Origin: a virus
Strand: one strand, 5' to 3'
IMG/VR virus record: IMGVR_UViG_3300020601_000007
Coordinates: 46,124 to 110,123 of that record
DNA length: 64,000 nucleotides
The notes under the pieces are model-generated. The model did no database searches. It was given only the letters and a program-made list of their open reading frames with translations, and had not been told where the DNA came from. Below, one piece after another: positions 1-64,000 of this stretch. Numbering within the stretch: position 1 is the first letter of the stretch; every line of letters begins with the position of its first letter. A program made the translations under genes and the position numbers.

Positions 1-12
1 GGAGGCGAATGA

Positions 13-132
13 ATGATTGTCAAGCGCTGGTGCCGCCGTTGCGGTCAACAGAAGCCCCTCAAGGATTTCGATGAGGCAGGAGACCACCTCCGCCGATATT
101 GCAGCGAGAGATGCGTCTCAGGAATCAAGTGA
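13..132 (+). CDS. Small Cys-rich zinc-finger protein (39 aa, MIVKRWCRRCGQ...YCSERC)
   Basis: Read manually, below the ORF-track cutoff. CxxC and CxxxC pairs, GGAGG upstream. Confidence 0.55.
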   Translation: MIVKRWCRRCGQQKPLKDFDEAGDHLRRYCSERCVSGIK

Positions 133-133
133 G

Positions 134-207
134 CGCCCCTGCCCGGATTTGAACCGGGGTTATCGGCTCCGCAAGCCGATGTGATGTCCAAACTACACTA
201 CAAGGGC
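134..207 (-). tRNA. tRNA-Arg(GCG), no encoded CCA
   Basis: Reverse complement folds as a cloverleaf: acceptor GCCCTTG/CAGGGGC, anticodon arm TCGGC-TTGCGGA-GCCGA, T arm CCCGG-TTCAAAT-CCGGG. Confidence 0.93.
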
Positions 208-242
208 AACGGACGTTGCTCATACGGCTCGGCCATAAAGGT

Positions 243-461
243 TCACTTGTGAAAATTGCAGCGCCCACCAAAACGGACACGACCGACCTGACGACACGGT
301 TTCCCCTGAGAATTGATAGCGCCACAGCGGTATCGTTCAGGTGGGTTCCGATGGCAATTGTAGCACAGGAGAGGCTCTTCCTTGTCCTTCCTCTTGTTCA
401 CGGAGGACGCTGACACACCCTCACCACAAGCCACACAATGGTTCGCATGAATACGGTGCAT
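243..461 (-). CDS. Double zinc-finger protein (72 aa; CxxC...CxxC plus C-x-A-x-N-x2-GK-x-C...CxxH)
   Basis: Start moved to ATG 461, which has a TTAAG box ~27 nt upstream. Cys/His pattern matches 857..1084. Confidence 0.7.
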   Translation of the reverse strand: MHRIHANHCVACGEGVSASSVNKRKDKEEPLLCYNCHRNPPERYRCGAINSQGKPCRQVGRVRFGGRCNFHK

Positions 462-482
462 GCAACCTTCGCTTGAAGCAAC

Positions 483-523
483 GGACTTAACCTTCACGGG
501 TGGTTCGGACAGAACGTATATAT
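483..523. promoter_or_regulatory. Divergent archaeal promoters (TTAAGTCC on minus; TATATAT on plus)
   Basis: Boxes lie ~26-32 nt upstream of ATG 461 (-) and ATG 549 (+). Confidence 0.55.
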
Positions 524-548
524 GCGAGATACCTGCGAGCGCATACAC

Positions 549-701
549 ATGAACCAAGAGTGGGCATACGGGGTCCTGATAATTGGCCTTTGCATGGCTT
601 GGATGTGGTGGTTGAGCACGAAACTCGAACCTCATAGTGAGCATCCTATTACCCCCGAACCGTGGTCAATTCACCCGAAAAAGGAGCGTGAAGAAGAATG
701 A
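549..701 (+). CDS. Small membrane protein (50 aa, MNQEWAYGVLIIGLCMAWMWWLS...)
   Basis: Read manually. One hydrophobic helix; ATGA overlap with the next ORF. Confidence 0.6.
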   Translation: MNQEWAYGVLIIGLCMAWMWWLSTKLEPHSEHPITPEPWSIHPKKEREEE

Positions 702-856
702 TGGGGATGAAATTTCGGATTGAATGCTACAATCAGGGGCTTGATGACTGGATTCTGTATGCTTTTGCCAAGACCGAAAATGACGCCCGCCAGAAAATGT
801 CGATGGCCATTTTGAAAACACAACACACGGCTGTCCGTATGACGGAGGTGGCCTGA
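698..856 (+). CDS. Hypothetical protein (52 aa)
   Basis: Read manually. Fills the gap exactly and contains the GGAGGTG RBS for 857. Confidence 0.55.
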   Translation: MMGMKFRIECYNQGLDDWILYAFAKTENDARQKMSMAILKTQHTAVRMTEVA

Positions 857-1084
857 ATGCCCTCCATACCATGTGGTTCCTGCGGTAAATACATCACAGT
901 GAAGCCTCGCAGTGTGCTTGAACATCGCCCTAACCTATGCAGTGCCTGCTACCGCCCTCAACTTGAGTCCGGGCATTTCCGGTGCAAGGCAACAAATCGG
1001 CACGGAAAGCGCTGTTCACTTCCGACCAAGCCCGGGCACGAGACATGCACGGTCCACCTTGGAGCGATGGAGGTGAGGGTTTGA
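857..1084 (+). CDS. Double zinc-finger protein, paralog of 243..461
   Basis: CGSC...CSAC...RCKATNRHGKRC...CTVH. Confidence 0.7.
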   Translation: MPSIPCGSCGKYITVKPRSVLEHRPNLCSACYRPQLESGHFRCKATNRHGKRCSLPTKPGHETCTVHLGAMEVRV

Positions 1085-1293
1085 CATATATCGAACCACC
1101 AAAGAAGCATTCTCACCACCCCTGCTGGTATTGTGGTGGACGAGTCATTTGGTCGTGCGACTACGACCCAGAAGGTCTGGGCTACGATGAAGGAACAGAA
1201 GGGATTGTTTCGCACCTGCACTGCATGGACTGTAATGCGTTCATCGAATACCGACGAATTCAAGGGGAGCAATACGACGAGGATGATGCCTGA
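1081..1293 (+). CDS. Zinc-ribbon protein (CWYC...CMDC)
   Basis: TTG start at 1081 after GGAGGTGA; acidic tail. Confidence 0.65.
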   Translation: MTYIEPPKKHSHHPCWYCGGRVIWSCDYDPEGLGYDEGTEGIVSHLHCMDCNAFIEYRRIQGEQYDEDDA

Positions 1294-1514
1294 TGCCACT
1301 TTCCCGTAAGAGCGAGTTCTTTTGTGGCCGTATTCTTGCTGTTCTTGAGCACCATCGGGGTCAGTGGATGACCTCAAAACAGGTTGCTGAAAGTCTTCCC
1401 GATGAAACAGTGTATGCTTGGAACAGCAGCACGGTAGCCATGCTGCTTGGCATCATGGGCAGGAAAGGGCAGATTGAGGTCCAAACGACGTCACCAAAAA
1501 AATACAGGGTGTAA
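1293..1514 (+). CDS. Winged-helix DNA-binding protein
   Basis: MTSKQVAE helix, VAMLLGIM helix, terminal beta hairpin ending KYRV. Confidence 0.55.
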   Translation: MPLSRKSEFFCGRILAVLEHHRGQWMTSKQVAESLPDETVYAWNSSTVAMLLGIMGRKGQIEVQTTSPKKYRV

Positions 1515-1516
1515 GC

Positions 1517-2119
1517 ATGGGCCTTTACGTCTTCAAATCAAGTCATGCAGACTACATCAAAGTGGGGTTCACCTCTTGGGATAACCCGTGGTATCGTGTG
1601 AACGGCTCCGCTGGCGTTCCTTTGGGTTTCAGCAGCGTCCGACACCCCGAGAGCCTCAAGGGGCGCGTTGGTCCGAGCGACCTCGAACTGTTAGGTTGGT
1701 GGCCTGAATGCACGCATGAGCAGGAGAATGCGATACACACACTGTTGCGGCGCATCAGCGTTGTCGGCGAATGGTATGCGCTGGAGGAACTACCGCTCTT
1801 CTTTTCGTTAATGAAGGCCTCCTGTGGCTCCTCAAAGCATGAGTCGGTGAGGACGCCCGAGAAGCCCCTCAAGTCCGAGGAAGTGGCCCCTGAGCCCCCA
1901 AAGAACCCAACGCCAAGGAGTGGGCAAAGGTGGAGCCCAGAAGAGGACCAGAAACTGCGGAGCCGTGTTGGGCAGCAGTGGAAAGAAGTGAGCCCTGTTG
2001 ATTTTGTCAAGCAGAATCATGAGTGGTTTGGCCGCTCAAAAACCGCACTGATGGCTCGGCTCAAAAAACTCGGAAAGGTCGTGTGGGAAGAAAATAAGGC
2101 CAATTGGAAGGTGTCATAA
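1517..2119 (+). CDS. T5orf172/MUG113-like (GIY-YIG superfamily) nuclease fused to a Myb-like HTH
   Basis: LYVF..YIKVGFT..R..ENAIH..GEWY, followed by RSGQRWSPEEDQKL...GRSKTALMARLKKL. Confidence 0.7.
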   Translation: MGLYVFKSSHADYIKVGFTSWDNPWYRVNGSAGVPLGFSSVRHPESLKGRVGPSDLELLGWWPECTHEQENAIHTLLRRISVVGEWYALEELPLFFSLMKASCGSSKHESVRTPEKPLKSEEVAPEPPKNPTPRSGQRWSPEEDQKLRSRVGQQWKEVSPVDFVKQNHEWFGRSKTALMARLKKLGKVVWEENKANWKVS

Positions 2120-2151
2120 CCTTCATGTCCAATGGGGTGCTTGCATTGACC

Positions 2152-2478
2152 ATGGAGGAGGATTGGGATGATGAGACTCCCGCTTGGACGGTATCCGAAG
2201 AACCCGAATACAACCCAGTCCAAGCCCTCAAGGATTTAACACCCCTTGCTGAGTTCCTGATGTCCAGTGCGAGTTCACTTTCCTTCAAGGGCGTGCGCAC
2301 GGGCGTGGAATTCGATGGGGAGTTCCTCTTCGAGACCATTGAATTGAAAGACTTCAAACAGGCTTACATCAAAATGTGTTACCACAAAGGAGACCTCGTT
2401 TCTGTCGCCGTTTGCCACAAGGACTACGATGCCCCACAAATCATTCTGCCAGCGCCGGATGTCTTCGTTGAAGGCTGA
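2152..2478 (+). CDS. Hypothetical protein
   Basis: ORF in the plus-strand run; start uncertain (2125 or 2152). Confidence 0.55.
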   Translation: MEEDWDDETPAWTVSEEPEYNPVQALKDLTPLAEFLMSSASSLSFKGVRTGVEFDGEFLFETIELKDFKQAYIKMCYHKGDLVSVAVCHKDYDAPQIILPAPDVFVEG

Positions 2479-2541
2479 ACAAACGAAACCACAGGAATGG
2501 TTAAAGGGCGTATCCCCTTGGTTTGGAATCCCGGTGATACA

Positions 2542-2712
2542 ATGGCAACAGGAGTCGAAGAATATCTGGCTGAAATGGGAATGACAAAGGCGATGCTTGA
2601 GGTCCTTGACCCAACGCTGAGCAACACACGACAGGTGTCGCTGAAGACATTTGGCATGGTTGAAGACCAGAAACAAACCACACTCCTGAATCTCCCCGTG
2701 AAGACCGCTTGA
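2542..2712 (+). CDS. Small hypothetical protein
   Basis: GGTGA RBS before ATG 2542, TTAAAG upstream. Confidence 0.45.
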   Translation: MATGVEEYLAEMGMTKAMLEVLDPTLSNTRQVSLKTFGMVEDQKQTTLLNLPVKTA

Positions 2713-2742
2713 TTTAATTCCACGACGTGGAAAGAGCAACAC

Positions 2743-2955
2743 ATGGGACGAAAAAAGCGCGGTGACCTGAGAAGCAGGGAACTCTCCTTGCATCTGCGAA
2801 TCCAAACCAAAAAGGACCTCATCAGCAGGCTTCTGGAACAGTTCGCTGACCTCAAAGAAAAAATTTCTGAGGAAAAGGCCGACCTGCGCTCAATGCTCGA
2901 GGAGCATCGGGACATACGAAACGAATTGAAAGAACAAGAGGGATACCAATGGTAA
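2743..2955 (+). CDS. Coiled-coil hypothetical protein
   Basis: TTTAATTCC ~30 nt upstream; heptad pattern. Confidence 0.55.
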   Translation: MGRKKRGDLRSRELSLHLRIQTKKDLISRLLEQFADLKEKISEEKADLRSMLEEHRDIRNELKEQEGYQW

Positions 2956-3131
2956 ATACGAAAGTGACAGAAGGAGAAAGGGCAGATGCTGAATGGTGGC
3001 TCGGGTATTGGAAGAACGTTGCATCGTGGCTCGTTCATCAACTTGAGGACGAAGTGAAGCACGAAGGGTCAATCGCAGCGACCATCCCTATCATCAAGCG
3101 AGAACTGGCTGGTCAATATGGGAATCAGTGA
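2949..3131 (+). CDS. Hypothetical protein
   Basis: Overlaps both neighbours, consistent with an operon. Confidence 0.5.
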   Translation: MVNTKVTEGERADAEWWLGYWKNVASWLVHQLEDEVKHEGSIAATIPIIKRELAGQYGNQ

Positions 3132-3387
3132 TGTTCTGAAGGATTTTGGAGACAGCGTTGTCTCCGGTGCAGCAGAAACGATACGCACAGAAGGGAAGGA
3201 CTTCACTGTCCGAGTCAACCTCGACATCCCTGTGGATGACAAGGCGATTATCGCCCTTGCATTCAGCCAAATCAAGGAGCAAGCAAAAGAGGCAGCGGAG
3301 AAAATAGACCGGCGCTGGAAAATCACACAGGCCATGTTCGGTGTGGCCATCGTCCTTCAGTTCGCAGCCACCATCCTAAACGTTTAA
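3118..3387 (+). CDS. Small protein with C-terminal TM helix
   Basis: Ends AMFGVAIVLQFAATILNV. Confidence 0.6.
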   Translation: MGISDVLKDFGDSVVSGAAETIRTEGKDFTVRVNLDIPVDDKAIIALAFSQIKEQAKEAAEKIDRRWKITQAMFGVAIVLQFAATILNV

Positions 3388-3412
3388 GACCACGTTGCAG
3401 AAGGGACGGTTC

Positions 3413-3583
3413 ATGAAATACGTGGTGATTGACAAAAGTGACATGGACGCCGTCAGGGTCCTTTTCATTGGGAACGACAAGGCAGAAGTGCAAGGGTGGC
3501 TCGGTGGCTACAAGAAAATGACCGATGCTGCTGGACTTTGGAACGCAGGGGACATCGTGGTGGCTCCCTATGACGACGAATGA
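3413..3583 (+). CDS. Small hypothetical protein
   Basis: TTTAAGACC 25-30 nt upstream of ATG 3413. Confidence 0.55.
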   Translation: MKYVVIDKSDMDAVRVLFIGNDKAEVQGWLGGYKKMTDAAGLWNAGDIVVAPYDDE

Positions 3584-4475
3584 GAGCATTCGCTCAAACG
3601 GGAAGCGGTGGCAAAACAACCACATCTCACCGAGCAAACTGAATGTTTGGCTCAAGTGTCCTGCTGCCTTCTGGTTCCACTACATCAAGCGTCTACCCCG
3701 TAAGAACAAGGTGTTCTTCCCGCAGGGAACGGCTGTTCACTTTGGTGTTGAACTCCTCAATAAAGACCTCAACATGGGGAAGACCCCGGACTACGACTAT
3801 TACGTCCTGAAAATGGAGGAGGTTTGGAATGAGGAAATCGAACGTGGAGGAGAACTCTTCGACTCAAAGGACAACGAAATCGCTCCCAGCCGATATTCCT
3901 ACCACTTCAACGAGGTGGAGCGCTGGTTCAAAATTTATTTTGATGCTGCCGAGCGAGGCGCTGTCCCAGACTTTGACCCCACCTCAGTCATTGAGACAGA
4001 ACTGGACGTGATGCGCCGTGTCATCCACCCTGTCCATGGTGACCTCGGTGTGTTCATTCGTGGCAAAATTGACTGGGTCATCGACCTCGACAGCGACGTA
4101 GCGCGCCTTGCTGACCTGAAAACAGCCTCGACCCATTGGATGGGTCAGTGGAGCGAAACCAAGGCGAGTTCACAACTCCAAGCAACCGCATACGGCTACG
4201 CCGTGGGCAAGGACCTCGACTTTTCCTACATGGTCATCCCAAAGGCATCAGCAAAGGATGCACCCTCGACAAGGCTGGAGCACTACCGCACGAAGCGAGG
4301 TGCTACCCAATACGCAAAATTGGAAGACCTCATCTACAACTTCGTTCAGCAAACGGACGTTTTGAACAACTACGAAGGGTTTGTCCCGTATCCGAACCCT
4401 GACCCGAGCAAATACAAGCACTGCAACAAACTGTGCGACTACAAGGCCGCCTGTCAGAAGGAATTCTTTGAGTGA
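3570..4475 (+). CDS. PD-(D/E)xK nuclease, Cas4/RecB/AddB-like, with probable Fe-S cluster
   Basis: HISPSKL..CP, GTAVH, IRGKID, ADLKT, QATAY and C-terminal CNKLCDYKAAC. Confidence 0.88.
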   Translation: MTTNESIRSNGKRWQNNHISPSKLNVWLKCPAAFWFHYIKRLPRKNKVFFPQGTAVHFGVELLNKDLNMGKTPDYDYYVLKMEEVWNEEIERGGELFDSKDNEIAPSRYSYHFNEVERWFKIYFDAAERGAVPDFDPTSVIETELDVMRRVIHPVHGDLGVFIRGKIDWVIDLDSDVARLADLKTASTHWMGQWSETKASSQLQATAYGYAVGKDLDFSYMVIPKASAKDAPSTRLEHYRTKRGATQYAKLEDLIYNFVQQTDVLNNYEGFVPYPNPDPSKYKHCNKLCDYKAACQKEFFE

Positions 4476-4480
4476 TATGA

Positions 4481-4717
4481 ATGCTGTTTTGGGATGAGTG
4501 GCTCGGCTTTGACTGGATGGCATTCCGCCAGTTCCTGTTCAGTGTTGGTTGCCTCAGCCTGATGATTTCCCTTATCGCTACAACCGAGGGACATGCGTGG
4601 TGGCAGCCATACGCTTCTGTCTGGGGCTTCTTTGCCTCAAACGCTACAATCTCCATCATCGGGGCCATGTTTGCCATGACAGCGCTCTTTTGGTTTTGGA
4701 GGTTCAAGGTGGTTTGA
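4481..4717 (+). CDS. Two-TM membrane protein
   Basis: Two hydrophobic segments, Trp-rich. Confidence 0.55.
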   Translation: MLFWDEWLGFDWMAFRQFLFSVGCLSLMISLIATTEGHAWWQPYASVWGFFASNATISIIGAMFAMTALFWFWRFKVV

Positions 4718-5325
4718 TGAAAGCGATATATCTGCATAACACCAACAAGTCGACACCGATTGACTTCTTCCTACCTATCGCACAGGAGTATGCGTTGAAA
4801 CTTGGCTGGACGAAACCAGTGGTTTTTTCTGACGGATGGGACGAGCCAGAGGACTGGAACATGATGGTGGAATACGCCACGCACAAAACGAACCGCCTGA
4901 CGGATGTCATTTTGATAAATTTGAGCCGCTGGCATGGGCGACTTGAGCAAGCAAAAGAGGAACTCACGCACTTGGAAAATCATGGAATTGTGGTGCACGT
5001 GGTTCAGACCAGTCACTTTTTGCCCAAAATACACGACAAACGGACGTTGGAGAGGGCTTTTGACATTATTTCGAGTTGGACCTATTTCACGGACGTTATG
5101 TCGCTCAAAACACGGGAGGGCATGAGGCACCGAAAAGGCGGTCGCCTCCCCTACGGGCTCACGCGAGAGAACGGAAGCGTGGTCCAACACCCAGAACACT
5201 ATCCAATCGTCGAGCGAGTGATGGGCATGTATGAAAGAGAAGTCGCTGTCCCTGAGATAGCACGGGACATGAACATCTCACAGTCAAAGGTCCGCTCAAT
5301 CATCCGGGCTTGGAAAGACCGTTAA
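4717..5325 (+). CDS. Degenerate serine-recombinase/resolvase-like protein with C-terminal HTH
   Basis: VILINLSRW..LENHGIVVHVV..SLKTREGM..GGRLPYG..HTH (EIARDMNISQSKVRSII). The N-terminal YxRVS motif is absent. Confidence 0.65.
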   Translation: MKAIYLHNTNKSTPIDFFLPIAQEYALKLGWTKPVVFSDGWDEPEDWNMMVEYATHKTNRLTDVILINLSRWHGRLEQAKEELTHLENHGIVVHVVQTSHFLPKIHDKRTLERAFDIISSWTYFTDVMSLKTREGMRHRKGGRLPYGLTRENGSVVQHPEHYPIVERVMGMYEREVAVPEIARDMNISQSKVRSIIRAWKDR

Positions 5326-6428
5326 GCGAAAATGTCCAGTGGATTATTGCCACGGCCACGACGGGTGCCACGCTGCTTTGTGAAATATCGCATGGCCAAC
5401 AAATAGGCGACCACAGCAGCCGGGATGGCATAAGTCCCGGTCGTGCGCACGGCTGAACCGACGATGCTCCGTGGGGCTGGTTCAGACACGCCGAGTTCGC
5501 CCATCAATTTACTGCGCTGAGCATGAAGTGCGCTGATTCCTTTTCGGACGTTAATGGCCATGTTGCGAAGTCCCTGTGAATTGCTGTCACCATTGAGAAG
5601 AACAGATTTTTGGTTGTAATCAGTCTGCAACACAGTCACCAACAGAGAGAGGCCACCAATCGCACCGGGTTCCAGTGCCTCGGGCTTGGTTTTCTGCAAG
5701 TGTCGAGCGTAGTTGAGATTCTTCCTCGCAGCATCAAGTTCCTGCTTCTTTGCGATGAGTATTTCCTCCTGCTCCTTGATTTGCTCGTTGATGACTACCA
5801 AGGATTTGTCCAATTTCGTGATGCCGTCCTGAACTTCGGCTAATTGCTTGGTTTTGGTAAAGGTCTCCCTGTCTGCTTGGTCGAGGTTATCGGGGATGTG
5901 GGAAACCATCATTGTGGATTCCTCGAATGGACGTGCGCTCCTACCGTATCTCGTCTTGAACCTGCTTTTGTATTCTGCGTGGACCTTGGCCTTGGAAGCC
6001 TTGGGACCAAGGTCCTTTTCAACCTGCAAATACAGTTCCGTGCCTTTGATTTCCCCTGTGTTCGTAGGGGTGGCATCTGATTCCCAGTCCCTCACTGAAA
6101 GAGACCAATCGTCATCCAGACCGTCCCCACCCTTAACGATGGTCGGGTCATCAAACACGCTGGATGTTCGTGTCATGAACTGGTTGGAGATGTCCACATC
6201 ATTTGCGATATTGCGCGCTGTTTCGTATTGCAGGCGTCGTGCCCTGTCGTTTCCAAAGTCGATTGCACCCATGGCGTTGAATCGGGCCTTCTTGATGCTC
6301 TCGTTTGCCATCTGGCGAACATAAGTGGGTGGCCCACTGATTGCTGAGATTTGGTTTCGGATGGCTCGCTGTCGGTTCCGAGCCTTGTGAACGTGAGCCA
6401 ATTGTGCATTGAATTCTGCTCGCTTCAT
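5322..6428 (-). CDS. Coiled-coil protein with C-terminal TM anchor (probable virion membrane protein)
   Basis: Long heptad region, AIPAAVVAYLLAM, basic tail. Confidence 0.65.
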   Translation of the reverse strand: MKRAEFNAQLAHVHKARNRQRAIRNQISAISGPPTYVRQMANESIKKARFNAMGAIDFGNDRARRLQYETARNIANDVDISNQFMTRTSSVFDDPTIVKGGDGLDDDWSLSVRDWESDATPTNTGEIKGTELYLQVEKDLGPKASKAKVHAEYKSRFKTRYGRSARPFEESTMMVSHIPDNLDQADRETFTKTKQLAEVQDGITKLDKSLVVINEQIKEQEEILIAKKQELDAARKNLNYARHLQKTKPEALEPGAIGGLSLLVTVLQTDYNQKSVLLNGDSNSQGLRNMAINVRKGISALHAQRSKLMGELGVSEPAPRSIVGSAVRTTGTYAIPAAVVAYLLAMRYFTKQRGTRRGRGNNPLDIFA

Positions 6429-6745
6429 TCGTTCCACTTCCTTGTCAGGTATGAAAGCAACATCATGCCTCCAGCAGTGCCCAAATACGACATGCTGAAC
6501 AGCGCTCTGAAACTGTTGTCTCCCAGTGCTTTTCCAACGGCGAAGCCTAAAACACCTGTTCCTACGCCGAATGAAGCGTAGTGCGTGACTTTTCCGACCT
6601 TTTTGAGTGCTGGGGACACGCCACTGAGAGCGTTAGCGAGTTGTGCTGCTTGGTGGACGTTTCCCATCATTCCTTCACTCTCCGGCATTTTGTATGTTGA
6701 TGATTTGACTGTGTGTGCTTTGACCTTTGACATGTCCCGGCTCAT
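6425..6745 (-). CDS. Small two-TM membrane protein
   Basis: Gly-rich hydrophobic helices. Confidence 0.6.
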   Translation of the reverse strand: MSRDMSKVKAHTVKSSTYKMPESEGMMGNVHQAAQLANALSGVSPALKKVGKVTHYASFGVGTGVLGFAVGKALGDNSFRALFSMSYLGTAGGMMLLSYLTRKWNE

Positions 6746-7029
6746 GCATTCAGCACCCCAAGCGTGATGATATACAACCCGGCAACTGTTGTAGCACCCT
6801 TTGCTGTTGCGACTTTACGGAACTTGAGCGTCCTCTTGAGTTCCTTGACAACATTTTCTGCCCCGGGGAAACCAAGGCCAGCGTAGACCAAGGTTGCTCC
6901 AAGAAGTAATTTCTGTTGGCGGGGAGAACGGATGTTGATGATGGGGAGGTCAACGAATCCGAGACCGTTGTTTCCCATCGAACCGAACGCTCGTGCCCGT
7001 TCAAATTGGACGTTGCGTGCGCTGCTCAT
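6742..7029 (-). CDS. Small membrane protein with FG/MG/LG motifs
   Basis: AFGSMGNNGLG followed by two hydrophobic segments. Confidence 0.6.
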   Translation of the reverse strand: MSSARNVQFERARAFGSMGNNGLGFVDLPIINIRSPRQQKLLLGATLVYAGLGFPGAENVVKELKRTLKFRKVATAKGATTVAGLYIITLGVLNA

Positions 7030-7048
7030 GGTCCTCGCATGCCATCCA

Positions 7049-7501
7049 TCAAATTAACCGTTTCGTTGACAAGTCGAATACTGGCATGGGCATCTCGGTC
7101 AGTGCGTATTGAAATATTGCTTCACCTCTGCGGGTATTCAGATTCCAGCGAAGGTAAGAATATTCAGCAAAGAAGGCGCTGCCGTCCTCGTAATAGGTGC
7201 CGTATTTGTATGCCCTTGCCATGCGTTCGAGGGCTTGACGGTGTAATATTTTGTCCGCACCAGAAAAATATGGGAGTGCCATGGCGCGCTGAACGAACGT
7301 GTCGATGTCAGTCACGTCCGAATATTCGCTTGTGACGCCCTCGTCCCTCCACAATGTTGGTGGGTGCGGGACTTCACTACGGCGCCCATAGCGACCCGTT
7401 TGGTATTGGATGGTCGGTATCGCCGCAGCGACATTCCGTGTCTGGGAAACGAACAGCAAAGCAACCGCAAGGATGAGCACCGTGCGCCTGCTTGACATCA
7501 A
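7049..7501 (-). CDS. Signal/TM-anchored protein, paralog of 7503..7883
   Basis: N-terminal hydrophobic helix; GRYGRR, VQRAM, YKYG. Confidence 0.6.
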   Translation of the reverse strand: MMSSRRTVLILAVALLFVSQTRNVAAAIPTIQYQTGRYGRRSEVPHPPTLWRDEGVTSEYSDVTDIDTFVQRAMALPYFSGADKILHRQALERMARAYKYGTYYEDGSAFFAEYSYLRWNLNTRRGEAIFQYALTEMPMPVFDLSTKRLI

Positions 7502-7502
7502 A

Positions 7503-7883
7503 TCACGCCTTTGGGATTGGCCATGTCAAGTCGACTTTACGGTTGTAATACACTGCTTCGTTGATGGCATTCTCCAAAGCATCTCCGTTTGCGAACGTGT
7601 ATCCGTATTGGTAATTCAACATCGCCCGGTCAACGTATTCACGGATGGAGGAAGAGGAAGCCGTGTATTGGGGCCAGCGCTGCGTGAGGTATCGGTAGGT
7701 CGAAAGGCTCATCTCGGTGCCATACCCGGGCCATATTTCAGTGGAAAAAGAAATACGGTCTCGCTCACCGTATTGCCCGGGAACGTATTTCGGTCCAAAA
7801 ACGGTGTTTGCGACACCAATCAGTGCTGCTGCGATGACGATATTCCGAATGCTCAGGAGTTTCATGTCAGGCCGCCCTGACAC
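7503..7883 (-). CDS. Signal/TM-anchored protein, paralog of 7049..7501
   Basis: N-terminal hydrophobic helix; GQYGER, VDRAM, YQYG. Confidence 0.6.
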   Translation of the reverse strand: MSGRPDMKLLSIRNIVIAAALIGVANTVFGPKYVPGQYGERDRISFSTEIWPGYGTEMSLSTYRYLTQRWPQYTASSSSIREYVDRAMLNYQYGYTFANGDALENAINEAVYYNRKVDLTWPIPKA

Positions 7884-7903
7884 CTTGGAGGTAGGCAGTC
7901 AAA

Positions 7904-8644
7904 TTAAGCGTTTTGTCCCATGTGCCCAAAGCGTCCGGCTTGAGGGTTCCCCGGTTGCTGTGGCATCATACCGGGCTGCATTTGGTTCTGCGCAGGGGGG
8001 AGGCCGAGGGTTCCACGGATGAGAGAAGAGCCGAAACCACCCAACGCTGCACCCATCCCCGCCCGTTGTGGCTGCATCATCTGTTGCTGTTGCATCATCT
8101 GCTGTTGCATCATTTGTTGCTGCATCTGCTGCTGCATCATGTTCTGTTGGTGTCCACCCATCAACTGCATGGCTTGCATGTCTGCCTGAGAGACAGCCAT
8201 CTGCATTTCTTGGGTTGGGACGACCTTTGACACCTGCATGTCGATGTTCTCCTGCGTGATGGAGGAATATTCCGTTGCTGCTTCAGCGTTCACGGTGAGT
8301 GCCCCACCTCGCTCGCTTGATGAGACAATGGCTCCGCTCTTGAAGAGAGAATACATTTCCTTCCGCACAACAAGGGCGATGAGGTTAGCGAATTCCGTCA
8401 TGAAATTGGGGTATGAGAGGAAGAAAAGGGCAACTTGATTCGGATGTGCTGCCATCAAGTGGTAAAACAGCGCCACTTGGTCCTCGTTGTTCATTCCGTT
8501 GGTCATGCTGTCGACCTGACTCATCGCAGCCTGTCCGGCCATAGCCGTCAAACCTGATTGATTGGCAGCAGCCGCAACTTGTCCGAGGCCATTCGGCATC
8601 AGAGATTGTGAGTTATTCGAGTTTCCAAAGAGTCCCATTTTCAT
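7904..8644 (-). CDS. Gln/Met-rich low-complexity protein (GTPase operon)
   Basis: MMQQQMQQQMMQQQ repeats; GGAG RBS. Confidence 0.7.
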   Translation of the reverse strand: MKMGLFGNSNNSQSLMPNGLGQVAAAANQSGLTAMAGQAAMSQVDSMTNGMNNEDQVALFYHLMAAHPNQVALFFLSYPNFMTEFANLIALVVRKEMYSLFKSGAIVSSSERGGALTVNAEAATEYSSITQENIDMQVSKVVPTQEMQMAVSQADMQAMQLMGGHQQNMMQQQMQQQMMQQQMMQQQQMMQPQRAGMGAALGGFGSSLIRGTLGLPPAQNQMQPGMMPQQPGNPQAGRFGHMGQNA

Positions 8645-8687
8645 TCGCTCCTACCTAACGCACGTATGTCATGGACTTGAACATTCC

Positions 8688-9464
8688 TCATTGATATGCC
8701 TCCCTCATCGCTGTGTCAAAGGCAGCGTCAAACATCTGCTCTTGGCTTTGTTCTTGCTCCATGTATTCATTGATGGTTTCCGCATGGCCGTAGGGACGTC
8801 CGTCTGTCCCGACGCCATTGATGTAGTCGTAATCGAAAATCAACATCGAAATGCGGTTTCGCCCGACCGAGTCTGGGACACGCACGATGGGAATCCCATC
8901 CTTCTCGGCTTCAATGAAGGCTTCTCCCCACTTGGAGGCAAGGGGTGTTTGCGGCTTTTCTGCGGGTTTCTTGATGGGGATGAACGAAACCCCCTTCTTC
9001 CTCATCTGACGGAAAAAGCCGCGCTCGTTTTCCCTTTCTTCTTGCTCCATCCACTCACTGAGCAATTTGAACAACTGAAGTGCTTGTGGGCAATACGTTC
9101 CCGACATTGGTCGTCCACGCCCCGGGATGACACCGGTCCATGGTGTGAACTGGATTGTTCGGCCACGGTCGTCGAGAAGGTATTCTCGCTTAAGGTCCCC
9201 GTAGTCTTGATTGCGACAATCCACCCCAGTGACGACGCACTGGTATGGTTTGTTGTGCTTGTAGCCGAAGAACCCAATGGTTCGCTTCACTGGCTTCAGC
9301 GTCTTGACAGCGCGCTTGATGTTTTTCTTTCGCGCACGCACGGGGTCGGCGTGTCGGCTAAACTCAAAGTCGATGACAGGCGTCACCGCATCCCAGTCCA
9401 TGTTTCGGTTCTGTGGCAAGGTGCCAAACAGTTCTTTCATTCGTTCCTCTTGGTAGTTGTTCAT
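8688..9464 (-). CDS. Hypothetical protein with degenerate Zn-binding motif (GTPase operon)
   Basis: CVVTGVDC...YCPQA; ATGA overlap with the GTPase stop. Confidence 0.7.
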   Translation of the reverse strand: MNNYQEERMKELFGTLPQNRNMDWDAVTPVIDFEFSRHADPVRARKKNIKRAVKTLKPVKRTIGFFGYKHNKPYQCVVTGVDCRNQDYGDLKREYLLDDRGRTIQFTPWTGVIPGRGRPMSGTYCPQALQLFKLLSEWMEQEERENERGFFRQMRKKGVSFIPIKKPAEKPQTPLASKWGEAFIEAEKDGIPIVRVPDSVGRNRISMLIFDYDYINGVGTDGRPYGHAETINEYMEQEQSQEQMFDAAFDTAMREAYQ

Positions 9465-10195
9465 AGGTCACTCATCCCTTTCATTATCGCGTCTTCCACG
9501 TTCCAGCCAACCATGGCCGATACAGCGTCCACCCTTGCCGGGATGCGCATTTCTTGGAGTTGGTAAAGGTGTTCCTTGAAAGGAGCGAAAATCGGGTGTT
9601 CTGAAATCAAACCCCGCTCCCATTGAGAATAACCCTGTTCATCCATCCATTCGTCAGCCTTGTTTGCGAGAATAATGATGCGTGAAGGACGCCACTTTCG
9701 CGCCTTGAAGCGCCGAATGAGACCGATTCCCCGTGGTTTCTTTCCTGTCATGAGGGACTCCACGATGTATCCGAGAGCCAATTGATTCGATGTGTCGTCT
9801 GGATTGAGGAGATGACGGTGGTCAATCATGATGATGAGCGTTTTGATTCGACGCTGATACATGTCTCGCAACCACATGGGGAAATATTCCTTGTGCCCAC
9901 CAATGTCCCTTGAAACGACCGTTTTGTGGAGGCCATCTGAACGGACCCTGTGGATTTGCTTTGTCGGCATTTTGTGGTTTCTGGTCAGCCAAGAGCGCCG
10001 GTGATGCGTCCTCTCATTTTCCCCCAACGGGCGAACCTTTCCTTCTGTCATCAATTGGCGGTCGAGGGTTGACTTCCCCGTCTCGCTGAAACCATACACA
10101 CCAATGTTGTGCGTGACGTATGTCCCTGCCTTGTCAAAAAACCGCCAGAAACCGTGAGCAACAACAATTGCGCTGGTTGAGATGGGGTCGACCAA
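9461..10195 (-). CDS. Arf/Sar1-like small GTPase (Ras superfamily)
   Basis: G1 GFSETGKST, G3 DIGGH, G4 LANKAD, G5 VSAM; aromatic N-terminal helix. Confidence 0.85.
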   Translation of the reverse strand: MVDPISTSAIVVAHGFWRFFDKAGTYVTHNIGVYGFSETGKSTLDRQLMTEGKVRPLGENERTHHRRSWLTRNHKMPTKQIHRVRSDGLHKTVVSRDIGGHKEYFPMWLRDMYQRRIKTLIIMIDHRHLLNPDDTSNQLALGYIVESLMTGKKPRGIGLIRRFKARKWRPSRIIILANKADEWMDEQGYSQWERGLISEHPIFAPFKEHLYQLQEMRIPARVDAVSAMVGWNVEDAIMKGMSDL

Positions 10196-10199
10196 TCAA

Positions 10200-10418
10200 T
10201 CACCCCAGAATCCATCCGATGATACCAGCGTGACCCGATGCCTTGTAGATGGCGTAGTCGGTGACCGCTGTCACGACCACGCCAGTGCCTGTGAGAATCA
10301 GGGACCAGAAGGCGTATTTGATGCGCAGGTATCGCATCGCCCATGTTGTCCCCAAGTGCGTGTTTTTCATCAGGGATTCCACTTGAGCGTCCTGACTGTC
10401 GTTGAAAATGATGCCCAT
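10200..10418 (-). CDS. Small membrane protein (GTPase operon)
   Basis: FWSLILTGTGVVVTAV; GGGGAGAG RBS. Confidence 0.65.
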   Translation of the reverse strand: MGIIFNDSQDAQVESLMKNTHLGTTWAMRYLRIKYAFWSLILTGTGVVVTAVTDYAIYKASGHAGIIGWILG

Positions 10419-10527
10419 TTCACTCTCCCCTGCTGTTCATTCCACAATCATCGGTGTTGATAACACCGTTGGTCTCCACGGACCATGCGCTTGCATGTGC
10501 CCCCAGAGGCCGTTGGTGCACCGCATC

Positions 10528-11259
10528 TCACTCCGCTGCTTCGGTCATCGGCTCGGTCCCGCTTGGTGTCAAGTCGAGCGAACTCGTCGCGGATGATGGA
10601 GCGGAGGGTTGCGTAGTCGGGATAGGGGAGTTCAGCGTCAGTTTCGGGCCTATCGGGATTCCCATGATTCGGTGCCGGTCGATTCCGAACTGCTCCGGGG
10701 TCAGGGGTGCTTGCGGTGCTGATTGGCTTTGTAATGCCTGAATCTGCGCCATCACCTGCTGAATCCCTTCCAAGTTTCCCATCAGTTGCTGAGATTCTGT
10801 TGGGGTGATGACATTGTCTGCCATCGCTGCTGAGAGGTTTCCCTGATACATGGCCATCTGTTGTCCAAGAACCACCTCAAGTTGTGCCTTTTCCTGCTCG
10901 AACTTCAATTGTGCCATGCGGCGTCGGTTGGAGTTCCGCATTCGCTTGAGTTGTCGGCGGTGCTGGGAGGAATCCTCAAACATCGCTCGGTAGATGAAAT
11001 AGAACGCTGCTTGGACTGAAAACCCAGCGAACCCGTAGAAAATAGCGCTCTCGTATGCAGTGTTGAAGTGGCTCCATGTCCAGTTCACATACAGCAGAAT
11101 ACAAAACGCAAGCAAAATTGATTGGAACAACATGGTTCCAAGCAATCGCAACTCGCTCTCTCGCAACTGGTCCCGGTAGTCCTGCTCTTCGTCACTGACT
11201 TCACCCAAAAGGGTGTTCAGGAGCGGGTTGTTCCCAATGATGTCAGGACTGACAACCAA
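10528..11259 (-). CDS. Two-TM protein with cytoplasmic coiled coil
   Basis: TTG start 11259 after GGAGGTG; two TM helices, then a Gln-rich coil. Confidence 0.7.
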   Translation of the reverse strand: MVVSPDIIGNNPLLNTLLGEVSDEEQDYRDQLRESELRLLGTMLFQSILLAFCILLYVNWTWSHFNTAYESAIFYGFAGFSVQAAFYFIYRAMFEDSSQHRRQLKRMRNSNRRRMAQLKFEQEKAQLEVVLGQQMAMYQGNLSAAMADNVITPTESQQLMGNLEGIQQVMAQIQALQSQSAPQAPLTPEQFGIDRHRIMGIPIGPKLTLNSPIPTTQPSAPSSATSSLDLTPSGTEPMTEAAE

Positions 11260-11413
11260 TTCGTGCCACCTCCAAAAGTCCAAGCATTTCAATCCGGTCT
11301 GCTGGTTCATGCGTGAAGAGTTCAACCCCTTCGGGGCCCTCCACAATCACCAGAAACCTTGCCTCGGAACCTCGCAGGGCCCGGATACCTTCCTGTATTT
11401 GTTTCACATTCAT

Positions 11414-11692
11414 TCAATTCACCTTGTAGGTTTTGAGGATAACCTGAACATCCTTCATTGAGTCAGAACTGAGATTCCCCTCCATCACTTCAAACAACTT
11501 CATGGCAGTTTTGAGGGATTTGGGAAACCAAAAGAGGTCGTATTTCGGACTTTTCTCGATGGTAATGCCGTTCCCATCGAAATTGTATTCCTTCGTGCTG
11601 AACCACTCATCGGGGAGTGTCATTTCCCAGTCTCGCGCCTCTTGAAGACCACGGACAGACTTCACCAACTTGACACAGACTTGATTCGTCAT
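11414..11692 (-). CDS. Hypothetical protein (92 aa)
   Basis: ATG just after the thermosome stop, with GGAGAGTGA RBS. Confidence 0.6.
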   Translation of the reverse strand: MTNQVCVKLVKSVRGLQEARDWEMTLPDEWFSTKEYNFDGNGITIEKSPKYDLFWFPKSLKTAMKLFEVMEGNLSSDSMKDVQVILKTYKVN

Positions 11693-11696
11693 TTGC

Positions 11697-13235
11697 TCAC
11701 TCTCCGAATTCGTCCGGTTCACGGGCGATGATGATGTTGTCAATACGCAAGAGCATGGACGCCGTGGACGTAGCAGACTCAAGAGCGCGTAGAACGACCT
11801 TCATCGGCTCCACGACCTTTTCTGCTGCCATGTCGACGACCTCCCCAGTGTAGACGTTGAGGCCTGCGGTCTTGTTGCCCTCTGCGTGTGCCTTGCGAAG
11901 TTCTCGAAGGGTGGCGATAGGCTGCATCTGCCCGCTGTTCTCGGCAAGGGTCAGGGGGATGATTTCCAGTGCATCTGCGAATGCTTCGACTGCGAGGGAC
12001 TCAAGTCCACCGACGCTCGTAGCGAATTCACGCAGGCGAATAGCCAACTCAACTTGAGATGCTCCTCCGCCCGCCAGAACCTTGCCCTCTTTGCGAGCAA
12101 CGTGAACGACACCGATTGCATCATCCATGGCACGAGCGATTTCTTGGGATGCCTGCTGGGTAGGGGCTTGGACCACGATGGAAACAGCGTTCTTGTTTGG
12201 TGTTCCTCGTAGCAAAAAGAAACCGCGCTGTCCGTTGGTGGACTCGACCTCTTCAATGGCCTCGCATGTTCCGAGGTCGTCAGACTCAAGGTCTTCGAGT
12301 TCTGCCACGATGAGAGCGTTGGTCGCATCAGAGATGGCCTCAAGGTTGGAGGCGGAACAGCGGCGACAGGCGATGATGCCGTTGCGAGCGAAAATTTCAG
12401 CAAGGGTCGGGTGAATGTCCTTCATTGTCAGAATAACGTTCGTTCCAAGGTTGGCGATGTGTTCAGCCATGTTGGCGATGAGAGTGCGCTGGCGCTGACG
12501 GAAGGCTTCGGCTTCTTCTGCACTGTTGAATTGGAGGTTGGTCCCCTTCGCCATGGCAGGTAGGTCAAGAGCACCTTCAATGAGAGCGATGCGCGCATTG
12601 TCAAGGCTGGAAGGCATGGCGCTGTGCATTTTCATTTGACCGACGAGAATGCCGTCAGGAGCATAGGACTCCGAAACGGGAGAACCGTAGCGAGAAAGGA
12701 CATTGATGGAACCCGGTGCAGCCTGCTCGGTTGCCTTCACGCACAGTTCAGCCAGATGTTCTCGTTCCACTTCTGCGGTTTTCCCTGTCATGGCGGTCAT
12801 AGCGATGTCCAAGAAATATTCGTCAGCAGGGATGGTCAGGTCCTCGATGATTTCTTGGCACTTAGCAAGGGCGATTTGGTATCCATTGACGATGGTTGTT
12901 GGGTGGACTCGCTTTGCGAGAAGGTCTTCCGCTTGCTTCAGCAGTTCTCCGGTCTTGACAATGGCTGATGTGGTTCCGTCGTAGCACTCTTCTTCCTGCG
13001 TGCGTGCGACTTCCACCATCATTTTTGCAGTGGCGTGCGTGAAGTTCGTTTCTTTCAGGATGGTTGCACCATCATTGGTGATGACGGTTCGGCCAGTGGC
13101 ATCGACCAACTGCTTGTCCATCCCCTTTGGTCCAAGTGTTGAGCGAACGAGTTCAGCGACAAATTTGCCGATGCTGATGTTCACTTCTTGGGCGGTTTGC
13201 TGCTTTTGCTGCTTCGCGTCGGTGGGTTGACTCAT
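11697..13235 (-). CDS. ths: Group II chaperonin (thermosome subunit), 512 aa
   Basis: STLGPKGMDK, ITNDGATIL, YDGTTS, AGGGA, FADALEIIPLTLAENSG, VVEP, LLRID. Confidence 0.95.
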   Translation of the reverse strand: MSQPTDAKQQKQQTAQEVNISIGKFVAELVRSTLGPKGMDKQLVDATGRTVITNDGATILKETNFTHATAKMMVEVARTQEEECYDGTTSAIVKTGELLKQAEDLLAKRVHPTTIVNGYQIALAKCQEIIEDLTIPADEYFLDIAMTAMTGKTAEVEREHLAELCVKATEQAAPGSINVLSRYGSPVSESYAPDGILVGQMKMHSAMPSSLDNARIALIEGALDLPAMAKGTNLQFNSAEEAEAFRQRQRTLIANMAEHIANLGTNVILTMKDIHPTLAEIFARNGIIACRRCSASNLEAISDATNALIVAELEDLESDDLGTCEAIEEVESTNGQRGFFLLRGTPNKNAVSIVVQAPTQQASQEIARAMDDAIGVVHVARKEGKVLAGGGASQVELAIRLREFATSVGGLESLAVEAFADALEIIPLTLAENSGQMQPIATLRELRKAHAEGNKTAGLNVYTGEVVDMAAEKVVEPMKVVLRALESATSTASMLLRIDNIIIAREPDEFGE

Positions 13236-13281
13236 GTTTCTCAGAAGGGCCCGTTTGACAAGTGGGCTTAAAGGAAGCGGC

Positions 13282-13749
13282 TCAAACCGCAATCCAATGA
13301 AGGGTCTGACTGCCACTGGCTGCACACAAGAAAATGGATGAACCACGTGTGATTTCAAGGGTCAGCGAACCACCTGCCGCAATTGGGAAGCCGACGGTTG
13401 CTGAAGTCGCTGAATTTCCTACCCGAATGACTTGCCCGTTTCCAGAATCTGCGCTGAGCGTGATGCTACGTTGCGCGACAATCGGGATGATTTGATTGTT
13501 GGTCCCGCTTGCATAGGCGTCGGAATAATAGTCGTCAAGAGAACGTGCGGTGTTCGTGATGGTCATCGACACGAAGCCGTATTCAGTCCCTCCTGCACTG
13601 CGCAGTGATGGGAACTTCTCAACGCCACTATCTACGGTCTTCAATTTGGCGTAAGCGGAATCAGAATCAACCACGCCTTCGAGGGGGTAATTGTCAGCCC
13701 CACCCGAACTGGGTCCTTTGCGCTTGACGCTTATGGGTTCTCCTGCCAT
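13282..13749 (-). CDS. Beta-rich structural protein (jelly-roll-like spike/minor capsid domain)
   Basis: SITLSADSGN..IRVG..GFPIAAGGSLTLEI..IFL..SQTLHWI strand pattern. Confidence 0.55.
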   Translation of the reverse strand: MAGEPISVKRKGPSSGGADNYPLEGVVDSDSAYAKLKTVDSGVEKFPSLRSAGGTEYGFVSMTITNTARSLDDYYSDAYASGTNNQIIPIVAQRSITLSADSGNGQVIRVGNSATSATVGFPIAAGGSLTLEITRGSSIFLCAASGSQTLHWIAV

Positions 13750-13830
13750 GATGACAATGCAGGGTGCTCTTGCTCTTGAGTGTTTCTGAACATGGGATGC
13801 TTTATGACCACAACGTCAAGAGCGTGCAGC

Positions 13831-14268
13831 ATGAAGGTCGTAAGCCGCCCGGAAGTCAAAGGTCCAACAGGGAACTGCAAAGCATGTGGGTCAGTGACTC
13901 GCTCACACATCCTCGAGAAAGCCACTTATGAGGAATACGAAATCGTCACATCGGAAGAATACGAAGAATACGTTGACGACTTTGAAGAGGAAACCGGAGA
14001 GGAGGAAATTGAACTCCGATACCGTTTGCTTGACCGTCCGACTGTCATGTGTCATCGTTGCTGGGTTCCCTTCCGAGAGGCTCAGTGCACTCACCTTGAA
14101 GAGCACCTCGAAGAATGGCTGGAGGCCCCGCTGGAACACACTCCAAAAATCAAAGTGTTCCTTGCCCGATGGAAATACCACTGCTTTGACGAAATTGCAG
14201 ACAAAGGCAAAGACAACGTCCGTTCTCTTCGCACTGCCATCAAGGAGGCGATGTTGAATGTCGAATGA
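13831..14268 (+). CDS. Zinc-ribbon protein with acidic insert
   Basis: CKAC...CHRC; TTTATG ~28 nt upstream. Confidence 0.6.
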   Translation: MKVVSRPEVKGPTGNCKACGSVTRSHILEKATYEEYEIVTSEEYEEYVDDFEEETGEEEIELRYRLLDRPTVMCHRCWVPFREAQCTHLEEHLEEWLEAPLEHTPKIKVFLARWKYHCFDEIADKGKDNVRSLRTAIKEAMLNVE

Positions 14269-14488
14269 AAAAGCCATGGCCATCATTGACGACTGTCGTG
14301 CTCGTCTCCAAGAAGCCGGGGTCGAGGATGTCATGATTGCGATGGGCGGGGAGGGCGGGGTTGCTTTCTCCTTCAGTGGCGCTACGAAGACACTCGCCTA
14401 CCTCTCAATGTCTGCATGGCTTGAAGTCATGATGTCGTCCATGGCGAGTCAGCATGTGGAATCAGGACCACTGACAGATGATATTTGA
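14258..14488 (+). CDS. Hypothetical protein
   Basis: GGAGG RBS; overlaps the previous gene. Confidence 0.55.
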   Translation: MSNEKAMAIIDDCRARLQEAGVEDVMIAMGGEGGVAFSFSGATKTLAYLSMSAWLEVMMSSMASQHVESGPLTDDI

Positions 14489-14498
14489 GGTTGGTAAC

Positions 14499-15125
14499 AT
14501 GGCAAAAGACGAACGAATCAAAGCAAACGAATGGGAGGTCAAAAAGCGGTGCCCGATTTGCAGCGACATCGCTGCGAACAAAATCGACCTTGAAGGAGAA
14601 CAACTGTTTGATGACCCTGAGAAGAAGAAGCCGATGTTCTGTCCCAACATTCTGGACAAAGAAACCGGGCAAATGTGTGGGCACACCGACATCCGTATTT
14701 TCCACGAAATTGGTTCAGTGGAAATCGCACGCACGTCCACGCGTGGGGACACGCAGCCTTGGGCACACATTACGGTTGTCCGATGCATGTCCTGCGACTG
14801 GCGGCATGTTGTCGCCACCAACCCCTGTTTGGGCAACCCGTGGGACGAAGTGATGGGCTTTGCACGCCCGATGGACCAATCGAAGGAGACCAAGCGCAAG
14901 ATTCGGTTCTCCAACGAGCAGGCGGTCGGACTGCGAGCGCATGATGAGAAATACGACAAGAAAACGGCTCTCCGGAACAAAAGGTATAAGTCCACGCGTA
15001 AGGTGCGTAATCATGAGGAGGGTGGAAAGGCATCCCAAGGAACAGAAAGTGAGTTCACCTATGTCCCGACAAAAGAAGAGAAGCGCCTCCCCCGATTCAG
15101 CAAAAACAAAAAGAAAAAGGATTGA
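14499..15125 (+). CDS. Multi-Cys zinc-finger protein with basic tail
   Basis: CPIC, CPN..CGH, CMSC; Lys-rich C-terminus. Confidence 0.65.
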   Translation: MAKDERIKANEWEVKKRCPICSDIAANKIDLEGEQLFDDPEKKKPMFCPNILDKETGQMCGHTDIRIFHEIGSVEIARTSTRGDTQPWAHITVVRCMSCDWRHVVATNPCLGNPWDEVMGFARPMDQSKETKRKIRFSNEQAVGLRAHDEKYDKKTALRNKRYKSTRKVRNHEEGGKASQGTESEFTYVPTKEEKRLPRFSKNKKKKD

Positions 15126-15130
15126 TTGAG

Positions 15131-15307
15131 ATGGCAAAAGAAATCAAAGAAACGAACATCAGCGTGAGCATGAACTACAAAGGACTCGAATTCACCTTGT
15201 CCCAGCAAGTCAGCAACTACGAACTCGAAGAGCGACTCGACATTTTGGTCGCTCAAGTCAAGGCGTTGTCTGCTGCCTCCGCTGGCTTGGCAGACCCCGA
15301 AGCCTGA
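15131..15307 (+). CDS. Small hypothetical protein
   Basis: End of the plus-strand operon; converges on 15309. Confidence 0.5.
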   Translation: MAKEIKETNISVSMNYKGLEFTLSQQVSNYELEERLDILVAQVKALSAASAGLADPEA

Positions 15308-15308
15308 T

Positions 15309-15656
15309 TCAAGCACGCTTTTTTGCGTAGCGGTATGCCAGCAAAGGCAGACCGATTAAAATCGTCAGATTTACCACTGTTTTGGCCACAGCGCCAGCGT
15401 TCTCGCTGACCTTTTCCCTGACCTGCTCAACCGGTGTTGGTTTGTCGGGTGGGGCTAACGGGCCAAAGAAACCACTGGCTGACATGTCTACGCCTTGATA
15501 CACTCCACCTCGACGCTTCGAGAATGGCGCAGCGCTCTTCTCATATCGGTTGTCGAGAGCGAGACTGTTGAAATCATCTGCCCACGTCCTTGACATCGGG
15601 TCATGAGCGTGCGGGCTGAACCGTGTGGTCTTACGGTGCATGTCGTCGTGTCCCAC
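15309..15656 (-). CDS. Small protein with C-terminal TM
   Basis: GAGGTGGGA RBS; VVNLTILIGLPLLAY. Confidence 0.6.
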   Translation of the reverse strand: MGHDDMHRKTTRFSPHAHDPMSRTWADDFNSLALDNRYEKSAAPFSKRRGGVYQGVDMSASGFFGPLAPPDKPTPVEQVREKVSENAGAVAKTVVNLTILIGLPLLAYRYAKKRA

Positions 15657-15665
15657 GCTCCCACC

Positions 15666-15830
15666 TCACTTTTGATTCCTTTCTACCAAAAACATCCCGG
15701 TGTGGGCAGCACTGTATCCAAGGAACGCCACTGCGAGACCCCTGCGCCCTCCCTTGAAGTGGTAAGCGGATAGGCCAAGGCAAGCGGCGGTGACGCTAAG
15801 CGTGAGCACCTGAGTGACTGAGAGAGCCAT
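15666..15830 (-). CDS. Two-TM micro-protein (54 aa)
   Basis: Read manually: MALSVTQVLTLSVTAACLGLSAY...; TGATG coupling. Confidence 0.55.
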   Translation of the reverse strand: MALSVTQVLTLSVTAACLGLSAYHFKGGRRGLAVAFLGYSAAHTGMFLVERNQK

Positions 15831-16060
15831 CACCAGAAACCTCCCAAATAGCCCTCAGAATACGCTCGGTGCCTGAAAGGTGTTCCGGTTTCTTCACCGG
15901 AGGATGAGACCCTGTGGGCGTGCTCGTAGAAGTCATTTGAGTTATTAAACGTGACATAAGCGTTGGCTCCCCAAGCAACAAGCAAGATGGCCAAGAGCCC
16001 GTAGAAAGAAACCATGTCTCTTTCCTCGAGATAGTCGTGGCCGTGGTCAAAATACCCCAT
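15830..16060 (-). CDS. Small membrane protein
   Basis: FYGLLAILLVAWGA. Confidence 0.6.
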   Translation of the reverse strand: MGYFDHGHDYLEERDMVSFYGLLAILLVAWGANAYVTFNNSNDFYEHAHRVSSSGEETGTPFRHRAYSEGYLGGFW

Positions 16061-16732
16061 TCAAATCACCACCATGTCTTCTGCGGTCTCAGGGACGAAG
16101 CCATCCATCGAATACAGGTTAGCGACTGCACCCTCGAGTTTGATTTCTTCTCGCTTTGCTCCGAATTGCTGTTTCCCAGTGAAGTGGGAAGGAGCAGAAC
16201 CGAGACCGACGCTCTGTGCGATACGGCGTCGTAGAGAAGGCGGAGTGGACCTCATGCGGCCAAACATACCAGAGGAGGCTCCAGTGCGCTCCAGAAGCGT
16301 AGGAGCGGCTTCCTTGGGCATCATGGCGTGGGAGGCACTGGTCGATGTGGTCGTGGAGGTGGAAGCGCCGAGGCCTCCGAGTTCCTTCAGGCGGTCGGCT
16401 TGACCGGAGTGCATTTTCGAGGCGGCTTTCAATTCCGTCTGGATTTTCTCCAATTTCTCTTTTTGAGACTTGGACAGGTGAGCGAGAGAGGAAGCCTTCT
16501 CATGCTTTAGCCATGCTTCAGGTCCTTCTGCTGCGATTCCCATGTTGGCCACGCCATTGGTGTAGGATGCGGAATACGGAGAAGAGCCTTTGGGGGCAGT
16601 GAGTGCTTTGATGAGACTGGTGCCAGCATAATACAAGGCGACAGCACCACAAAGAGAGACGATGGGGTGTTCATCCACGAAACGGTCAAGTTCCGATGCG
16701 GTCGGGATAATCGTTCCAATAAATTTCACCAT
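16061..16732 (-). CDS. Membrane protein with GLG motifs
   Basis: TM helix; LGGLGA, GMFG, VGLGS; helical ELKAASKMHSGQADRL module. Confidence 0.65.
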   Translation of the reverse strand: MVKFIGTIIPTASELDRFVDEHPIVSLCGAVALYYAGTSLIKALTAPKGSSPYSASYTNGVANMGIAAEGPEAWLKHEKASSLAHLSKSQKEKLEKIQTELKAASKMHSGQADRLKELGGLGASTSTTTSTSASHAMMPKEAAPTLLERTGASSGMFGRMRSTPPSLRRRIAQSVGLGSAPSHFTGKQQFGAKREEIKLEGAVANLYSMDGFVPETAEDMVVI

Positions 16733-17142
16733 CAGTTATCACTCCTAAAGGGGTCGTTGCTTTGCTGGTAGAGGTAATATCCGCCAGCCCCACCACCGAA
16801 CACAAGCGCACCAATCCCAGCAGCAAGTGCTGCTTTCTTCAGGGTGTAGGTGTTCAGTCGAGTGGAAAGGGAGGGGGCTGCCATGATGAGGATGAGACCA
16901 AGAAGCGCTCCACCGGCACCGATGGCACCGACTTGAGGAGCATTGAGGGCACCAAGGCCACTCATCTGACGATATGTCAGGTAGTCGTGAACGGCGTTCA
17001 ATCGGTCATCTGCCGTAGCAACGTATGTTTGTGCCCACTCATCCACTTTGGTTTCAGGGCCGACGATGTCTTTCAAGCGAGATGCATTCGCATCTATGGA
17101 GCGTATTTGTGAGCGGACCATGTAGTTTGAGTGGCGGCTCAA
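16732..17142 (-). CDS. Helical domain plus SGLGA plus two TM helices
   Basis: MVRSQI..EWAQTYVATADDRLNAVHDYL; start uncertain (TTG 17142 or ATG 17121). Confidence 0.65.
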   Translation of the reverse strand: MSRHSNYMVRSQIRSIDANASRLKDIVGPETKVDEWAQTYVATADDRLNAVHDYLTYRQMSGLGALNAPQVGAIGAGGALLGLILIMAAPSLSTRLNTYTLKKAALAAGIGALVFGGGAGGYYLYQQSNDPFRSDN

Positions 17143-17627
17143 ACACGTCCCCTCCACAACTTCTGAACGCCTGACAGACCGGCGAAGACAGAAGCCCCAG
17201 TGTGGAGGTCAACAAGAGAGGACGGTGCTGGCTTCGCAATCGGTTGCTCTCCGTATCGTTGACGCATAGGGGCCGTTCCGGTCTTGTCAAAGAACGCTGA
17301 CTCATAGGCTTGTGGGGTTGGTTTTGTTGGAGTCTTGAAACGGGTGTCAACATACAGGGAAGGGTTTCGGATGGGTGCAGCGTTCAAGTGCTGGGTGTCC
17401 CTGTAAAAATCACCCTTGTATTGCCCCTCATCGGGGGATGGAGCATAGGCACGGCCAAGGTTGCCGAGAGCCGCATCACCGTATAGGATGCGTCGGTAGT
17501 TTCGCCCGATGAAATTGCTCGTGCCTTCAAGGACCATTGGGATAATAACTGCTCCAGAAAGAGCGGCCCACAGGATGTCTCGGTCAGCAAGTCGAAGCAA
17601 CGGATGTTTATACGCCATTTTCATCAC
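17139..17627 (-). CDS. Membrane protein with LG motifs
   Basis: N-terminal TM; LGNLG, AGLSG. Confidence 0.6.
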   Translation of the reverse strand: MMKMAYKHPLLRLADRDILWAALSGAVIIPMVLEGTSNFIGRNYRRILYGDAALGNLGRAYAPSPDEGQYKGDFYRDTQHLNAAPIRNPSLYVDTRFKTPTKPTPQAYESAFFDKTGTAPMRQRYGEQPIAKPAPSSLVDLHTGASVFAGLSGVQKLWRGRV

Positions 17628-18844
17628 CCATCAAAGGAAACCCGCTTCAGCCGACGGACTTCTGCACTATAAATCTGAACAGTCGGATTGTTGTCAGCAG
17701 GCGTTGTGAGGTTGCCGAAGGAAGTTCCGTTGTTATTCGTGTCAGTCGGACCGGCTGTGGTGTTTGTCGGGTCATAGTTTTGAAACACCATCGTTGGTGG
17801 CGGTGATGCAAGACCCGGAGCAACCGTCACTTTGCAGACGCCAGTGTATGCTGAGCCCCCGTTTGCTGCAAAACGTGTCGGCAAGGTTTGGGAGTCTGCG
17901 ACTGCGGTCACCTCACCAGCGAAGTAGATGTTGTTCCTGTCCTTGAACCAAATGCGCTGTCCCACTTGCAGACCAGCGCCAGCAGTGATGGTTTTCCCTC
18001 CAATATCGACGAAGTAAATGTCCTGTCGTGTATCGCGCGGCCAGACGTATTCGTCGATTCCGAACCCGGTGAGTTCATCAAAAAAAATGTGAAGTGTTTC
18101 TGGCATCGGGGCACTGGGGTCTACCGTAATGATGTTCAACGTGTTCAGAACCGGTAATCCCGCACTTCCAACGTATGGGTGAAGAGCCCCTCGCTTTACC
18201 CTGCTACCACCTGCATCAAGGAACGTCATGTTGAGTGCCCCCGGAACGTTGTTGAATGCCTCCGAGGCCACAGCATGGTGCGCCACAGCGGTTAGGGCGC
18301 GTTTGCTTGAACGGGAGAAGTTATGGGGAACCACAGCGCCACCGCTAAAACCAAGGTTTGTTGGGGTCGCCAAGTCACCTCGTGAACGATACGAGCCACT
18401 TCCCCCGGTTGGGTTTCCAAAAACGTCATTGTTTGGACGGATGCGGTTGCGTAATACAATGCGGATTCGCCCCTGATAGTCCTCGGGGATGTCAGGGTTA
18501 TACAGCAGCGTGTATCCACGCGAAGGACTCCCTCCGTCAATGACCTGAAAATTCGACAGGAGCCTCCCTGTGTTTGGTTGAGCCAACAATTCAGCAGCAC
18601 AGGTGTTTTCATTACGGTAGTCATCCAATTCGATGTAGACCTCGAGGTATGGGTTGTCGGAGACAACTCGCACTTCGTAAAGGTCGCCACGCTCTTTTGC
18701 GTCGACAAGGACAAACTCGTCTCCCGTGCTGAGAGACAGGTTCTCAACGGCTTCACGGACCATCCGGCGGTCTACACGACCTTTTTGCCCGGACTTCGGT
18801 GCGCTGTCAGAAACGCTTCCGATAAAGGTGAATTCGTCAGCCAC
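17624..18844 (-). CDS. Beta-rich virion protein (penton/vertex or spike candidate), 406 aa
   Basis: Strand-rich; follows the capsid candidates. Confidence 0.55.
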   Translation of the reverse strand: MADEFTFIGSVSDSAPKSGQKGRVDRRMVREAVENLSLSTGDEFVLVDAKERGDLYEVRVVSDNPYLEVYIELDDYRNENTCAAELLAQPNTGRLLSNFQVIDGGSPSRGYTLLYNPDIPEDYQGRIRIVLRNRIRPNNDVFGNPTGGSGSYRSRGDLATPTNLGFSGGAVVPHNFSRSSKRALTAVAHHAVASEAFNNVPGALNMTFLDAGGSRVKRGALHPYVGSAGLPVLNTLNIITVDPSAPMPETLHIFFDELTGFGIDEYVWPRDTRQDIYFVDIGGKTITAGAGLQVGQRIWFKDRNNIYFAGEVTAVADSQTLPTRFAANGGSAYTGVCKVTVAPGLASPPPTMVFQNYDPTNTTAGPTDTNNNGTSFGNLTTPADNNPTVQIYSAEVRRLKRVSFDG

Positions 18845-18858
18845 GATTTATCCCCCCA

Positions 18859-19803
18859 TCACTTGGGGAAATATTCCGCAAGCAGACTGCCAGAAGTCGG
18901 GATACCCGCTGGGTTGATGATTTTGAACGAAAGTCGTCCGCCCGTGCGAGCCTTGATTTCTTGGAGTTGAGCCATTGAGAGTTCAACGATTCGGTATTTC
19001 CAACCAATGAGGCGAATGCGACCGTCCACGATGTATTCTTCCGAGTCGTTGACAAGGCGGAAGGTGGGGAGGTTGTTCTCACCATGCTCAATCCAAATGC
19101 TGTATTCCCAGTTCGGGTCGTCGCACGAGGAAATCTGTCCGTCGATAAATCCTGAAAGGCCCAAAAGGGAAGAGGTCGAGGCGGAGCCAGATTCAGTCTC
19201 TGGAGCCTCGTCAAGGACATATTTAGGGACGCCCGATGGGTGACGCAAATACATTTTGGGTGAAATGAGACCGGTGGTTGTGCCACGGAATCCGATGGGA
19301 ATCGACTGGTCAGCGTCTTCGTCAGACGGGGGCAGGCCGGGGTCAGTTGCTGTGCTGGCAACCAACCACTCGCCGTTGGTCAAATCGAGACACTTTGGTT
19401 GAAGTGGGATGGTCGGGCACAACTGATACAGGTGTCCGAAGAAGGGCTCAAGGTCATCGAATTTGATGTGGCCAGAGTCGTAATTCGGGGAAAGCACCGT
19501 GCTGGTGGTGCTGCCCGTTGCGGGAGACCCGTTGGGGAACATGGCTGCCGTCATGGAATTCTGTCCATAGCGGACCAGCGCAGCGTCCGTAATTTGACTC
19601 GAGGACACTGTAACACTGTGGGTGTCGGTGAAGAAGAGGTCGACGGTAAGCGCCTCCACACTCTCGACCATCACGAAGCGGTCCCTGATTTTCAGGAGGA
19701 AGCCCGGTTTGAGGGCCACTCCATCGCCATTGTTTCCGTGTCCTTGCCCAAAGGGGGAACCGAATACGTTCCCTGAGCGGACTCCTTGGTTGTTGTTTGC
19801 CAT
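18859..19803 (-). CDS. Putative jelly-roll capsid protein, 314 aa
   Basis: Beta-rich, ends TFRLVN..DGRIRLIGWKYRIV; own TATA box and AGGTGA RBS. Confidence 0.5.
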   Translation of the reverse strand: MANNNQGVRSGNVFGSPFGQGHGNNGDGVALKPGFLLKIRDRFVMVESVEALTVDLFFTDTHSVTVSSSQITDAALVRYGQNSMTAAMFPNGSPATGSTTSTVLSPNYDSGHIKFDDLEPFFGHLYQLCPTIPLQPKCLDLTNGEWLVASTATDPGLPPSDEDADQSIPIGFRGTTTGLISPKMYLRHPSGVPKYVLDEAPETESGSASTSSLLGLSGFIDGQISSCDDPNWEYSIWIEHGENNLPTFRLVNDSEEYIVDGRIRLIGWKYRIVELSMAQLQEIKARTGGRLSFKIINPAGIPTSGSLLAEYFPK

Positions 19804-19945
19804 ATTGCATCACCTTTTTTCTGTCTTTGCGGTGTTGGCCCTCTCGGACCTGATGGGTGGTATCCCACTCATTGGTATAAGCCTGCCGAAAGACAGACTG
19901 CGCCAATGTGCGGCACCCATCAGGGCCGAGTTGACACTGGGAAGG

Positions 19946-19977
19946 GACTTCACCGGGGCCTTGGCCCCAGTGGAGTC
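19946..19977 (-). terminator. GC-rich hairpin downstream of the 294-aa gene
   Basis: GACTTCACCGGGGCC-TT-GGCCCCAGTGGAGTC, a near-perfect inverted repeat. Confidence 0.45.
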
Positions 19978-20023
19978 GTTGTTCACCCCAGAGGGGTGGA
20001 AAGGTTGCTGTGCGTGTTCACAC

Positions 20024-20908
20024 TCAGGCCACGCGGCAGAGCGACACGACGCTGATGATGGCCGCATTGTTGGCCAATTCGTCGTCGATGTCGTCCCAAG
20101 CGTAGTTGGTCGAAGCACCAGCCGAGCCGTCGTTGAGTTGGCCCAGCGTGATGTTTCCGTTGTTGAGTGTGTCCAAGTCGCCTGCGCCGAAGTTGGCACC
20201 GGTTCCTGCAAAGCCAGCGGTGATGTGTTCACCGACACCCGACAAATCAAGCGTTCCGACACCGCCGCCGGGTGCACCAGCAGCAGCCATCGTTGCGTTG
20301 ATTTGCGAGTTCTCGAATGACATCTCCATGGCTCGCGAGAACACGTTGTTGCCATCAACACCAGCCACAACACCCGTGTTGGGTCCGGCGGCGAAGGTGT
20401 TGGGGGCTCCCTCAGCCAGCGTGTATGGGTTGAGCAGCGTTGCCGCTGGGCTCGCACCATCCATCGTGGTCAGTTCGATTGCGCCGACACTGAGAATGGC
20501 TTCCACGTTGAACTTGCCGCCAGTGAAGCCGACCACAGTGCCGAGGGCAGTGGTTGCTTGCTGGGGGGTCACGCTGCCAACCGCAAGGGGAACCTCACGG
20601 ATGTCACGGACAAGTCCGTGGTTGTCAGCGGTCGTGAAAGTCGTCGAGGTTCCGGCAACGTCGCGACTGTCTTGGAAGATAGTCGCAGCGCTCCAGCCCA
20701 CGTCTTCAATGTCTGCGTCAGCGTCGTCGGTGCAGTAAATCATGTCCGGCTTCAGCATGGCAGGGAGACCCTGCCGTGCGAGTTCAAGCACATTTTTTCC
20801 GCCGTTTTCGGTGACGTTGTTGGCAGTGACTTCAACCAACAAAACGTTCGTGCGAACGATTTGCAGTTGAGCACCGTATGCAACGTCGAGTCCACCAATT
20901 GCTCCCAT
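20024..20908 (-). CDS. Acidic Gly/Ala/Thr-rich virion protein (spike or minor capsid), 294 aa
   Basis: Strong GGAGGA RBS; beta-rich, very few basic residues. Confidence 0.6.
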   Translation of the reverse strand: MGAIGGLDVAYGAQLQIVRTNVLLVEVTANNVTENGGKNVLELARQGLPAMLKPDMIYCTDDADADIEDVGWSAATIFQDSRDVAGTSTTFTTADNHGLVRDIREVPLAVGSVTPQQATTALGTVVGFTGGKFNVEAILSVGAIELTTMDGASPAATLLNPYTLAEGAPNTFAAGPNTGVVAGVDGNNVFSRAMEMSFENSQINATMAAAGAPGGGVGTLDLSGVGEHITAGFAGTGANFGAGDLDTLNNGNITLGQLNDGSAGASTNYAWDDIDDELANNAAIISVVSLCRVA

Positions 20909-20944
20909 ATCATCGTCCTCCTGTTGAGTCCTCCGAAAGGGACC

Positions 20945-21559
20945 TCACGACAATTCGCCGATGGATTGGCGTTGCTGAATCAATTCGTGATGTTGTCCGA
21001 CCACACAGCCGATGACGCGCCACTTCTCGGCGCCAGCGATGGTGCTGTTGCCGTAGGTAGCAGCGCCGCCGACGACACGGTGGGCACAGACGATGGTCTT
21101 CTCAGGCTCGATGACGATGGGCTCTTCATACCAGACGAAGGGCTCTTCGAGAACCTCGAAAATCTGCTGGTCAACCACAGGGGTTTCGATACCAGAGATT
21201 CGCCACTGGTGCTCGGTCACGAGGAGAGGCGTCACGGGGTATTGGATGCCCATGAGGACGTAGTAAAACTCCTCGAGGGTCTTGAAGTCCAACACGCGCT
21301 GGGCCCAGCCGAAGCCGTCCACAGTCACGCTGTTGGGGGCACCGGTGCTGCCCGAGGAGGGCACGAGCCACTGACCGAAGGTTCCGAGAACGGAGAATTG
21401 GTCTGCACGAAGCACACCTTTTCCGTATTCGCCCTTTGGCCAGACGCCTTTGTTTTCAAATCCCCAGTGGGGATAGTTCGCTTTGACCTTTTGGTCGATT
21501 CGCATCAGGTAATCACTGATGACCGACGTTGGTCGGTCGTAGTATGGTCGTAGTTCCAT
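20945..21559 (-). CDS. Putative single-jelly-roll major capsid protein, 204 aa
   Basis: First gene of a transcript with TATA box and GGAAGTGA RBS. Strands YYVLMGI, QWRISG, YEEPIVIEPEKTIV, WRVIGCVVG; size typical of SJR MCPs. Confidence 0.55.
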   Translation of the reverse strand: MELRPYYDRPTSVISDYLMRIDQKVKANYPHWGFENKGVWPKGEYGKGVLRADQFSVLGTFGQWLVPSSGSTGAPNSVTVDGFGWAQRVLDFKTLEEFYYVLMGIQYPVTPLLVTEHQWRISGIETPVVDQQIFEVLEEPFVWYEEPIVIEPEKTIVCAHRVVGGAATYGNSTIAGAEKWRVIGCVVGQHHELIQQRQSIGELS

Positions 21560-21602
21560 GTTTTTTTCACTTCCTTTGTTTTGTTGCCCTGTGGGCTGAC
21601 CT

Positions 21603-21690
21603 TGGGATACCCCTTCGGTATATGAAGGGGTGATTGGTTTTGGGATTCCCTTTTCAGACTGGGAGTGTTTCGGGCAACCTTTATGCCACC
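21603..21690. promoter_or_regulatory. Divergent promoter region: CTTCATATAC box (-) inside a CCCCTTC/GAAGGGG inverted repeat, with TGGGATWCCC direct repeats
   Basis: Seen directly, between the MCP candidate and an RHH gene. Confidence 0.55.
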
Positions 21691-21710
21691 GGAGGGGCTG
21701 CCCCAACACA

Positions 21711-21911
21711 ATGGCTCGAAAGACGAAGGCAGTCACTGTCAAGTTCGATGAAGAGCAAATCTCCGTTCTGACAAAGGCTGCTGAGGAAAACGGTATGACG
21801 TTGGCAGCGTATGTCCGCTCGTCCTGTATCATGCGAGCAAACGGGAAATTGATTCTGACCAACTCCGAAGCCATGCGGCGAGAGGAATATTTCAAGAGTC
21901 GTGGCATGTGA
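21711..21911 (+). CDS. Ribbon-helix-helix (CopG-like) regulator
   Basis: AVTVKFDEEQISVLTKAAEENGMTLAAYVR. Confidence 0.8.
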   Translation: MARKTKAVTVKFDEEQISVLTKAAEENGMTLAAYVRSSCIMRANGKLILTNSEAMRREEYFKSRGM

Positions 21912-21929
21912 TGCTCATCACAGCAAATA

Positions 21930-22397
21930 TCACTGTGCCACCACATTGACAGTGTAGTCTGCCGTGGCCGTGTCTCCGTTTCCATCAGTGACGGTGCACC
22001 TCAGACGATATGTTGCCTGACCGAAATTGGGAGGTGGGTTCACTGGTGCGGGAGGAACCCCCGCTAACTGGGCACCAACAGTCACACGAAACGTGGCCGT
22101 GTTGTATCGAGCGTTGGTTTTTGTTCCTTCGCTGAGAATGGCACAACTGCTACCATTGGCACCATCATCTGCTGTTTCCGTGACTGTCCAAGCAAACGAA
22201 TAGGAGCCATCCCCTCCGCTCGCAGTCGCAGTGGAATCTGCGTCTCCTGCATTTGTATCTACCGTGCCACTTTGGTCAGGTGGCACAGAATTTAGGTCCA
22301 CAGCGATATTGGTGCTGCTTACGTTGAGTGAAAGCCCCAGCGGTGCTGGACCAGAGCCTTGCTGAGCACACCCAATCATAGCCGGTAGCATTGGCAT
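21930..22397 (-). CDS. Ig/PKD-like beta-sandwich protein (fibre/spike accessory)
   Basis: ATASGGDGSYSFAW..YRLRCTVTDGNGDTATA; start uncertain. Confidence 0.6.
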   Translation of the reverse strand: MPMLPAMIGCAQQGSGPAPLGLSLNVSSTNIAVDLNSVPPDQSGTVDTNAGDADSTATASGGDGSYSFAWTVTETADDGANGSSCAILSEGTKTNARYNTATFRVTVGAQLAGVPPAPVNPPPNFGQATYRLRCTVTDGNGDTATADYTVNVVAQ

Positions 22398-23032
22398 CAA
22401 CCTACGATGAACCACTTTGAAGTGGTGACGGCAACGACAGTGACTGCTTTACCGTCGTCGACGGTTGTGGTTCCAACGATGGTGTCGCTGGCGTCCTTGG
22501 TAATGGTAATCTGGCCTCCCGAGTCATTCAAGATGACAAACTGCTCACCCTTGGCGCTGATGTTTGGCAGGGCTACGTTTCCAGCCGTGACATGAAGGTA
22601 AGAACCTCCTTGATTGAACCATGAAGGGGTGTTTCCGCCGCCAGTGTTGAGTTCAACAACCGATGCCTTTGCCAATCTGGTCTCACCATAAACGAGAGCG
22701 TCGTTGGCGACCTCGAATTTGGAATTGACATGAACAGGCAAGACACTGCCTTTGGCTTCGAGTCTCAACGAGATGTTACCGTCAGAACCATTTGCTGAAA
22801 TTGCCACAGGGCTTCCCGACGCCGCGTTTGTGATTTCAACGAAGTTTGCTGCGCTTGACACTTGTTGGAAAATCAAGTGTTCGTTGCCGTTGCTATCCCG
22901 CAAACCCGTGGCGTCATCAAAGTCGATGAAGTGTGCGTTGGTATCCAAGTTACCGCCCAATTGTGGGCTTGTATCATCGACAACGTCTCCGCCACCGGAG
23001 GGAGGATTGTATCGGGGCATAGTGACAACCAA
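22397..23032 (-). CDS. Fibre/receptor-binding-like protein
   Basis: DTSPQLGGNLDTN motif common in viral fibres; C-terminal gp53-like beta domain ending SKWFIVG. Confidence 0.6.
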   Translation of the reverse strand: MVVTMPRYNPPSGGGDVVDDTSPQLGGNLDTNAHFIDFDDATGLRDSNGNEHLIFQQVSSAANFVEITNAASGSPVAISANGSDGNISLRLEAKGSVLPVHVNSKFEVANDALVYGETRLAKASVVELNTGGGNTPSWFNQGGSYLHVTAGNVALPNISAKGEQFVILNDSGGQITITKDASDTIVGTTTVDDGKAVTVVAVTTSKWFIVG

Positions 23033-23144
23033 ACCGTTTCAGGACATAAATCCACCGAAGACATTGGGCGCCCCGCCCGAGACAAGGCTCAAGCAGGACA
23101 CCCGTTGTCCCCCGTGCAGAACACGGGTGGAAAGGTCGGTGAAC

Positions 23145-23357
23145 TCAGCGTTTGTAGAAGCCAATCCCAAGGGTGCTGGCAGCGCCGAGTCCGAGAGCGA
23201 TGTGCCCGACGTCAAGGCCAGCAACGACCTCGGTGTTGAGCGTATTCGTCACGGAACGGCCCAAGCCAGTGAAGCCCATGGTCCCGATGAGGCCAAGTCC
23301 CAAGAGGAGGTGACCGTAGTCAAGACCAAAGGCTGCTTCCCTGTTCAGGCTGCGCAT
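23145..23357 (-). CDS. Small two-TM Gly/Leu-rich protein
   Basis: Internal duplication GLDYGHLLLGLG / GLDVGHIALGLG. Confidence 0.55.
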   Translation of the reverse strand: MRSLNREAAFGLDYGHLLLGLGLIGTMGFTGLGRSVTNTLNTEVVAGLDVGHIALGLGAASTLGIGFYKR

Positions 23358-23382
23358 CAGTTGGGAATACAAGGTGACCGCC

Positions 23383-24414
23383 TCAGAAGAGGTTGATTTC
23401 CTTGCCACCAAGGCCAAACATGTCGCCAGCACCCATGACAGGCATGGAAGCACCAGCGTGCATGCCTTCGTGGTAGCCACCGAACATTGGTTCGTCCATC
23501 ACTGAGGGGGCGTTGCCGAGGAGTCCGAAGAGACCAGCGGTGCCGTTTGCCAAGGGGTTGCCCGAGACGTGGATGGTTGGCAGGAAGGACAAGCCAGCCT
23601 GATTCAGGATGCTCAGAGCAGCAGGCACCATGGCAGCCACGGTGAAGAGGCTGGCAGTGGAGTTGCTGACGCCACCGAAGGTGGAGAGGGCGTAGCCACC
23701 GAGACCGGCCAACACGAGACTCGAAACACCAGCACGGTAGCCGGAGGTCAAGTCAAGGGAGATGCCGAGACGGGAGATGGTGCGCTGAGCCAGACCGGGG
23801 AGAGCAGCGGAGACTGCGAGACCACCAGCAAGGGCGGCCATAGCCTCGAACTTCATCAGGTTGGTGCGCGTCCACTTCATGGCACCTTTGAGGGAGCCAC
23901 TGCGGGTGGTGCGTCGGCGGCGAGTCGTGCGTCGGCGAGAGGTGCGTCGGCGGGCAGGGGACTTGCGGCGTCGAGTCGTCTTGCGGCGCGTGGTGCGGCG
24001 CTTGGGGGACTTGCGGCGTCGGGTCGTCTTGCGGCGCGTGGTGCGGCGCTTTGGGGACTTGCGGCGTCGGGTCGTCTTGCGGCGCGTGGTGCGGCGCTTT
24101 GGGGCCTTGCGACGGCGCGTGGTCGTCTTGCGACGAGCCGTCTTGCGACGGGTCGTCTTGCGACGAGCAGGTGCCTTGCGACGACGGGTGGTCGTCTTCC
24201 GCTTCGTCGTCTTGCGACGGGCGGGCGCCTTGCGGCGGCGGGTGGTCGTTTTGCGCGCCGTCTTGCGGCGGGCAGGCGCCTTGCGGCGCGCAGTCGTCTT
24301 GCGTCGGGAAACTTTCCTTCGTGCCATATTTTTCACTTTCCTTTTGTTGGTGCGGCGGCGCTTCGTAGTCTTCCGGGTTGGGTTCACAATTACCAACTCC
24401 TGAAGTGCCACCAT
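23383..24414 (-). CDS. Arg/Lys/Thr-rich protamine/histone-H1-like protein with membrane domain (putative core protein)
   Basis: ~160 aa of RRK(A/S)P(A/K)RRTTRRKTT repeats, then three hydrophobic helices and a Gly/Met tail. Start could be 24420, 24414 or 24411. Confidence 0.8.
   Translation of the reverse strand: MVALQELVIVNPTRKTTKRRRTNKRKVKNMARRKVSRRKTTARRKAPARRKTARKTTTRRRKAPARRKTTKRKTTTRRRKAPARRKTTRRKTARRKTTTRRRKAPKRRTTRRKTTRRRKSPKRRTTRRKTTRRRKSPKRRTTRRKTTRRRKSPARRRTSRRRTTRRRRTTRSGSLKGAMKWTRTNLMKFEAMAALAGGLAVSAALPGLAQRTISRLGISLDLTSGYRAGVSSLVLAGLGGYALSTFGGVSNSTASLFTVAAMVPAALSILNQAGLSFLPTIHVSGNPLANGTAGLFGLLGNAPSVMDEPMFGGYHEGMHAGASMPVMGAGDMFGLGGKEINLF
23950..24310. repeat. Coding tandem repeats, core unit 48 bp (16 aa), with degenerate copies
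   Basis: GGGGACTTGCGGCGTCG.GTCGTCTTGCGGCGCGTGGTGCGGCGCTT occurs about three times, plus variants. Confidence 0.85.
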
Positions 24415-24564
24415 GACCACCTGTGAAACGAGAGGAACGACATTGAGTATATGAAGAAAATGTGATGGAATGTGTTTCTATGTGATACGCATGCCTGAAA
24501 AGTAGGTCAAACGTATGCGTTTTGACGGAAGCAACCTTCATACCCACTGCCCCACTCCACCCAG

Positions 24565-24825
24565 ATGATGAGCAATAGGCACGCTGTCCGGGTGCGAAAA
24601 ATACCGGTCAGCGTGACACTATCACCTGAAGACTACGAATTCATTGAAATGCTCATCTCAACAAGACGATACACCACTCGTGTTCAAGTCATTGAACGGG
24701 CACTACAACTTCTCAGACAGGACTTTGAACGCTATCAAGCATTTCTGGCCCAGCAAGGAAATCAACAATCCCTTCCGCAAGGGCAGCAGCCATCATCTCA
24801 TAATTCAAGCCGTCACCGTCGTTGA
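24565..24825 (+). CDS. Ribbon-helix-helix regulator
   Basis: VSVTLSPEDYEFIEMLISTRRYTTRVQVIERALQLL. Confidence 0.8.
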   Translation: MMSNRHAVRVRKIPVSVTLSPEDYEFIEMLISTRRYTTRVQVIERALQLLRQDFERYQAFLAQQGNQQSLPQGQQPSSHNSSRHRR

Positions 24826-25297
24826 CCTCGATAAGGACTGATGGTGTGTCAAACAGCACGGACGCTGCGTTGGTGAGGTAATTCTCAAACCCTGCTCCCT
24901 GAACGAGTGTCTTCACCCCGCTTTCCTCGAACTGATTCAAAAGTGCCTTCAACAAGGACTCATCTGTGACTTCAGGGATGCTGAACAAAACGAACTGGTG
25001 TTGTGACCAGATTCCGAGGTCGTAGCCGAACTCGGTCTCTTCATCCAACTCGGGGAATGAGTGCAAATCAATATGAACGGACGTTTGCTTTAACATCTGG
25101 AAAAATTCTTCGGCGAACTCACTTGATGCAGCAGCAGTTCGATTCAAATCAAGGATGCTACGAGCGTTGTCTCCAATGATAACATGGAAATCCTCGCCCA
25201 TGGATTCCAGTTTCTCCTCAAGGAGAGGGAGAAACAGAACGGCTCCGTCATCCCGGCCTTCACCGGAACCTGCGTGGGGGACGGTGATGAGAATCAT
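24713..25297 (-). CDS. N-formylglutamate amidohydrolase-like Zn-dependent hydrolase
   Basis: ITVPHAG..D, DLNR, IDLHSF, SVLIEVN. Confidence 0.7.
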   Translation of the reverse strand: MILITVPHAGSGEGRDDGAVLFLPLLEEKLESMGEDFHVIIGDNARSILDLNRTAAASSEFAEEFFQMLKQTSVHIDLHSFPELDEETEFGYDLGIWSQHQFVLFSIPEVTDESLLKALLNQFEESGVKTLVQGAGFENYLTNAASVLFDTPSVLIEVNDGDGLNYEMMAAALAEGIVDFLAGPEMLDSVQSPV

Positions 25298-26010
25298 CGT
25301 TTCAGATGCAAACGCTTCGGGGCTTTAGGCCTACCGCTCTTTTTGGCGGGCTTTGACCCGATGGGACGGGCTTTCTGCCATGTCCCGTTTCCAGCAGTGT
25401 AGTAATACCAATATTGGTATTCAGGTGACATGAAGAATGGAACGTGCTCAACGTAGTGCTCAAGGTTCCTTCCCTTGAGGTAGTCGGGACGGTCGTCAAT
25501 CCGGAAAACGACCTTATTTTCTGACTGACTCCACACCGTCTCGGACATCAACTGAAGCCGCTGTGTCATGCCGATACCAACGATGCCCTTTCCAGCACCC
25601 ACCAAATACAGGTGTTCGATGGCGTCGTTGCTTCCCTTACGAACGAACGTTTGAATTTCATCAATGGCGATGACGCGACGTATTCGCTTGAACCCCGGCT
25701 TGTTAGCGAGTGTGAAAATCAAATCCATCAACTTGTTCAATGCTGCGACTCGCTCGTCTTTCGCTGCTGGAGGGTGGAAAACGATGTTCTTTGTTTTGGA
25801 GAGCAGAGCAGCGTATGCTTCCATCGGTGTTTTGCAGATTCGACCGAGGTCCTTGATTTCTGATTTGGGGTCAACGAAAATCGTATGGATGCCTTCGCGC
25901 TGAAGTTGACGGAAAACCTCGGAGACGAAATACGTCTTTCCGCTTCGTGTCATTCCAAGAACGGCAGTGTGCCGCTTCTTCATGTTGTCAATGAGGCTAC
26001 GAGAAACCAT
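25294..26010 (-). CDS. A32/P9-like (HerA-FtsK superfamily) genome-packaging ATPase
   Basis: Walker A GMTRSGKT, FVDPK, Walker B IAIDEIQ, GAGKGI..MTQR; 238 aa, stand-alone. Confidence 0.8.
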   Translation of the reverse strand: MVSRSLIDNMKKRHTAVLGMTRSGKTYFVSEVFRQLQREGIHTIFVDPKSEIKDLGRICKTPMEAYAALLSKTKNIVFHPPAAKDERVAALNKLMDLIFTLANKPGFKRIRRVIAIDEIQTFVRKGSNDAIEHLYLVGAGKGIVGIGMTQRLQLMSETVWSQSENKVVFRIDDRPDYLKGRNLEHYVEHVPFFMSPEYQYWYYYTAGNGTWQKARPIGSKPAKKSGRPKAPKRLHLKR

Positions 26011-26470
26011 ACATCCACCCGATGAGCCCTACACCAGCAAGGGCAATCATACCGGAATGTGGAGCGGCCATAAAGGTGTAGTCTGGAAAATTCTGCTTGA
26101 AACGTTGGCGGAGGTTGTGCTTGTCGCCGACACGCATCCAGTTGACCGGGTTCATCACGTCGGGGCTCAGGTTGTTCGTGTGCTGCAACCCAAGTGCGTG
26201 ACCGTATTCGTGCGCAAGCAAGTCAAGGTTCCCTTTGGACTTCTCGTGAACAACGATGGTCTTTCCGATGGTCACTCCTTGAGGGAAATATCCCTTCCCG
26301 GTGTGATTGTAAAGCGTCTTTGCGGCTGGGGTCATATACCACTCCACGGGACCAGATGCAGCAACAACGTTCACCAAGTCTGCCCAGTCTTTGCTCGAAA
26401 GGATGGCAATCTGCGTCCCGTCAACACCGGTAGCGATGATGTTGAATGACGGATACGCTTCTGGGTTCAT
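25997..26470 (-). CDS. Metzincin (matrixin/M10-like) zinc metallopeptidase with C-terminal TM
   Basis: HEYGHALGLQH plus Met-turn DVMNP. Confidence 0.85.
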   Translation of the reverse strand: MNPEAYPSFNIIATGVDGTQIAILSSKDWADLVNVVAASGPVEWYMTPAAKTLYNHTGKGYFPQGVTIGKTIVVHEKSKGNLDLLAHEYGHALGLQHTNNLSPDVMNPVNWMRVGDKHNLRQRFKQNFPDYTFMAAPHSGMIALAGVGLIGWMYGFS

Positions 26471-26474
26471 GCAT

Positions 26475-26903
26475 TCACCCCACATACAACAGGTGTCGCT
26501 TTCCTGACTTGAGTGAGCGTATCATTTTCTTTACGAGTTTTTCAAGTTCTCCACCAATCAATTCTCCTTTGGAATTCACCGGCTTCTTGAGCATTTTTTC
26601 AAGCGACTTCGCAAGCGATTTCGACTCCCTGACATTGAGCGTGACGGTGAGGTGTGGCTCTTCTGTTTTGAAGTGTTTCAGAACAGTTGGGAGCACATAG
26701 CGGCTCCGGAAATCAACCACATTCGGGAGCGAATTGCAGAGGGCGTAAATCCATTCCGAACAGGCATCATACACCCATTCATCCACATTTTGGCCCCTCA
26801 TCATGGAGTCTTTGTTCTCAAGGATTTCCTTGAGGACGTAACCTTTCTTCCCGATGAAGTCGTTCTTCTTGTCGATGGTGTAAAGTTCGATGTCGTATCC
26901 CAT
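26475..26903 (-). CDS. Hypothetical protein
   Basis: GGAAGTGA RBS before ATG 26903. Confidence 0.6.
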   Translation of the reverse strand: MGYDIELYTIDKKNDFIGKKGYVLKEILENKDSMMRGQNVDEWVYDACSEWIYALCNSLPNVVDFRSRYVLPTVLKHFKTEEPHLTVTLNVRESKSLAKSLEKMLKKPVNSKGELIGGELEKLVKKMIRSLKSGKRHLLYVG

Positions 26904-26907
26904 GCAT

Positions 26908-27183
26908 TCACTTCCTGCTGTTCCCCAACCACCAACCAAGCATGGCGAAAATTGTGTCAGTTGCGATGTTCACTGGACTGTCCATCACAGAGCGGTCCCA
27001 CCCGATTGACTTCAGAACATTGGAGCCACCTTTGGTGTTTTCAACAATTTCACTGGCGGTGTGGATACCCAAGGTCTGCACTGCTGAGAAACCGGTCTGC
27101 GCCAAAACGATACCGGCAGCAAAGTGAACAAACGACCACTCATCAAGCGCAGCACGGTTTCGACGTCCGAAGAGTTCCATCAT
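26908..27183 (-). CDS. Small membrane protein with putative intramembrane metal site (DUF2585-like)
   Basis: DEWSFVHF..EIVEN..DSPVNIATD spread over three hydrophobic segments. Confidence 0.6.
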   Translation of the reverse strand: MMELFGRRNRAALDEWSFVHFAAGIVLAQTGFSAVQTLGIHTASEIVENTKGGSNVLKSIGWDRSVMDSPVNIATDTIFAMLGWWLGNSRK

Positions 27184-30100
27184 CGCACCCCTGCTTCAAC
27201 GGCCAACTTGTTGTCTGGCTTGCCCGGACCGGTGGACGAATCAGCACCAACGACAAACGCATAGACGCGCCCTGCCGCCCACTGATGTTGCTGAACACCC
27301 GGCCTGTGACCCACGCGCCATGCTGCGAGCCCCTTGTCGTAAATTTTTTCCAGAATCGACTTCTTGATTCCTGTCTCCTTGCGGATGCGGTTCAGAAACT
27401 TCTGCTTGGAGGAACTGCCGCTTGGCTTGTAGTCCTCGTCGATGTTCTTCCGGTAGAGCCGGTAATATTTCTCCTTGTGCTTGGACGGACCGATTTTCAG
27501 ACCACGGGCTGTTGCCTTGATGTCGGACTTCCAGAACTTGTATGCTTCCGGGTCGTTGACGTCGTATTTGTAGCCCTTGTCAATCTCGTCTTCCGCAATC
27601 ATTTTCTCCAGTTTGGTCAGTCCCTTGAGGTAGCGTTTGGGGAACTTTTTGCCACCGGGTGTGCGGGGGTTGCTGAACAGACTCCCCAATGAATCAAAAC
27701 CGGAACCTTCGTCATCATCATCCTCTTTCAGGCGGGCGATGATTTTGGGGTGGTCAGACTTCCTCCATTCGTCGAACCACTTGATTTTCCGCTTGTCTCC
27801 GGGTGGCGAGAATGTGCCGTCGATGATTCTGCTCGAGACTGGAATGGCCCCAATGGGTTTCCAAGTTTCCGACCACGCTTCGATGTCTGCCTCTGTCCAT
27901 CGTCCAGAGCGAATGTCCTGCAAAATCGTGTCCTCAAAGGTGCCAAGGTATTTAATATTCCATGGCATGATGTTTCCTTCGATGATGAACTCCTCATGTA
28001 GCACCCCGACCTCGTAAGGAACAGGCCTGAACTGTTCCGGGTCAACTTTCACTTTCAGCATCACCATGTTGGCGATTGCTTCCTCAAATTCTTCTCGTGT
28101 GGGCATCCGGTCCCGCTTTCCCGTGTCAAAAAACATCCCGTCGATTTGACCACCCATGACCCACGCTTGGTAGGGAGCATCGGGGTAAAAGAGGAAATTG
28201 AAATCAGCAGTGAGCCCCTTCTGCATGATTGAATTCAAGTTGTTCTTGTGCGTGAAGTGGTAGCCGAACTCGGGGATTGGCCTTGGGGGGTTTGCCATCG
28301 AACCCATGAAGCCTGAGTCGAATGAAACGAACGGTGTCACCTTGATAGGGAGACCGGGCTCGAACGGGTCATCTCCGCCAAAGTCATCGCCCATTTCACG
28401 GAAGTAGATGTTCCCAATAGGAGACCATCGGAATCCCATCCTTTCAATATTCACCTCGTTCATTTCCTCTTGAACAAAAACCACCTCGATACCAACACCG
28501 TGGACACGCTCAAGGTATTCTTTGGTCTGTGCAACCAGCGGGCGGTATTGCTCGAAGAATGGCAAGTCACCACGCGCGACCTTGTATGCCTCGTATTGCA
28601 CGTCGGGGAACATTTTCCCCTCAATCTCTTCCATGCTCTGTCCCATTCGCCTCCTGACCACCGTCTTCATCAAAAGTGCACGGGGGAGTGCTTCGGCGTA
28701 GTAATCACCGACCTTCTCTGCGGGGATTTCCAAAAACGGGGAGGGGGGATTGGGTGCGACTGGGTCAAAAGAAATGCCATTGATGACATCACTCCATGTT
28801 TGGTGTTCTGATTCGTATAGGTCTGAGGATTCACCAATATCGCCCCAATCCAGTTTCTGCTCTTCAGAGTCAATCAACCATTGTCCTGCGTATTCAACAT
28901 GTGTTGATGTCGCTGGGTCGTCTCGATAAGAGTAGCGGCCTTTCCTGTAATGGAAGCCTTTTCCTGCTAACCCCTTGACACGCTCAATGCTCATCAAGTT
29001 CTCAGCAGAATCAAAAACAAATGTGGCTGTTTCCTTGAAATCATTTTCACTTAGACCGTGAAAGGTTTCGCCCGTAGGCAGGTTCTTCTTCATCCAAGCG
29101 TATGTTCGTGGAGCCTTTTCCTCCAGTTTCGCAAGTCCCTCTCCGATGCCGGGGATGAAATACACGTTATCGAACTTGAGCGAGCGTGCTGAGATTTCCT
29201 CAAGGTCCTCCTTCATTTTCCTGATGTTCTCACTGTATTCATCGTCTGTGTAATATGCGGAAGCAAACCTGCTTGGGGACTTCTTGGTTCGGAACCCGAT
29301 GGCGTTTGGCTCGTCGCGAATGATGGCCTGCCCCTTCTTCCCCTTCCTTTGGTCGTTGTCTCCGAAAACAAACAGCGTGTCGGGCCGAGAACGAACATGT
29401 GCTGGCGTGATTTTTTCCGGGTGTGGCTCGAGTCGGGGCTTCAGGTCAGAAAAACCTCCGATGAACTTTCCGTTGACGAAAATAGCCGGAATGAACTGAT
29501 AATTCTCAGTGAGGGGGCCGATTGTTTCTTGATAACCAGACACCTTTTCGATGTCAACATACCGGTGCTTGAGATTCTTCTTCTCCACCAGTTTCTTCGC
29601 TTCCTTGCACCACTTGCAGTATTCCGCCCCGTAAATCGTAATTCCCTTCTTCAATGGCAGCGGCACAGGCTTCGGCGGATTCGACAACTGCGTGATGGAG
29701 ATGGTCTGGTCAGTGAGCCCCGGAGCGTAGGAGGCATCTGAAGGGAACCATGGGTTTGGCCTCACCTCAGAATTTTCGAGTAGGTATTGGAGTCCGAAGT
29801 GCAGCGGCTGAGGGAAGTCATCGAGAGCAAACCACTGAGCCCTCTCGGTTTCCCAGTTCAGCGTCGGTTCAAATTCGTCTTCGACCACGGCCAAGAAGTT
29901 GTGATACCTGAACGTGCCACTCTCAAAAACAACCAGTGGAACCATTTCAATTGGTCCTCGGTAGCCAGCCTCCTCGGTCAGTTCTCGTCGGGCTGCTTCA
30001 ACAGGGACTTCACCCGAATCAATCGCCCCGCCCCAGACACCCCATGTCCCGGGTTGTTCAACGTGTTGGGACCTGAGCGGCAGGAGGTAGCGCCCCGTCT

Positions 30101-33100
30101 TCTTCGCAACGACCAGACTTCCTGCGCCCTGACTCCCCCAGAATCCTGTTTTTTCCAGAGTCTCCTGATGCTCATCGTCACTGGTTGGGTTTGCCACTGC
30201 GGCTTGACCGACTTCTTTGAGGCCCCAATCATGAGCCCCCAACGAAATGTCCATTATCTCGGGCATTGAGTCGGTTGGCTCCTGCTGTGCTTCCTTTTTC
30301 TTCTGCTTTTTCCACTTCTTCCAGAAAGCAGCCGTCCCCCTTTCTCCTGTCATCATTGGTTTGAGTGTCCACAACGCATGCTCCACGTGCGAGTCACGCC
30401 ATAAGCCGACTTCCTTGGCAGGCTTGAGTTTGGTCATCCCTCCCAACTCGGTCTGGTTTTTCTTCACTGCTTTCATGAATTTTACCATCACAGCCTCCAA
30501 CATTGGGTAGGCTCGGTTGTATTCTGCGTTTGCCTGCTCCCACTGTTTCCATGCGGTTTTGTAGCGGCGTTTGTCTGGGTCTTTCTGGCTGAGCAATTCT
30601 TTGCGAACAGCATCCAGCCTGAACCTCATGCTATTCATCGCAACGGCACCAGACAGTTGCTCAAGAGACTCGCTATCGAAGTATTTGTTCCCCGTCCCCC
30701 GTGGGCCGTCCTCCCACCACCAATCAATCAGGTGCATGCTTTTGTCCCCCACCAAGAAATTCGGTGGGTTCCGGTCAGGCGTTAGGCCCATTCCCACCAC
30801 GTCGATGTAAGCCTTGACAAAGCGGTCAAAGACTGGCTGCTTGAATTTGCTAACCTTCCTGAGATATTGAATCGTCTGCTTCATTTGGAGATGTGGTTTT
30901 TCCATCCCCCGCCACAGAGAGGAACCAACCGGCAGCAGGTCAGGAAGCGGCTCGGCATCAAGGCGTTTCATGATGGTGTGGTATCGCTCAACCTTTCCAT
31001 CACCGAGCCCGTAAAGAGGGAAGCCAAACAGTTCTGAAGCACTCTTGGGCCATGGCGGGTATTTGTGGACGATGGTGTGTGTGCTGGGAAACACTGGCTT
31101 GCTCGAACCCTCCTTGCCTGCCAACCACTTTTTCATTTCTCGGTAATATTCTGGGCTTGTGTTTCGGTCCACTTTGAACACAAAGTCTGTCCCGGGGATG
31201 TTGAATACGGTTCCGAAAGCACCAGACCCAACCAAGTTCTTTTTGAGGACCGAGTTGATTGCTCGTGCTGCCAAGTCGGGCGCCTTCAGCATTTTCTTTG
31301 GTGGGTTGGCTTTGGTGTATCCAGCAGTGTGAGATTTTTCGGGAGGGTTCATTTTCACTTCTGTTTTGCCCCACTTGCGCTTCTCTGTCATACCGACCCA
31401 CGGGACGTCGGGACAGGGCGACATACGCTCGTAGCCGTTCTTTCGTGCCCACCGCCAAGGGTCATGTCCCCAAACCCACAGGGAAAGGAGGCGGCGTGAT
31501 GGCTTGGACTGCGTCTTCTGTGCACGGACAAGGGGGCCTTTGCGCTCCTCAGCATTCGGATTGTATGGGAAGGCACTCGTCCGCTTGACGAAACGGACCT
31601 GACGCTTGCACCAGTCCCAATCGGTCTCGCCCTTGAGTGGGTCATCAGATGGACCTGTCCACTTGCTCAGTGCTTTCTCGTAGTAGTCCTCAATGATACG
31701 AGGACCGGGTTTGATGTAGTCCTTCGGCCCGGTCAAACCGAGTTTGGCTCGCATTTTCAGGATGCGTCGGCCACTGACACGACCACTCTTGATGTTGTTC
31801 CAGTCTTTCGCTTGCTGCTTGGAAAGGCCAGCCTTCTTGCCCAGTGGTGAATCAAGGAAGGCTTTCAGTTCCTTGTTCTTCATGTTGATGAGGTGAACCC
31901 ACTCCTCGAACCAGTCGAAGAGGTCTTTGGGGTTTTCAAATTCATCGTCATCATCAAATGATTCCTTCGGTGAAACGAATGCGAAATAGGATTCATTCAC
32001 ATTCCAAACATTGACAGGCTTTACCGCTGGGTCGGTCCATGGCTTTTGGTATCGTCCTCCTAATCCCTCGAGCCCGAGATATTTCTCCCGGGCCTTCTGG
32101 TCCAACTTGTAGAATTCGACTTTGTCCACCTTGACCGTTGAGTCGGAGAACATCCTCACTTCACTTTCTGCAATCCCGAATGTGACGTTGGCCAGAAGGG
32201 TTCCGAACCAATTGACGTCACCAAAGGGAACGGTCCCCATGAGGAAGGCGATTCGACTGCTTGGGTGGAATTTGAACTGGCGGCTCATGGCCCCCCCGAA
32301 TTGGTCAGCCCCGTCTCGTGCGTTCGACCAATACAAGCCGACCCCGTATTTATTCCACAGTTCATTCAGAATTTCAGGAGGCTCTGATGTGAACATGGCC
32401 CGATACACCTTGACACGTTCACCACGGAACTTCTTGAGGTGTTCTTGAAAAATGTGCTCGGCAGCGTTTGCTGGAGAGACTCCAGTGTATCCCCAGCCCG
32501 CCAACAGTTCCCTGAACATTTTCTTTCGCCTTGCGATAATGTCCTTTTGCTTTTGAGTTGCTTTGGATGCATTGAAATTGGGGGGAGGCCTTCCAGCGAA
32601 TCGCCAAGCGATGTTGTCAAGGAGGCCCTTGTAATCGGCAGAAAGGATGACGTCCTTCAAGCGGAGGCCTTCCGGGGGGTTCGCCTTCGCTTCAGGCTCA
32701 ATAAAGGTGTTCTCGGTTCTCCCGAGGGAGTAGCCCAAGGAAACCGGAGATACGTCGTAAGGGACCGGTTTCGCACCACGTTCTCGGACTCGCCCAGCCG
32801 AATCAATATACGTGCCGGAGTGATTCCGAACAACCATGGTCTGCCCCAATTTGTTCGCTGATGTTTGTGCGAAATCGAACGCTTCCGCTTTTTCATAGAA
32901 ATAGCCAACGTATTGCTTGAGACTCGGTGGTGGGGGAGGTGGTGGGCTTCTGCTACGCTTTGCGGGTGGTGGGGGAGGTGGGGGTTGAGGATTCGAGATG
33001 AAAGCATCGAGAGAAAATCGACTCTCCTTCGCTTCGAGTTCTGCTACACCCTCCACCGGAACAAGTGCCTGAAGTGGCGGGGGGATGACCTTCGTTTTCG

Positions 33101-36047
33101 GTGAACGAAGGTCTGCGCGAGTTTTGGGGGATAAAGTGGAGCCTTCTGGTAGTGGGCGGTTGTCAGGGGAAGTGACAAAGGCAACGTGAGTGCCAGCATC
33201 AGTCGTGCGAATCACTTGCTGGTTCCATTCAATCAGCCTTTGACGCTTTGCTTCATAAGCCTCATTGTTGTTCTCAAAAAGCGCCTCCAGCATGTTGAAT
33301 GGCACTCCCGCTTTGCTGTTGAAAAATTCATTTTTTCGAGTGTGTCGCTCGAACTCGCTCATCTCATTTAGGGCGGGTTCAACCACAGCGAGAATTTTCG
33401 ACTCGTGCACGCGAGGATTCGTCAGAATGTTCCCCATGCTTTTGGCCATTTTGTCAAACAGTTGCTCGTATGAACCACTCTTCACCGTGACGAACTGGTC
33501 GAAGGGAATGCTCTTGGCTTCAGCGACTTGTGCTGCTCCCTCTTCGGCTTGCTTCTTTGCTTCTTCCAGCGACATGCCGCCACGGCGCATGATGCGCTGC
33601 ACCATCTCTTTCCCAGACACATCGGGCTTGAGAAAAATGGTGTAGGCCTGTGGGAAGACCTTCTTGTAGGCTTTCACCCCTTTCAGGTCTGCTGAAATCA
33701 CGTTGACGGGGTAGTTGAAATCAACCCACCTGCGCCCGTAGTAATGTCCGTTCTCTCGGAGAGCCCACTCAACGAACTGGTCGCTCTCAATCATCTGCTC
33801 GAACTCGGCCTTGCTGGTGAAAATCGCATCGACGCCGTCTTTTTCTCGTGAGCGACGGGGGCGGCTGGTGACTTTGATTGGCTCACCCGCTACCTCGAAC
33901 TTCTCAGTCATGTGTCGGATGAGTGTGCTTTTGCCAGAGCCGGTTGGACCGCTGACGATGACCAGACCGACCTTTTTCGCTTTCCGTGGGTTGATGCGAA
34001 TGGCAGCCTCCACTTTGTCAATGACGATGCGGTCATCAAAGCCCTTCAGGATTTCCCCGACTTCCTCGTAAATCGTCTGAGCGACTTCTGCACCGAAGTC
34101 ATCGACTTGATGCTCACGCTTGATGCTAACCCACAAAGAGGAAGTTGCAGGAATCAAGCGGACCGAAACATCGACCCCGTCGGGAATCATGCCAGTCAAC
34201 GCCGGGAGGGTGTCAGTGTTGAACTTGAAGTATGCAGTGGACCCACCCTGTCGCTCACGAAAGACCCCGTCGAGATTGTCCGTGAATTGCTCAAACGAGG
34301 CTCCGACCAAAGCACTGCTGATTTCTTTGGTGCCGTAATCGCCCTGCCAATTGATGAACATCATGGACGGGCGGGGGTTGGGAAGTGGCTTCTCAAGGAA
34401 TTTTTTCAGTTTCTCCACAAGCCCGCTCATGGCCCACTCCTTGTATGCTCGGCCATCACCCTTGAACTGAGTAGAATTGCGGGCTTGCTTTGCATAGTCA
34501 GTGAACATGTGCGGGTGATGCGTCACAATGTCTGCCATCTGCATGATGAGGGCGACACCGTAATATTCGCCGACTTGCGTTTGAAAGAAGTCGTCGCTGA
34601 TGTTTCGTCGCCCAACATCGGATTCCAACATCAACGAAACGATTTCCTCGAATGCATGGGGAACGTCCAGTGCGTCTGCGATGAATTCGTCCCACATGTA
34701 TTTGCCTTCACGCGAATGGTGTTCACCGTCCTTTTCACGCACCTTCCCGATGTCATGGTAAAGAGCCACCGTGTAAAGCAGGTCAAGGAAGGACCAGTTT
34801 GCAGTGATTCGCTGATTGAGATACGCTCGGGTTTTCTTGCGGAGTTCCGAATCGAAGCCGAGTGACTCCAGTTTCCACAATCTGCTGATTCCCCTGCTGT
34901 CTGGCTCGAAGTGATGACTCAGCCAATAGTAGACGTAAAGCGTGTGTGCGAACTCATCTCCACCATAGTGAACGTAGTCGTAGTCAACTCCCTGAAGGTC
35001 GGTGAGCGAATGGTGATGGTATTTGCCGGGGATGGTTGGCTTTGTCGGGTTGGGGAGCGGATTGGCTAAAGGGCCCTCGTCCCCCTTCTTGTATTTCGGA
35101 TTGACGAAGTGCTGGTAGGTGATTTTCATCAGGCCCTTGTATTTGTCATTGAACATCCGCACCATCTCAGCGGTGACCAAGTTGCAGTATTCGACAGGGC
35201 CGAGGCTATCGTCGTCCTTGTATTTCATTTCAGCCTGCTCAATCATGGCGTCAACATCGTCGATGAAATGGCCCTCGTCAATGTCGAGGTATTCATCCAC
35301 CTTCTTCTTCTTGACATCAAAGCGGAAGTAGTCGATTCGGTCTCGCATCACCGTGTAGTTGTGCTTCACGCCCGGGGCGAATGCAAGGTCTGCATAGAAT
35401 TGAATATCGTCAGCGGATGTCAGGGAGGGCTCGTCCTTTGATGGGTGCGTGTGGTAAAAGGCGACTTCATTGTCTGGTCGCTTGTTGATTTTGATTTTGG
35501 GCATGATGAGCGATGCACGACGGTGGAACACCTTTCCGTTGGAGGTGGCCCACCCGTAGGACTCACCACTGAACGAGACGAAAGACCACAATTGGTCAAG
35601 GAACTTCTTGTCATTCAACCGCTTGTAGGGGAATTCTCGGAATACCTTGTGCGGGTTATGCGTCACCATGTCGTTCATTTCTTTGGTGAAGTCGCTGGCC
35701 GAAACGGGGTTCTTGAGCACACCGTCGAAAGAGAGGTGTCCTTTCGCAATCGTGACACGGCCACTTGGATTGGAACGAACCGTTGTCACCTCATCACACA
35801 TCAACTTCACCGGGACGACCCGTGGGCTGCTGAAGGAACGTGTGTTTGTTGGGACCGTGGCCGTCCGGTCAATGAAATGACTCATCGCTTTTCGAGCCTG
35901 CGAGCGAGAGACCTTTCCGTTGAACATGACGAACCACGTGCCGTTCTCCATGTCCAAGGTCGCTTCCTTGATGTCGAGGCCACCCAACACAGACCCGCTC
36001 TTTGGGAAGCGCGTGTATTTGCGGACGACAGAGGGGGGCAAGTTCAC
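27180..36047 (-). CDS. Giant polyvalent protein (2955 aa): JAB, HD, guanylate kinase, ART-like x2, DUF3140, protein kinase, NUDIX, glutaredoxin, DUF5824-like and unknown modules
   Basis: Motifs: YHTHPS..S.DD; YHDIGK..HH; GPTGSGKS..TSRPRR..E.DG..GHYYG; VYRA..YWS..ESEV; INMK..SGRRIL..WGHDP; GSGAFGTV..FKV..DRNPPN..ID; GG.IDSGE..AARRELTEEAG; CKWC..IPAIFVNGKFIGG; FVFGDN; YHFT..SI..KGL; GLAAWRVGHRPG..WA..RV. Confidence 0.88.
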   Translation of the reverse strand: MNLPPSVVRKYTRFPKSGSVLGGLDIKEATLDMENGTWFVMFNGKVSRSQARKAMSHFIDRTATVPTNTRSFSSPRVVPVKLMCDEVTTVRSNPSGRVTIAKGHLSFDGVLKNPVSASDFTKEMNDMVTHNPHKVFREFPYKRLNDKKFLDQLWSFVSFSGESYGWATSNGKVFHRRASLIMPKIKINKRPDNEVAFYHTHPSKDEPSLTSADDIQFYADLAFAPGVKHNYTVMRDRIDYFRFDVKKKKVDEYLDIDEGHFIDDVDAMIEQAEMKYKDDDSLGPVEYCNLVTAEMVRMFNDKYKGLMKITYQHFVNPKYKKGDEGPLANPLPNPTKPTIPGKYHHHSLTDLQGVDYDYVHYGGDEFAHTLYVYYWLSHHFEPDSRGISRLWKLESLGFDSELRKKTRAYLNQRITANWSFLDLLYTVALYHDIGKVREKDGEHHSREGKYMWDEFIADALDVPHAFEEIVSLMLESDVGRRNISDDFFQTQVGEYYGVALIMQMADIVTHHPHMFTDYAKQARNSTQFKGDGRAYKEWAMSGLVEKLKKFLEKPLPNPRPSMMFINWQGDYGTKEISSALVGASFEQFTDNLDGVFRERQGGSTAYFKFNTDTLPALTGMIPDGVDVSVRLIPATSSLWVSIKREHQVDDFGAEVAQTIYEEVGEILKGFDDRIVIDKVEAAIRINPRKAKKVGLVIVSGPTGSGKSTLIRHMTEKFEVAGEPIKVTSRPRRSREKDGVDAIFTSKAEFEQMIESDQFVEWALRENGHYYGRRWVDFNYPVNVISADLKGVKAYKKVFPQAYTIFLKPDVSGKEMVQRIMRRGGMSLEEAKKQAEEGAAQVAEAKSIPFDQFVTVKSGSYEQLFDKMAKSMGNILTNPRVHESKILAVVEPALNEMSEFERHTRKNEFFNSKAGVPFNMLEALFENNNEAYEAKRQRLIEWNQQVIRTTDAGTHVAFVTSPDNRPLPEGSTLSPKTRADLRSPKTKVIPPPLQALVPVEGVAELEAKESRFSLDAFISNPQPPPPPPPAKRSRSPPPPPPPSLKQYVGYFYEKAEAFDFAQTSANKLGQTMVVRNHSGTYIDSAGRVRERGAKPVPYDVSPVSLGYSLGRTENTFIEPEAKANPPEGLRLKDVILSADYKGLLDNIAWRFAGRPPPNFNASKATQKQKDIIARRKKMFRELLAGWGYTGVSPANAAEHIFQEHLKKFRGERVKVYRAMFTSEPPEILNELWNKYGVGLYWSNARDGADQFGGAMSRQFKFHPSSRIAFLMGTVPFGDVNWFGTLLANVTFGIAESEVRMFSDSTVKVDKVEFYKLDQKAREKYLGLEGLGGRYQKPWTDPAVKPVNVWNVNESYFAFVSPKESFDDDDEFENPKDLFDWFEEWVHLINMKNKELKAFLDSPLGKKAGLSKQQAKDWNNIKSGRVSGRRILKMRAKLGLTGPKDYIKPGPRIIEDYYEKALSKWTGPSDDPLKGETDWDWCKRQVRFVKRTSAFPYNPNAEERKGPLVRAQKTQSKPSRRLLSLWVWGHDPWRWARKNGYERMSPCPDVPWVGMTEKRKWGKTEVKMNPPEKSHTAGYTKANPPKKMLKAPDLAARAINSVLKKNLVGSGAFGTVFNIPGTDFVFKVDRNTSPEYYREMKKWLAGKEGSSKPVFPSTHTIVHKYPPWPKSASELFGFPLYGLGDGKVERYHTIMKRLDAEPLPDLLPVGSSLWRGMEKPHLQMKQTIQYLRKVSKFKQPVFDRFVKAYIDVVGMGLTPDRNPPNFLVGDKSMHLIDWWWEDGPRGTGNKYFDSESLEQLSGAVAMNSMRFRLDAVRKELLSQKDPDKRRYKTAWKQWEQANAEYNRAYPMLEAVMVKFMKAVKKNQTELGGMTKLKPAKEVGLWRDSHVEHALWTLKPMMTGERGTAAFWKKWKKQKKKEAQQEPTDSMPEIMDISLGAHDWGLKEVGQAAVANPTSDDEHQETLEKTGFWGSQGAGSLVVAKKTGRYLLPLRSQHVEQPGTWGVWGGAIDSGEVPVEAARRELTEEAGYRGPIEMVPLVVFESGTFRYHNFLAVVEDEFEPTLNWETERAQWFALDDFPQPLHFGLQYLLENSEVRPNPWFPSDASYAPGLTDQTISITQLSNPPKPVPLPLKKGITIYGAEYCKWCKEAKKLVEKKNLKHRYVDIEKVSGYQETIGPLTENYQFIPAIFVNGKFIGGFSDLKPRLEPHPEKITPAHVRSRPDTLFVFGDNDQRKGKKGQAIIRDEPNAIGFRTKKSPSRFASAYYTDDEYSENIRKMKEDLEEISARSLKFDNVYFIPGIGEGLAKLEEKAPRTYAWMKKNLPTGETFHGLSENDFKETATFVFDSAENLMSIERVKGLAGKGFHYRKGRYSYRDDPATSTHVEYAGQWLIDSEEQKLDWGDIGESSDLYESEHQTWSDVINGISFDPVAPNPPSPFLEIPAEKVGDYYAEALPRALLMKTVVRRRMGQSMEEIEGKMFPDVQYEAYKVARGDLPFFEQYRPLVAQTKEYLERVHGVGIEVVFVQEEMNEVNIERMGFRWSPIGNIYFREMGDDFGGDDPFEPGLPIKVTPFVSFDSGFMGSMANPPRPIPEFGYHFTHKNNLNSIMQKGLTADFNFLFYPDAPYQAWVMGGQIDGMFFDTGKRDRMPTREEFEEAIANMVMLKVKVDPEQFRPVPYEVGVLHEEFIIEGNIMPWNIKYLGTFEDTILQDIRSGRWTEADIEAWSETWKPIGAIPVSSRIIDGTFSPPGDKRKIKWFDEWRKSDHPKIIARLKEDDDDEGSGFDSLGSLFSNPRTPGGKKFPKRYLKGLTKLEKMIAEDEIDKGYKYDVNDPEAYKFWKSDIKATARGLKIGPSKHKEKYYRLYRKNIDEDYKPSGSSSKQKFLNRIRKETGIKKSILEKIYDKGLAAWRVGHRPGVQQHQWAAGRVYAFVVGADSSTGPGKPDNKLAVEAGVR

Positions 36048-39000
36048 TCTTCTTCACCTTCCCCTTCAAAGACCATGAACGCGTCAAATGGGCGAATGAC
36101 GCCCCGCTCTGAACGGGCGATGCTCTTCTTGCTCTTGGAGTCTTCCGTGTGTTCGGGGTTGGCAAGCACCCTGCGACGACTTTCATTACGCTTCTCATTG
36201 TCGGCTTTCGAGTCAAGGGCAAGGCGTGCAAATTGAGACGCGATGTTTTCTGCCTGCTGGTCATAGAACGTTGCATCGAACTCCTCGTCGGGGAGTTCAC
36301 CAACAGGAACGGGGAAGGATTGGAAGGAACGCTGGTCAAGGTTTGCGAGTGCTGCCACTTCGCCATCACGGGCCTTCTGCTCCTCATCCACCATGTAGTC
36401 CATCAGCAATTGATTGTGGTAGCGCACTTCTTCACGGTTTTTGTCGCTGACAACGCCACCGATGTTCGGTCCCTCTTCATCGTAAATGGCATCGTCACTA
36501 CCAAGCGCAAATCCGGGGATGTCGAGGAAGTAAGCGATTCCATCCTTGTCCTTGGGGAAACGAATTTTTTGCGGGTCGTAGTGCAATCCCCACTTCCCCT
36601 CTTCTGACTGCAATTGGTCTGCGAACTCCTGCTTCAGCGTCAACCAATCATCAGGGGCGGATGTCCGGCCACCTTGCTTGCCTGCTGGTTGCACCGGTTT
36701 GTGCCCGATAGGTGTCTCTTCAAAGACAAGGCCCGGATGTTCTGGGAGCATGAAAGGGCGTCGGCCACCACTGACCCAACGGGGTCCGGCAGCATATCCG
36801 TAGAAAGGATTCGGCATAACGGACGTTAGACCTGTTTTTGAGACAAAAAGTGGTGTCGCTGCGCTGGGAGAATCATCTGGAGAAACCATCAAAGCAGGAT
36901 TGACCATAGGGTCAGCCCTCACACCGATTTTGAATCCACCCGCTCCGTCACCTTGACGGAACGAATAGTCGGCTGAATCCTCTATGTCCTTATCGTAGCG
37001 AACACGAAGGAAGTTCGCTGGGCCGACCAGTTTGCGGACATACCGTTCGCTTTTCGTGACCGAAAGCCCCATCTGAAAACCGGTATGCCCCCGGGTTGGT
37101 TTGCGAAGAAGCGTAGGACCGGCGATGGACCGCCTGTTGGATAACTTCTGGAAATCAACCTCAACAATCACCCGAGGGTCGACAATTTGAATGTCGGGGT
37201 ATCGCTCTTCCAAACCCGGGTTGCGGACAGCGTGCTCGAATTGCCCGTATTCACCGGTCTGCTCACCTAAAACCTCCTTGAACAACTTCTTTCCTTCCTC
37301 ATGAGGGATGTTGATGGCCCGACCGACTGGAACAAAGGCCATCCCCTCGTTTGTTTTCTTGGAAACACCAATCAAAATGGAGGCGAGGCGTGGCTTCTTA
37401 TCCTGCCAGACCTTTCCCTTGTAAATGCCCATGATGACGCCGTCGATGGTGTATTTGCGCTTGACCTTGTATCGACGGTCGCCTGCGTAGACAATGAGGC
37501 CTTCATTCATTCGTTCCTGCACTTGAGAACGCCAGATGGCTTGAACTGTCGCCTCGTAATCGTCCTCAACAACAGTCGGGTCAACGCATCGAATGCGGTC
37601 TCCTTCCAAGTCTGCGGCCTTCATGATGCGCTCCTCGAAGGGCAGAGAGGAAACATCCTTTCCGTCAACAGAAAGCACATCGACGATAACTGCCTTCAGT
37701 CGGCGGAAGGTGGTAGGGTCGTGGTTGTCTGTTCCCGTTGCGAGAATTGAGCGAGACTCTTCATTACCCATCACACGTCCATTTCCATCTACTACGATGG
37801 ACTCCACAACCACCTCGATACTGTCCACATCGTTGTCCTGACAGATGCGCTCGAACTCACGGGTCAGGTAATTGTCCCACCCGATAACGCCACCTCTTGC
37901 AGTCACCATGACGCTTCGCTCGACATCCATCCCTGCTCGGCTTGCACCTTTTCGTGAATCGAGGCGCTTCCCATGAACTTTGAAGCCACCCCTTTTGTTG
38001 AATGCAAGGAGCCCGACATTACCGTCATATTTCGGTGTCACGACAAGCCGGGGGTGTTGAAGAAGTTCATTCCCGATGTCCCGGTATCGGATGCCACCGG
38101 AACCACCTGTCCAAGGCTGCTTTTTCCATGCTTGCAGTTTGACAACCAGTGGGTTCTCCTTGTCTGGGTTATCGGTAGGAATGCGGAAGCAGGGGGGTGC
38201 AGCCTCCGTCTCCTCAAAACCATCTCCGACTTCAGCGGAAATGAACCAAGCGTCAGCCATCCCTTTCAGTCGTTCAAAGTCGCGCATCACAGCGACAGGA
38301 TGGGCTTCTTGCGGGTTGAACTTCTTCACTCGGTCAAGCGCAACCGGGATTGCGCAATAACCAGTGGAATCCTCAAGAGCAGGCTTGTAGTGCATGCCGA
38401 AGAGCATTCGTGTCATCGTTTTGCCACTCATTGGGCTCTTGTCAACGAAAGGCACCCGACGAGTGATGGCTTCTTCTCGGTTGAATGCTACGTCCGGCGT
38501 TGCTTTCATGATGGCGCTGTATGTGTAATCCCAGCACTCCTGCACCGTCTCAAAGGTCATTGGTTTGGTAGCGAACCAGATGTGAAAGGTCTTGCCTGTG
38601 AACAAAACGAGCGTTGAGTGGATGAGGCTGAGTCGCTTTGCGATGTCGTAAGTCACCCGAGCAAGTTCATCAAATGGCATTTCTGCCGGATTGTCAAGGT
38701 CAATGACGCCGACCTTTGGGTGGTTCCCTGAGGGATTGGGGCGCCACCAAATGTCCCGCAGGCCTTTGTTTGACCCACCGTGCTTTCCCATTCCTGTTCC
38801 GTAACTGGTTGCGTCGATGTATTCCCGAATCTCCTTCTCAGAGTGAAGCGTGAACCGCTGGCTGGTCATAACCTGAGCGTTGCGGAACAACACCGCTTGC
38901 AGTTCGTGATGCATCGTCTTGCGAAGACGGAATGGGAGCGTCAGTTGATTGTAGCGGTAAGCCATCGCCTTCATGCTTTCATGGAGCATCTGCTCCTCAT

Positions 39001-39355
39001 TGGTGGAAGGAACGATTGGCTTCGGGTCGAAGTTATCCACTGGAACCCCGAAGGACTTGTGCTCACGAAGGAAGGCTTCGTGAAGGACGGGGCGAATCTC
39101 GTCAATGTTTTCCTTGGTGGTCTTCTTTGTGTCGATGACGTAAAGCGGTTTGCCCGTTTGCTTGTCCCGATAGTTGGCACCACGGAAAACAGTCGTCTTT
39201 GCGTCCCACGAGACCGTCCCCATTTGGAACATGGTCTGCTTGAAGAACTTGACCATGAACTCTTCAATGTCAGCACGGGAAGGCTTGAGCCCTGCTGTGG
39301 CGAATTCATTGGCGTATTTTGAGAACTGGAACAACAGTCCGTCGTATTTGCTCAC
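36044..39355 (-). CDS. LigD-like fusion: AEP primase-polymerase-like domain plus ATP-dependent DNA ligase with OB fold, 1103 aa
   Basis: VIDLD..TG.KTFHIW (AEP-like); PKYDG, EGLIV, YKVK, IVEVDF, FLRVRYDK (ligase). Confidence 0.8.
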   Translation of the reverse strand: MSKYDGLLFQFSKYANEFATAGLKPSRADIEEFMVKFFKQTMFQMGTVSWDAKTTVFRGANYRDKQTGKPLYVIDTKKTTKENIDEIRPVLHEAFLREHKSFGVPVDNFDPKPIVPSTNEEQMLHESMKAMAYRYNQLTLPFRLRKTMHHELQAVLFRNAQVMTSQRFTLHSEKEIREYIDATSYGTGMGKHGGSNKGLRDIWWRPNPSGNHPKVGVIDLDNPAEMPFDELARVTYDIAKRLSLIHSTLVLFTGKTFHIWFATKPMTFETVQECWDYTYSAIMKATPDVAFNREEAITRRVPFVDKSPMSGKTMTRMLFGMHYKPALEDSTGYCAIPVALDRVKKFNPQEAHPVAVMRDFERLKGMADAWFISAEVGDGFEETEAAPPCFRIPTDNPDKENPLVVKLQAWKKQPWTGGSGGIRYRDIGNELLQHPRLVVTPKYDGNVGLLAFNKRGGFKVHGKRLDSRKGASRAGMDVERSVMVTARGGVIGWDNYLTREFERICQDNDVDSIEVVVESIVVDGNGRVMGNEESRSILATGTDNHDPTTFRRLKAVIVDVLSVDGKDVSSLPFEERIMKAADLEGDRIRCVDPTVVEDDYEATVQAIWRSQVQERMNEGLIVYAGDRRYKVKRKYTIDGVIMGIYKGKVWQDKKPRLASILIGVSKKTNEGMAFVPVGRAINIPHEEGKKLFKEVLGEQTGEYGQFEHAVRNPGLEERYPDIQIVDPRVIVEVDFQKLSNRRSIAGPTLLRKPTRGHTGFQMGLSVTKSERYVRKLVGPANFLRVRYDKDIEDSADYSFRQGDGAGGFKIGVRADPMVNPALMVSPDDSPSAATPLFVSKTGLTSVMPNPFYGYAAGPRWVSGGRRPFMLPEHPGLVFEETPIGHKPVQPAGKQGGRTSAPDDWLTLKQEFADQLQSEEGKWGLHYDPQKIRFPKDKDGIAYFLDIPGFALGSDDAIYDEEGPNIGGVVSDKNREEVRYHNQLLMDYMVDEEQKARDGEVAALANLDQRSFQSFPVPVGELPDEEFDATFYDQQAENIASQFARLALDSKADNEKRNESRRRVLANPEHTEDSKSKKSIARSERGVIRPFDAFMVFEGEGEEE

Positions 39356-42036
39356 GGTGGAACCTCCGTCTGCAAAATCGGCGGGGCCTGTGGGGGAGCA
39401 ATCGCTGGTTCGGCTGGAACAGTGAAGCCCTCTGCTGCCGTTGCACGGGCAGCAATACGAGCCCGAATGTCAGCGTTCAGTTGGGTCGCCACGAACTGCT
39501 GGGTTTGAGCAGCGGGGATAATGATGTAGTCTCGGAGGATTTCAGTCGCTACCGCAAGAGCAGGGAAAGTGACCGTTCCGATGGCCTTCATTTTGAGATG
39601 CTTCTTGATGTCAGTGATGAACATCTCTTCAACCTGCTGTATGTCTGCCGTGTTGTCAATACGCATACGGTCGACAGCCGTGCTGAACGCTGCAAGGAAC
39701 ATGGTGTTGCTATCGTAAAGGCCACTGATGAAATCAAGGTAGGTGTTCAGGTCATTGGCGCCACCGGGAGGAATCGTTGGGATACCTGCCAGATACGTGG
39801 CTTGGGCTAAACCGGGCAGCATCGGACCCATAACGGGCGCTGTCAATCGGTTCACTTCTTCTTGCAGGACCTGAATGATTTGCTCGTCAGTGACATCCAA
39901 GTTCCTCAGCGAGAGGATGGAGGCACGCACCATGTTCCACGCCTCTTTGACAGCACCAGACATGGACTCGCGTGCACTTTTGATTTTCTTGGCTTTGTTG
40001 TTCCCACTTGGCCCCGCTGGACCAAACGGCTGCTCGTAAAGGAAACCACGGTTGGCCCCAACAAGAAGGGAAGCGAACCACTCGTTGAACTGTCGAGAAT
40101 ATTCGAGGTAGGCGTCGCGCAGCAAGGGAGATTCCAACTTCAATTCAATGTCCTTCATTTCAAGGTTGAATGTCATCTGGGGGGCGACCCCTGCGGGGAA
40201 AGCAGCCGCAGGTGGAACGAGAACGGCTCGGGTGGGGAGTTTGTTCTGGGACATCGCTGGGATGAGAGCAGGATTCAGGTGCTTTGACACAATCTGCGAA
40301 TACCACTGAATCTCAGCAAGGGCGAAGTTGTCGTCCTTGAACAGGTTTTCCAATGTCTTGCGCAGCCCTTTCTTTTTGTGCCACATGTTGGCGAAGAACG
40401 CGGTGGTGTGGTCTGTGCGTGCATCAATGAACCAGTCTCCAAAGAACTTCGACCCATCGCCCGTTTGATTGCGCACGCCACCTATTCCTGCGGTGGCACC
40501 TGCTGCGAGAGGAGGAGCGCCCCGTGGCCGAGGAATGGAATAGATACCGCTGTTTGGTGGGCTGTTTGTCCCATCGTAATCTCGGAAATGTTCCTTGGTA
40601 AAGCGGCTGTGATTGATTTTTGACAAAGCGAGCGTGTTCATGTGCTCGATGTAAATGAAAGCGTCAACGACACGTTCAAACAGAGCAAGAGCAGCACTGT
40701 TTCGCAAGTCTGCTGATTGCCTCAGGTCCGGCTGACCCACTGGAACGAAGGTGTTGGAAACGAGAACAGCCCTGTAAATGTAGTCAGGGTCGACTGTGCT
40801 TGCCACATCCACGACTGGTTTGTTGTCGCGGCGGCCAGTGCGAGTGACCCGCCAAGTCCCCTCCCTGACGGCTTGAAGGGGGTCAGGCTGGTTTGCGGGC
40901 GGCTTCCAAGTGGCAGGAGGGACTGCACGAACTCGATTGCCTTGCTGACGAGCAGGACGCACTCTGTTCGTTTCCAGAATACCAAGGACCTGCCCAATGG
41001 GCATTTTCGCATCAAGGCGGTCAAGAAGCGGTTTGAGGAATTGCTTGATGGAATTGCGGAACTTGTCCGGCTCGATGTCTTTGAAATCCTCAAGTTCACC
41101 CTCGTATTGAACAGAAAGCGTGTTGGTCGCTTGCCTTGTCTTGGGGAACTGGTTGACACCCGGACCTTGGTATCCGGGTTGACCGAAATTAGCGTGGCGG
41201 CTGTGAAGACGAGACTCAACGTTTGCGTTGTCGAGCATGGCGTCGAGTTCCGCCTCACCTGCTGGCGCAGCGATGACACTCTCCCAAAGTTGGAAAAAAT
41301 TGTATTTCGTGACACCACCGTCAACAAACGTGTCGAAAATGTTCGTCCTGTTTCGGTCTGCGCCCCGTGGACCGGGTTGCTTTTGGTCAAACGTGAGCAA
41401 AGTGACAGCCATCCACTCGACGATGTCGTTTGGTGTGGCGAGACCGAGGCGAATGTTGTCAACCATCATACGGGCCAAAGAGGGGAGAAGGAAATAGACA
41501 CTTTGTCCGCCTTGACGCAAGTCTGCTTGAAGGGGGGCCGCTGCCTCAAAAACAGAGCCACCGGGGTCTTCTCTCATCCGGAGTTCATCTGGCCTCTTGT
41601 TGAAATTACCGGCCAATACACCGAACCATGCTGGCCCTGCGTCGTCACGCTGGAAGAAGGTGGCGAAATGGGGGTGTCCAAACGCGTCCTGAGGCCTTGC
41701 CCCTACGCGCGTGTGTTTGATTGGTGGATAAATTCTTTGGAATGGCAACTCGTCAAGCCCCGCCTCAAGGAATCTGAAAATCCTATTGGTAGTGAAAGCA
41801 CCCAACGTTGGGACGTTGTCTTCGTTGGTGAAATATTCGCCCTGTAAGTGGTGGGTCAACATGAACCCGGGCTCAATCTGGTGTGAACCGGGAAATCCCC
41901 GTGGAGGAGGCTGGAACGAGCGACGGAAGCGCTCGTAGTGGTTCTTAACCCACCTGCGGATGGACGGGCGTGCGACTCGAAGGAACCCTTTCACACCGTT
42001 GTCATTGGGTGCAGTCAGAAACACGGATGGGTCCAT
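39352..42036 (-). CDS. Large hypothetical virion-associated protein, 894 aa
   Basis: Long ORF coupled to its neighbours; GGAGG RBS. Confidence 0.75.
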   Translation of the reverse strand: MDPSVFLTAPNDNGVKGFLRVARPSIRRWVKNHYERFRRSFQPPPRGFPGSHQIEPGFMLTHHLQGEYFTNEDNVPTLGAFTTNRIFRFLEAGLDELPFQRIYPPIKHTRVGARPQDAFGHPHFATFFQRDDAGPAWFGVLAGNFNKRPDELRMREDPGGSVFEAAAPLQADLRQGGQSVYFLLPSLARMMVDNIRLGLATPNDIVEWMAVTLLTFDQKQPGPRGADRNRTNIFDTFVDGGVTKYNFFQLWESVIAAPAGEAELDAMLDNANVESRLHSRHANFGQPGYQGPGVNQFPKTRQATNTLSVQYEGELEDFKDIEPDKFRNSIKQFLKPLLDRLDAKMPIGQVLGILETNRVRPARQQGNRVRAVPPATWKPPANQPDPLQAVREGTWRVTRTGRRDNKPVVDVASTVDPDYIYRAVLVSNTFVPVGQPDLRQSADLRNSAALALFERVVDAFIYIEHMNTLALSKINHSRFTKEHFRDYDGTNSPPNSGIYSIPRPRGAPPLAAGATAGIGGVRNQTGDGSKFFGDWFIDARTDHTTAFFANMWHKKKGLRKTLENLFKDDNFALAEIQWYSQIVSKHLNPALIPAMSQNKLPTRAVLVPPAAAFPAGVAPQMTFNLEMKDIELKLESPLLRDAYLEYSRQFNEWFASLLVGANRGFLYEQPFGPAGPSGNNKAKKIKSARESMSGAVKEAWNMVRASILSLRNLDVTDEQIIQVLQEEVNRLTAPVMGPMLPGLAQATYLAGIPTIPPGGANDLNTYLDFISGLYDSNTMFLAAFSTAVDRMRIDNTADIQQVEEMFITDIKKHLKMKAIGTVTFPALAVATEILRDYIIIPAAQTQQFVATQLNADIRARIAARATAAEGFTVPAEPAIAPPQAPPILQTEVPP

Positions 42037-42047
42037 TCATTCCTCCC

Positions 42048-42542
42048 TCACAACCGGTAAGCGAAGCGATACGTCGGGTAGGATTTCCCTTCCTTCGGTA
42101 TGCCGCCGGTTTGAGGTGGCAACACTTCGACAGTGAAGTCCACACGGTCAGCACCCATAGAGGTTGCGCCGTATTCGCTGGGTTCAACGAAGAACTCGCC
42201 CGTTTGACCGGGCGTCAGGGTGAATGTCCGGGTGTTGGCAGTGACTGTCGCACCAGACTTCTTGGAATTGTAGGTGATGCGGACGACGGAGCCGTTGTTG
42301 CTATCATCCCTGAAGCGCAACTGAATACCCATCGCTGAACCGTGGTAGGTGCCACCGTTCGCAACATTCGCTTCTGTCACCTGATTTGTGCTTTTGTTGT
42401 AGTAAGTGATGCGGAGAGAGGAAATGTTCGGAGCAGGATTGCTGATGACCCGCTGCCCTCCATACAGGAAGAGTGCTGCAACGGCAGCAATACCGAGCAG
42501 TTGCTTGTTTCGCTTTTTCTTTGATGGGCCAAATGGATACAT
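42048..42542 (-). CDS. TM-anchored beta-sandwich protein
   Basis: Basic N-terminus, TM, ISNP, then beta strands; GAGGTGA RBS. Confidence 0.65.
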   Translation of the reverse strand: MYPFGPSKKKRNKQLLGIAAVAALFLYGGQRVISNPAPNISSLRITYYNKSTNQVTEANVANGGTYHGSAMGIQLRFRDDSNNGSVVRITYNSKKSGATVTANTRTFTLTPGQTGEFFVEPSEYGATSMGADRVDFTVEVLPPQTGGIPKEGKSYPTYRFAYRL

Positions 42543-42551
42543 GTCATCACC

Positions 42552-42902
42552 TCAATATCGGTATCGGTATTGCCACGGAATGAATCCTTCACCCGGGCTG
42601 ATTTCTTTCTTGAACAGGTCGGTCTTTCGCTCCAGCGTGTCGATGGCCGACTTCGCCAGCAACATGAAGCCAAGGACAGTTGAGAGCGTGTTGAGTTCGC
42701 TCCATGTTGACTTCTTCAACCCAAAGCGGGATGCTTTGACGAGTTTGGATGACTTCCCGTATCCAAACACACCTTTGCTCCCGACAGTGTCCAAAGCACC
42801 CCGTGCTGCGGTAGCAACGACGACGCCAAGGGATGCGAGTTCGATTTTGTCCCACGTTTTGACAGGGACGCCGAAGTAGGTCTGTCGCTTCTCCGCTGCC
42901 AT
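42552..42902 (-). CDS. Two-TM membrane protein
   Basis: GAGGTGGG RBS; two hydrophobic helices. Confidence 0.65.
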   Translation of the reverse strand: MAAEKRQTYFGVPVKTWDKIELASLGVVVATAARGALDTVGSKGVFGYGKSSKLVKASRFGLKKSTWSELNTLSTVLGFMLLAKSAIDTLERKTDLFKKEISPGEGFIPWQYRYRY

Positions 42903-42911
42903 TCACCCACC

Positions 42912-45401
42912 TCAATCAATCAACCATGCTTTGCCGTCTCGCATACCGATTTTCATGCTCCCGCCTTTGATGATGAGCATCGGCTCACCACTTTCAGGCA
43001 TCGTTGCATACAGCGTCGGGAAGTTGCCATCCTTTGACTCCTCGTTCATTTCGTGGATGAACTTTTGCTCCTCGTCACCGTTTTCCTTGGGCGACTTGTA
43101 GCCAATGGTCCAGCACTCTCCCAGTGAATACCAAACATCACCGACGTCAATTTTCTCAGTCGTGATTTCGTCCGGGGTCTTGCCACCGTGGAACTTCTTG
43201 TAAGCGTCTTTGGCCTTCTTGACCTTTGCAGGCTTCGCAGGGTTCTTCTTCACCCCGCCACGAAGTTTGATTGCATCAGCATTCGCAACGATGGTGATTG
43301 TTGCGGAACCCTGAATGATTTCGTAGTCCATTTTTAGGTTGGCGACTGCGTTGCCACCGAGGGCCTTTGCGTTATCAGAGAGTTCCTTTTGCATTGACGC
43401 AATACCCAACGCCAGACGCTTTTCAGCCATTGACGTTCGGCCACCAATGAGCCCTCGGTAGATGGCCTGAACCACTTCACCGACGTCTTTCACAACGTTC
43501 CTGCCAATCACAACTTCAGCGAATATCGCACCGAGGTTCTTGGTCATGGCTTTCGGTTCACCCGAATAGATGGGAACAATACCAGACGGGTTGTCAATCG
43601 GGTTCCACGTCTTCGTCACCGAGTTCACGCCACGCTGACCGTATTCCTCTTTGACGTAGCGAAGAGCCACAGCAGAACGCTGGGAGTTGTCAGGGAACTC
43701 TTCGTTCATCATTTTGTTGCCCATGAGGCGGTCGAAATATTTCTTCGCTGATTCACGGCGCTTCTTCCCGGTCTTCTTGCTGGTCTGGCGACGGGGCTTC
43801 GGGGGAGGATTGCTGAGTGTGGGAATCCTCATGCCTGATTTGAGGATAGGTTGCAGTGGAGCCGAACCATCTGTCCGTTCTGGAATCGTGTTTCCGGCTT
43901 GAATCCACGCCTCCAGTTCTTCGAGTGAAGTCCAATCGGGGATGCTGAATCCCCAGTGGTTAATGGAATGCTCTCGACTGTAATTCTGCAAACCTTCCCA
44001 TTGATGGGTTTTCAACATCGTGTTTCCAATTTCAAATGGATATGGATTGAGTTCCAACGACTCTGGCCCGATGTTCCAAGTAAAAACTTGGTGTTGCCCG
44101 TTTCGGTCATAGTGCAGACTCCCGTCTGGGTTCAAGGGGGAAATCCGCATCTGGAACGATTCCTGTCGATAAGGGTGCTTCTTGTTGTATTGGTTGAAGA
44201 TTGAGAACTGCTCAAGCAGCAGATTACCGAGGCCCCCTTGAGCGACTGACAGGGCAATTGAGTTTGGAGTCGAATACACCCCCACTCGGGGATTCTCCAT
44301 AACGGCGCTCGGGCCGTAGGTGACACAGGGGTTCTTCCCGCAACCACAGTTGGGGTTGCTGAGTGAAGGGCTGGAATCGAACGGAGTCACCTTGATGGCG
44401 TTGCCGGGACGGAGTGGGTCATCTCCGCCAAAGTCATCGCCCACTTTTCGGAAGTAAATGCTGCCATAAGGATTCCACTGCATACCTCGTGATTCATCCC
44501 CTTTGTGTTGGACAAAAACCACCTCGATACCGACGCCGTGAACACGCTCAAGGTGTTCTTTGGTCTCCATAATCAACGGCTTTCTTTCTGTCTGAAAATA
44601 TTCCAAGACGCCTGCTGCGGGCAAGTATGCTGGGTAAATCCCACCCGGAGTGTAACTTTGGCCCATCTGGTATTCAATCAAAAATGCACGGGGGAGTGAT
44701 TCGGCATAGTAACTGGGAACCTCTTCGGGTTTGATTGCGTTCCAAAATTTGCGCTTCGATGGATTCGTCAGCGTGTAAGGACCCGGCGTCGGTGCAGGAT
44801 GGAGGCCTGAGAGCGTGTATGACCCGGGCGTTGGTTCAGGTGCAAGGTAGGGGTTCTTGCTGTCGCCGATGTAGTCGTTGACCGTTGCATAAACACCCGG
44901 AACGTCCATTTCCTTTGCAGCGGCAGCAGAACTGCTCCCGAAGGAGAACACGATGTCGTAGCGGTTGCCCAAGGAACGGATGTTCTTTGCAGCATCGCCC
45001 ATCAGCACGAGCGGTCCTGAACTGTCTGCCGTCACTGGGTATCCAAGTTGGCGTAGGCGGTCCTGAAGTCGGAACTGGTATGAGTCTTCGAGGGAACTGA
45101 TGAAAGCAATCACATGGTTCTTCCGCCCCAATTTGTTGACGAAGTCTTTGACACCCGTGCGAGAGACTGCCTTCTCAAGGTTGTTTGCCACCTCGCGCTC
45201 AAACCGCTTTCCAGACAGTCCCTTGCGACGAGCGATGCGCTCACCCGCTGAGTTGCTGAGAAGAGCCTCTTCCACATGGAAGACTGCCATTTTCCCCTTG
45301 CTCAAAGCATGATTTGGGTTGCTCTTTGGCAGGTTAGCACCACAGACAATGCAAAACACCACGCCGTCGGCGTTGTCAGCGTTGCAGGATGGGCACTCCA
45401 T
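42912..45401 (-). CDS. NP-punctuated multidomain protein (829 aa): zinc ribbon, degenerate HAD-like domain, shared module, YbjQ/UPF0145 domain, C-terminal FHG domain
   Basis: CPSC..FCIVCG; GRNVVKD..GLIGG..AKALGGNAVANLKMDY (YbjQ); about ten NP motifs. Confidence 0.8.
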   Translation of the reverse strand: MECPSCNADNADGVVFCIVCGANLPKSNPNHALSKGKMAVFHVEEALLSNSAGERIARRKGLSGKRFEREVANNLEKAVSRTGVKDFVNKLGRKNHVIAFISSLEDSYQFRLQDRLRQLGYPVTADSSGPLVLMGDAAKNIRSLGNRYDIVFSFGSSSAAAAKEMDVPGVYATVNDYIGDSKNPYLAPEPTPGSYTLSGLHPAPTPGPYTLTNPSKRKFWNAIKPEEVPSYYAESLPRAFLIEYQMGQSYTPGGIYPAYLPAAGVLEYFQTERKPLIMETKEHLERVHGVGIEVVFVQHKGDESRGMQWNPYGSIYFRKVGDDFGGDDPLRPGNAIKVTPFDSSPSLSNPNCGCGKNPCVTYGPSAVMENPRVGVYSTPNSIALSVAQGGLGNLLLEQFSIFNQYNKKHPYRQESFQMRISPLNPDGSLHYDRNGQHQVFTWNIGPESLELNPYPFEIGNTMLKTHQWEGLQNYSREHSINHWGFSIPDWTSLEELEAWIQAGNTIPERTDGSAPLQPILKSGMRIPTLSNPPPKPRRQTSKKTGKKRRESAKKYFDRLMGNKMMNEEFPDNSQRSAVALRYVKEEYGQRGVNSVTKTWNPIDNPSGIVPIYSGEPKAMTKNLGAIFAEVVIGRNVVKDVGEVVQAIYRGLIGGRTSMAEKRLALGIASMQKELSDNAKALGGNAVANLKMDYEIIQGSATITIVANADAIKLRGGVKKNPAKPAKVKKAKDAYKKFHGGKTPDEITTEKIDVGDVWYSLGECWTIGYKSPKENGDEEQKFIHEMNEESKDGNFPTLYATMPESGEPMLIIKGGSMKIGMRDGKAWLID

Positions 45402-46879
45402 CAGTTCATCCCCTTCTGAAGAATTTGCTTCAAAGCACGCTTCTGAGTGCGGAGTTCCTTCGCTTTTGCTTTATCCTCTGGAAAGGTTGAGCCTTTGATA
45501 GCAGCCAATTGCTGGTCGATGTCAGAAATTTGTCGCTCAAGAACAGATGCTGCTGCCTGTGCTTCGTCGTCGTAGATGACCTTGCCTTCAAAGGACGCAG
45601 CAGCCTCTTGGGCTGCTCGCTCGCTCTCCTCCGCTTCAGTCAGTTTCCTGTTCGAGCGGTTAAGACTCTGGCGGAGCGTCTGCTGCGTTCGTCGAGCCCT
45701 TTGCTCGGTCATCTCAAGTTGGCCTTGTAGTCGCTCCATTTCCTTGGGAGGCTTTCCACCAAAGAGTCGGATGCGGTCGTAATGCTCGTCTGCGAACTCC
45801 TTTGCGACATCTGTTGCTTTGTCGACGATGTCATTCTCCCAACTGCCAGAATATGGGACCCTGTTAGCCGCTCGGGCTACGACCCTGTTTCGGACGTCTT
45901 CAAATTTAAGTTTGGCGACATCTGCTTCTTTCAGGCCAGTGGCTGGCCCGAGGTAAATGCGCTTGATTTCAGCAGCACTGATGAGTTCAACAACCCTTTG
46001 TTGGTTCTCATGATGCTGGTCAGCGATGCGCTGAATCCTGTCTGCGTCCCAGTTCACATCAAAGGCATCGGAGATGTCGTGGCGGGCTGGTCGGTCGAAT
46101 GGGACCATGCCACCTGCCATCGAAATTTTGCCGAACTCGCTGTGCTTTTTGATGCGCGCCATGGCCAGTTCTTGTGATTCCAAAAGGCCACCCAAAACGG
46201 TCTTCATCTGAATCCAAAACGACATGTTGGTGTTTCCTTTGAGGTCGAGGTGCCACTTACGGAGTGCTTCCTCGTATGCCATCAAAGCCTGCACCTGCTT
46301 CTCCAACTTGGTGATGTGCGGGGTGTCCTGCATTCCCGTGTATTGCTCCTTGATGTTGTCTACCGACCTGCGGATGTTGAGCATCTCGCTCGGACTCAAA
46401 ATGTCACGGAGGAGTGCTTCTTGCTCCCCTGAAAGTGCTGGGTTGGGGAAGTTGTCCTTCACCTTTTCGTGAAAGTTCAAAACGTCATTGTGCATTTCTC
46501 CGACCTTCGATTCGAGGACTCGCTGGTTCGCTGCGACGTCTGGTGGTGCTTCTCCCTCTTCCATGAACATCTGGAGGTCCACCTTTTCGGCGATGATTTG
46601 GGTCAACTTCTTGGCCGCCAGTTCACCAAGAATGTCTGAAAAACGACCAGCCTCTTGTTCAAACGCGTTAAACACCTTTTCGTCCAGTCCGGACGTTTTC
46701 TTGATGTTTTCTCGTTCAACGGCGATTGCTTTCTGAATCTCCTTGATGAGGTCTCGCTTGTCAGACGGGCTCAGATTCAGTGGCCCAAGCGAGTCGGTGA
46801 GGTTTTTGAATTCGTCCTTGGTGAAAGGGTCTGGGGCGAAAGTCCCCTCTGAGAAAAAAGGAAAGAGGTCTACCATCAC
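45401..46879 (-). CDS. Alpha-helical coiled-coil protein, 492 aa
   Basis: Heptad-rich; translationally coupled. Confidence 0.7.
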   Translation of the reverse strand: MMVDLFPFFSEGTFAPDPFTKDEFKNLTDSLGPLNLSPSDKRDLIKEIQKAIAVERENIKKTSGLDEKVFNAFEQEAGRFSDILGELAAKKLTQIIAEKVDLQMFMEEGEAPPDVAANQRVLESKVGEMHNDVLNFHEKVKDNFPNPALSGEQEALLRDILSPSEMLNIRRSVDNIKEQYTGMQDTPHITKLEKQVQALMAYEEALRKWHLDLKGNTNMSFWIQMKTVLGGLLESQELAMARIKKHSEFGKISMAGGMVPFDRPARHDISDAFDVNWDADRIQRIADQHHENQQRVVELISAAEIKRIYLGPATGLKEADVAKLKFEDVRNRVVARAANRVPYSGSWENDIVDKATDVAKEFADEHYDRIRLFGGKPPKEMERLQGQLEMTEQRARRTQQTLRQSLNRSNRKLTEAEESERAAQEAAASFEGKVIYDDEAQAAASVLERQISDIDQQLAAIKGSTFPEDKAKAKELRTQKRALKQILQKGMN

Positions 46880-48969
46880 GGACCCCCCAGATTTTGAAGT
46901 GCTGTGCTCAACGCTTGAAGTGCCATGAGCCGCTGGATTGCGGTGAGAGAGGGACCACCAGCCGGTGGAAGTGCCGTCAGGGTGTTGATAGCCGTTTGGA
47001 CGGTCTGACGATTTGCCCTCCCCTGTGATTGTGCGATTCGAGCAAGTCGTCGTGCAAGAGTGGTCACCGACACTGTTCCTGACGCATTCTGAATTTGAGG
47101 CAAGGACTTAAGCATCAGAGCAGTGACAAAGCGGATGTCTTCTGCTGATGATTCATATCCGTATTTGGTAATCGCGAGAGACACCGCTTCGAGCATGACG
47201 TCGCCCATTGAAACCGGATTTGTTCCACCCATCATCAGGTTGTTGAAATTCATGTTGCGTAAGCGCTGCTGTATCGCCAAAGTGTAGGCTTCAAAGGCCG
47301 GTGGAGGGGGAGCGACTGCTGCTGCTCCGCCGAGAGCAGCCATAGCAGCCGCAATATCAGTTTCAACTTGACCGCCGGGAATAAGGTCTGGGGCGGCGAG
47401 GTCAGCGATGGTGATGGTGATGGGGGGAACCGCTGCTCCCGCTGCACCGACAGGAACTGTGACTGTCTCTGGGCCACTGACATCGGCATTGAAATTGAAG
47501 TCGAGTGTTGCGTTGGCTCCCACGTTCGTGCGGTATTTTGCGACCACTTGCATGGCAGCAAGCACGAGAGAGTCCGGCCAATCGGTCGGTCGAGGACGCA
47601 TCCCCACCAAGTCCATCACCCAAACGACCGGTGGGAATTTTGCCTGACCTCGTTGCAGAATGTCTGCCTGCTGTTTGCTGGTAAGCGTTTGATAGGCTTC
47701 GACATAGGCTCCGGCATCGTCAGCAAGCGGGGCATCGGTAGCATCGACGAGCCCTGCTTTTGCGAGGTCGTCAAAGGCTCCAACGATAGCACCGATGTCC
47801 AACTTCTTGGCTCGCTCCTTGATGAAGTCCCAATTGAAGTCGCCACCGCGCTGTGAGCCACCGAGCATGTAGTCCCCGAGGAAGTCGACTGCGTATTTCT
47901 CGGGTCGTGCTGGCTGGGGACCAGCAGGACGCATACGCCGAGGTGGACGCAGTGCTTTCTCATTCTTGTCTGTCCGACGAACAAACGTCCCGCCTCGGTA
48001 TTGTGGTGGATTCCCTGCGTTCATGAAGAGGTCATTGACACGAGCAATCATGAACTCGTTCTCGAAGTAAGCATCATCTCGCTTGCTGAGTGTCTTCGGG
48101 TCAACAGGGGGAGGAAGGACAACGACACCGAAACCCGGGAAAAGGAACGCTGGGTGAGCATTGATGCTGAAGTCCTTCCCGTTGTAGAAGTCTGCTGGGT
48201 CAGTAGCCATGTGCTTGACCATGTAGTCGAACTCGCGTTGAAGCGCCTTTCCACGGATTTTGAGTTCCTTTGCGACGGGCAGAATGTGCTGGCGAATGTA
48301 TTCAATGGCCCTGCGGTTTGCTTCTGCCGCAAGCAGATACGGCGTGAAAGCAGAATCAACGAAGTTCCTGACTTCACCTGCGGTAGCAAGACCCTGAACG
48401 TTTGCCGCTGGTGCCATCGCCTCCTTGACGTATTTCATCATCGCTGCATCTGTCTCAGCGACCTCTTCACCCAAAAGTCGGCCACCGAAGGAACGGCCAA
48501 AGCCAATAGGAGGTGTTGGATTTCGCAGTGGGAGGGCGCCGCCCTTGTAATCGTAAAACCGAGCACGGAGAAGTTCTTCTGCCATAGGGGAGGAAGCCGT
48601 GAAGGCGTTGAGTGGGCGGGCCATCAGCATGGACAGCGACTGAACAGCACCGAAAAGACCGTGCTCTCGGACCATCGCTGAAACCAATGCTGGCTGCACT
48701 TCTTCAGGAAGAACGTGCGTTAGGTTGGTTGTGTGGCGATTGGCACCAAAGCGGCGTGAAGTGAACGTGGCTGGATGAGCAGGATTTTGCTTGACACTTC
48801 CGACGATTCGCACCTCAGTGGTGGTGCCGTTGGTCAAGTCCCCGAGTGAAATGGATTCACCGCTTGGATTCTCCAGTGCGTATTCACGGGAATCAGTGAT
48901 GCTTCGGACCCACTGGTGAGCCTTTCCGAGGGATGCTCCACGAAGGGTTTTGGGAACGGTGTGCATCAT
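46876..48969 (-). CDS. Large Ala-rich protein with N-terminal NP motifs, 697 aa
   Basis: LENP, KQNP, LRNP; PPPP linker. Confidence 0.7.
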   Translation of the reverse strand: MMHTVPKTLRGASLGKAHQWVRSITDSREYALENPSGESISLGDLTNGTTTEVRIVGSVKQNPAHPATFTSRRFGANRHTTNLTHVLPEEVQPALVSAMVREHGLFGAVQSLSMLMARPLNAFTASSPMAEELLRARFYDYKGGALPLRNPTPPIGFGRSFGGRLLGEEVAETDAAMMKYVKEAMAPAANVQGLATAGEVRNFVDSAFTPYLLAAEANRRAIEYIRQHILPVAKELKIRGKALQREFDYMVKHMATDPADFYNGKDFSINAHPAFLFPGFGVVVLPPPVDPKTLSKRDDAYFENEFMIARVNDLFMNAGNPPQYRGGTFVRRTDKNEKALRPPRRMRPAGPQPARPEKYAVDFLGDYMLGGSQRGGDFNWDFIKERAKKLDIGAIVGAFDDLAKAGLVDATDAPLADDAGAYVEAYQTLTSKQQADILQRGQAKFPPVVWVMDLVGMRPRPTDWPDSLVLAAMQVVAKYRTNVGANATLDFNFNADVSGPETVTVPVGAAGAAVPPITITIADLAAPDLIPGGQVETDIAAAMAALGGAAAVAPPPPAFEAYTLAIQQRLRNMNFNNLMMGGTNPVSMGDVMLEAVSLAITKYGYESSAEDIRFVTALMLKSLPQIQNASGTVSVTTLARRLARIAQSQGRANRQTVQTAINTLTALPPAGGPSLTAIQRLMALQALSTALQNLGGP

Positions 48970-48984
48970 TTTCTGTCTCCCCCA

Positions 48985-49443
48985 TCACAGCGCATACTTC
49001 GGGTCAATAACAAGATACCGGCTGTCGGCGTTCTCAACCCAGAGGTAGTTTTTGGGGGCGGGCAGGTTCTTGGACACGTGAGGCATGTCTGCCTTGTGCG
49101 ATGAACTGCTTTCGTTTTTCATGTCCTTGGTATGCATCGGAGAACCAAGTCCGAAAAGACGCGGTTGATTGCCAGTCTCTTTGAGGAGGTAAATGATGGC
49201 ACCCACCCCAACAAGGCCAACCAACGAACCCCGCAAAAAGGCCGAAGCGGCTGAGTCCTTCTTTTTGAACCCAAGACGGCCTTTGAGGAACTTTTCGTCC
49301 ACGATATTCGCTACTCCTGCTGCTCCAGCAAAGCCGCCAATCACTGCTGCTTGACCAAGGGTCCTTTCAGTTTCACGGCTCACGCCACGTGTGCCGCTCT
49401 CCCATATTCGTTGTATCAGTGGTGGTCCAGACAATTCACTCAT
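48985..49443 (-). CDS. Two-TM protein with FGLGS motif
   Basis: Hydrophobic helices followed by LFGLGSP. Confidence 0.65.
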   Translation of the reverse strand: MSELSGPPLIQRIWESGTRGVSRETERTLGQAAVIGGFAGAAGVANIVDEKFLKGRLGFKKKDSAASAFLRGSLVGLVGVGAIIYLLKETGNQPRLFGLGSPMHTKDMKNESSSSHKADMPHVSKNLPAPKNYLWVENADSRYLVIDPKYAL

Positions 49444-49447
49444 TCAT

Positions 49448-52219
49448 TCACTTCCTTTTGTAATACCGTCCTCGGTTCTTCCGGCGGATGCGGAAGAGAG
49501 AACGCTTCTTCGGGTTCTCTGCATAGATGGGCTCACCGTAAAGGGCGATGAACTTCTCCCATGCTGCCTTGATTTTCTTGTTGGCCGTGAATGGTTTGAT
49601 GGTCGAATACGAGCGACCGGTGTCTTTGTCGGTCACCCGAGCCTTCTTGAAAAGGATTTTTCCTGCTTTGCCCTTCTTGCGTGGCAACTGAATAATCCAA
49701 GGCATGCGTGTGCCACTGTCCTTGTGTTCGGCTTTCCAAGCAACGTAGCCAGCGTCCTCGAAGCCACCGAGCAAATCACGAAGACCTGTGTTGTCTGTCC
49801 CCGGTTTGCCAGCGATGGCCATCGTTCCCTTGGAACGCTTGGCGTTCTTCTTTTCTGCCGCAGTGAACTTGAACTGTGAAGGGTTGCGCAACTGAATGAA
49901 GAAGTGCTGACCCTGACCAACAGTCACTGGGTTGCTACGAGATGACTTACGAGCGGCATTGATTTCGTCCTGCGTCATGTCCAGTTGCCCCCACCCCATT
50001 TTGCTTGGGATACCGTAAGGGAAGAATCCGTCGTCTTGACCCGTGTAGTGGTAGACGATGATGTCCTGAAGGTCGCCACTGTTCGCCCAATCAACGTAAG
50101 AGGGAACATCAACGATGCTGGGTTCATTCAGCCTTCGGGCCGCGGTCCGAGCCGTTTCGTCGCTCCAGTTGACGTAGCCGTTGGACCCGTAGATGACATA
50201 GGGGCGAGGTCGATAAGCATCACCGCTCTGTGCTTTGCGAATTGCGGCATTGAGTGAAGCGACGTTGTTCATGCTGTGCTTACCAAGCGAGTCGTGCTGT
50301 GCCTTGATGACGTCAACCACTTCTTGTGGGGTCATTTTCGTGCCGCCGACGCGAACGGGGTTGGTCCTGACTGGAATCTGTCCGTAGCCCACCGGCATGG
50401 GCGGCATGGGCGGCATCTGAGGAGTCCGGACACCGGGGGTATGTGAAATTGCGAATATTTTGATAGGGTATCGCGGGGAATCCATATTCCTCTTTTCCCT
50501 TTCAATGATAGAGAACTTGCCGTTGTAAAGCCGCTCCAGTTCCTGCTCCACCAAGCGGATGTAATGCGACCTGTCGTGTAACTTGTCCTGTGCGAGCGAC
50601 GTCAGTATGTCGTCGAGGGCAAAATACGCATCCCTTTTTGCGAGGTTGGGGTCAGTGACCTCGTGGTCCATGAGGGCCTTGGGGAGTTCTACGCGATAGG
50701 TGTCCATGTTTCCTTGCTCCCTCATCGCTTTGTCCAACAGGTCCTCGAAATGCTTCTCATCCCAAGCGGCGACTTGCTCGAGAATCTTTTTCTGACCCTC
50801 GACATAGATTTCGTCCCGTCGGGCTGAACTGTCGAAAGCCATGTTGCTCATTACGCCGGGGTTCGGCTGAATACGACCACGGCGTGGGCGTTGATTGCCC
50901 TGCTGTGGTGGAGCGATGACCTGAGATGCCTGACGAAGTTTGTCCCCAAGTTTGAGGTAATCTCCGTAGGGTGTCAGATTCAATTTGACCTCACCGGTAT
51001 CAGTCAATCGGATGACGTGAGTCGGCGTTGCATCGCTCATGCTACGCACCTTGACCCACATTTCGTTTTCGTAGTTGTTCCTGTTGAACAAGGCATTGAA
51101 GTCCGTTTTGCCACCACTGAGAGGCCACTCCTTTTCGTCTTTACCGATTGACTTCGACACGATGTAGTGCACATCTGGATTTTTCGAGGCATCTGCTTTC
51201 TTCTTGTCCTTCGCAAATGCAACAGCGATGACAGTCCCTTCACGCGTCAGATGACTGCGACCGAGATGGTCAGTGTTGACTGAAAATCGGACTGCTGACT
51301 GGTAGTTGATGGGAGCCTGAATGAGAGCCGAGACGCCAGCACGAGCAGTCATGGTATCACCGATGTTGTAGGATTCAACCACACGCATCATCAGGTTGTA
51401 GGTCGTCAGTGCATCAGCCGCTGGGTTGCTGGTGTTCACTGCGTAGGTGCGTCCTTGGGCTCCGATACCCATTTCGATTTCCTTGATGATGGCGACTTCG
51501 TTTGCCTCGAGTGGGACGTAGCGGTTCAGGAATTCCTCATACACGGCAGCGCCCTCATCGGAGTGAAGGAGGTTGACCGAGTAGTAGTTGTAGTAGCGAA
51601 GTCGAATCGACTTGAGGATGTCCATCGCAAGGCGGAGCATCTCTCGGTATGCGGTGTTTGGTCGGCCACCCTTGGCGGTCACTTGCCCCGTAATGAGGTC
51701 ATACACCAATTCACCTTTGGCAGTCTCACTGCCGACGTTCACCAACGGGTGGTCAATCAAGCGGCGCTTGAATGCCTCGTGGGTGACATCGGTTCGCCAC
51801 TCTTCAGCGAACAGATACAGGGAGGCCTTCTCAAAATCGGAAACAGGGGCACTGAGTTCCGCAGCCACGTCCTGACCGTCCATGTTGTTGACGTAATTGC
51901 GCCATGCTTTCTCGGAAATCACGTAAGCGTAAGGTGAGGAACGAATGTCGTCTGCACGACCACCGAGCGCTTTGCCCAAGGCGGAGAACGCCTCAGAACC
52001 GACCCACCGCTCGCTACCACGGGCACCGGGAAGGCGAAGGGCTCGCCATGGAATTTGGAAGGAAGAGACAGCCTTTCGTGGGGGGTTCACTTCGACCATG
52101 GTTGGTGCTTGCTGTTCGTGCTGAAGGTCCTCGTCGCTGAAGAAAACGCCGCCCTCCTCGGACCCGACCATGTAGTCGTCATCTGTATCATCAATGTCAA
52201 TGCTTCGCCTCATCACCAT
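49448..52219 (-). CDS. NP-punctuated multidomain protein, 923 aa
   Basis: Acidic leader; EVNP, QPNP, RTNP, RSNP junctions; basic C-terminal domain. Confidence 0.75.
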   Translation of the reverse strand: MVMRRSIDIDDTDDDYMVGSEEGGVFFSDEDLQHEQQAPTMVEVNPPRKAVSSFQIPWRALRLPGARGSERWVGSEAFSALGKALGGRADDIRSSPYAYVISEKAWRNYVNNMDGQDVAAELSAPVSDFEKASLYLFAEEWRTDVTHEAFKRRLIDHPLVNVGSETAKGELVYDLITGQVTAKGGRPNTAYREMLRLAMDILKSIRLRYYNYYSVNLLHSDEGAAVYEEFLNRYVPLEANEVAIIKEIEMGIGAQGRTYAVNTSNPAADALTTYNLMMRVVESYNIGDTMTARAGVSALIQAPINYQSAVRFSVNTDHLGRSHLTREGTVIAVAFAKDKKKADASKNPDVHYIVSKSIGKDEKEWPLSGGKTDFNALFNRNNYENEMWVKVRSMSDATPTHVIRLTDTGEVKLNLTPYGDYLKLGDKLRQASQVIAPPQQGNQRPRRGRIQPNPGVMSNMAFDSSARRDEIYVEGQKKILEQVAAWDEKHFEDLLDKAMREQGNMDTYRVELPKALMDHEVTDPNLAKRDAYFALDDILTSLAQDKLHDRSHYIRLVEQELERLYNGKFSIIEREKRNMDSPRYPIKIFAISHTPGVRTPQMPPMPPMPVGYGQIPVRTNPVRVGGTKMTPQEVVDVIKAQHDSLGKHSMNNVASLNAAIRKAQSGDAYRPRPYVIYGSNGYVNWSDETARTAARRLNEPSIVDVPSYVDWANSGDLQDIIVYHYTGQDDGFFPYGIPSKMGWGQLDMTQDEINAARKSSRSNPVTVGQGQHFFIQLRNPSQFKFTAAEKKNAKRSKGTMAIAGKPGTDNTGLRDLLGGFEDAGYVAWKAEHKDSGTRMPWIIQLPRKKGKAGKILFKKARVTDKDTGRSYSTIKPFTANKKIKAAWEKFIALYGEPIYAENPKKRSLFRIRRKNRGRYYKRK

Positions 52220-53385
52220 TATCGTCCACCTCGAAGTGCCATGTATCCAAGCAAAGCAACGCCCGTTCCGAGCATCACCGTGTTGATGGTTCGTTCACCA
52301 AGGGGCCGCATTGGTTCAGGTGGACTCAATTCAAAGAATCCCTGCTCCGTGTCGGCGGAACCAAGACCACTGATACGACCGGCTCGGGTGTTTCGTGGTG
52401 GCGCTGCCTGCTTGTATTTTCGGTGAGTGGTAAAGTTGGCATTGTGTGAACGAGCCGCACGGCTGTTGATACCCACGAGACTCTTTTGGCTGGTGAACAT
52501 GCCACCGGCCATGTCGCTTGCGAAGGCGTGCATCTGAACGATACGGTGAATGTTTGCCAGATGCTTGTCAACCAGACGGAACTTGGCATCACGAACAGCA
52601 CCATCGAAGGTGGTTGCGTTGTTTGCCATCTCGTTCAGGATTCCCATGGCCTTTCCATTGTGCATGTTGATGACCTTGTGGTCGCTTTCCGTAAGGGATT
52701 TCTCAAGCGACTTTGCCTGCGAGATGAGGGAAAGGCGTTCAGCGTCCTTCTCCTGAATCATGACACTCATCATCTCAGCAGCACTCTTCTGTTGGAGTGC
52801 GGCCAATTGTGCTTCGATTTTGCTGACTTCACCGAGAGCCCACTTGGTGCAGGCTGCTGCTCCGTCGTCGCCGGTAGCACGCTGCATTTGTGCGTTGCAT
52901 TGGTCAACGATGCGAGCAAAGTTGGTGTCGAACTGGTTGCGGCGGTTGTCGTCCATGTTGACAAGCAACGAGTTGAAGCGGCTGGTGACACGAGAGATTT
53001 CAGCAGTGACTTTCGCTGTGCACTGTGCCCAAGCGCCACCATCACTGGCACTACGAGCACGTGGGAGTTCACCCAAGGCCGAAAGGGATTGACCTTCCAG
53101 TGAGCAAAGCGCCGAATCAATGCGCTCAAGAGAACGGTTCAGTTCAATACGGACAGCCGTGATGGTCTCTTTGCTTGCTCCTGCACGAACACGAGAAAGG
53201 GTTGCGTCAACCTCCTCTTGAATTGGGTCGAGGACTTCTGTCCCTCGCTTGCTGCTCATCCCGTAAGCAGTGATGTAGTCGTCCACCTTGTCGAGGTAAT
53301 TCTCGATGGCGGCGTTCAGTGCGTTTGCTTCAACCATTTTTTCACCTTCAATCGAATTTTCGGAATGCCTTTCGGGTGTCGCCAA
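52219..53385 (-). CDS. Helical repeat protein with LG motifs and C-terminal TM
   Basis: SALGE, SGLGS; VMLGTGVALLGYMAL. Start may be ATG 53337. Confidence 0.7.
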   Translation of the reverse strand: MATPERHSENSIEGEKMVEANALNAAIENYLDKVDDYITAYGMSSKRGTEVLDPIQEEVDATLSRVRAGASKETITAVRIELNRSLERIDSALCSLEGQSLSALGELPRARSASDGGAWAQCTAKVTAEISRVTSRFNSLLVNMDDNRRNQFDTNFARIVDQCNAQMQRATGDDGAAACTKWALGEVSKIEAQLAALQQKSAAEMMSVMIQEKDAERLSLISQAKSLEKSLTESDHKVINMHNGKAMGILNEMANNATTFDGAVRDAKFRLVDKHLANIHRIVQMHAFASDMAGGMFTSQKSLVGINSRAARSHNANFTTHRKYKQAAPPRNTRAGRISGLGSADTEQGFFELSPPEPMRPLGERTINTVMLGTGVALLGYMALRGGR

Positions 53386-53827
53386 TCAACCCCAAAACCG
53401 GGGAAGCAACAAATTTCAGGCCATACAGCCCGATTCCGATGGTGAGCAAGGTAGCAAGACCACCAAGGGCACTCTCGACTCCTTCATCGAGTTCGACACC
53501 GGGGATGTTGAACTTCACGAAACCAAGGTCTGACGCTGGTGCGGGAATACCGGAAAGGCCAGCGGACTTTCGGCGGCGCTTGAGATTCATCTGCGAACCA
53601 GTGCCGATTGGGGCGCGTTGCTTTGGTTTCACGACGAAAGGCTTCGGAGCACCTGCGAGGCCGTCAATCAACATGACTTGGCTTGCGGAGGTATCGAGGT
53701 CGTTCAGTCCGTTGATGAGGTAAATCTCATCGACCTGCGGAGCGCTGCTTGGAAGGGCACCGAGAGACGTGACATGGTCCGCCGAATACCGGTCAGTGAC
53801 ATCGGTAATCGAATACATTTTGCTCAC
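53348..53827 (-). CDS. Small TM protein with several GL motifs
   Basis: SLGA, NGLN, DGLAG, AGLSG. Confidence 0.65.
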   Translation of the reverse strand: MSKMYSITDVTDRYSADHVTSLGALPSSAPQVDEIYLINGLNDLDTSASQVMLIDGLAGAPKPFVVKPKQRAPIGTGSQMNLKRRRKSAGLSGIPAPASDLGFVKFNIPGVELDEGVESALGGLATLLTIGIGLYGLKFVASPVLGLIGDTRKAFRKFD

Positions 53828-56625
53828 TCCTTGGGGTCGCTTTTGACCTCTTTGCGGCTACCATACGGTATCAGCGTGTGCTTTCGGATGAGGTTATCCG
53901 TATTGAACTTGGCGAAGGAAATGCGGGGGAACGGCAACTTCGGGAACGAGAAAGAAAAGAGTGGTTTGTCCGGGGTGTATTCGGCGTCTGCCTTGTCCCT
54001 GTCTCCTTCACTTTGTTCAGCATCGTCGAAGTCCTCAACATCCTCAGTGTCATCGACGGAGACCGGGTCAGTGACAAATTGCTGAAGGGACGTCAGCCCG
54101 TGATTTTGTTTTTCCACTTGCAGTTGGAGTTCAGCAGAAAGGTTTTCCATGTAGCCTGTTGTCTCCTCGCCAAGTGCATTTTTGAATCGCATGTAGACCT
54201 TGTCGGGAGTCTGCGGGTTGTGGCGGAAGGTCAGGCCGGATACAAGTTCCGACGGCATCACCTGTTCATCTCCAACTGTGATAGTGCTGATTCCTGAAGC
54301 GAGACTTGCTTCATTGATGAGTTGCTGTGCTTGCTGCATTGTCAACGTCATGCCATTGTATGTCGCATCAATCACCGGGGCAGGACCACCATACCCCGAA
54401 GGAATTTCAAAGACACCGATGGTGAACGGAAATTCGTATTCACCGATTTGGTAGTGGGTCGGCTTGTCTCGCATTTGCTTGACGACTGAACCATCCTTCG
54501 CTGTGCCATCCAAGGGACTCATACGGGCCTTGAGTTTCTCGACGAGCCTTGCCTGAACTTCCTCGGGGAGGCTGTCCAAATCAGTTTGAGATGCTGCCTG
54601 TATCTGCGGCTTCTCTTCTTCATCGTCATCCCCACCGAAAGGTAGCAGGTCGAAAATCGTTTTCTTGTCCTTCACAAAGAGACCGAACATGTTCTCTGGG
54701 GCAGTTTCACCCAAAAGGTCCCGCATCAGTTTTGAAATGGCTTCTGGTGCTTCTCCGGCAGCGTATGCGTCAGCCGTGGTCGTTGCCAGTGGCTTGAGCC
54801 AACCGACTGGCGAGGTGTTGATTTCACCCTGTGCCCCCGAGAACTGCTCCTCAAATTGCATGTTCAGCAACTGAGCCGGAGTGAAAAGTCCACTTTCTTG
54901 AGCGAGTGCAAGGAGACTTTTTTGCTGCGAGCAAAGGATGAAATTCGTTCGGTCGAGACCGCGACCAATGAGGAGAACCTTGTTACCGGGTTTGAACTCA
55001 CCGCCCTCGTAAAAGGCACGAAGGATTTGCTGGTTTGTGGAATATGCGAAGTTATCCGGGTCAGCGAACTGGGCCGTGTATTGTGGAACGAGGTGTGTTG
55101 AACTGTCGTAGTAAGCAGGGCTCCAACTCTTCCAAGAAATAGCGAGGCGGTAAAAGGGCTCAGAATCCTCAATCATACCGTTGCTCAAGCCCCGCTTGAA
55201 ACCGATAAACGTTTTTTCGAGATGAAAGGTTCCGTCCCGCTTACGAATCGTTGGATACGCCCACTGTGTTTTTTCAAGAGACCACCTGCTGTTGTCATAC
55301 GTGACATCAGGGTGTGTTGCGTCCAATTGCCGCTTTGGACGGAAATACCAAGCAAAGCGCCCTTTTGAGTCGCACTTCCTTTTTGGACGGTCGCCCCAAC
55401 TTCCAGTCCCGAAATCGTAGTATTCAAGGTCGACTGAAAAGAAATCAATCACCTTCTGATTTGAAGGCGGAATCAAAGACTCCCTCATGGTCTGCTGGAG
55501 ACGCTCTCCGTCTTTGCCGAGCGTGTCGAAGAAAAGCCCTGCCCCGTTGTCGTCATACAAATTTTTGACTGACACACCGACTGCTTCGGGGAATTCAGGT
55601 TGACCGTATGCATCAGTCGTCCACCAACCGCCGTTGACTCCTTTCGTGTAAGGCTGAATTTTCCATCCCCACTTGTTGATGACTGACTCACTTTCCTTTT
55701 TCTTCGGACCAAAATAATCAACGAAAGCGTCGTGAACAAAATGAATTTGAGGTGCATCCGCACCTTCTTCAGGGTGGAACTCACGGCCAGCACTACCCTT
55801 GCTGGGGAAATACATGGCGCCCATCATGCAATACGAAGCACCTGCTTTGAATGTCGGGCGGTTCCTCGGAATCACCTTCCAGCCTTTCCCTTCAACGAAC
55901 TCAGCGAAAACAAACCAATAAATTGGGCCCTCATTACGATATGAACTGACGTTGTAAATGCCATGTCCAATGGGGAGAATACCGGCTGAGCCCCCATACA
56001 TGTCCACCTTGTGCTTTCCCATGTTACCGGGCCCTGCTCCATGAATCCGAGGGTCAAAATCACTCTTGCGTCCACTCCACCACTGAATGTCCGTCTGTTC
56101 AATGTTGGACATCTCCGAGCCAGCATCCCACAGTTCAGGGTCTACGGGTGTGAACCCGAGGTTGAAGAAGTCGTCATTACCAGCGAACTGAGAACGTGAG
56201 CGAATCCAGTTTGACTTTGCTTCGCTGATGTATTCATGAGAAAGGTGTGGTGGAGGAGGGGTCATTGACGCATGCACCTTTGGGTCCTGTGCACCGGGGG
56301 GCATGGAGAACGTGAAGTCCAAGTCAGAATCAACGACGCGCTTGAAGAACGAAAGGTAGGAGGATTTTCCGTCGTGGAACGTCCCATAGAGGTAAAACGG
56401 TTGATGGGGAAGACAACTGATTCGCAAACGGACCTTGGGCTCGGAGCGAACACTTCGGACCACGCCCTCTTTCTCGTTGAAGAGTATCTCGGTTTTTTTG
56501 ATACGAGGGTATCGGGCAAGGACCTCAAGGATACGGGGGGAGGATGTCTGCTGCTGGCTCACGCTACCGATACGACCGTATCCACGGCTTCGGTCTGCCT
56601 TCTGAGCCAGCACGTGTTTCCTCAA
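53824..56625 (-). CDS. Large aromatic/beta-rich hypothetical protein, 933 aa
   Basis: Long ORF with TTG start overlapping the upstream stop. Confidence 0.7.
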   Translation of the reverse strand: MRKHVLAQKADRSRGYGRIGSVSQQQTSSPRILEVLARYPRIKKTEILFNEKEGVVRSVRSEPKVRLRISCLPHQPFYLYGTFHDGKSSYLSFFKRVVDSDLDFTFSMPPGAQDPKVHASMTPPPPHLSHEYISEAKSNWIRSRSQFAGNDDFFNLGFTPVDPELWDAGSEMSNIEQTDIQWWSGRKSDFDPRIHGAGPGNMGKHKVDMYGGSAGILPIGHGIYNVSSYRNEGPIYWFVFAEFVEGKGWKVIPRNRPTFKAGASYCMMGAMYFPSKGSAGREFHPEEGADAPQIHFVHDAFVDYFGPKKKESESVINKWGWKIQPYTKGVNGGWWTTDAYGQPEFPEAVGVSVKNLYDDNGAGLFFDTLGKDGERLQQTMRESLIPPSNQKVIDFFSVDLEYYDFGTGSWGDRPKRKCDSKGRFAWYFRPKRQLDATHPDVTYDNSRWSLEKTQWAYPTIRKRDGTFHLEKTFIGFKRGLSNGMIEDSEPFYRLAISWKSWSPAYYDSSTHLVPQYTAQFADPDNFAYSTNQQILRAFYEGGEFKPGNKVLLIGRGLDRTNFILCSQQKSLLALAQESGLFTPAQLLNMQFEEQFSGAQGEINTSPVGWLKPLATTTADAYAAGEAPEAISKLMRDLLGETAPENMFGLFVKDKKTIFDLLPFGGDDDEEEKPQIQAASQTDLDSLPEEVQARLVEKLKARMSPLDGTAKDGSVVKQMRDKPTHYQIGEYEFPFTIGVFEIPSGYGGPAPVIDATYNGMTLTMQQAQQLINEASLASGISTITVGDEQVMPSELVSGLTFRHNPQTPDKVYMRFKNALGEETTGYMENLSAELQLQVEKQNHGLTSLQQFVTDPVSVDDTEDVEDFDDAEQSEGDRDKADAEYTPDKPLFSFSFPKLPFPRISFAKFNTDNLIRKHTLIPYGSRKEVKSDPKE

Positions 56626-58202
56626 TTACCCACCATCCGAGTGACGCTGCTACGCAACTTGGGGAAGAGACCTGCAAGTGCCTCTCCTTGGTTCGTAGCG
56701 GCCTCGGTGGCTGCTTGAGATGCTTGCTTGACACTGTCTTCCGAGTGCTGAATCATTCGGAGTCGGTGGTAGTTGTTCTGAGCGACCGCACTCCGTTCAC
56801 GCTTGATGTGGCGGGCCGTGCCCTGAAGGGCGATTGCTCCACCGAGAGCCTGTGCTTTTTGAGCGGTTTGTGCCGCCACAATGTTCTGAATCTCACCACC
56901 AAGGTCGACATCACTGCCCTGCTCCCATCGTGCAACGAGGTCAGCGACTCGAGACTTTTGGTCTGGGGAAAGGTTGGCACATGTTTTCTGAATCATCGTG
57001 CGTTGTCCTTGACTCAACTGACGTCGACCGTGGCCACTGCTCAAAACGTCTCGATGCCACGAGCGAAGGCCAGCAGTGTTGTCAACGGCTCGGGTGGGAG
57101 CCATTTGTGCCATGTTCTTTCCGATGCGCTGAATCTCAGCAGACAATGGTCCGGCCTGCCTTTTGAGCATGATAAGTTCATCGTTGATACGAGAACGGTG
57201 GTCTCGTAGGTCATCCATGACCTCAGGATTGCCGACCTTCGCATGTTGCATCTCATTTGTGATTTGCTGGAGCGCCTGCTCACTCATCATGATGGCCTGA
57301 GAGACATCAGCGTATTGCTTCTCAACATCGGTTTTGCTGCGCATCATTTCAGCAACAGCACGCTTGTGTTGTGCCTCTTGTTTAGCCTGCTGTTCTCGGA
57401 CTGCTTTTTGACGTGCGAGGTTGTCGGCCTTCTCTTTGCGAATACGAGCCTCTTGTTTGGCTTTCGCTTCTGCTGCGCGCTGTGCGTTTTGCTTGGCCAA
57501 TTCCTTTTCGTGTGCAGCCTTCATCATGGCATCCCGTTTCTCTTCTGCCGCTTTTTGGCGGCGGGCGGCCTCGTTAGCGATGACATTCTTCACTTCATTT
57601 TGCACTTGACGAATGTTTTCTGAACGTTGGGAAGCCTTTGATTTCAATCGTTCCTTCTGCTCCAATGCGAGTTGCTTCCCACGGCGCTGCATTTCGATTT
57701 GCTGTTCAAGTTGTGCCCTTTGTTTTGCTACGGATTCTCGAGCCTGTCGCATTGATTCTTCGGCGGCACGGCGAAGTTTTGCCTGCTCCGATGGGACGAC
57801 AGGGGGGAGATTGATTTGTGGTGGCAAGGCAGGAGGCTTGATTTCGTCAACACTCCTGTCAAGCCGAGCACGCTTTGATTCAAGTGAATGCTTCCCGGGG
57901 ACCCGTGACCGACGCTGGTCCTCAAAAATCGCATGTTGACGGCGAATCGCTTGTCGGTGCCTTTCGGCTTCACGCTGGTCGAATTGGTCAAGGTCGATGT
58001 GGTATTGGCGAATGTATGATTGAATCTGTGTAAGTTGTCGCTGCTTCATGGCGATGGCTCGCTGAGCAGCAGGGATGTTGCACGTCCTGCGCTTGATGTC
58101 TTCTCGCAGACGAAGAATGTCTGCCTCCAATTGTTTGTAGACCCGGATAGCGGAGCGGGCGTCATTCGGGCTTATCGGCATCACAGTTGGCTTAACAGAC
58201 AT
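56622..58202 (-). CDS. Basic coiled-coil protein, 526 aa
   Basis: Extensive Q/A/E/R/K heptads. Confidence 0.7.
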   Translation of the reverse strand: MSVKPTVMPISPNDARSAIRVYKQLEADILRLREDIKRRTCNIPAAQRAIAMKQRQLTQIQSYIRQYHIDLDQFDQREAERHRQAIRRQHAIFEDQRRSRVPGKHSLESKRARLDRSVDEIKPPALPPQINLPPVVPSEQAKLRRAAEESMRQARESVAKQRAQLEQQIEMQRRGKQLALEQKERLKSKASQRSENIRQVQNEVKNVIANEAARRQKAAEEKRDAMMKAAHEKELAKQNAQRAAEAKAKQEARIRKEKADNLARQKAVREQQAKQEAQHKRAVAEMMRSKTDVEKQYADVSQAIMMSEQALQQITNEMQHAKVGNPEVMDDLRDHRSRINDELIMLKRQAGPLSAEIQRIGKNMAQMAPTRAVDNTAGLRSWHRDVLSSGHGRRQLSQGQRTMIQKTCANLSPDQKSRVADLVARWEQGSDVDLGGEIQNIVAAQTAQKAQALGGAIALQGTARHIKRERSAVAQNNYHRLRMIQHSEDSVKQASQAATEAATNQGEALAGLFPKLRSSVTRMVGN

Positions 58203-58852
58203 TATTCAATCCTCCCAATCACATAGAGGCCCGCAATCAACCATGCTGCACTGGCACCGGCCTGCGTTGCAGGTGAGCCGAAGTTCATGACTTTCCCGGG
58301 GATGGAGCGCATGCGCTCGTAAAGTGTTGGTTGCTTGCGGGCTTTGAATGCTGCTTCGATGAGGGCGGGTGTTCCCTCTTCGAGCCGCTGGATTTCTTGA
58401 GTTGCCTTCAGATTCTTTTGTTCGAGGGCGGCGATTTGCTTTTTTGCTTCCAGCAAATCCTTCTCCCTTTGAGTCAGAGACTTGTTGGCTTCGTTCAATT
58501 GAGTGCGAATGGTGCTTGCGTCTTTTTTCAGACGCTGGTGCTCCATGTCAAGACCAACATGGAGTGCTTCCCACTTTTCAGAAGCGAGTTTGTATTGAGA
58601 GCGCTCAGCGTAGATTGCCTGCTTTTCAGCATTGAGGGCAGCGACTCGACTGTTAGCAGTTTGGTATTGAGTGCGGAGAGATTGAACCTGCGCTTGCTCA
58701 CTGAGGTATGCGTTGTATGCCTTTTCATACATGCTGAGGAGATAGGCAGCATTTGTTTTCAAAACAGGGTGAATTTCAGAAGACGGCCTGAGGCGCATGT
58801 TGCCTTCGCCTTGGCCAGTGCCCTGCTGTTGGCCACCCTGCTGCCCCAGCAT
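58202..58852 (-). CDS. Coiled-coil protein with C-terminal TM
   Basis: Heptads, NFGS, AWLIAGLYVIG. Confidence 0.7.
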   Translation of the reverse strand: MLGQQGGQQQGTGQGEGNMRLRPSSEIHPVLKTNAAYLLSMYEKAYNAYLSEQAQVQSLRTQYQTANSRVAALNAEKQAIYAERSQYKLASEKWEALHVGLDMEHQRLKKDASTIRTQLNEANKSLTQREKDLLEAKKQIAALEQKNLKATQEIQRLEEGTPALIEAAFKARKQPTLYERMRSIPGKVMNFGSPATQAGASAAWLIAGLYVIGRIE

Positions 58853-58863
58853 TCAAATCAACC

Positions 58864-59208
58864 TCAGCGGGTGAGGAAATAGACTGCTGCGATTCCAAGG
58901 AGCATACCGGCGGTGTTGTTGTAGGTGAAACCGTTCAGGTAGTCTGCCTCTTCGTGGGCTGAGCCGAAGCCGAACAGGTTGCTGTGCATCGTTGCACCGC
59001 CACCGGCTTTTGCTTCTGGCTCATTTCCATACCAACCGGCTCCCATCGAGCCAAGTCCACCGAACATAACGGGGGTTCGGGCTCGCTCACTGAACAGGCG
59101 GGCTGGAATCGTTTTCATCGTTTCAAAGAAACCGGAACCGCTGCTGGGTAGATGTGCGCTTCCAGTTCGTCGTGCAAGGCTGCTGCTGTAATTTACCATT
59201 GTATTCAC
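58864..59208 (-). CDS. Small TM protein with MFGGLGSMG and FGFG motifs
   Basis: C-terminal GMLLGIAAVYFL. Confidence 0.65.
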   Translation of the reverse strand: MNTMVNYSSSLARRTGSAHLPSSGSGFFETMKTIPARLFSERARTPVMFGGLGSMGAGWYGNEPEAKAGGGATMHSNLFGFGSAHEEADYLNGFTYNNTAGMLLGIAAVYFLTR

Positions 59209-59574
59209 TCACTTGTAATACCTGTCAAACAGGGTCTTGGCTGTCAAACCGAGAGCGAAAAATGCAGCGCCCACATAGAGCGTTTCGCTGCTTCGCCAGC
59301 GGATGTCACCAAGACCACCCTTTTGCTTGGATGCTTTTCCAAGAGGTTGTCCAACAGGAATTGACGCACTCCCAAGGCCGAAGTCTTTCTTGACTCCGGC
59401 GGAGTTGACGAGATTCATCGCTGACTCGTCGGTATTGAACGAAGCCATTTCGGTGTTTCCGAAATTCTTCATTTTGGGGTTTGGGGTGGTTTGTTGGGGT
59501 GGTGGGGTAATGGGGTCTTGAAGCGTAATGAAGCCTTCATTTGCGGGGCTTCCCATGAATGAATCGAACGCCAT
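59209..59574 (-). CDS. Small TM protein with FG/GLG motifs
   Basis: FMGS, NFGN, FGLGS, GGLGD; C-terminal TM. Confidence 0.65.
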   Translation of the reverse strand: MAFDSFMGSPANEGFITLQDPITPPPQQTTPNPKMKNFGNTEMASFNTDESAMNLVNSAGVKKDFGLGSASIPVGQPLGKASKQKGGLGDIRWRSSETLYVGAAFFALGLTAKTLFDRYYK

Positions 59575-59580
59575 TTTGAA

Positions 59581-60264
59581 TCACCGCCTACGAAGGCCCC
59601 TAACCATCCGAACGATTGGGACTTTATCAAATGCCCGCCCGGAACCACCAAAACCAGCCAGACCGGCAACCTTCTGCATCATGACCGGAAGTCGCTTCGT
59701 GTTCGGGTCTGCAATCAGTGGAATGACCTTGGTGACTTTGACGGACTCACCGAGTTCAAATGTTGGGAAAATCAGTTCACATGGAATCCATTTCCTACCG
59801 AATTCTCGCGTTGGAGCGTGCGTCCTGACGACCAACATAACGTGGTTGAACGTGCCATCACCATTGGAGTCGACAATCAGAGCACCGGTTTCGTATCCGA
59901 TAGCACCAAGCAACGAAGCACCGAGGATGACAAAATCATCACAGTCAGCAGCCGAACGGCCTGACTCGATGTCCTTGATGAGGCGGCGAGCACTGTGGTA
60001 ATATTCCACATGTATGGGGTCCTTCCGATACACGGCGTTGTTTTGAACCCACTTTGTGATGGCTCGAATTTCACCGAGTTCATCGTGCCCAGCAACGCCA
60101 GCACGATTCACGATTTCCACTGCTTTTCGACGCACGTATTCGTCGCGTAGCCCGTCTTCGATTTCTTTTCGGAGGAATTCAGTGACCACACCAAACCGCT
60201 TATCCAGCGGAACACCGGGGTTGAATTTCACCCGGAGAATTCTCTCGGCCATGCACGAGGGCAC
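59581..60264 (-). CDS. Transglutaminase-like cysteine protease (putative maturation protease)
   Basis: WVQNNAVYRKDP..E, ADCDD (Cys), NHV (His), WIPCE (acid residue). Start may be ATG 60252. Confidence 0.8.
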   Translation of the reverse strand: MPSCMAERILRVKFNPGVPLDKRFGVVTEFLRKEIEDGLRDEYVRRKAVEIVNRAGVAGHDELGEIRAITKWVQNNAVYRKDPIHVEYYHSARRLIKDIESGRSAADCDDFVILGASLLGAIGYETGALIVDSNGDGTFNHVMLVVRTHAPTREFGRKWIPCELIFPTFELGESVKVTKVIPLIADPNTKRLPVMMQKVAGLAGFGGSGRAFDKVPIVRMVRGLRRR

Positions 60265-60324
60265 GACGCACTCACACTTGAAATTGTCCCAAAGGTTATG
60301 GCCGCCTTTCTGGTGGTTTGACCT

Positions 60325-60768
60325 GTGCGTCTGACACTGACGATTCCAGCAGAACCGATAGCGCAGGGGCGACCTCGTTTTTCCTCTCGTGGGGGGTTTG
60401 TCCGGGCATACGACCCGAAGAAATCACGAGATTGGAAAGCATTCATCGCTTCATTTGCCGAGCAAATGATGAGAGAAAGTGGGTATGAAAAACCAACGGA
60501 CGTTCCGCTGAAAGTGCGCGCACGGTTTGCTTTCTCCCTCCCCAAAAGCAGGTGGCGAAAGCGAACACCAGTTGAGGCTCAGTGGCGGAGCCAAAAGCCA
60601 GACTTGGACAATCTCTTCAAGGCAATCACTGACGCTTGTGAAGGAATTGTTTATCACAACGACTCACAAATCGTAAAGGTCGTTGTTGAAAAAATCATGG
60701 TGGCTCAGGGAGAACCACCGTATGTTGCTGTCGTTTTCGAGGAAGCAGGAGACTTCAACGGCGCTTGA
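60325..60768 (+). CDS. rusA: RusA-family Holliday junction resolvase
   Basis: QGRPRF, KPDLDNLFKAITDA, NDSQIV. Confidence 0.92.
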   Translation: MRLTLTIPAEPIAQGRPRFSSRGGFVRAYDPKKSRDWKAFIASFAEQMMRESGYEKPTDVPLKVRARFAFSLPKSRWRKRTPVEAQWRSQKPDLDNLFKAITDACEGIVYHNDSQIVKVVVEKIMVAQGEPPYVAVVFEEAGDFNGA

Positions 60769-61498
60769 GTGTCAGCGGTTTTTTCGGTTTGGGTTCTCTC
60801 GTCAGTGTCAATGGCTTGCGCTCTTCAGGCTCAAGCCACTCGACCTCGACATCAACGTCCTCGTCATCGGGGACTGGCGTCGGGAGAGTTGGTTTGAATT
60901 CTGCCATGGGAGATTCCGTGGTCTCGTTTCGCTTTTCGATGAAACCCATCACTTCCTCAGCGGCTGAAAGAAGACTGTGCCAATCAATCCGCTGTGCTTG
61001 GTTGATGTATGATTCAACGTCGATGTTCCGCAGATGGTCAAGGACCTGACTGAGACCATCCTTGTTTTCCTTGAGCCTTGAAACGACATCGGCCACCGGC
61101 TCGAGGTCAAGTTCGTGCAGGTCAACCCCAACACGCTGAAACAACTCCTTCGCCTCGTCGAGGTCACTGGTGAAACCCTGAACCTTGGAATTGGCCTCCT
61201 CAAGCGTTTTTTCCAAGCGGTCCATTTCCGAGTTGATGTTTTCCAAGTGTTGGAGTGATTCCGAACTCTTTGTGTCCAGTTGAATGGTGAGGTATGCGAT
61301 AACGGAATTGATGGAACCGTTCATGACAGCAAGCGCAGTGATACCAGAAAACAGGAGGTCTTGGCCCAGCACATTGGTCATCAAAACGAACGTCAACGCT
61401 GCTGGAAGAATGAACAACATGAGGTAAAGCCAAGTTGGCCATTGGCGCTCCTCACGCCTTTCCTTTTCCGCTTCCCAGTCCTCAATCAACGAACACAC
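60755..61498 (-). CDS. Two-TM coiled-coil protein
   Basis: Two N-terminal TMs, long heptad region, acidic/Pro tail. Confidence 0.7.
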   Translation of the reverse strand: MCSLIEDWEAEKERREERQWPTWLYLMLFILPAALTFVLMTNVLGQDLLFSGITALAVMNGSINSVIAYLTIQLDTKSSESLQHLENINSEMDRLEKTLEEANSKVQGFTSDLDEAKELFQRVGVDLHELDLEPVADVVSRLKENKDGLSQVLDHLRNIDVESYINQAQRIDWHSLLSAAEEVMGFIEKRNETTESPMAEFKPTLPTPVPDDEDVDVEVEWLEPEERKPLTLTREPKPKKPLTLKRR

Positions 61499-61499
61499 C

Positions 61500-62972
61500 T
61501 CATGCGGCTTGGACTCGAGTCAACATCTCCCGACAAACGGTGGCCACCTCTGGTCGGAGGAGGAAGTTGTAGTCGTGGACCACTCCACCGGTTTCCTTGT
61601 ATGGTGCGATGAGGGCCATCAATTCGTCATAGGTGTTGTTCTTGAAGATGTTCCAAAAGACTTCGTTCTTTTTCAGTTCGCCGACAACAAACGCATAGAC
61701 GATGTCGGGGTCTGTGCCCTCTCCGATTTTCGCCATCGCGTCTTGCATGCCACGACCGATGTCTCGCAGTGAGCGGACAAGAACCATTCGCTCGGCCATT
61801 TTGTCAAGTTTCCCTTGAGGTGTAAGGGCAGGGTGCTCAACGACGACATTGTCAACGGTGATGTCGATTTGCTCTTGCACTGCCGAGAGAACTTTCGGGT
61901 CTTCCAATTCGTTGCCCATGATAGCCTTGAATTGCTCCAGCAACGCATGTTTGTATTGCTCAGGAGTCACTTCAATGTCTGGTTCTGGCTCAGGTTGTTC
62001 TGGCTCTTCCGGTCCCTCGAAAAAATTGTTCTGAACTGCTTGCTGCGGAGGTGCGGGAGCAGGGTTTGGTTGGATACGCGTTGGTTGTGCGTATGGGTCG
62101 TAGTTGGGTGAATCGTATCCTGCTGGCACTTGGTTGCGTGTTGGCATCACGCTGGTGGCTGCACTTGCCAGACTGCCAAGCATTTCTGGTTGTAGCAGAC
62201 GAGAGGCGATGCGTTCAAGCGCTCCGCTGTTGGAGCCTCCATCGAGCATCTGCTCAACCATGCGCTGCTTGAAAATCGTTTTCATGTCACCATCAAAGAA
62301 ACCATCGTTGTCCTTGCTCCGCATCATTTCTCGCATGAATGCCATTTGCTGCATGTTGAACTGCTGGTCTCGGGCTTGAGACTCCCGACGGATTTCAGAT
62401 TCACGCTGTTGGTCAAGACGGCGCTGCTCCATTTGCATCATCATCTGGCGATGTTGATTTTCTGATGCAATACGCTGCTGAAGGGCAAGGAACTGCATCA
62501 TCGAAAACATGGAGTCCGAATCAGAACCACCTTTGGGGGCCTGCATGGAAAAGGTCTCGGTGGGGCGTGGTGGTGGGGCAAAGGCTTCGTTTTGCATGCG
62601 GTTCACTTCTTGTTGGTAGGCAGATGATGGTTGAGGTTCGGCGGCTGGTGCTGGTGTGTTTGGAGTAGTAATCGAAGCCAGCGGGTCCACTGCTGATGTC
62701 ATGGATGTTCGGATGCTCTCGACATCAAAGCCACGAGCCTTCAACCATGCAACGTAATATTTCTTGATGGTCGACTGTTCTGCACCAACTCGTTGAGCGA
62801 TTTCGTCGAACGGTGGATGAGAATGACCACCGTCTGAAAAAGAAATGGCGTCATACCAATTGTCATCGGCAAACACGTTTTTCAACAACTCTTTTCGTTC
62901 ACTCGGGTCGAGGGACGTCCACTGGGCATCTCCCTCATCTGCGCTTTCTGTCATGTCAAATTCATCACTCAT
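61500..62972 (-). CDS. 490-aa protein: N-terminal HTH-like domain, Gln/Met coiled coil, helical C-domain
   Basis: FDEIAQRVGAEQSTIKKYY; QMMMQMEQRR region; GGAGG RBS. Confidence 0.7.
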   Translation of the reverse strand: MSDEFDMTESADEGDAQWTSLDPSERKELLKNVFADDNWYDAISFSDGGHSHPPFDEIAQRVGAEQSTIKKYYVAWLKARGFDVESIRTSMTSAVDPLASITTPNTPAPAAEPQPSSAYQQEVNRMQNEAFAPPPRPTETFSMQAPKGGSDSDSMFSMMQFLALQQRIASENQHRQMMMQMEQRRLDQQRESEIRRESQARDQQFNMQQMAFMREMMRSKDNDGFFDGDMKTIFKQRMVEQMLDGGSNSGALERIASRLLQPEMLGSLASAATSVMPTRNQVPAGYDSPNYDPYAQPTRIQPNPAPAPPQQAVQNNFFEGPEEPEQPEPEPDIEVTPEQYKHALLEQFKAIMGNELEDPKVLSAVQEQIDITVDNVVVEHPALTPQGKLDKMAERMVLVRSLRDIGRGMQDAMAKIGEGTDPDIVYAFVVGELKKNEVFWNIFKNNTYDELMALIAPYKETGGVVHDYNFLLRPEVATVCREMLTRVQAA

Positions 62973-62974
62973 TT

Positions 62975-63415
62975 TCAGTCCTCCTGTATTTCGTTTCCAA
63001 ATCGGTCGCAGTCAACTTCGTTTCCGTCGTCGTCAATGTAGAAAAAATTGCCCTCTTCATCCTCATAGACCAAGAATTCTTCCTCGTCAAGTGGTTCTGC
63101 CTTTTGGTTGACCTGCTCCTTAACATTTCGGAAAAAAGAAACACCAGATGCGACTGCGTTCGAGCCAAGCATCATACCGGCTTCAGCGGCTGCTTCTTGG
63201 AGCACATCGGTGAGTGTTCGTGGCTTTTGGGGGATTTCCAGCGGTATGCGGTGTTCCATCAGAGTCACAGCCGTTTTGACGATTTCACCACGCATTTCAT
63301 CGAGAACGATTTGCGCACGATATGGGTTGGCGATGAGTTGTGCGTAGCACCGGCTCATCTCTTCCCTGTGTTGTTTCAGGGAGGATTCCAATTCGGGCGG
63401 AATGATTTCGGTCAC
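62975..63415 (-). CDS. Hypothetical protein with acidic tail
   Basis: YEDEEGNFFYIDDDGNE. Confidence 0.65.
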   Translation of the reverse strand: MTEIIPPELESSLKQHREEMSRCYAQLIANPYRAQIVLDEMRGEIVKTAVTLMEHRIPLEIPQKPRTLTDVLQEAAAEAGMMLGSNAVASGVSFFRNVKEQVNQKAEPLDEEEFLVYEDEEGNFFYIDDDGNEVDCDRFGNEIQED

Positions 63416-63420
63416 TCATT

Positions 63421-63738
63421 TCACTCCGTCTTGTATGGGTCGACTTCGGGGTCGTCGCCTTTCACTGGCTCCTCATCCTCGTCCTCCAAGTCAAAGTCTT
63501 CGTCGAACTCCATCATGTCCTCGAGCGTATCAAGAACGGCCTCAGCCCAGACGCGCTGAATCACCTTCACGTCACTCCATTCGATGCTGTGGACTTTTTC
63601 CCACGTCACAAGAAGCAGGCTGTTTTCATCTTCTTTGATGTAAATTCCCCACTCCGACATCAGAACTTGAACATCGGTGAAAACCTTGGGTGTTCCGTCT
63701 GGACTGACAATGTTGATGGTGCTTGCTTTGACCTGCAT
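63421..63738 (-). CDS. Small beta-rich (Sm-like?) acidic protein
   Basis: GGGAGGT RBS and TTTAAGTCC box upstream. Confidence 0.6.
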   Translation of the reverse strand: MQVKASTINIVSPDGTPKVFTDVQVLMSEWGIYIKEDENSLLLVTWEKVHSIEWSDVKVIQRVWAEAVLDTLEDMMEFDEDFDLEDEDEEPVKGDDPEVDPYKTE

Positions 63739-63883
63739 GGATAACCTCCCTTTGCGTTGTGGACTTAAAGGAGATGGTTCGGGGGAAAGGTGTGGTCAGA
63801 AAGATGCGCACATTTTCGCAGCATCTCCCCCTGATGCATTTTTCCGTAAAGGCTTAAGTCCACGACACATGTCGCTTCGCGAC

Positions 63884-64000
63884 ATGGGAAGAGAGGAAAA
63901 CGAGGGGCCAGCAGGGAAAGCACGGAGACAGAGAGCCCAGAAAAGAAAGCGTGAAGGATACCTGCGAGAGGTTTTTTCTGTTGCAGATGAGGATTCCGAT
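63884..64000 (+). CDS. Start of a basic protein, truncated by the window end
   Basis: ATG 63884 lies ~30 nt after CTTAAGTCC; frame open to the end. Confidence 0.4.
   Translation, partial: MGREENEGPAGKARRQRAQKRKREGYLREVFSVADEDSD

Follow-up and report, generated by a model that had tools for sequence, protein, structure and literature searches.

The locus and its source element

The window, a stretch of 64,000 nucleotides from an IMG/VR virus record (a 110-kb genome with an estimated completeness of 79%), contains five genes for large proteins that are rich in the dipeptide Asn-Pro (NP).

27180..36047, minus strand: modular polyprotein of 2955 aa, 22 NP; 107 giant homologues with highly variable domain content
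36044..39355, minus strand: NP-rich protein of 1103 aa, 9 NP against 2.3 expected; residues 551-691 weakly DNA-ligase-like
42912..45401, minus strand: NP-rich mosaic protein of 829 aa, 13 NP against 3.6 expected
46876..48969, minus strand: NP-rich protein of 697 aa, 5 NP against 2.3 expected
49448..52219, minus strand: NP-rich protein of 923 aa, 8 NP against 2.4 expected

The polyprotein consists of an N-terminal beta domain followed by JAMM-like, HD, guanylate kinase, DUF3140-like, NUDIX, glutaredoxin and DUF7831 modules, a module common to the 829-aa protein, and DUF5824. Its homologues, which reach about 4200 aa, gain or lose DNA ligase, GNAT, SET, HAM1, NDK and other domains, and their module order differs. 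The 829-aa protein is built from a zinc ribbon (25 aa, preceding NP28), an alpha/beta domain, an inserted shared module, a basic module, a YbjQ domain and a C-terminal domain.

We read the source as an uncultured marine archaeal virus-like element. It encodes an archaeal-type PolB, an Rpb1-type RNA polymerase (RNAP) and a thermosome (E = 1.7e-140), and its gene content matches that of magrovirus group D, to which it would belong by this criterion. Group D has been described as combining archaeal-type PolB, thermosome and RNA polymerase subunit A without recognisable caudoviral structural genes (PMC5434244), and the large genes scanned here gave no PHROG or Pfam match to a capsid, portal or terminase. 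These elements are abundant and uncharacterised; the capsid genes of the lineage have not been identified so far, and its particle genes and viral nature are still debated (PMC5434244, PMC10160649).

Over-representation and shape of the motif

Pooled, the five proteins contain 57 NP where 18.3 are expected (3.1-fold), which makes NP the most over-represented of all 400 dipeptides (z = 9.0). A reading made earlier from the sequence only had counted about 20 NP in the 2955-aa protein, and had pointed to the same punctuation in the other four. The polyprotein indeed has 22 against 7.6 expected, the counts in the other four each exceed expectation, and every NP context that it quoted is found in the sequence; 0 of 3000 shuffles reached 57 NP and the shuffle maximum was 34. 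At the nucleotide level, the five genes have 57 copies of AAYCC in frame but only 12 and 13 in the remaining frames, and NP sites use a mixture of Asn and Pro codons, so selection for NP acts on the protein.

The enrichment is absent from the remainder of the 110-kb genome, where the NP ratio is 1.34. The neighbouring proteins interleaved with the five (894, 933, 526, 492 and 388 aa) have at most one NP each, and other large multi-domain proteins of the genome (the 1611-aa RNAP subunit, the 933-aa PolB and the 894- and 933-aa neighbours) are not enriched. Like the motifs in the substrate sets of maturation proteases, the motif is enriched in some of the proteins and confined to these.

Six residues make up the motif, [P/V/I/A]-[R/K/M/L]-[S/Q/N/T]-N-P-[P/S]. 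The consensus proposed earlier, hydrophobic-x-N-P-(P/basic), came close but is better written in this form: position -3 prefers P/V/I/A with K/R/H depleted, position -2 prefers R/K/M/L, position -1 is small and polar, and position +2 prefers P or S, with NPP accounting for 21% of family NP sites. Information content is limited to positions -3 to +2, a span that would match the part of a peptide lying in the groove of an enzyme. Pro itself is over-represented at +2 and again from +4 to +7, the linkers being Pro-rich overall. A position weight matrix (PWM) trained on homologues scores above 2 bits at 46% of the NPs in the five proteins compared with 4% elsewhere in the genome. Two smaller proteins carry a site of related appearance.

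42048..42542, minus strand: 164-aa protein, its gene placed between those of the 829-aa and 894-aa proteins; RVISNP, a motif-like site, at residue 35
23383..24420, minus strand: 345-aa Arg-rich protein (20% R); IVNP closes a hydrophobic leader of 12 residues, after which come RRRKAPARRKTT-type repeats

The sequence-only reading had included the IVNP of the Arg-rich protein among its sites; it is present, but because its PWM score is just 0.3 the site is suggestive, not established.

Conservation in homologues

Homologues drawn from marine metagenomes keep the enrichment, with ratios of 2.2-4.4 in the 829 family, 2.5 overall in the 923 family, 3.43 in the 697 family and, for the giant homologues of the polyprotein, about 3 in the 90 NP-rich giants and 2.67 over all 107 giant matches. 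Junction NPs are often the sole conserved residues in unalignable linkers. At polyprotein seams N and P are conserved at 0.74-1.0, compared with 0.20-0.57 for the flanks and 0.30 for other Asn, as three seams illustrate.

33987..33992, minus strand: NP686 (IRINP/RKA), seam before guanylate kinase; N 0.87 and P 0.96 against flanks of 0.26; homology breakpoint (11 sequences) 1 residue off
33414..33419, minus strand: NP877 (ILTNP/RVH), seam after guanylate kinase; N 0.76 and P 1.00 against flanks of 0.20; breakpoint (59 sequences) 2 residues off
27666..27671, minus strand: NP2793 (LFSNP/RTP), seam before DUF5824; N and P kept in 72 of 72 aligned homologues; breakpoint (70 sequences) 1 residue off

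In the 829 family N28, N183, N213, N531 and N720 are invariant together with their prolines (13 sequences, 41-71% identity). In the 697 family all 33 homologues, down to 27% identity, have NP62; for NP150 the count is 27 of 33 and for NP320 it is 24 of 28. The 923 family keeps NP45 (21 of 22 homologues), NP453 (9 of 11) and NP763 (18 of 22), each as the sole conserved element of an unalignable linker, and the 1103-aa protein has three NP columns in common with a 42%-identical homologue. Homologues without NP at equivalent junctions, the case named earlier as speaking against the motif, are not the pattern seen: NP is kept there, and its frequency is well beyond what amino-acid composition would give. 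NP at module junctions is a conserved motif under selection, common to a family of modular viral proteins. Even if uncut, a two-residue motif invariant across otherwise unalignable linkers in five families is a clean short linear motif.

That N is rarely replaced at conserved seams would suit protease-free self-cleavage, in which Asn cyclises to a succinimide and the Asn-Pro bond breaks slowly or when triggered inside the particle. The chemistry is established, being that of asparagine peptide lyases (FlhB/YscU; reovirus mu1 N42-P43), and several viral capsid proteins mature by Asn-dependent self-cleavage. However, known Asn lyases need a specific fold at the site, whereas the sites here lie in disordered linkers; the tetrapeptide NPTH is essentially absent (none of the window's 57 sites, and 2 of 2003 family sites); and some homologues carry KP, DP or NA at conserved seams. 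Because information lies upstream of N, the -3 and -2 preferences pointing to an outside reader, a separate recognising protein fits better than fold-dependent self-cleavage, which we regard as improbable.

Placement at module junctions

The sequence-only reading held that NP marks almost every domain junction, and the sites do fall mostly in linkers by Pfam envelopes, AlphaFold2 (AF2) pLDDT and homology breakpoints. No NP falls within the Pfam envelopes of guanylate kinase, NUDIX, glutaredoxin, DUF7831 and DUF5824; the NPs lie 5-20 residues outside them. In the AF2 model of the 829-aa protein the confident segments 1-26, 34-178 and 532-598 are bounded by NP28, NP183, NP531 and NP600/604; in that of polyprotein residues 1-336, confidence is low at 109-113 (NP113) and 326-336 (NP329/333), as well as in two short internal stretches. 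The 2955-aa polyprotein has 27 homology breakpoints, and for 13 of them an NP is found no more than 10 aa away, where the background rate is 14.8% (p = 4e-5); of the seven breakpoints backed by at least 10 sequences, six have an NP that close. Counted by site, 14 of its 22 NPs match a breakpoint. Across the 90 giant homologues, 73% of internal BLAST HSP starts and 67% of ends (about 70%) are within 10 aa of an NP compared with 15% at random, and the modal HSP starts at N or stops at P.

There are exceptions. NP93 and NP131 fall in confidently modelled parts of the N-terminal AF2 model of the polyprotein, NP1496 and NP1760 have no nearby homology breakpoint and a poorly conserved Pro, and two well-supported polyprotein junctions, glutaredoxin/DUF7831 (~2206) and the end of DUF7831 (~2325), lack NP.

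Modules reorder and move among the 2955, 829, 1103 and 697 families with NP at their borders. The 471-649 module of the 1103-aa protein recurs within giant homologues, and another module is common to the 829-aa protein and the polyprotein.

44229..44735, minus strand: shared module, residues 223-391 of the 829-aa protein; 45% identity to polyprotein residues 2441-2612 (window 28212-28727)

In both proteins the shared module starts just past an NP (NP213; NP2433) and crosses the next (NP370; NP2586). Among 26 homologues, the insertion after the invariant YTLxNP is found only in the window's own 829-aa sequence. Some NP-bounded units are very short, with inter-NP pieces of 8-13 aa, and at least 15 homologues have a conserved 18-aa C-terminal tail after the last NP.

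Placement in low-pLDDT linkers would also be expected of a passive structural seam, in which Asn as a helix N-cap and Pro as a breaker insulate folding modules and are neither recognised nor cut. Several NPs directly precede a predicted helix (in the AF2 model of the 829-aa protein, NP720 is followed by helix 724-737), the general Pro-richness of the linkers fits, and the element encodes its own thermosome, so that folding of large proteins may be a real concern. Yet a passive seam leaves the -3 and -2 preferences, including the depletion of K/R/H, without an explanation; it does not account for the exact invariance of N-P, given that any Pro- or Gly-rich linker would do; and the other large multi-domain proteins of the genome do without NP. 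We consider it unlikely, though it is the foremost of the alternatives.

The second option of the sequence-only reading, a repeated capsid-loading peptide, corresponds to an uncleaved docking motif that would bind a scaffold, capsid-interior or packaging protein and load the proteins into the particle. A six-residue footprint is typical of short linear motifs, multivalency suits avidity-based loading, and the motif is confined to contiguous genes between an FtsK/HerA-like ATPase and a coiled-coil, scaffold-like gene. A loading signal, however, need not flank each module twice or sit at exact cassette borders, and NP-bounded micro-modules of 8-25 aa are hard to explain as cargo. Furthermore, group D is considered possibly plasmid-like in the literature (PMC10160649), and virion association is putative. 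We consider an uncleaved docking motif fairly unlikely.

Candidate proteases

Three candidates for an NP-site protease are encoded by the element, and we list them in order of preference.

35064..35705, minus strand: JAMM/MPN+-like metalloprotease module, polyprotein residues 115-328, lying between an invariant NP113 and an NP329 that is at least 90% conserved
25997..26485, minus strand: 162-aa metzincin-like protein with HEYGHALGLQH, followed by a possible Met-turn (DVM), and a hydrophobic C-terminus
59581..60264, minus strand: 227-aa transglutaminase-like (papain-fold) cysteine protease candidate; weak Pfam matches below curated cut-offs

In the JAMM-like module, E162, H199-T-H201-P, S211 and D214 are invariant in 41 sequences (30-83% identity). 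They match the E ... H-x-H ... S-x-x-D motif, with 9 residues from the second His to Ser compared with the usual 7. The AF2 model has a mean pLDDT of 85.9, and for residues 143-315 VIA-align gave Z scores of 6.7 and 6.5 for Rpn11, 6.5 for P. furiosus JAMM1 and 6.3 for Cap3, all below the tool's confidence level of about 8, with BRCC36, CSN5 and AfJAMM among the further top rows. Foldseek likewise ranks MPN proteins best, though at E values of about 0.01-0.1; the module has no Pfam match at E up to 0.5, and PF14464 matches nowhere in the genome. The module is a candidate for the NP-site protease and may alternatively be a cargo deconjugase; characterised JAMM enzymes cut after Gly-Gly, not Asn. 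It starts most giant polyproteins and is present in 75 of the 90 NP-rich giants; because the other 15 lack it, it cannot act only in cis.

The gene of the candidate metzincin-like protein lies two genes downstream of the polyprotein and adjoins the FtsK/HerA-like ATPase; in a related IMG/VR record, a copy with 58% identity directly follows the polyprotein gene. The transglutaminase-like protein, encoded upstream, has a motif-like RVKFNP at residue 15, whose PWM score of 2.1 is the second highest of any NP site outside the five proteins. For both of these candidates all Pfam matches are below curated cut-offs. Proteases of the legumain, assemblin, adenain and Ulp1 types were not found in the genome at its estimated completeness of 79%.

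Proposed processing and its meaning

With the chances about evenly balanced, the best explanation is that an endopeptidase encoded by the element recognises the motif and so divides "polyvalent" polyproteins that exchange cassettes. Independently folding modules (enzymes, small basic modules and micro-peptides) are strung on short linkers, nearly all of which bear the motif; the endopeptidase would cut at or beside the Asn-Pro bond, and each module would be freed as a protein of its own. To travel between genes and genomes as a cassette, a module would then need just an NP site at either end. Around the observed enrichment, conservation, junction placement, extended motif, module shuffling and protease-like genes we infer the cleavage itself, its scissile bond, the enzyme and the place of processing, which may be the cytoplasm, the particle or a newly infected cell. 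The packaging of these proteins in a virion and the delivery of cargo at infection, as the sequence-only reading suggested, are likewise putative. Few proteases cut an X-Pro bond, which counts against cleavage. The more specific proposal of a new site-specific processing system in dsDNA archaeal viruses, with a protease (JAMM-type with a new Asn-Pro specificity, or a mini-metzincin) cutting [PVIA]-[RKML]-x-N-P seams and freeing a dozen or more enzymes and peptides, is plausible at somewhat under an even chance.

If the seams are cut, a marine archaeal virus-like group uses a polyprotein strategy with a portable cut-here mark, a way of expression or delivery so far known from RNA viruses, ASFV and adenovirus. 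The free exchange of enzyme cassettes (guanylate kinase, NUDIX, glutaredoxin, DNA ligase, GNAT, SET, HAM1 and NDK) would be explained, and a sequence rule would predict the mature proteome of these elements. It would also provide a new protease specificity at the Asn-Pro bond, possibly useful as a tool enzyme, and the first functional handle on magrovirus group D elements.

Comparison with known systems

We found no paper in the literature that describes an Asn-Pro seam motif, and several known systems resemble the one proposed here in part. FlhB/YscU and reovirus mu1 (Asn42-Pro43) have the same dipeptide as the putative scissile bond, and the sequence-only reading had drawn the FlhB/YscU comparison. 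As membership it fails, given the near-absence of NPTH and the lack of any FlhB-type Pfam domain; here the sites fall in low-pLDDT linkers and are not part of a catalytic fold, and residues upstream of N carry the specificity. The 2A StopGo sequence (D-x-E-x-NPGP) is likewise an NP-containing signal that separates products of one ORF, and it is rejected as well: none of the 57 sites in the window reads NPGP and only 6 of 2003 family sites do, and position +2 here prefers P or S, not G. To our knowledge, StopGo is known solely for eukaryotic ribosomes.

PPEP-1, a Pro-Pro endopeptidase of C. difficile (M34 family), is a zinc metalloprotease whose site, VNP/PVP, is repeated in its substrates. Both sites are Pro-rich and contain N-P, but Val directly precedes N in PPEP-1 sites, whereas the present motif has its hydrophobic residue at -3 and a small polar one at -1, and the local metalloprotease candidates are metzincin-like and JAMM-like, not M34.

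Viral maturation proteases also read short motifs, such as LxE in T4, (M/L/I)XGG-X in adenovirus and GG-X in ASFV pp220 and pp62; we know of no use of an N-P motif in any of these systems or in the AXE system of giant phages. In the latter, the prohead proteases of SPN3US and phiKZ-like phages process numerous head and ejection proteins, cutting behind AXE with a preference for Val at P4 (PMC10052503). Shared with the present system are a short motif in a protein subset within a morphogenesis-like gene block, a preference for a hydrophobic residue at the third position before the key residue, protease-like genes encoded by the element, and some substrates with many sites. Unlike in maturation, the proteins here carry many metabolic enzymes rather than being structural proteins with propeptides, and cleavage is putative.

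In architecture there is a likeness to the polyvalent proteins (Iyer, Burroughs, Anand, de Souza, Aravind 2017; PMC5512222), which combine 2 to 15 or more unrelated domains in one polypeptide and are moved into the host with the DNA. The polyprotein likewise joins HD, guanylate kinase, NUDIX, glutaredoxin, DUF7831 and DUF5824 in a single 2955-aa ORF of a mobile element, and its domain architecture varies combinatorially among relatives. Processing of polyvalent proteins by embedded peptidases has been predicted, mainly by a zincin-like MPTase, the JAB examples being RadC-type and read as nucleic-acid enzymes (PMC5512222); the embedded peptidase-like candidate here is JAMM-like, not a zincin-like MPTase. 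Nearly all polyvalent proteins above 1000 aa are bacterial in origin, and no junction motif was described for them (PMC5512222), whereas the predicted proteins here reach about 4200 aa in an archaeal virus-like element and have a defined hexapeptide at their seams that is common to five separate genes.

Results

Large genes are closely packed on the minus strand of the window, and five of them code for proteins rich in the Asn-Pro dipeptide (NP, followed by the residue number where a site is meant).

NP-rich proteins, with NP counts observed and expected from each protein's own composition
27180-36047 (-): 2955-aa polyprotein, 22 observed, 7.6 expected
36044-39355 (-): 1103-aa protein, 9 observed, 2.3 expected
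42912-45401 (-): 829-aa protein, 13 observed, 3.6 expected
46876-48969 (-): 697-aa protein, 5 observed, 2.3 expected
49448-52219 (-): 923-aa protein, 8 observed, 2.4 expected

The sequence-only reading had proposed that NP punctuates the domain junctions of these proteins, and all the NP contexts it quoted were found in them. Pooled, the five proteins contain 57 NP versus 18.3 expected, and NP is the most over-represented of the 400 dipeptides (z = 9.0), followed by PP (z = 3.2). Chance or composition is ruled out as the source of the excess, since none of 3000 shuffles of the pooled proteins reached 57 NP (maximum 34) and the remaining ~106 ORFs of the 110-kb genome hold 78 NP versus 58 expected (ratio 1.34). 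The signal is specific to the five proteins, and the interleaved 894-, 933-, 526-, 492- and 388-aa proteins have at most one NP each. AAYCC is enriched only in the coding frame (57 occurrences versus 12 and 13 in the other two), and the NPs draw on both Asn codons and all four Pro codons at close to their general usage; the NP signal therefore acts at the protein level, and a DNA-level motif (recombination, restriction or methylation site) was rejected. GTG or TTG serves as the start codon of many of the large minus-strand genes (window 1-64000), and these genes overlap the stop codon before them by 1-4 bases (for example at 36044/36047, 39352/39355, 45401, 52219 and 56622/56625), which implies tight translational coupling across the whole gene block.

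The excess is conserved in homologues. All 27 marine-metagenome homologues of the 829-aa protein (contigs of up to 142 kb) have NP ratios of 2.2-4.4, and NP28, NP183, NP213, NP531, NP604 and NP720 are retained in 21-26 of up to 26 aligned sequences; in a 13-sequence subset with 41-71% identity, N28, N183, N213, N531, N720 and their prolines are invariant. Conserved blocks in this family end in ...YTL(A/T)NP or ...TW(S/G)P(M/I)xNP and start with NPPPKPRRQ... or NPASPKK..., with variable insertions falling exactly between the NP-bounded blocks. Among 56 representative homologues of the 923-aa protein, the full-length relatives (30-57% identity) keep NP45 in 21 of 22, NP453 in 9 of 11 and NP763 in 18 of 22 sequences, and these sites are the sole alignable element of the surrounding stretches. 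The 697 family has an NP ratio of 3.43 and retains NP62 in 33 of 33 sequences, down to 27% identity. Single-sequence IMG/VR searches with the 923- and 829-aa proteins gave no match, whereas an alignment query recovered one related record (the source of locus L001), which shows the same split into NP-rich and NP-poor genes in the same order and encodes a 42%-identical homologue of the 1103-aa protein with three NP columns in common.

An extended motif was derived from 720 dereplicated NP sites, and its information is restricted to positions -3 to +2.

Residue preferences of the NP motif
Position -3: P, V, I or A preferred; K, R and H depleted
Position -2: R, K, M or L preferred
Position -1: S, Q, N or T preferred; aromatics and Cys depleted
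Positions 0 and +1: N and P
Position +2: P (25%) or S

With the window's near-identical sequences left out of the training set, the position weight matrix (PWM) gives more than 2 bits to 46% of the NPs in the five proteins and to 4% of those in the remainder of the genome (Mann-Whitney p = 4e-8). Matches outside the five proteins are few, and two of them lie within the same gene block: RVKFNP (residue 15) in a transglutaminase-like cysteine protease candidate and RVISNP (residue 35) in a 164-aa protein between two NP-rich genes. Overall, the results establish a six-residue linear motif under selection at module seams.

The polyprotein is one member of an extensive modular family whose module borders are marked by NP. 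A search with its residues 1900-2955 found 107 giant homologues of 1600-5000 aa, with highly variable domain content (guanylate kinase, NUDIX, glutaredoxin, DNA ligase, GNAT, SET, HAM1, NDK, DUF7831 and DUF5824) and varying module order. Ninety are NP-rich, and 17 are NP-poor with only DUF7831 in common (individual ratios starting at about 0.9-1.3, pooled 1.6). None of 16 window proteins has a homologue in the loci of these NP-poor giants (L005-L016, encoding P0175-P0191), so the 17 belong to unrelated elements, and comparing them with the NP-rich giants for protease co-occurrence was dropped as uninformative. When the 90 NP-rich giants were compared with each other by BLAST, an NP lay no more than 10 residues from 73% of internal HSP starts and from 67% of internal HSP ends, compared with 15% of random positions, and the modal HSP starts exactly at the N or stops exactly at the P. 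Because these HSPs are not independent, the breakpoint test was redone on the window's polyprotein alone, where an NP is found within 10 aa of 13 of the 27 breakpoint clusters (14.8% background, p = 4e-5) and of six of the seven breakpoints backed by at least 10 sequences; conversely, 14 of its 22 NPs coincide with a homology breakpoint. Conservation at junction NPs is 0.74-1.0, versus 0.20-0.57 in the flanks and 0.30 for other Asn.

No NP falls inside a Pfam envelope, and predicted structures agree with placement at junctions. The AF2 model of the 829-aa protein has confident segments at 1-26, 34-178 and 532-598, bordered by NP28, NP183, NP531 and NP600/604, and in polyprotein residues 1-336 (mean pLDDT 85.9) the low-confidence stretches include 109-113 (NP113) and 326-336 (NP329/333). 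There are exceptions: NP93 and NP131 fall within confident parts of the N-terminal model, NP1496 and NP1760 have no nearby homology breakpoint and a poorly conserved Pro, and neither the glutaredoxin/DUF7831 border nor the end of DUF7831 has an NP. Junction placement would also suit NP as a passive structural seam, a reading that we think unlikely.

Modules between NPs behave as exchangeable units. Residues 2441-2612 of the polyprotein share 45% identity with residues 223-391 of the 829-aa protein, and both stretches begin just past an NP; within the 829 family, this insertion occurs only in the window's own version. Module 530-602 of the 829-aa protein and module 471-649 of the 1103-aa protein recur within the giants. 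The latter segment is homologous to a module inside giant polyproteins with Pfam DNA-ligase domains, and residues 551-691 of the 1103-aa protein (36044-39355) weakly match ATP-dependent DNA ligase in PHROG (E = 2e-4). A Cys-rich micro-module, CGCGQ(N/D)PCITYG(P/T)M.NP, is found in the 829 family (window 44331-44354, residues 350-357 onward), and it also occurs in two 697-family members (P0211 and P0213), inserted exactly at the invariant NP62; it behaves as a mobile peptide-sized cassette. In at least 15 giants (among P0124-P0171) the C-terminus consists of a last NP and, after it, a conserved acidic and aromatic tail of 18 aa, (S/N/G)EWRHGEFAEEDPFEEYF, which could be a docking or cofactor peptide. 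The window's polyprotein stops at ...LAVEAGVR (27180-27185), where homologues run on with ...KDNP and the tail, and the tail is not encoded anywhere in the genome.

BLAST found no C-terminal anchor domain common to the five proteins. The first domain of the polyprotein (residues 1-110, window 35718-36047) is confidently predicted, and the structures most similar to it are those of phage tail-terminator, neck and tail-completion proteins (T5 p142, GTA, SaPI1 and Mu). The VIA-align Z scores of 5.4-6.3 are too weak for assignment, and the model may hint at a particle-associated anchor.

Three candidate proteases are encoded in or near the NP-rich genes, none of which is assignable to the NP motif.

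Candidate proteases
Polyprotein residues 115-328 (-): JAMM-like module lying between the invariant NP113 and NP329, whose conservation is at least 90%
25997-26485: metzincin-like protein of 162 aa, two genes downstream of the polyprotein, with HEYGHALGLQH and a hydrophobic C-terminus
59581-60264: transglutaminase-like cysteine protease candidate, upstream

In the first, the set E162 ... H199-T-H201-P ... S211-x-x-D214 is invariant. The structures nearest to model residues 143-315 are Rpn11 (Z 6.7), P. furiosus JAMM1 (6.5), Cap3 (6.3), BRCC36, CSN5 and AfJAMM, and weaker Foldseek rows agree; as these Z values are below the tool's safe level and the module has no Pfam match, we call it JAMM-like, on motif and fold. 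It is present in 75 of 90 NP-rich and 0 of 17 NP-poor giants, a contrast of little weight because the latter are unrelated elements. When contigs were searched with P0117, a giant that lacks the module, the sole match was to a ~130-aa cellular domain in unrelated MAGs. A predicted complex of the module, Zn and a 42-aa segment that contains two consensus NP sites scored very poorly (0.02), which counts neither for nor against an interaction. The metzincin-like protein has a 58%-identical copy in the related record, similarly just downstream of the polyprotein gene. Its N-terminus reads MWGECMNPEAYP and its putative Met-turn DVMNP; the Cys that lies near an NP right at the N-terminus recalls a cysteine-switch propeptide. 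A PDB sequence search with the transglutaminase-like candidate was uninformative. Profiles for legumain (PF01650), Ulp1 (PF02902) and Prok-JAB (PF14464) had no match in the genome, which at ~79% completeness is no proof of absence.

The sequence-only reading had extended the punctuation to an Arg-rich protein (23383-24420, 345 aa, 20% Arg). This protein does have a 12-residue hydrophobic leader ending in IVNP, followed by ~15 RRRKAPARRKTT-like basic repeats, but the site's PWM score is only 0.3. Its C-terminal half is hydrophobic and rich in Gly, Ala and Leu, and the protein resembles a core protein that condenses DNA and has a membrane-associating tail.

Discussion

The best explanation, which we believe about as much as we doubt, is that the NP seam motif would be a protease site dividing modular polyproteins, given the narrow footprint, the sites on both sides of exchanged cassettes, the occurrence of very short pieces between NPs and the genes for protease-like proteins. 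We consider NP as an uncleaved docking motif quite unlikely. Protease-free self-cleavage at Asn-Pro appears very unlikely; the sequence-only reading had compared the motif with the NPTH of FlhB, and motif counts exclude membership in that class as well as in 2A NPGP.

The genome is a linear IMG/VR virus record, estimated 79% complete, for which the label 'viral' is reasonable; 'virion protein' for the NP-rich proteins is an assumption. Its genes include those for PolB, an Rpb1-type RNA polymerase subunit and a thermosome (whole genome, including window 11697-13358), and in this it is like magrovirus group D, whose gene content includes all three and in which a morphogenetic block was not found (PMC5434244). 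A later study regards group D as possibly plasmid-like and reports its enrichment in cellular fractions (PMC10160649). A 238-aa FtsK/HerA-like ATPase (25294-26010) adjoins the metzincin-like gene, and together with the NP-rich block it may represent the missing morphogenesis module of that group. GenBank phages gave no match to this ATPase or to the 526-aa protein, and an ESM Atlas search with the latter was uninformative.

Literature searches found no paper describing Asn-Pro polyprotein cleavage or an NP seam motif, and nothing relevant on DUF5824. The closest described class is that of the polyvalent proteins, for which processing by embedded peptidases has been predicted and a seam motif has not been described (PMC5512222). 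Mechanistically, the nearest precedent comes from giant phages, whose head and ejection proteins mature by motif-directed cleavage after AXE, with Val favoured at P4 (PMC10052503). The NP-rich proteins would add to polyvalent or polyprotein processing a new, explicit seam motif, in an archaeal virus-like lineage.
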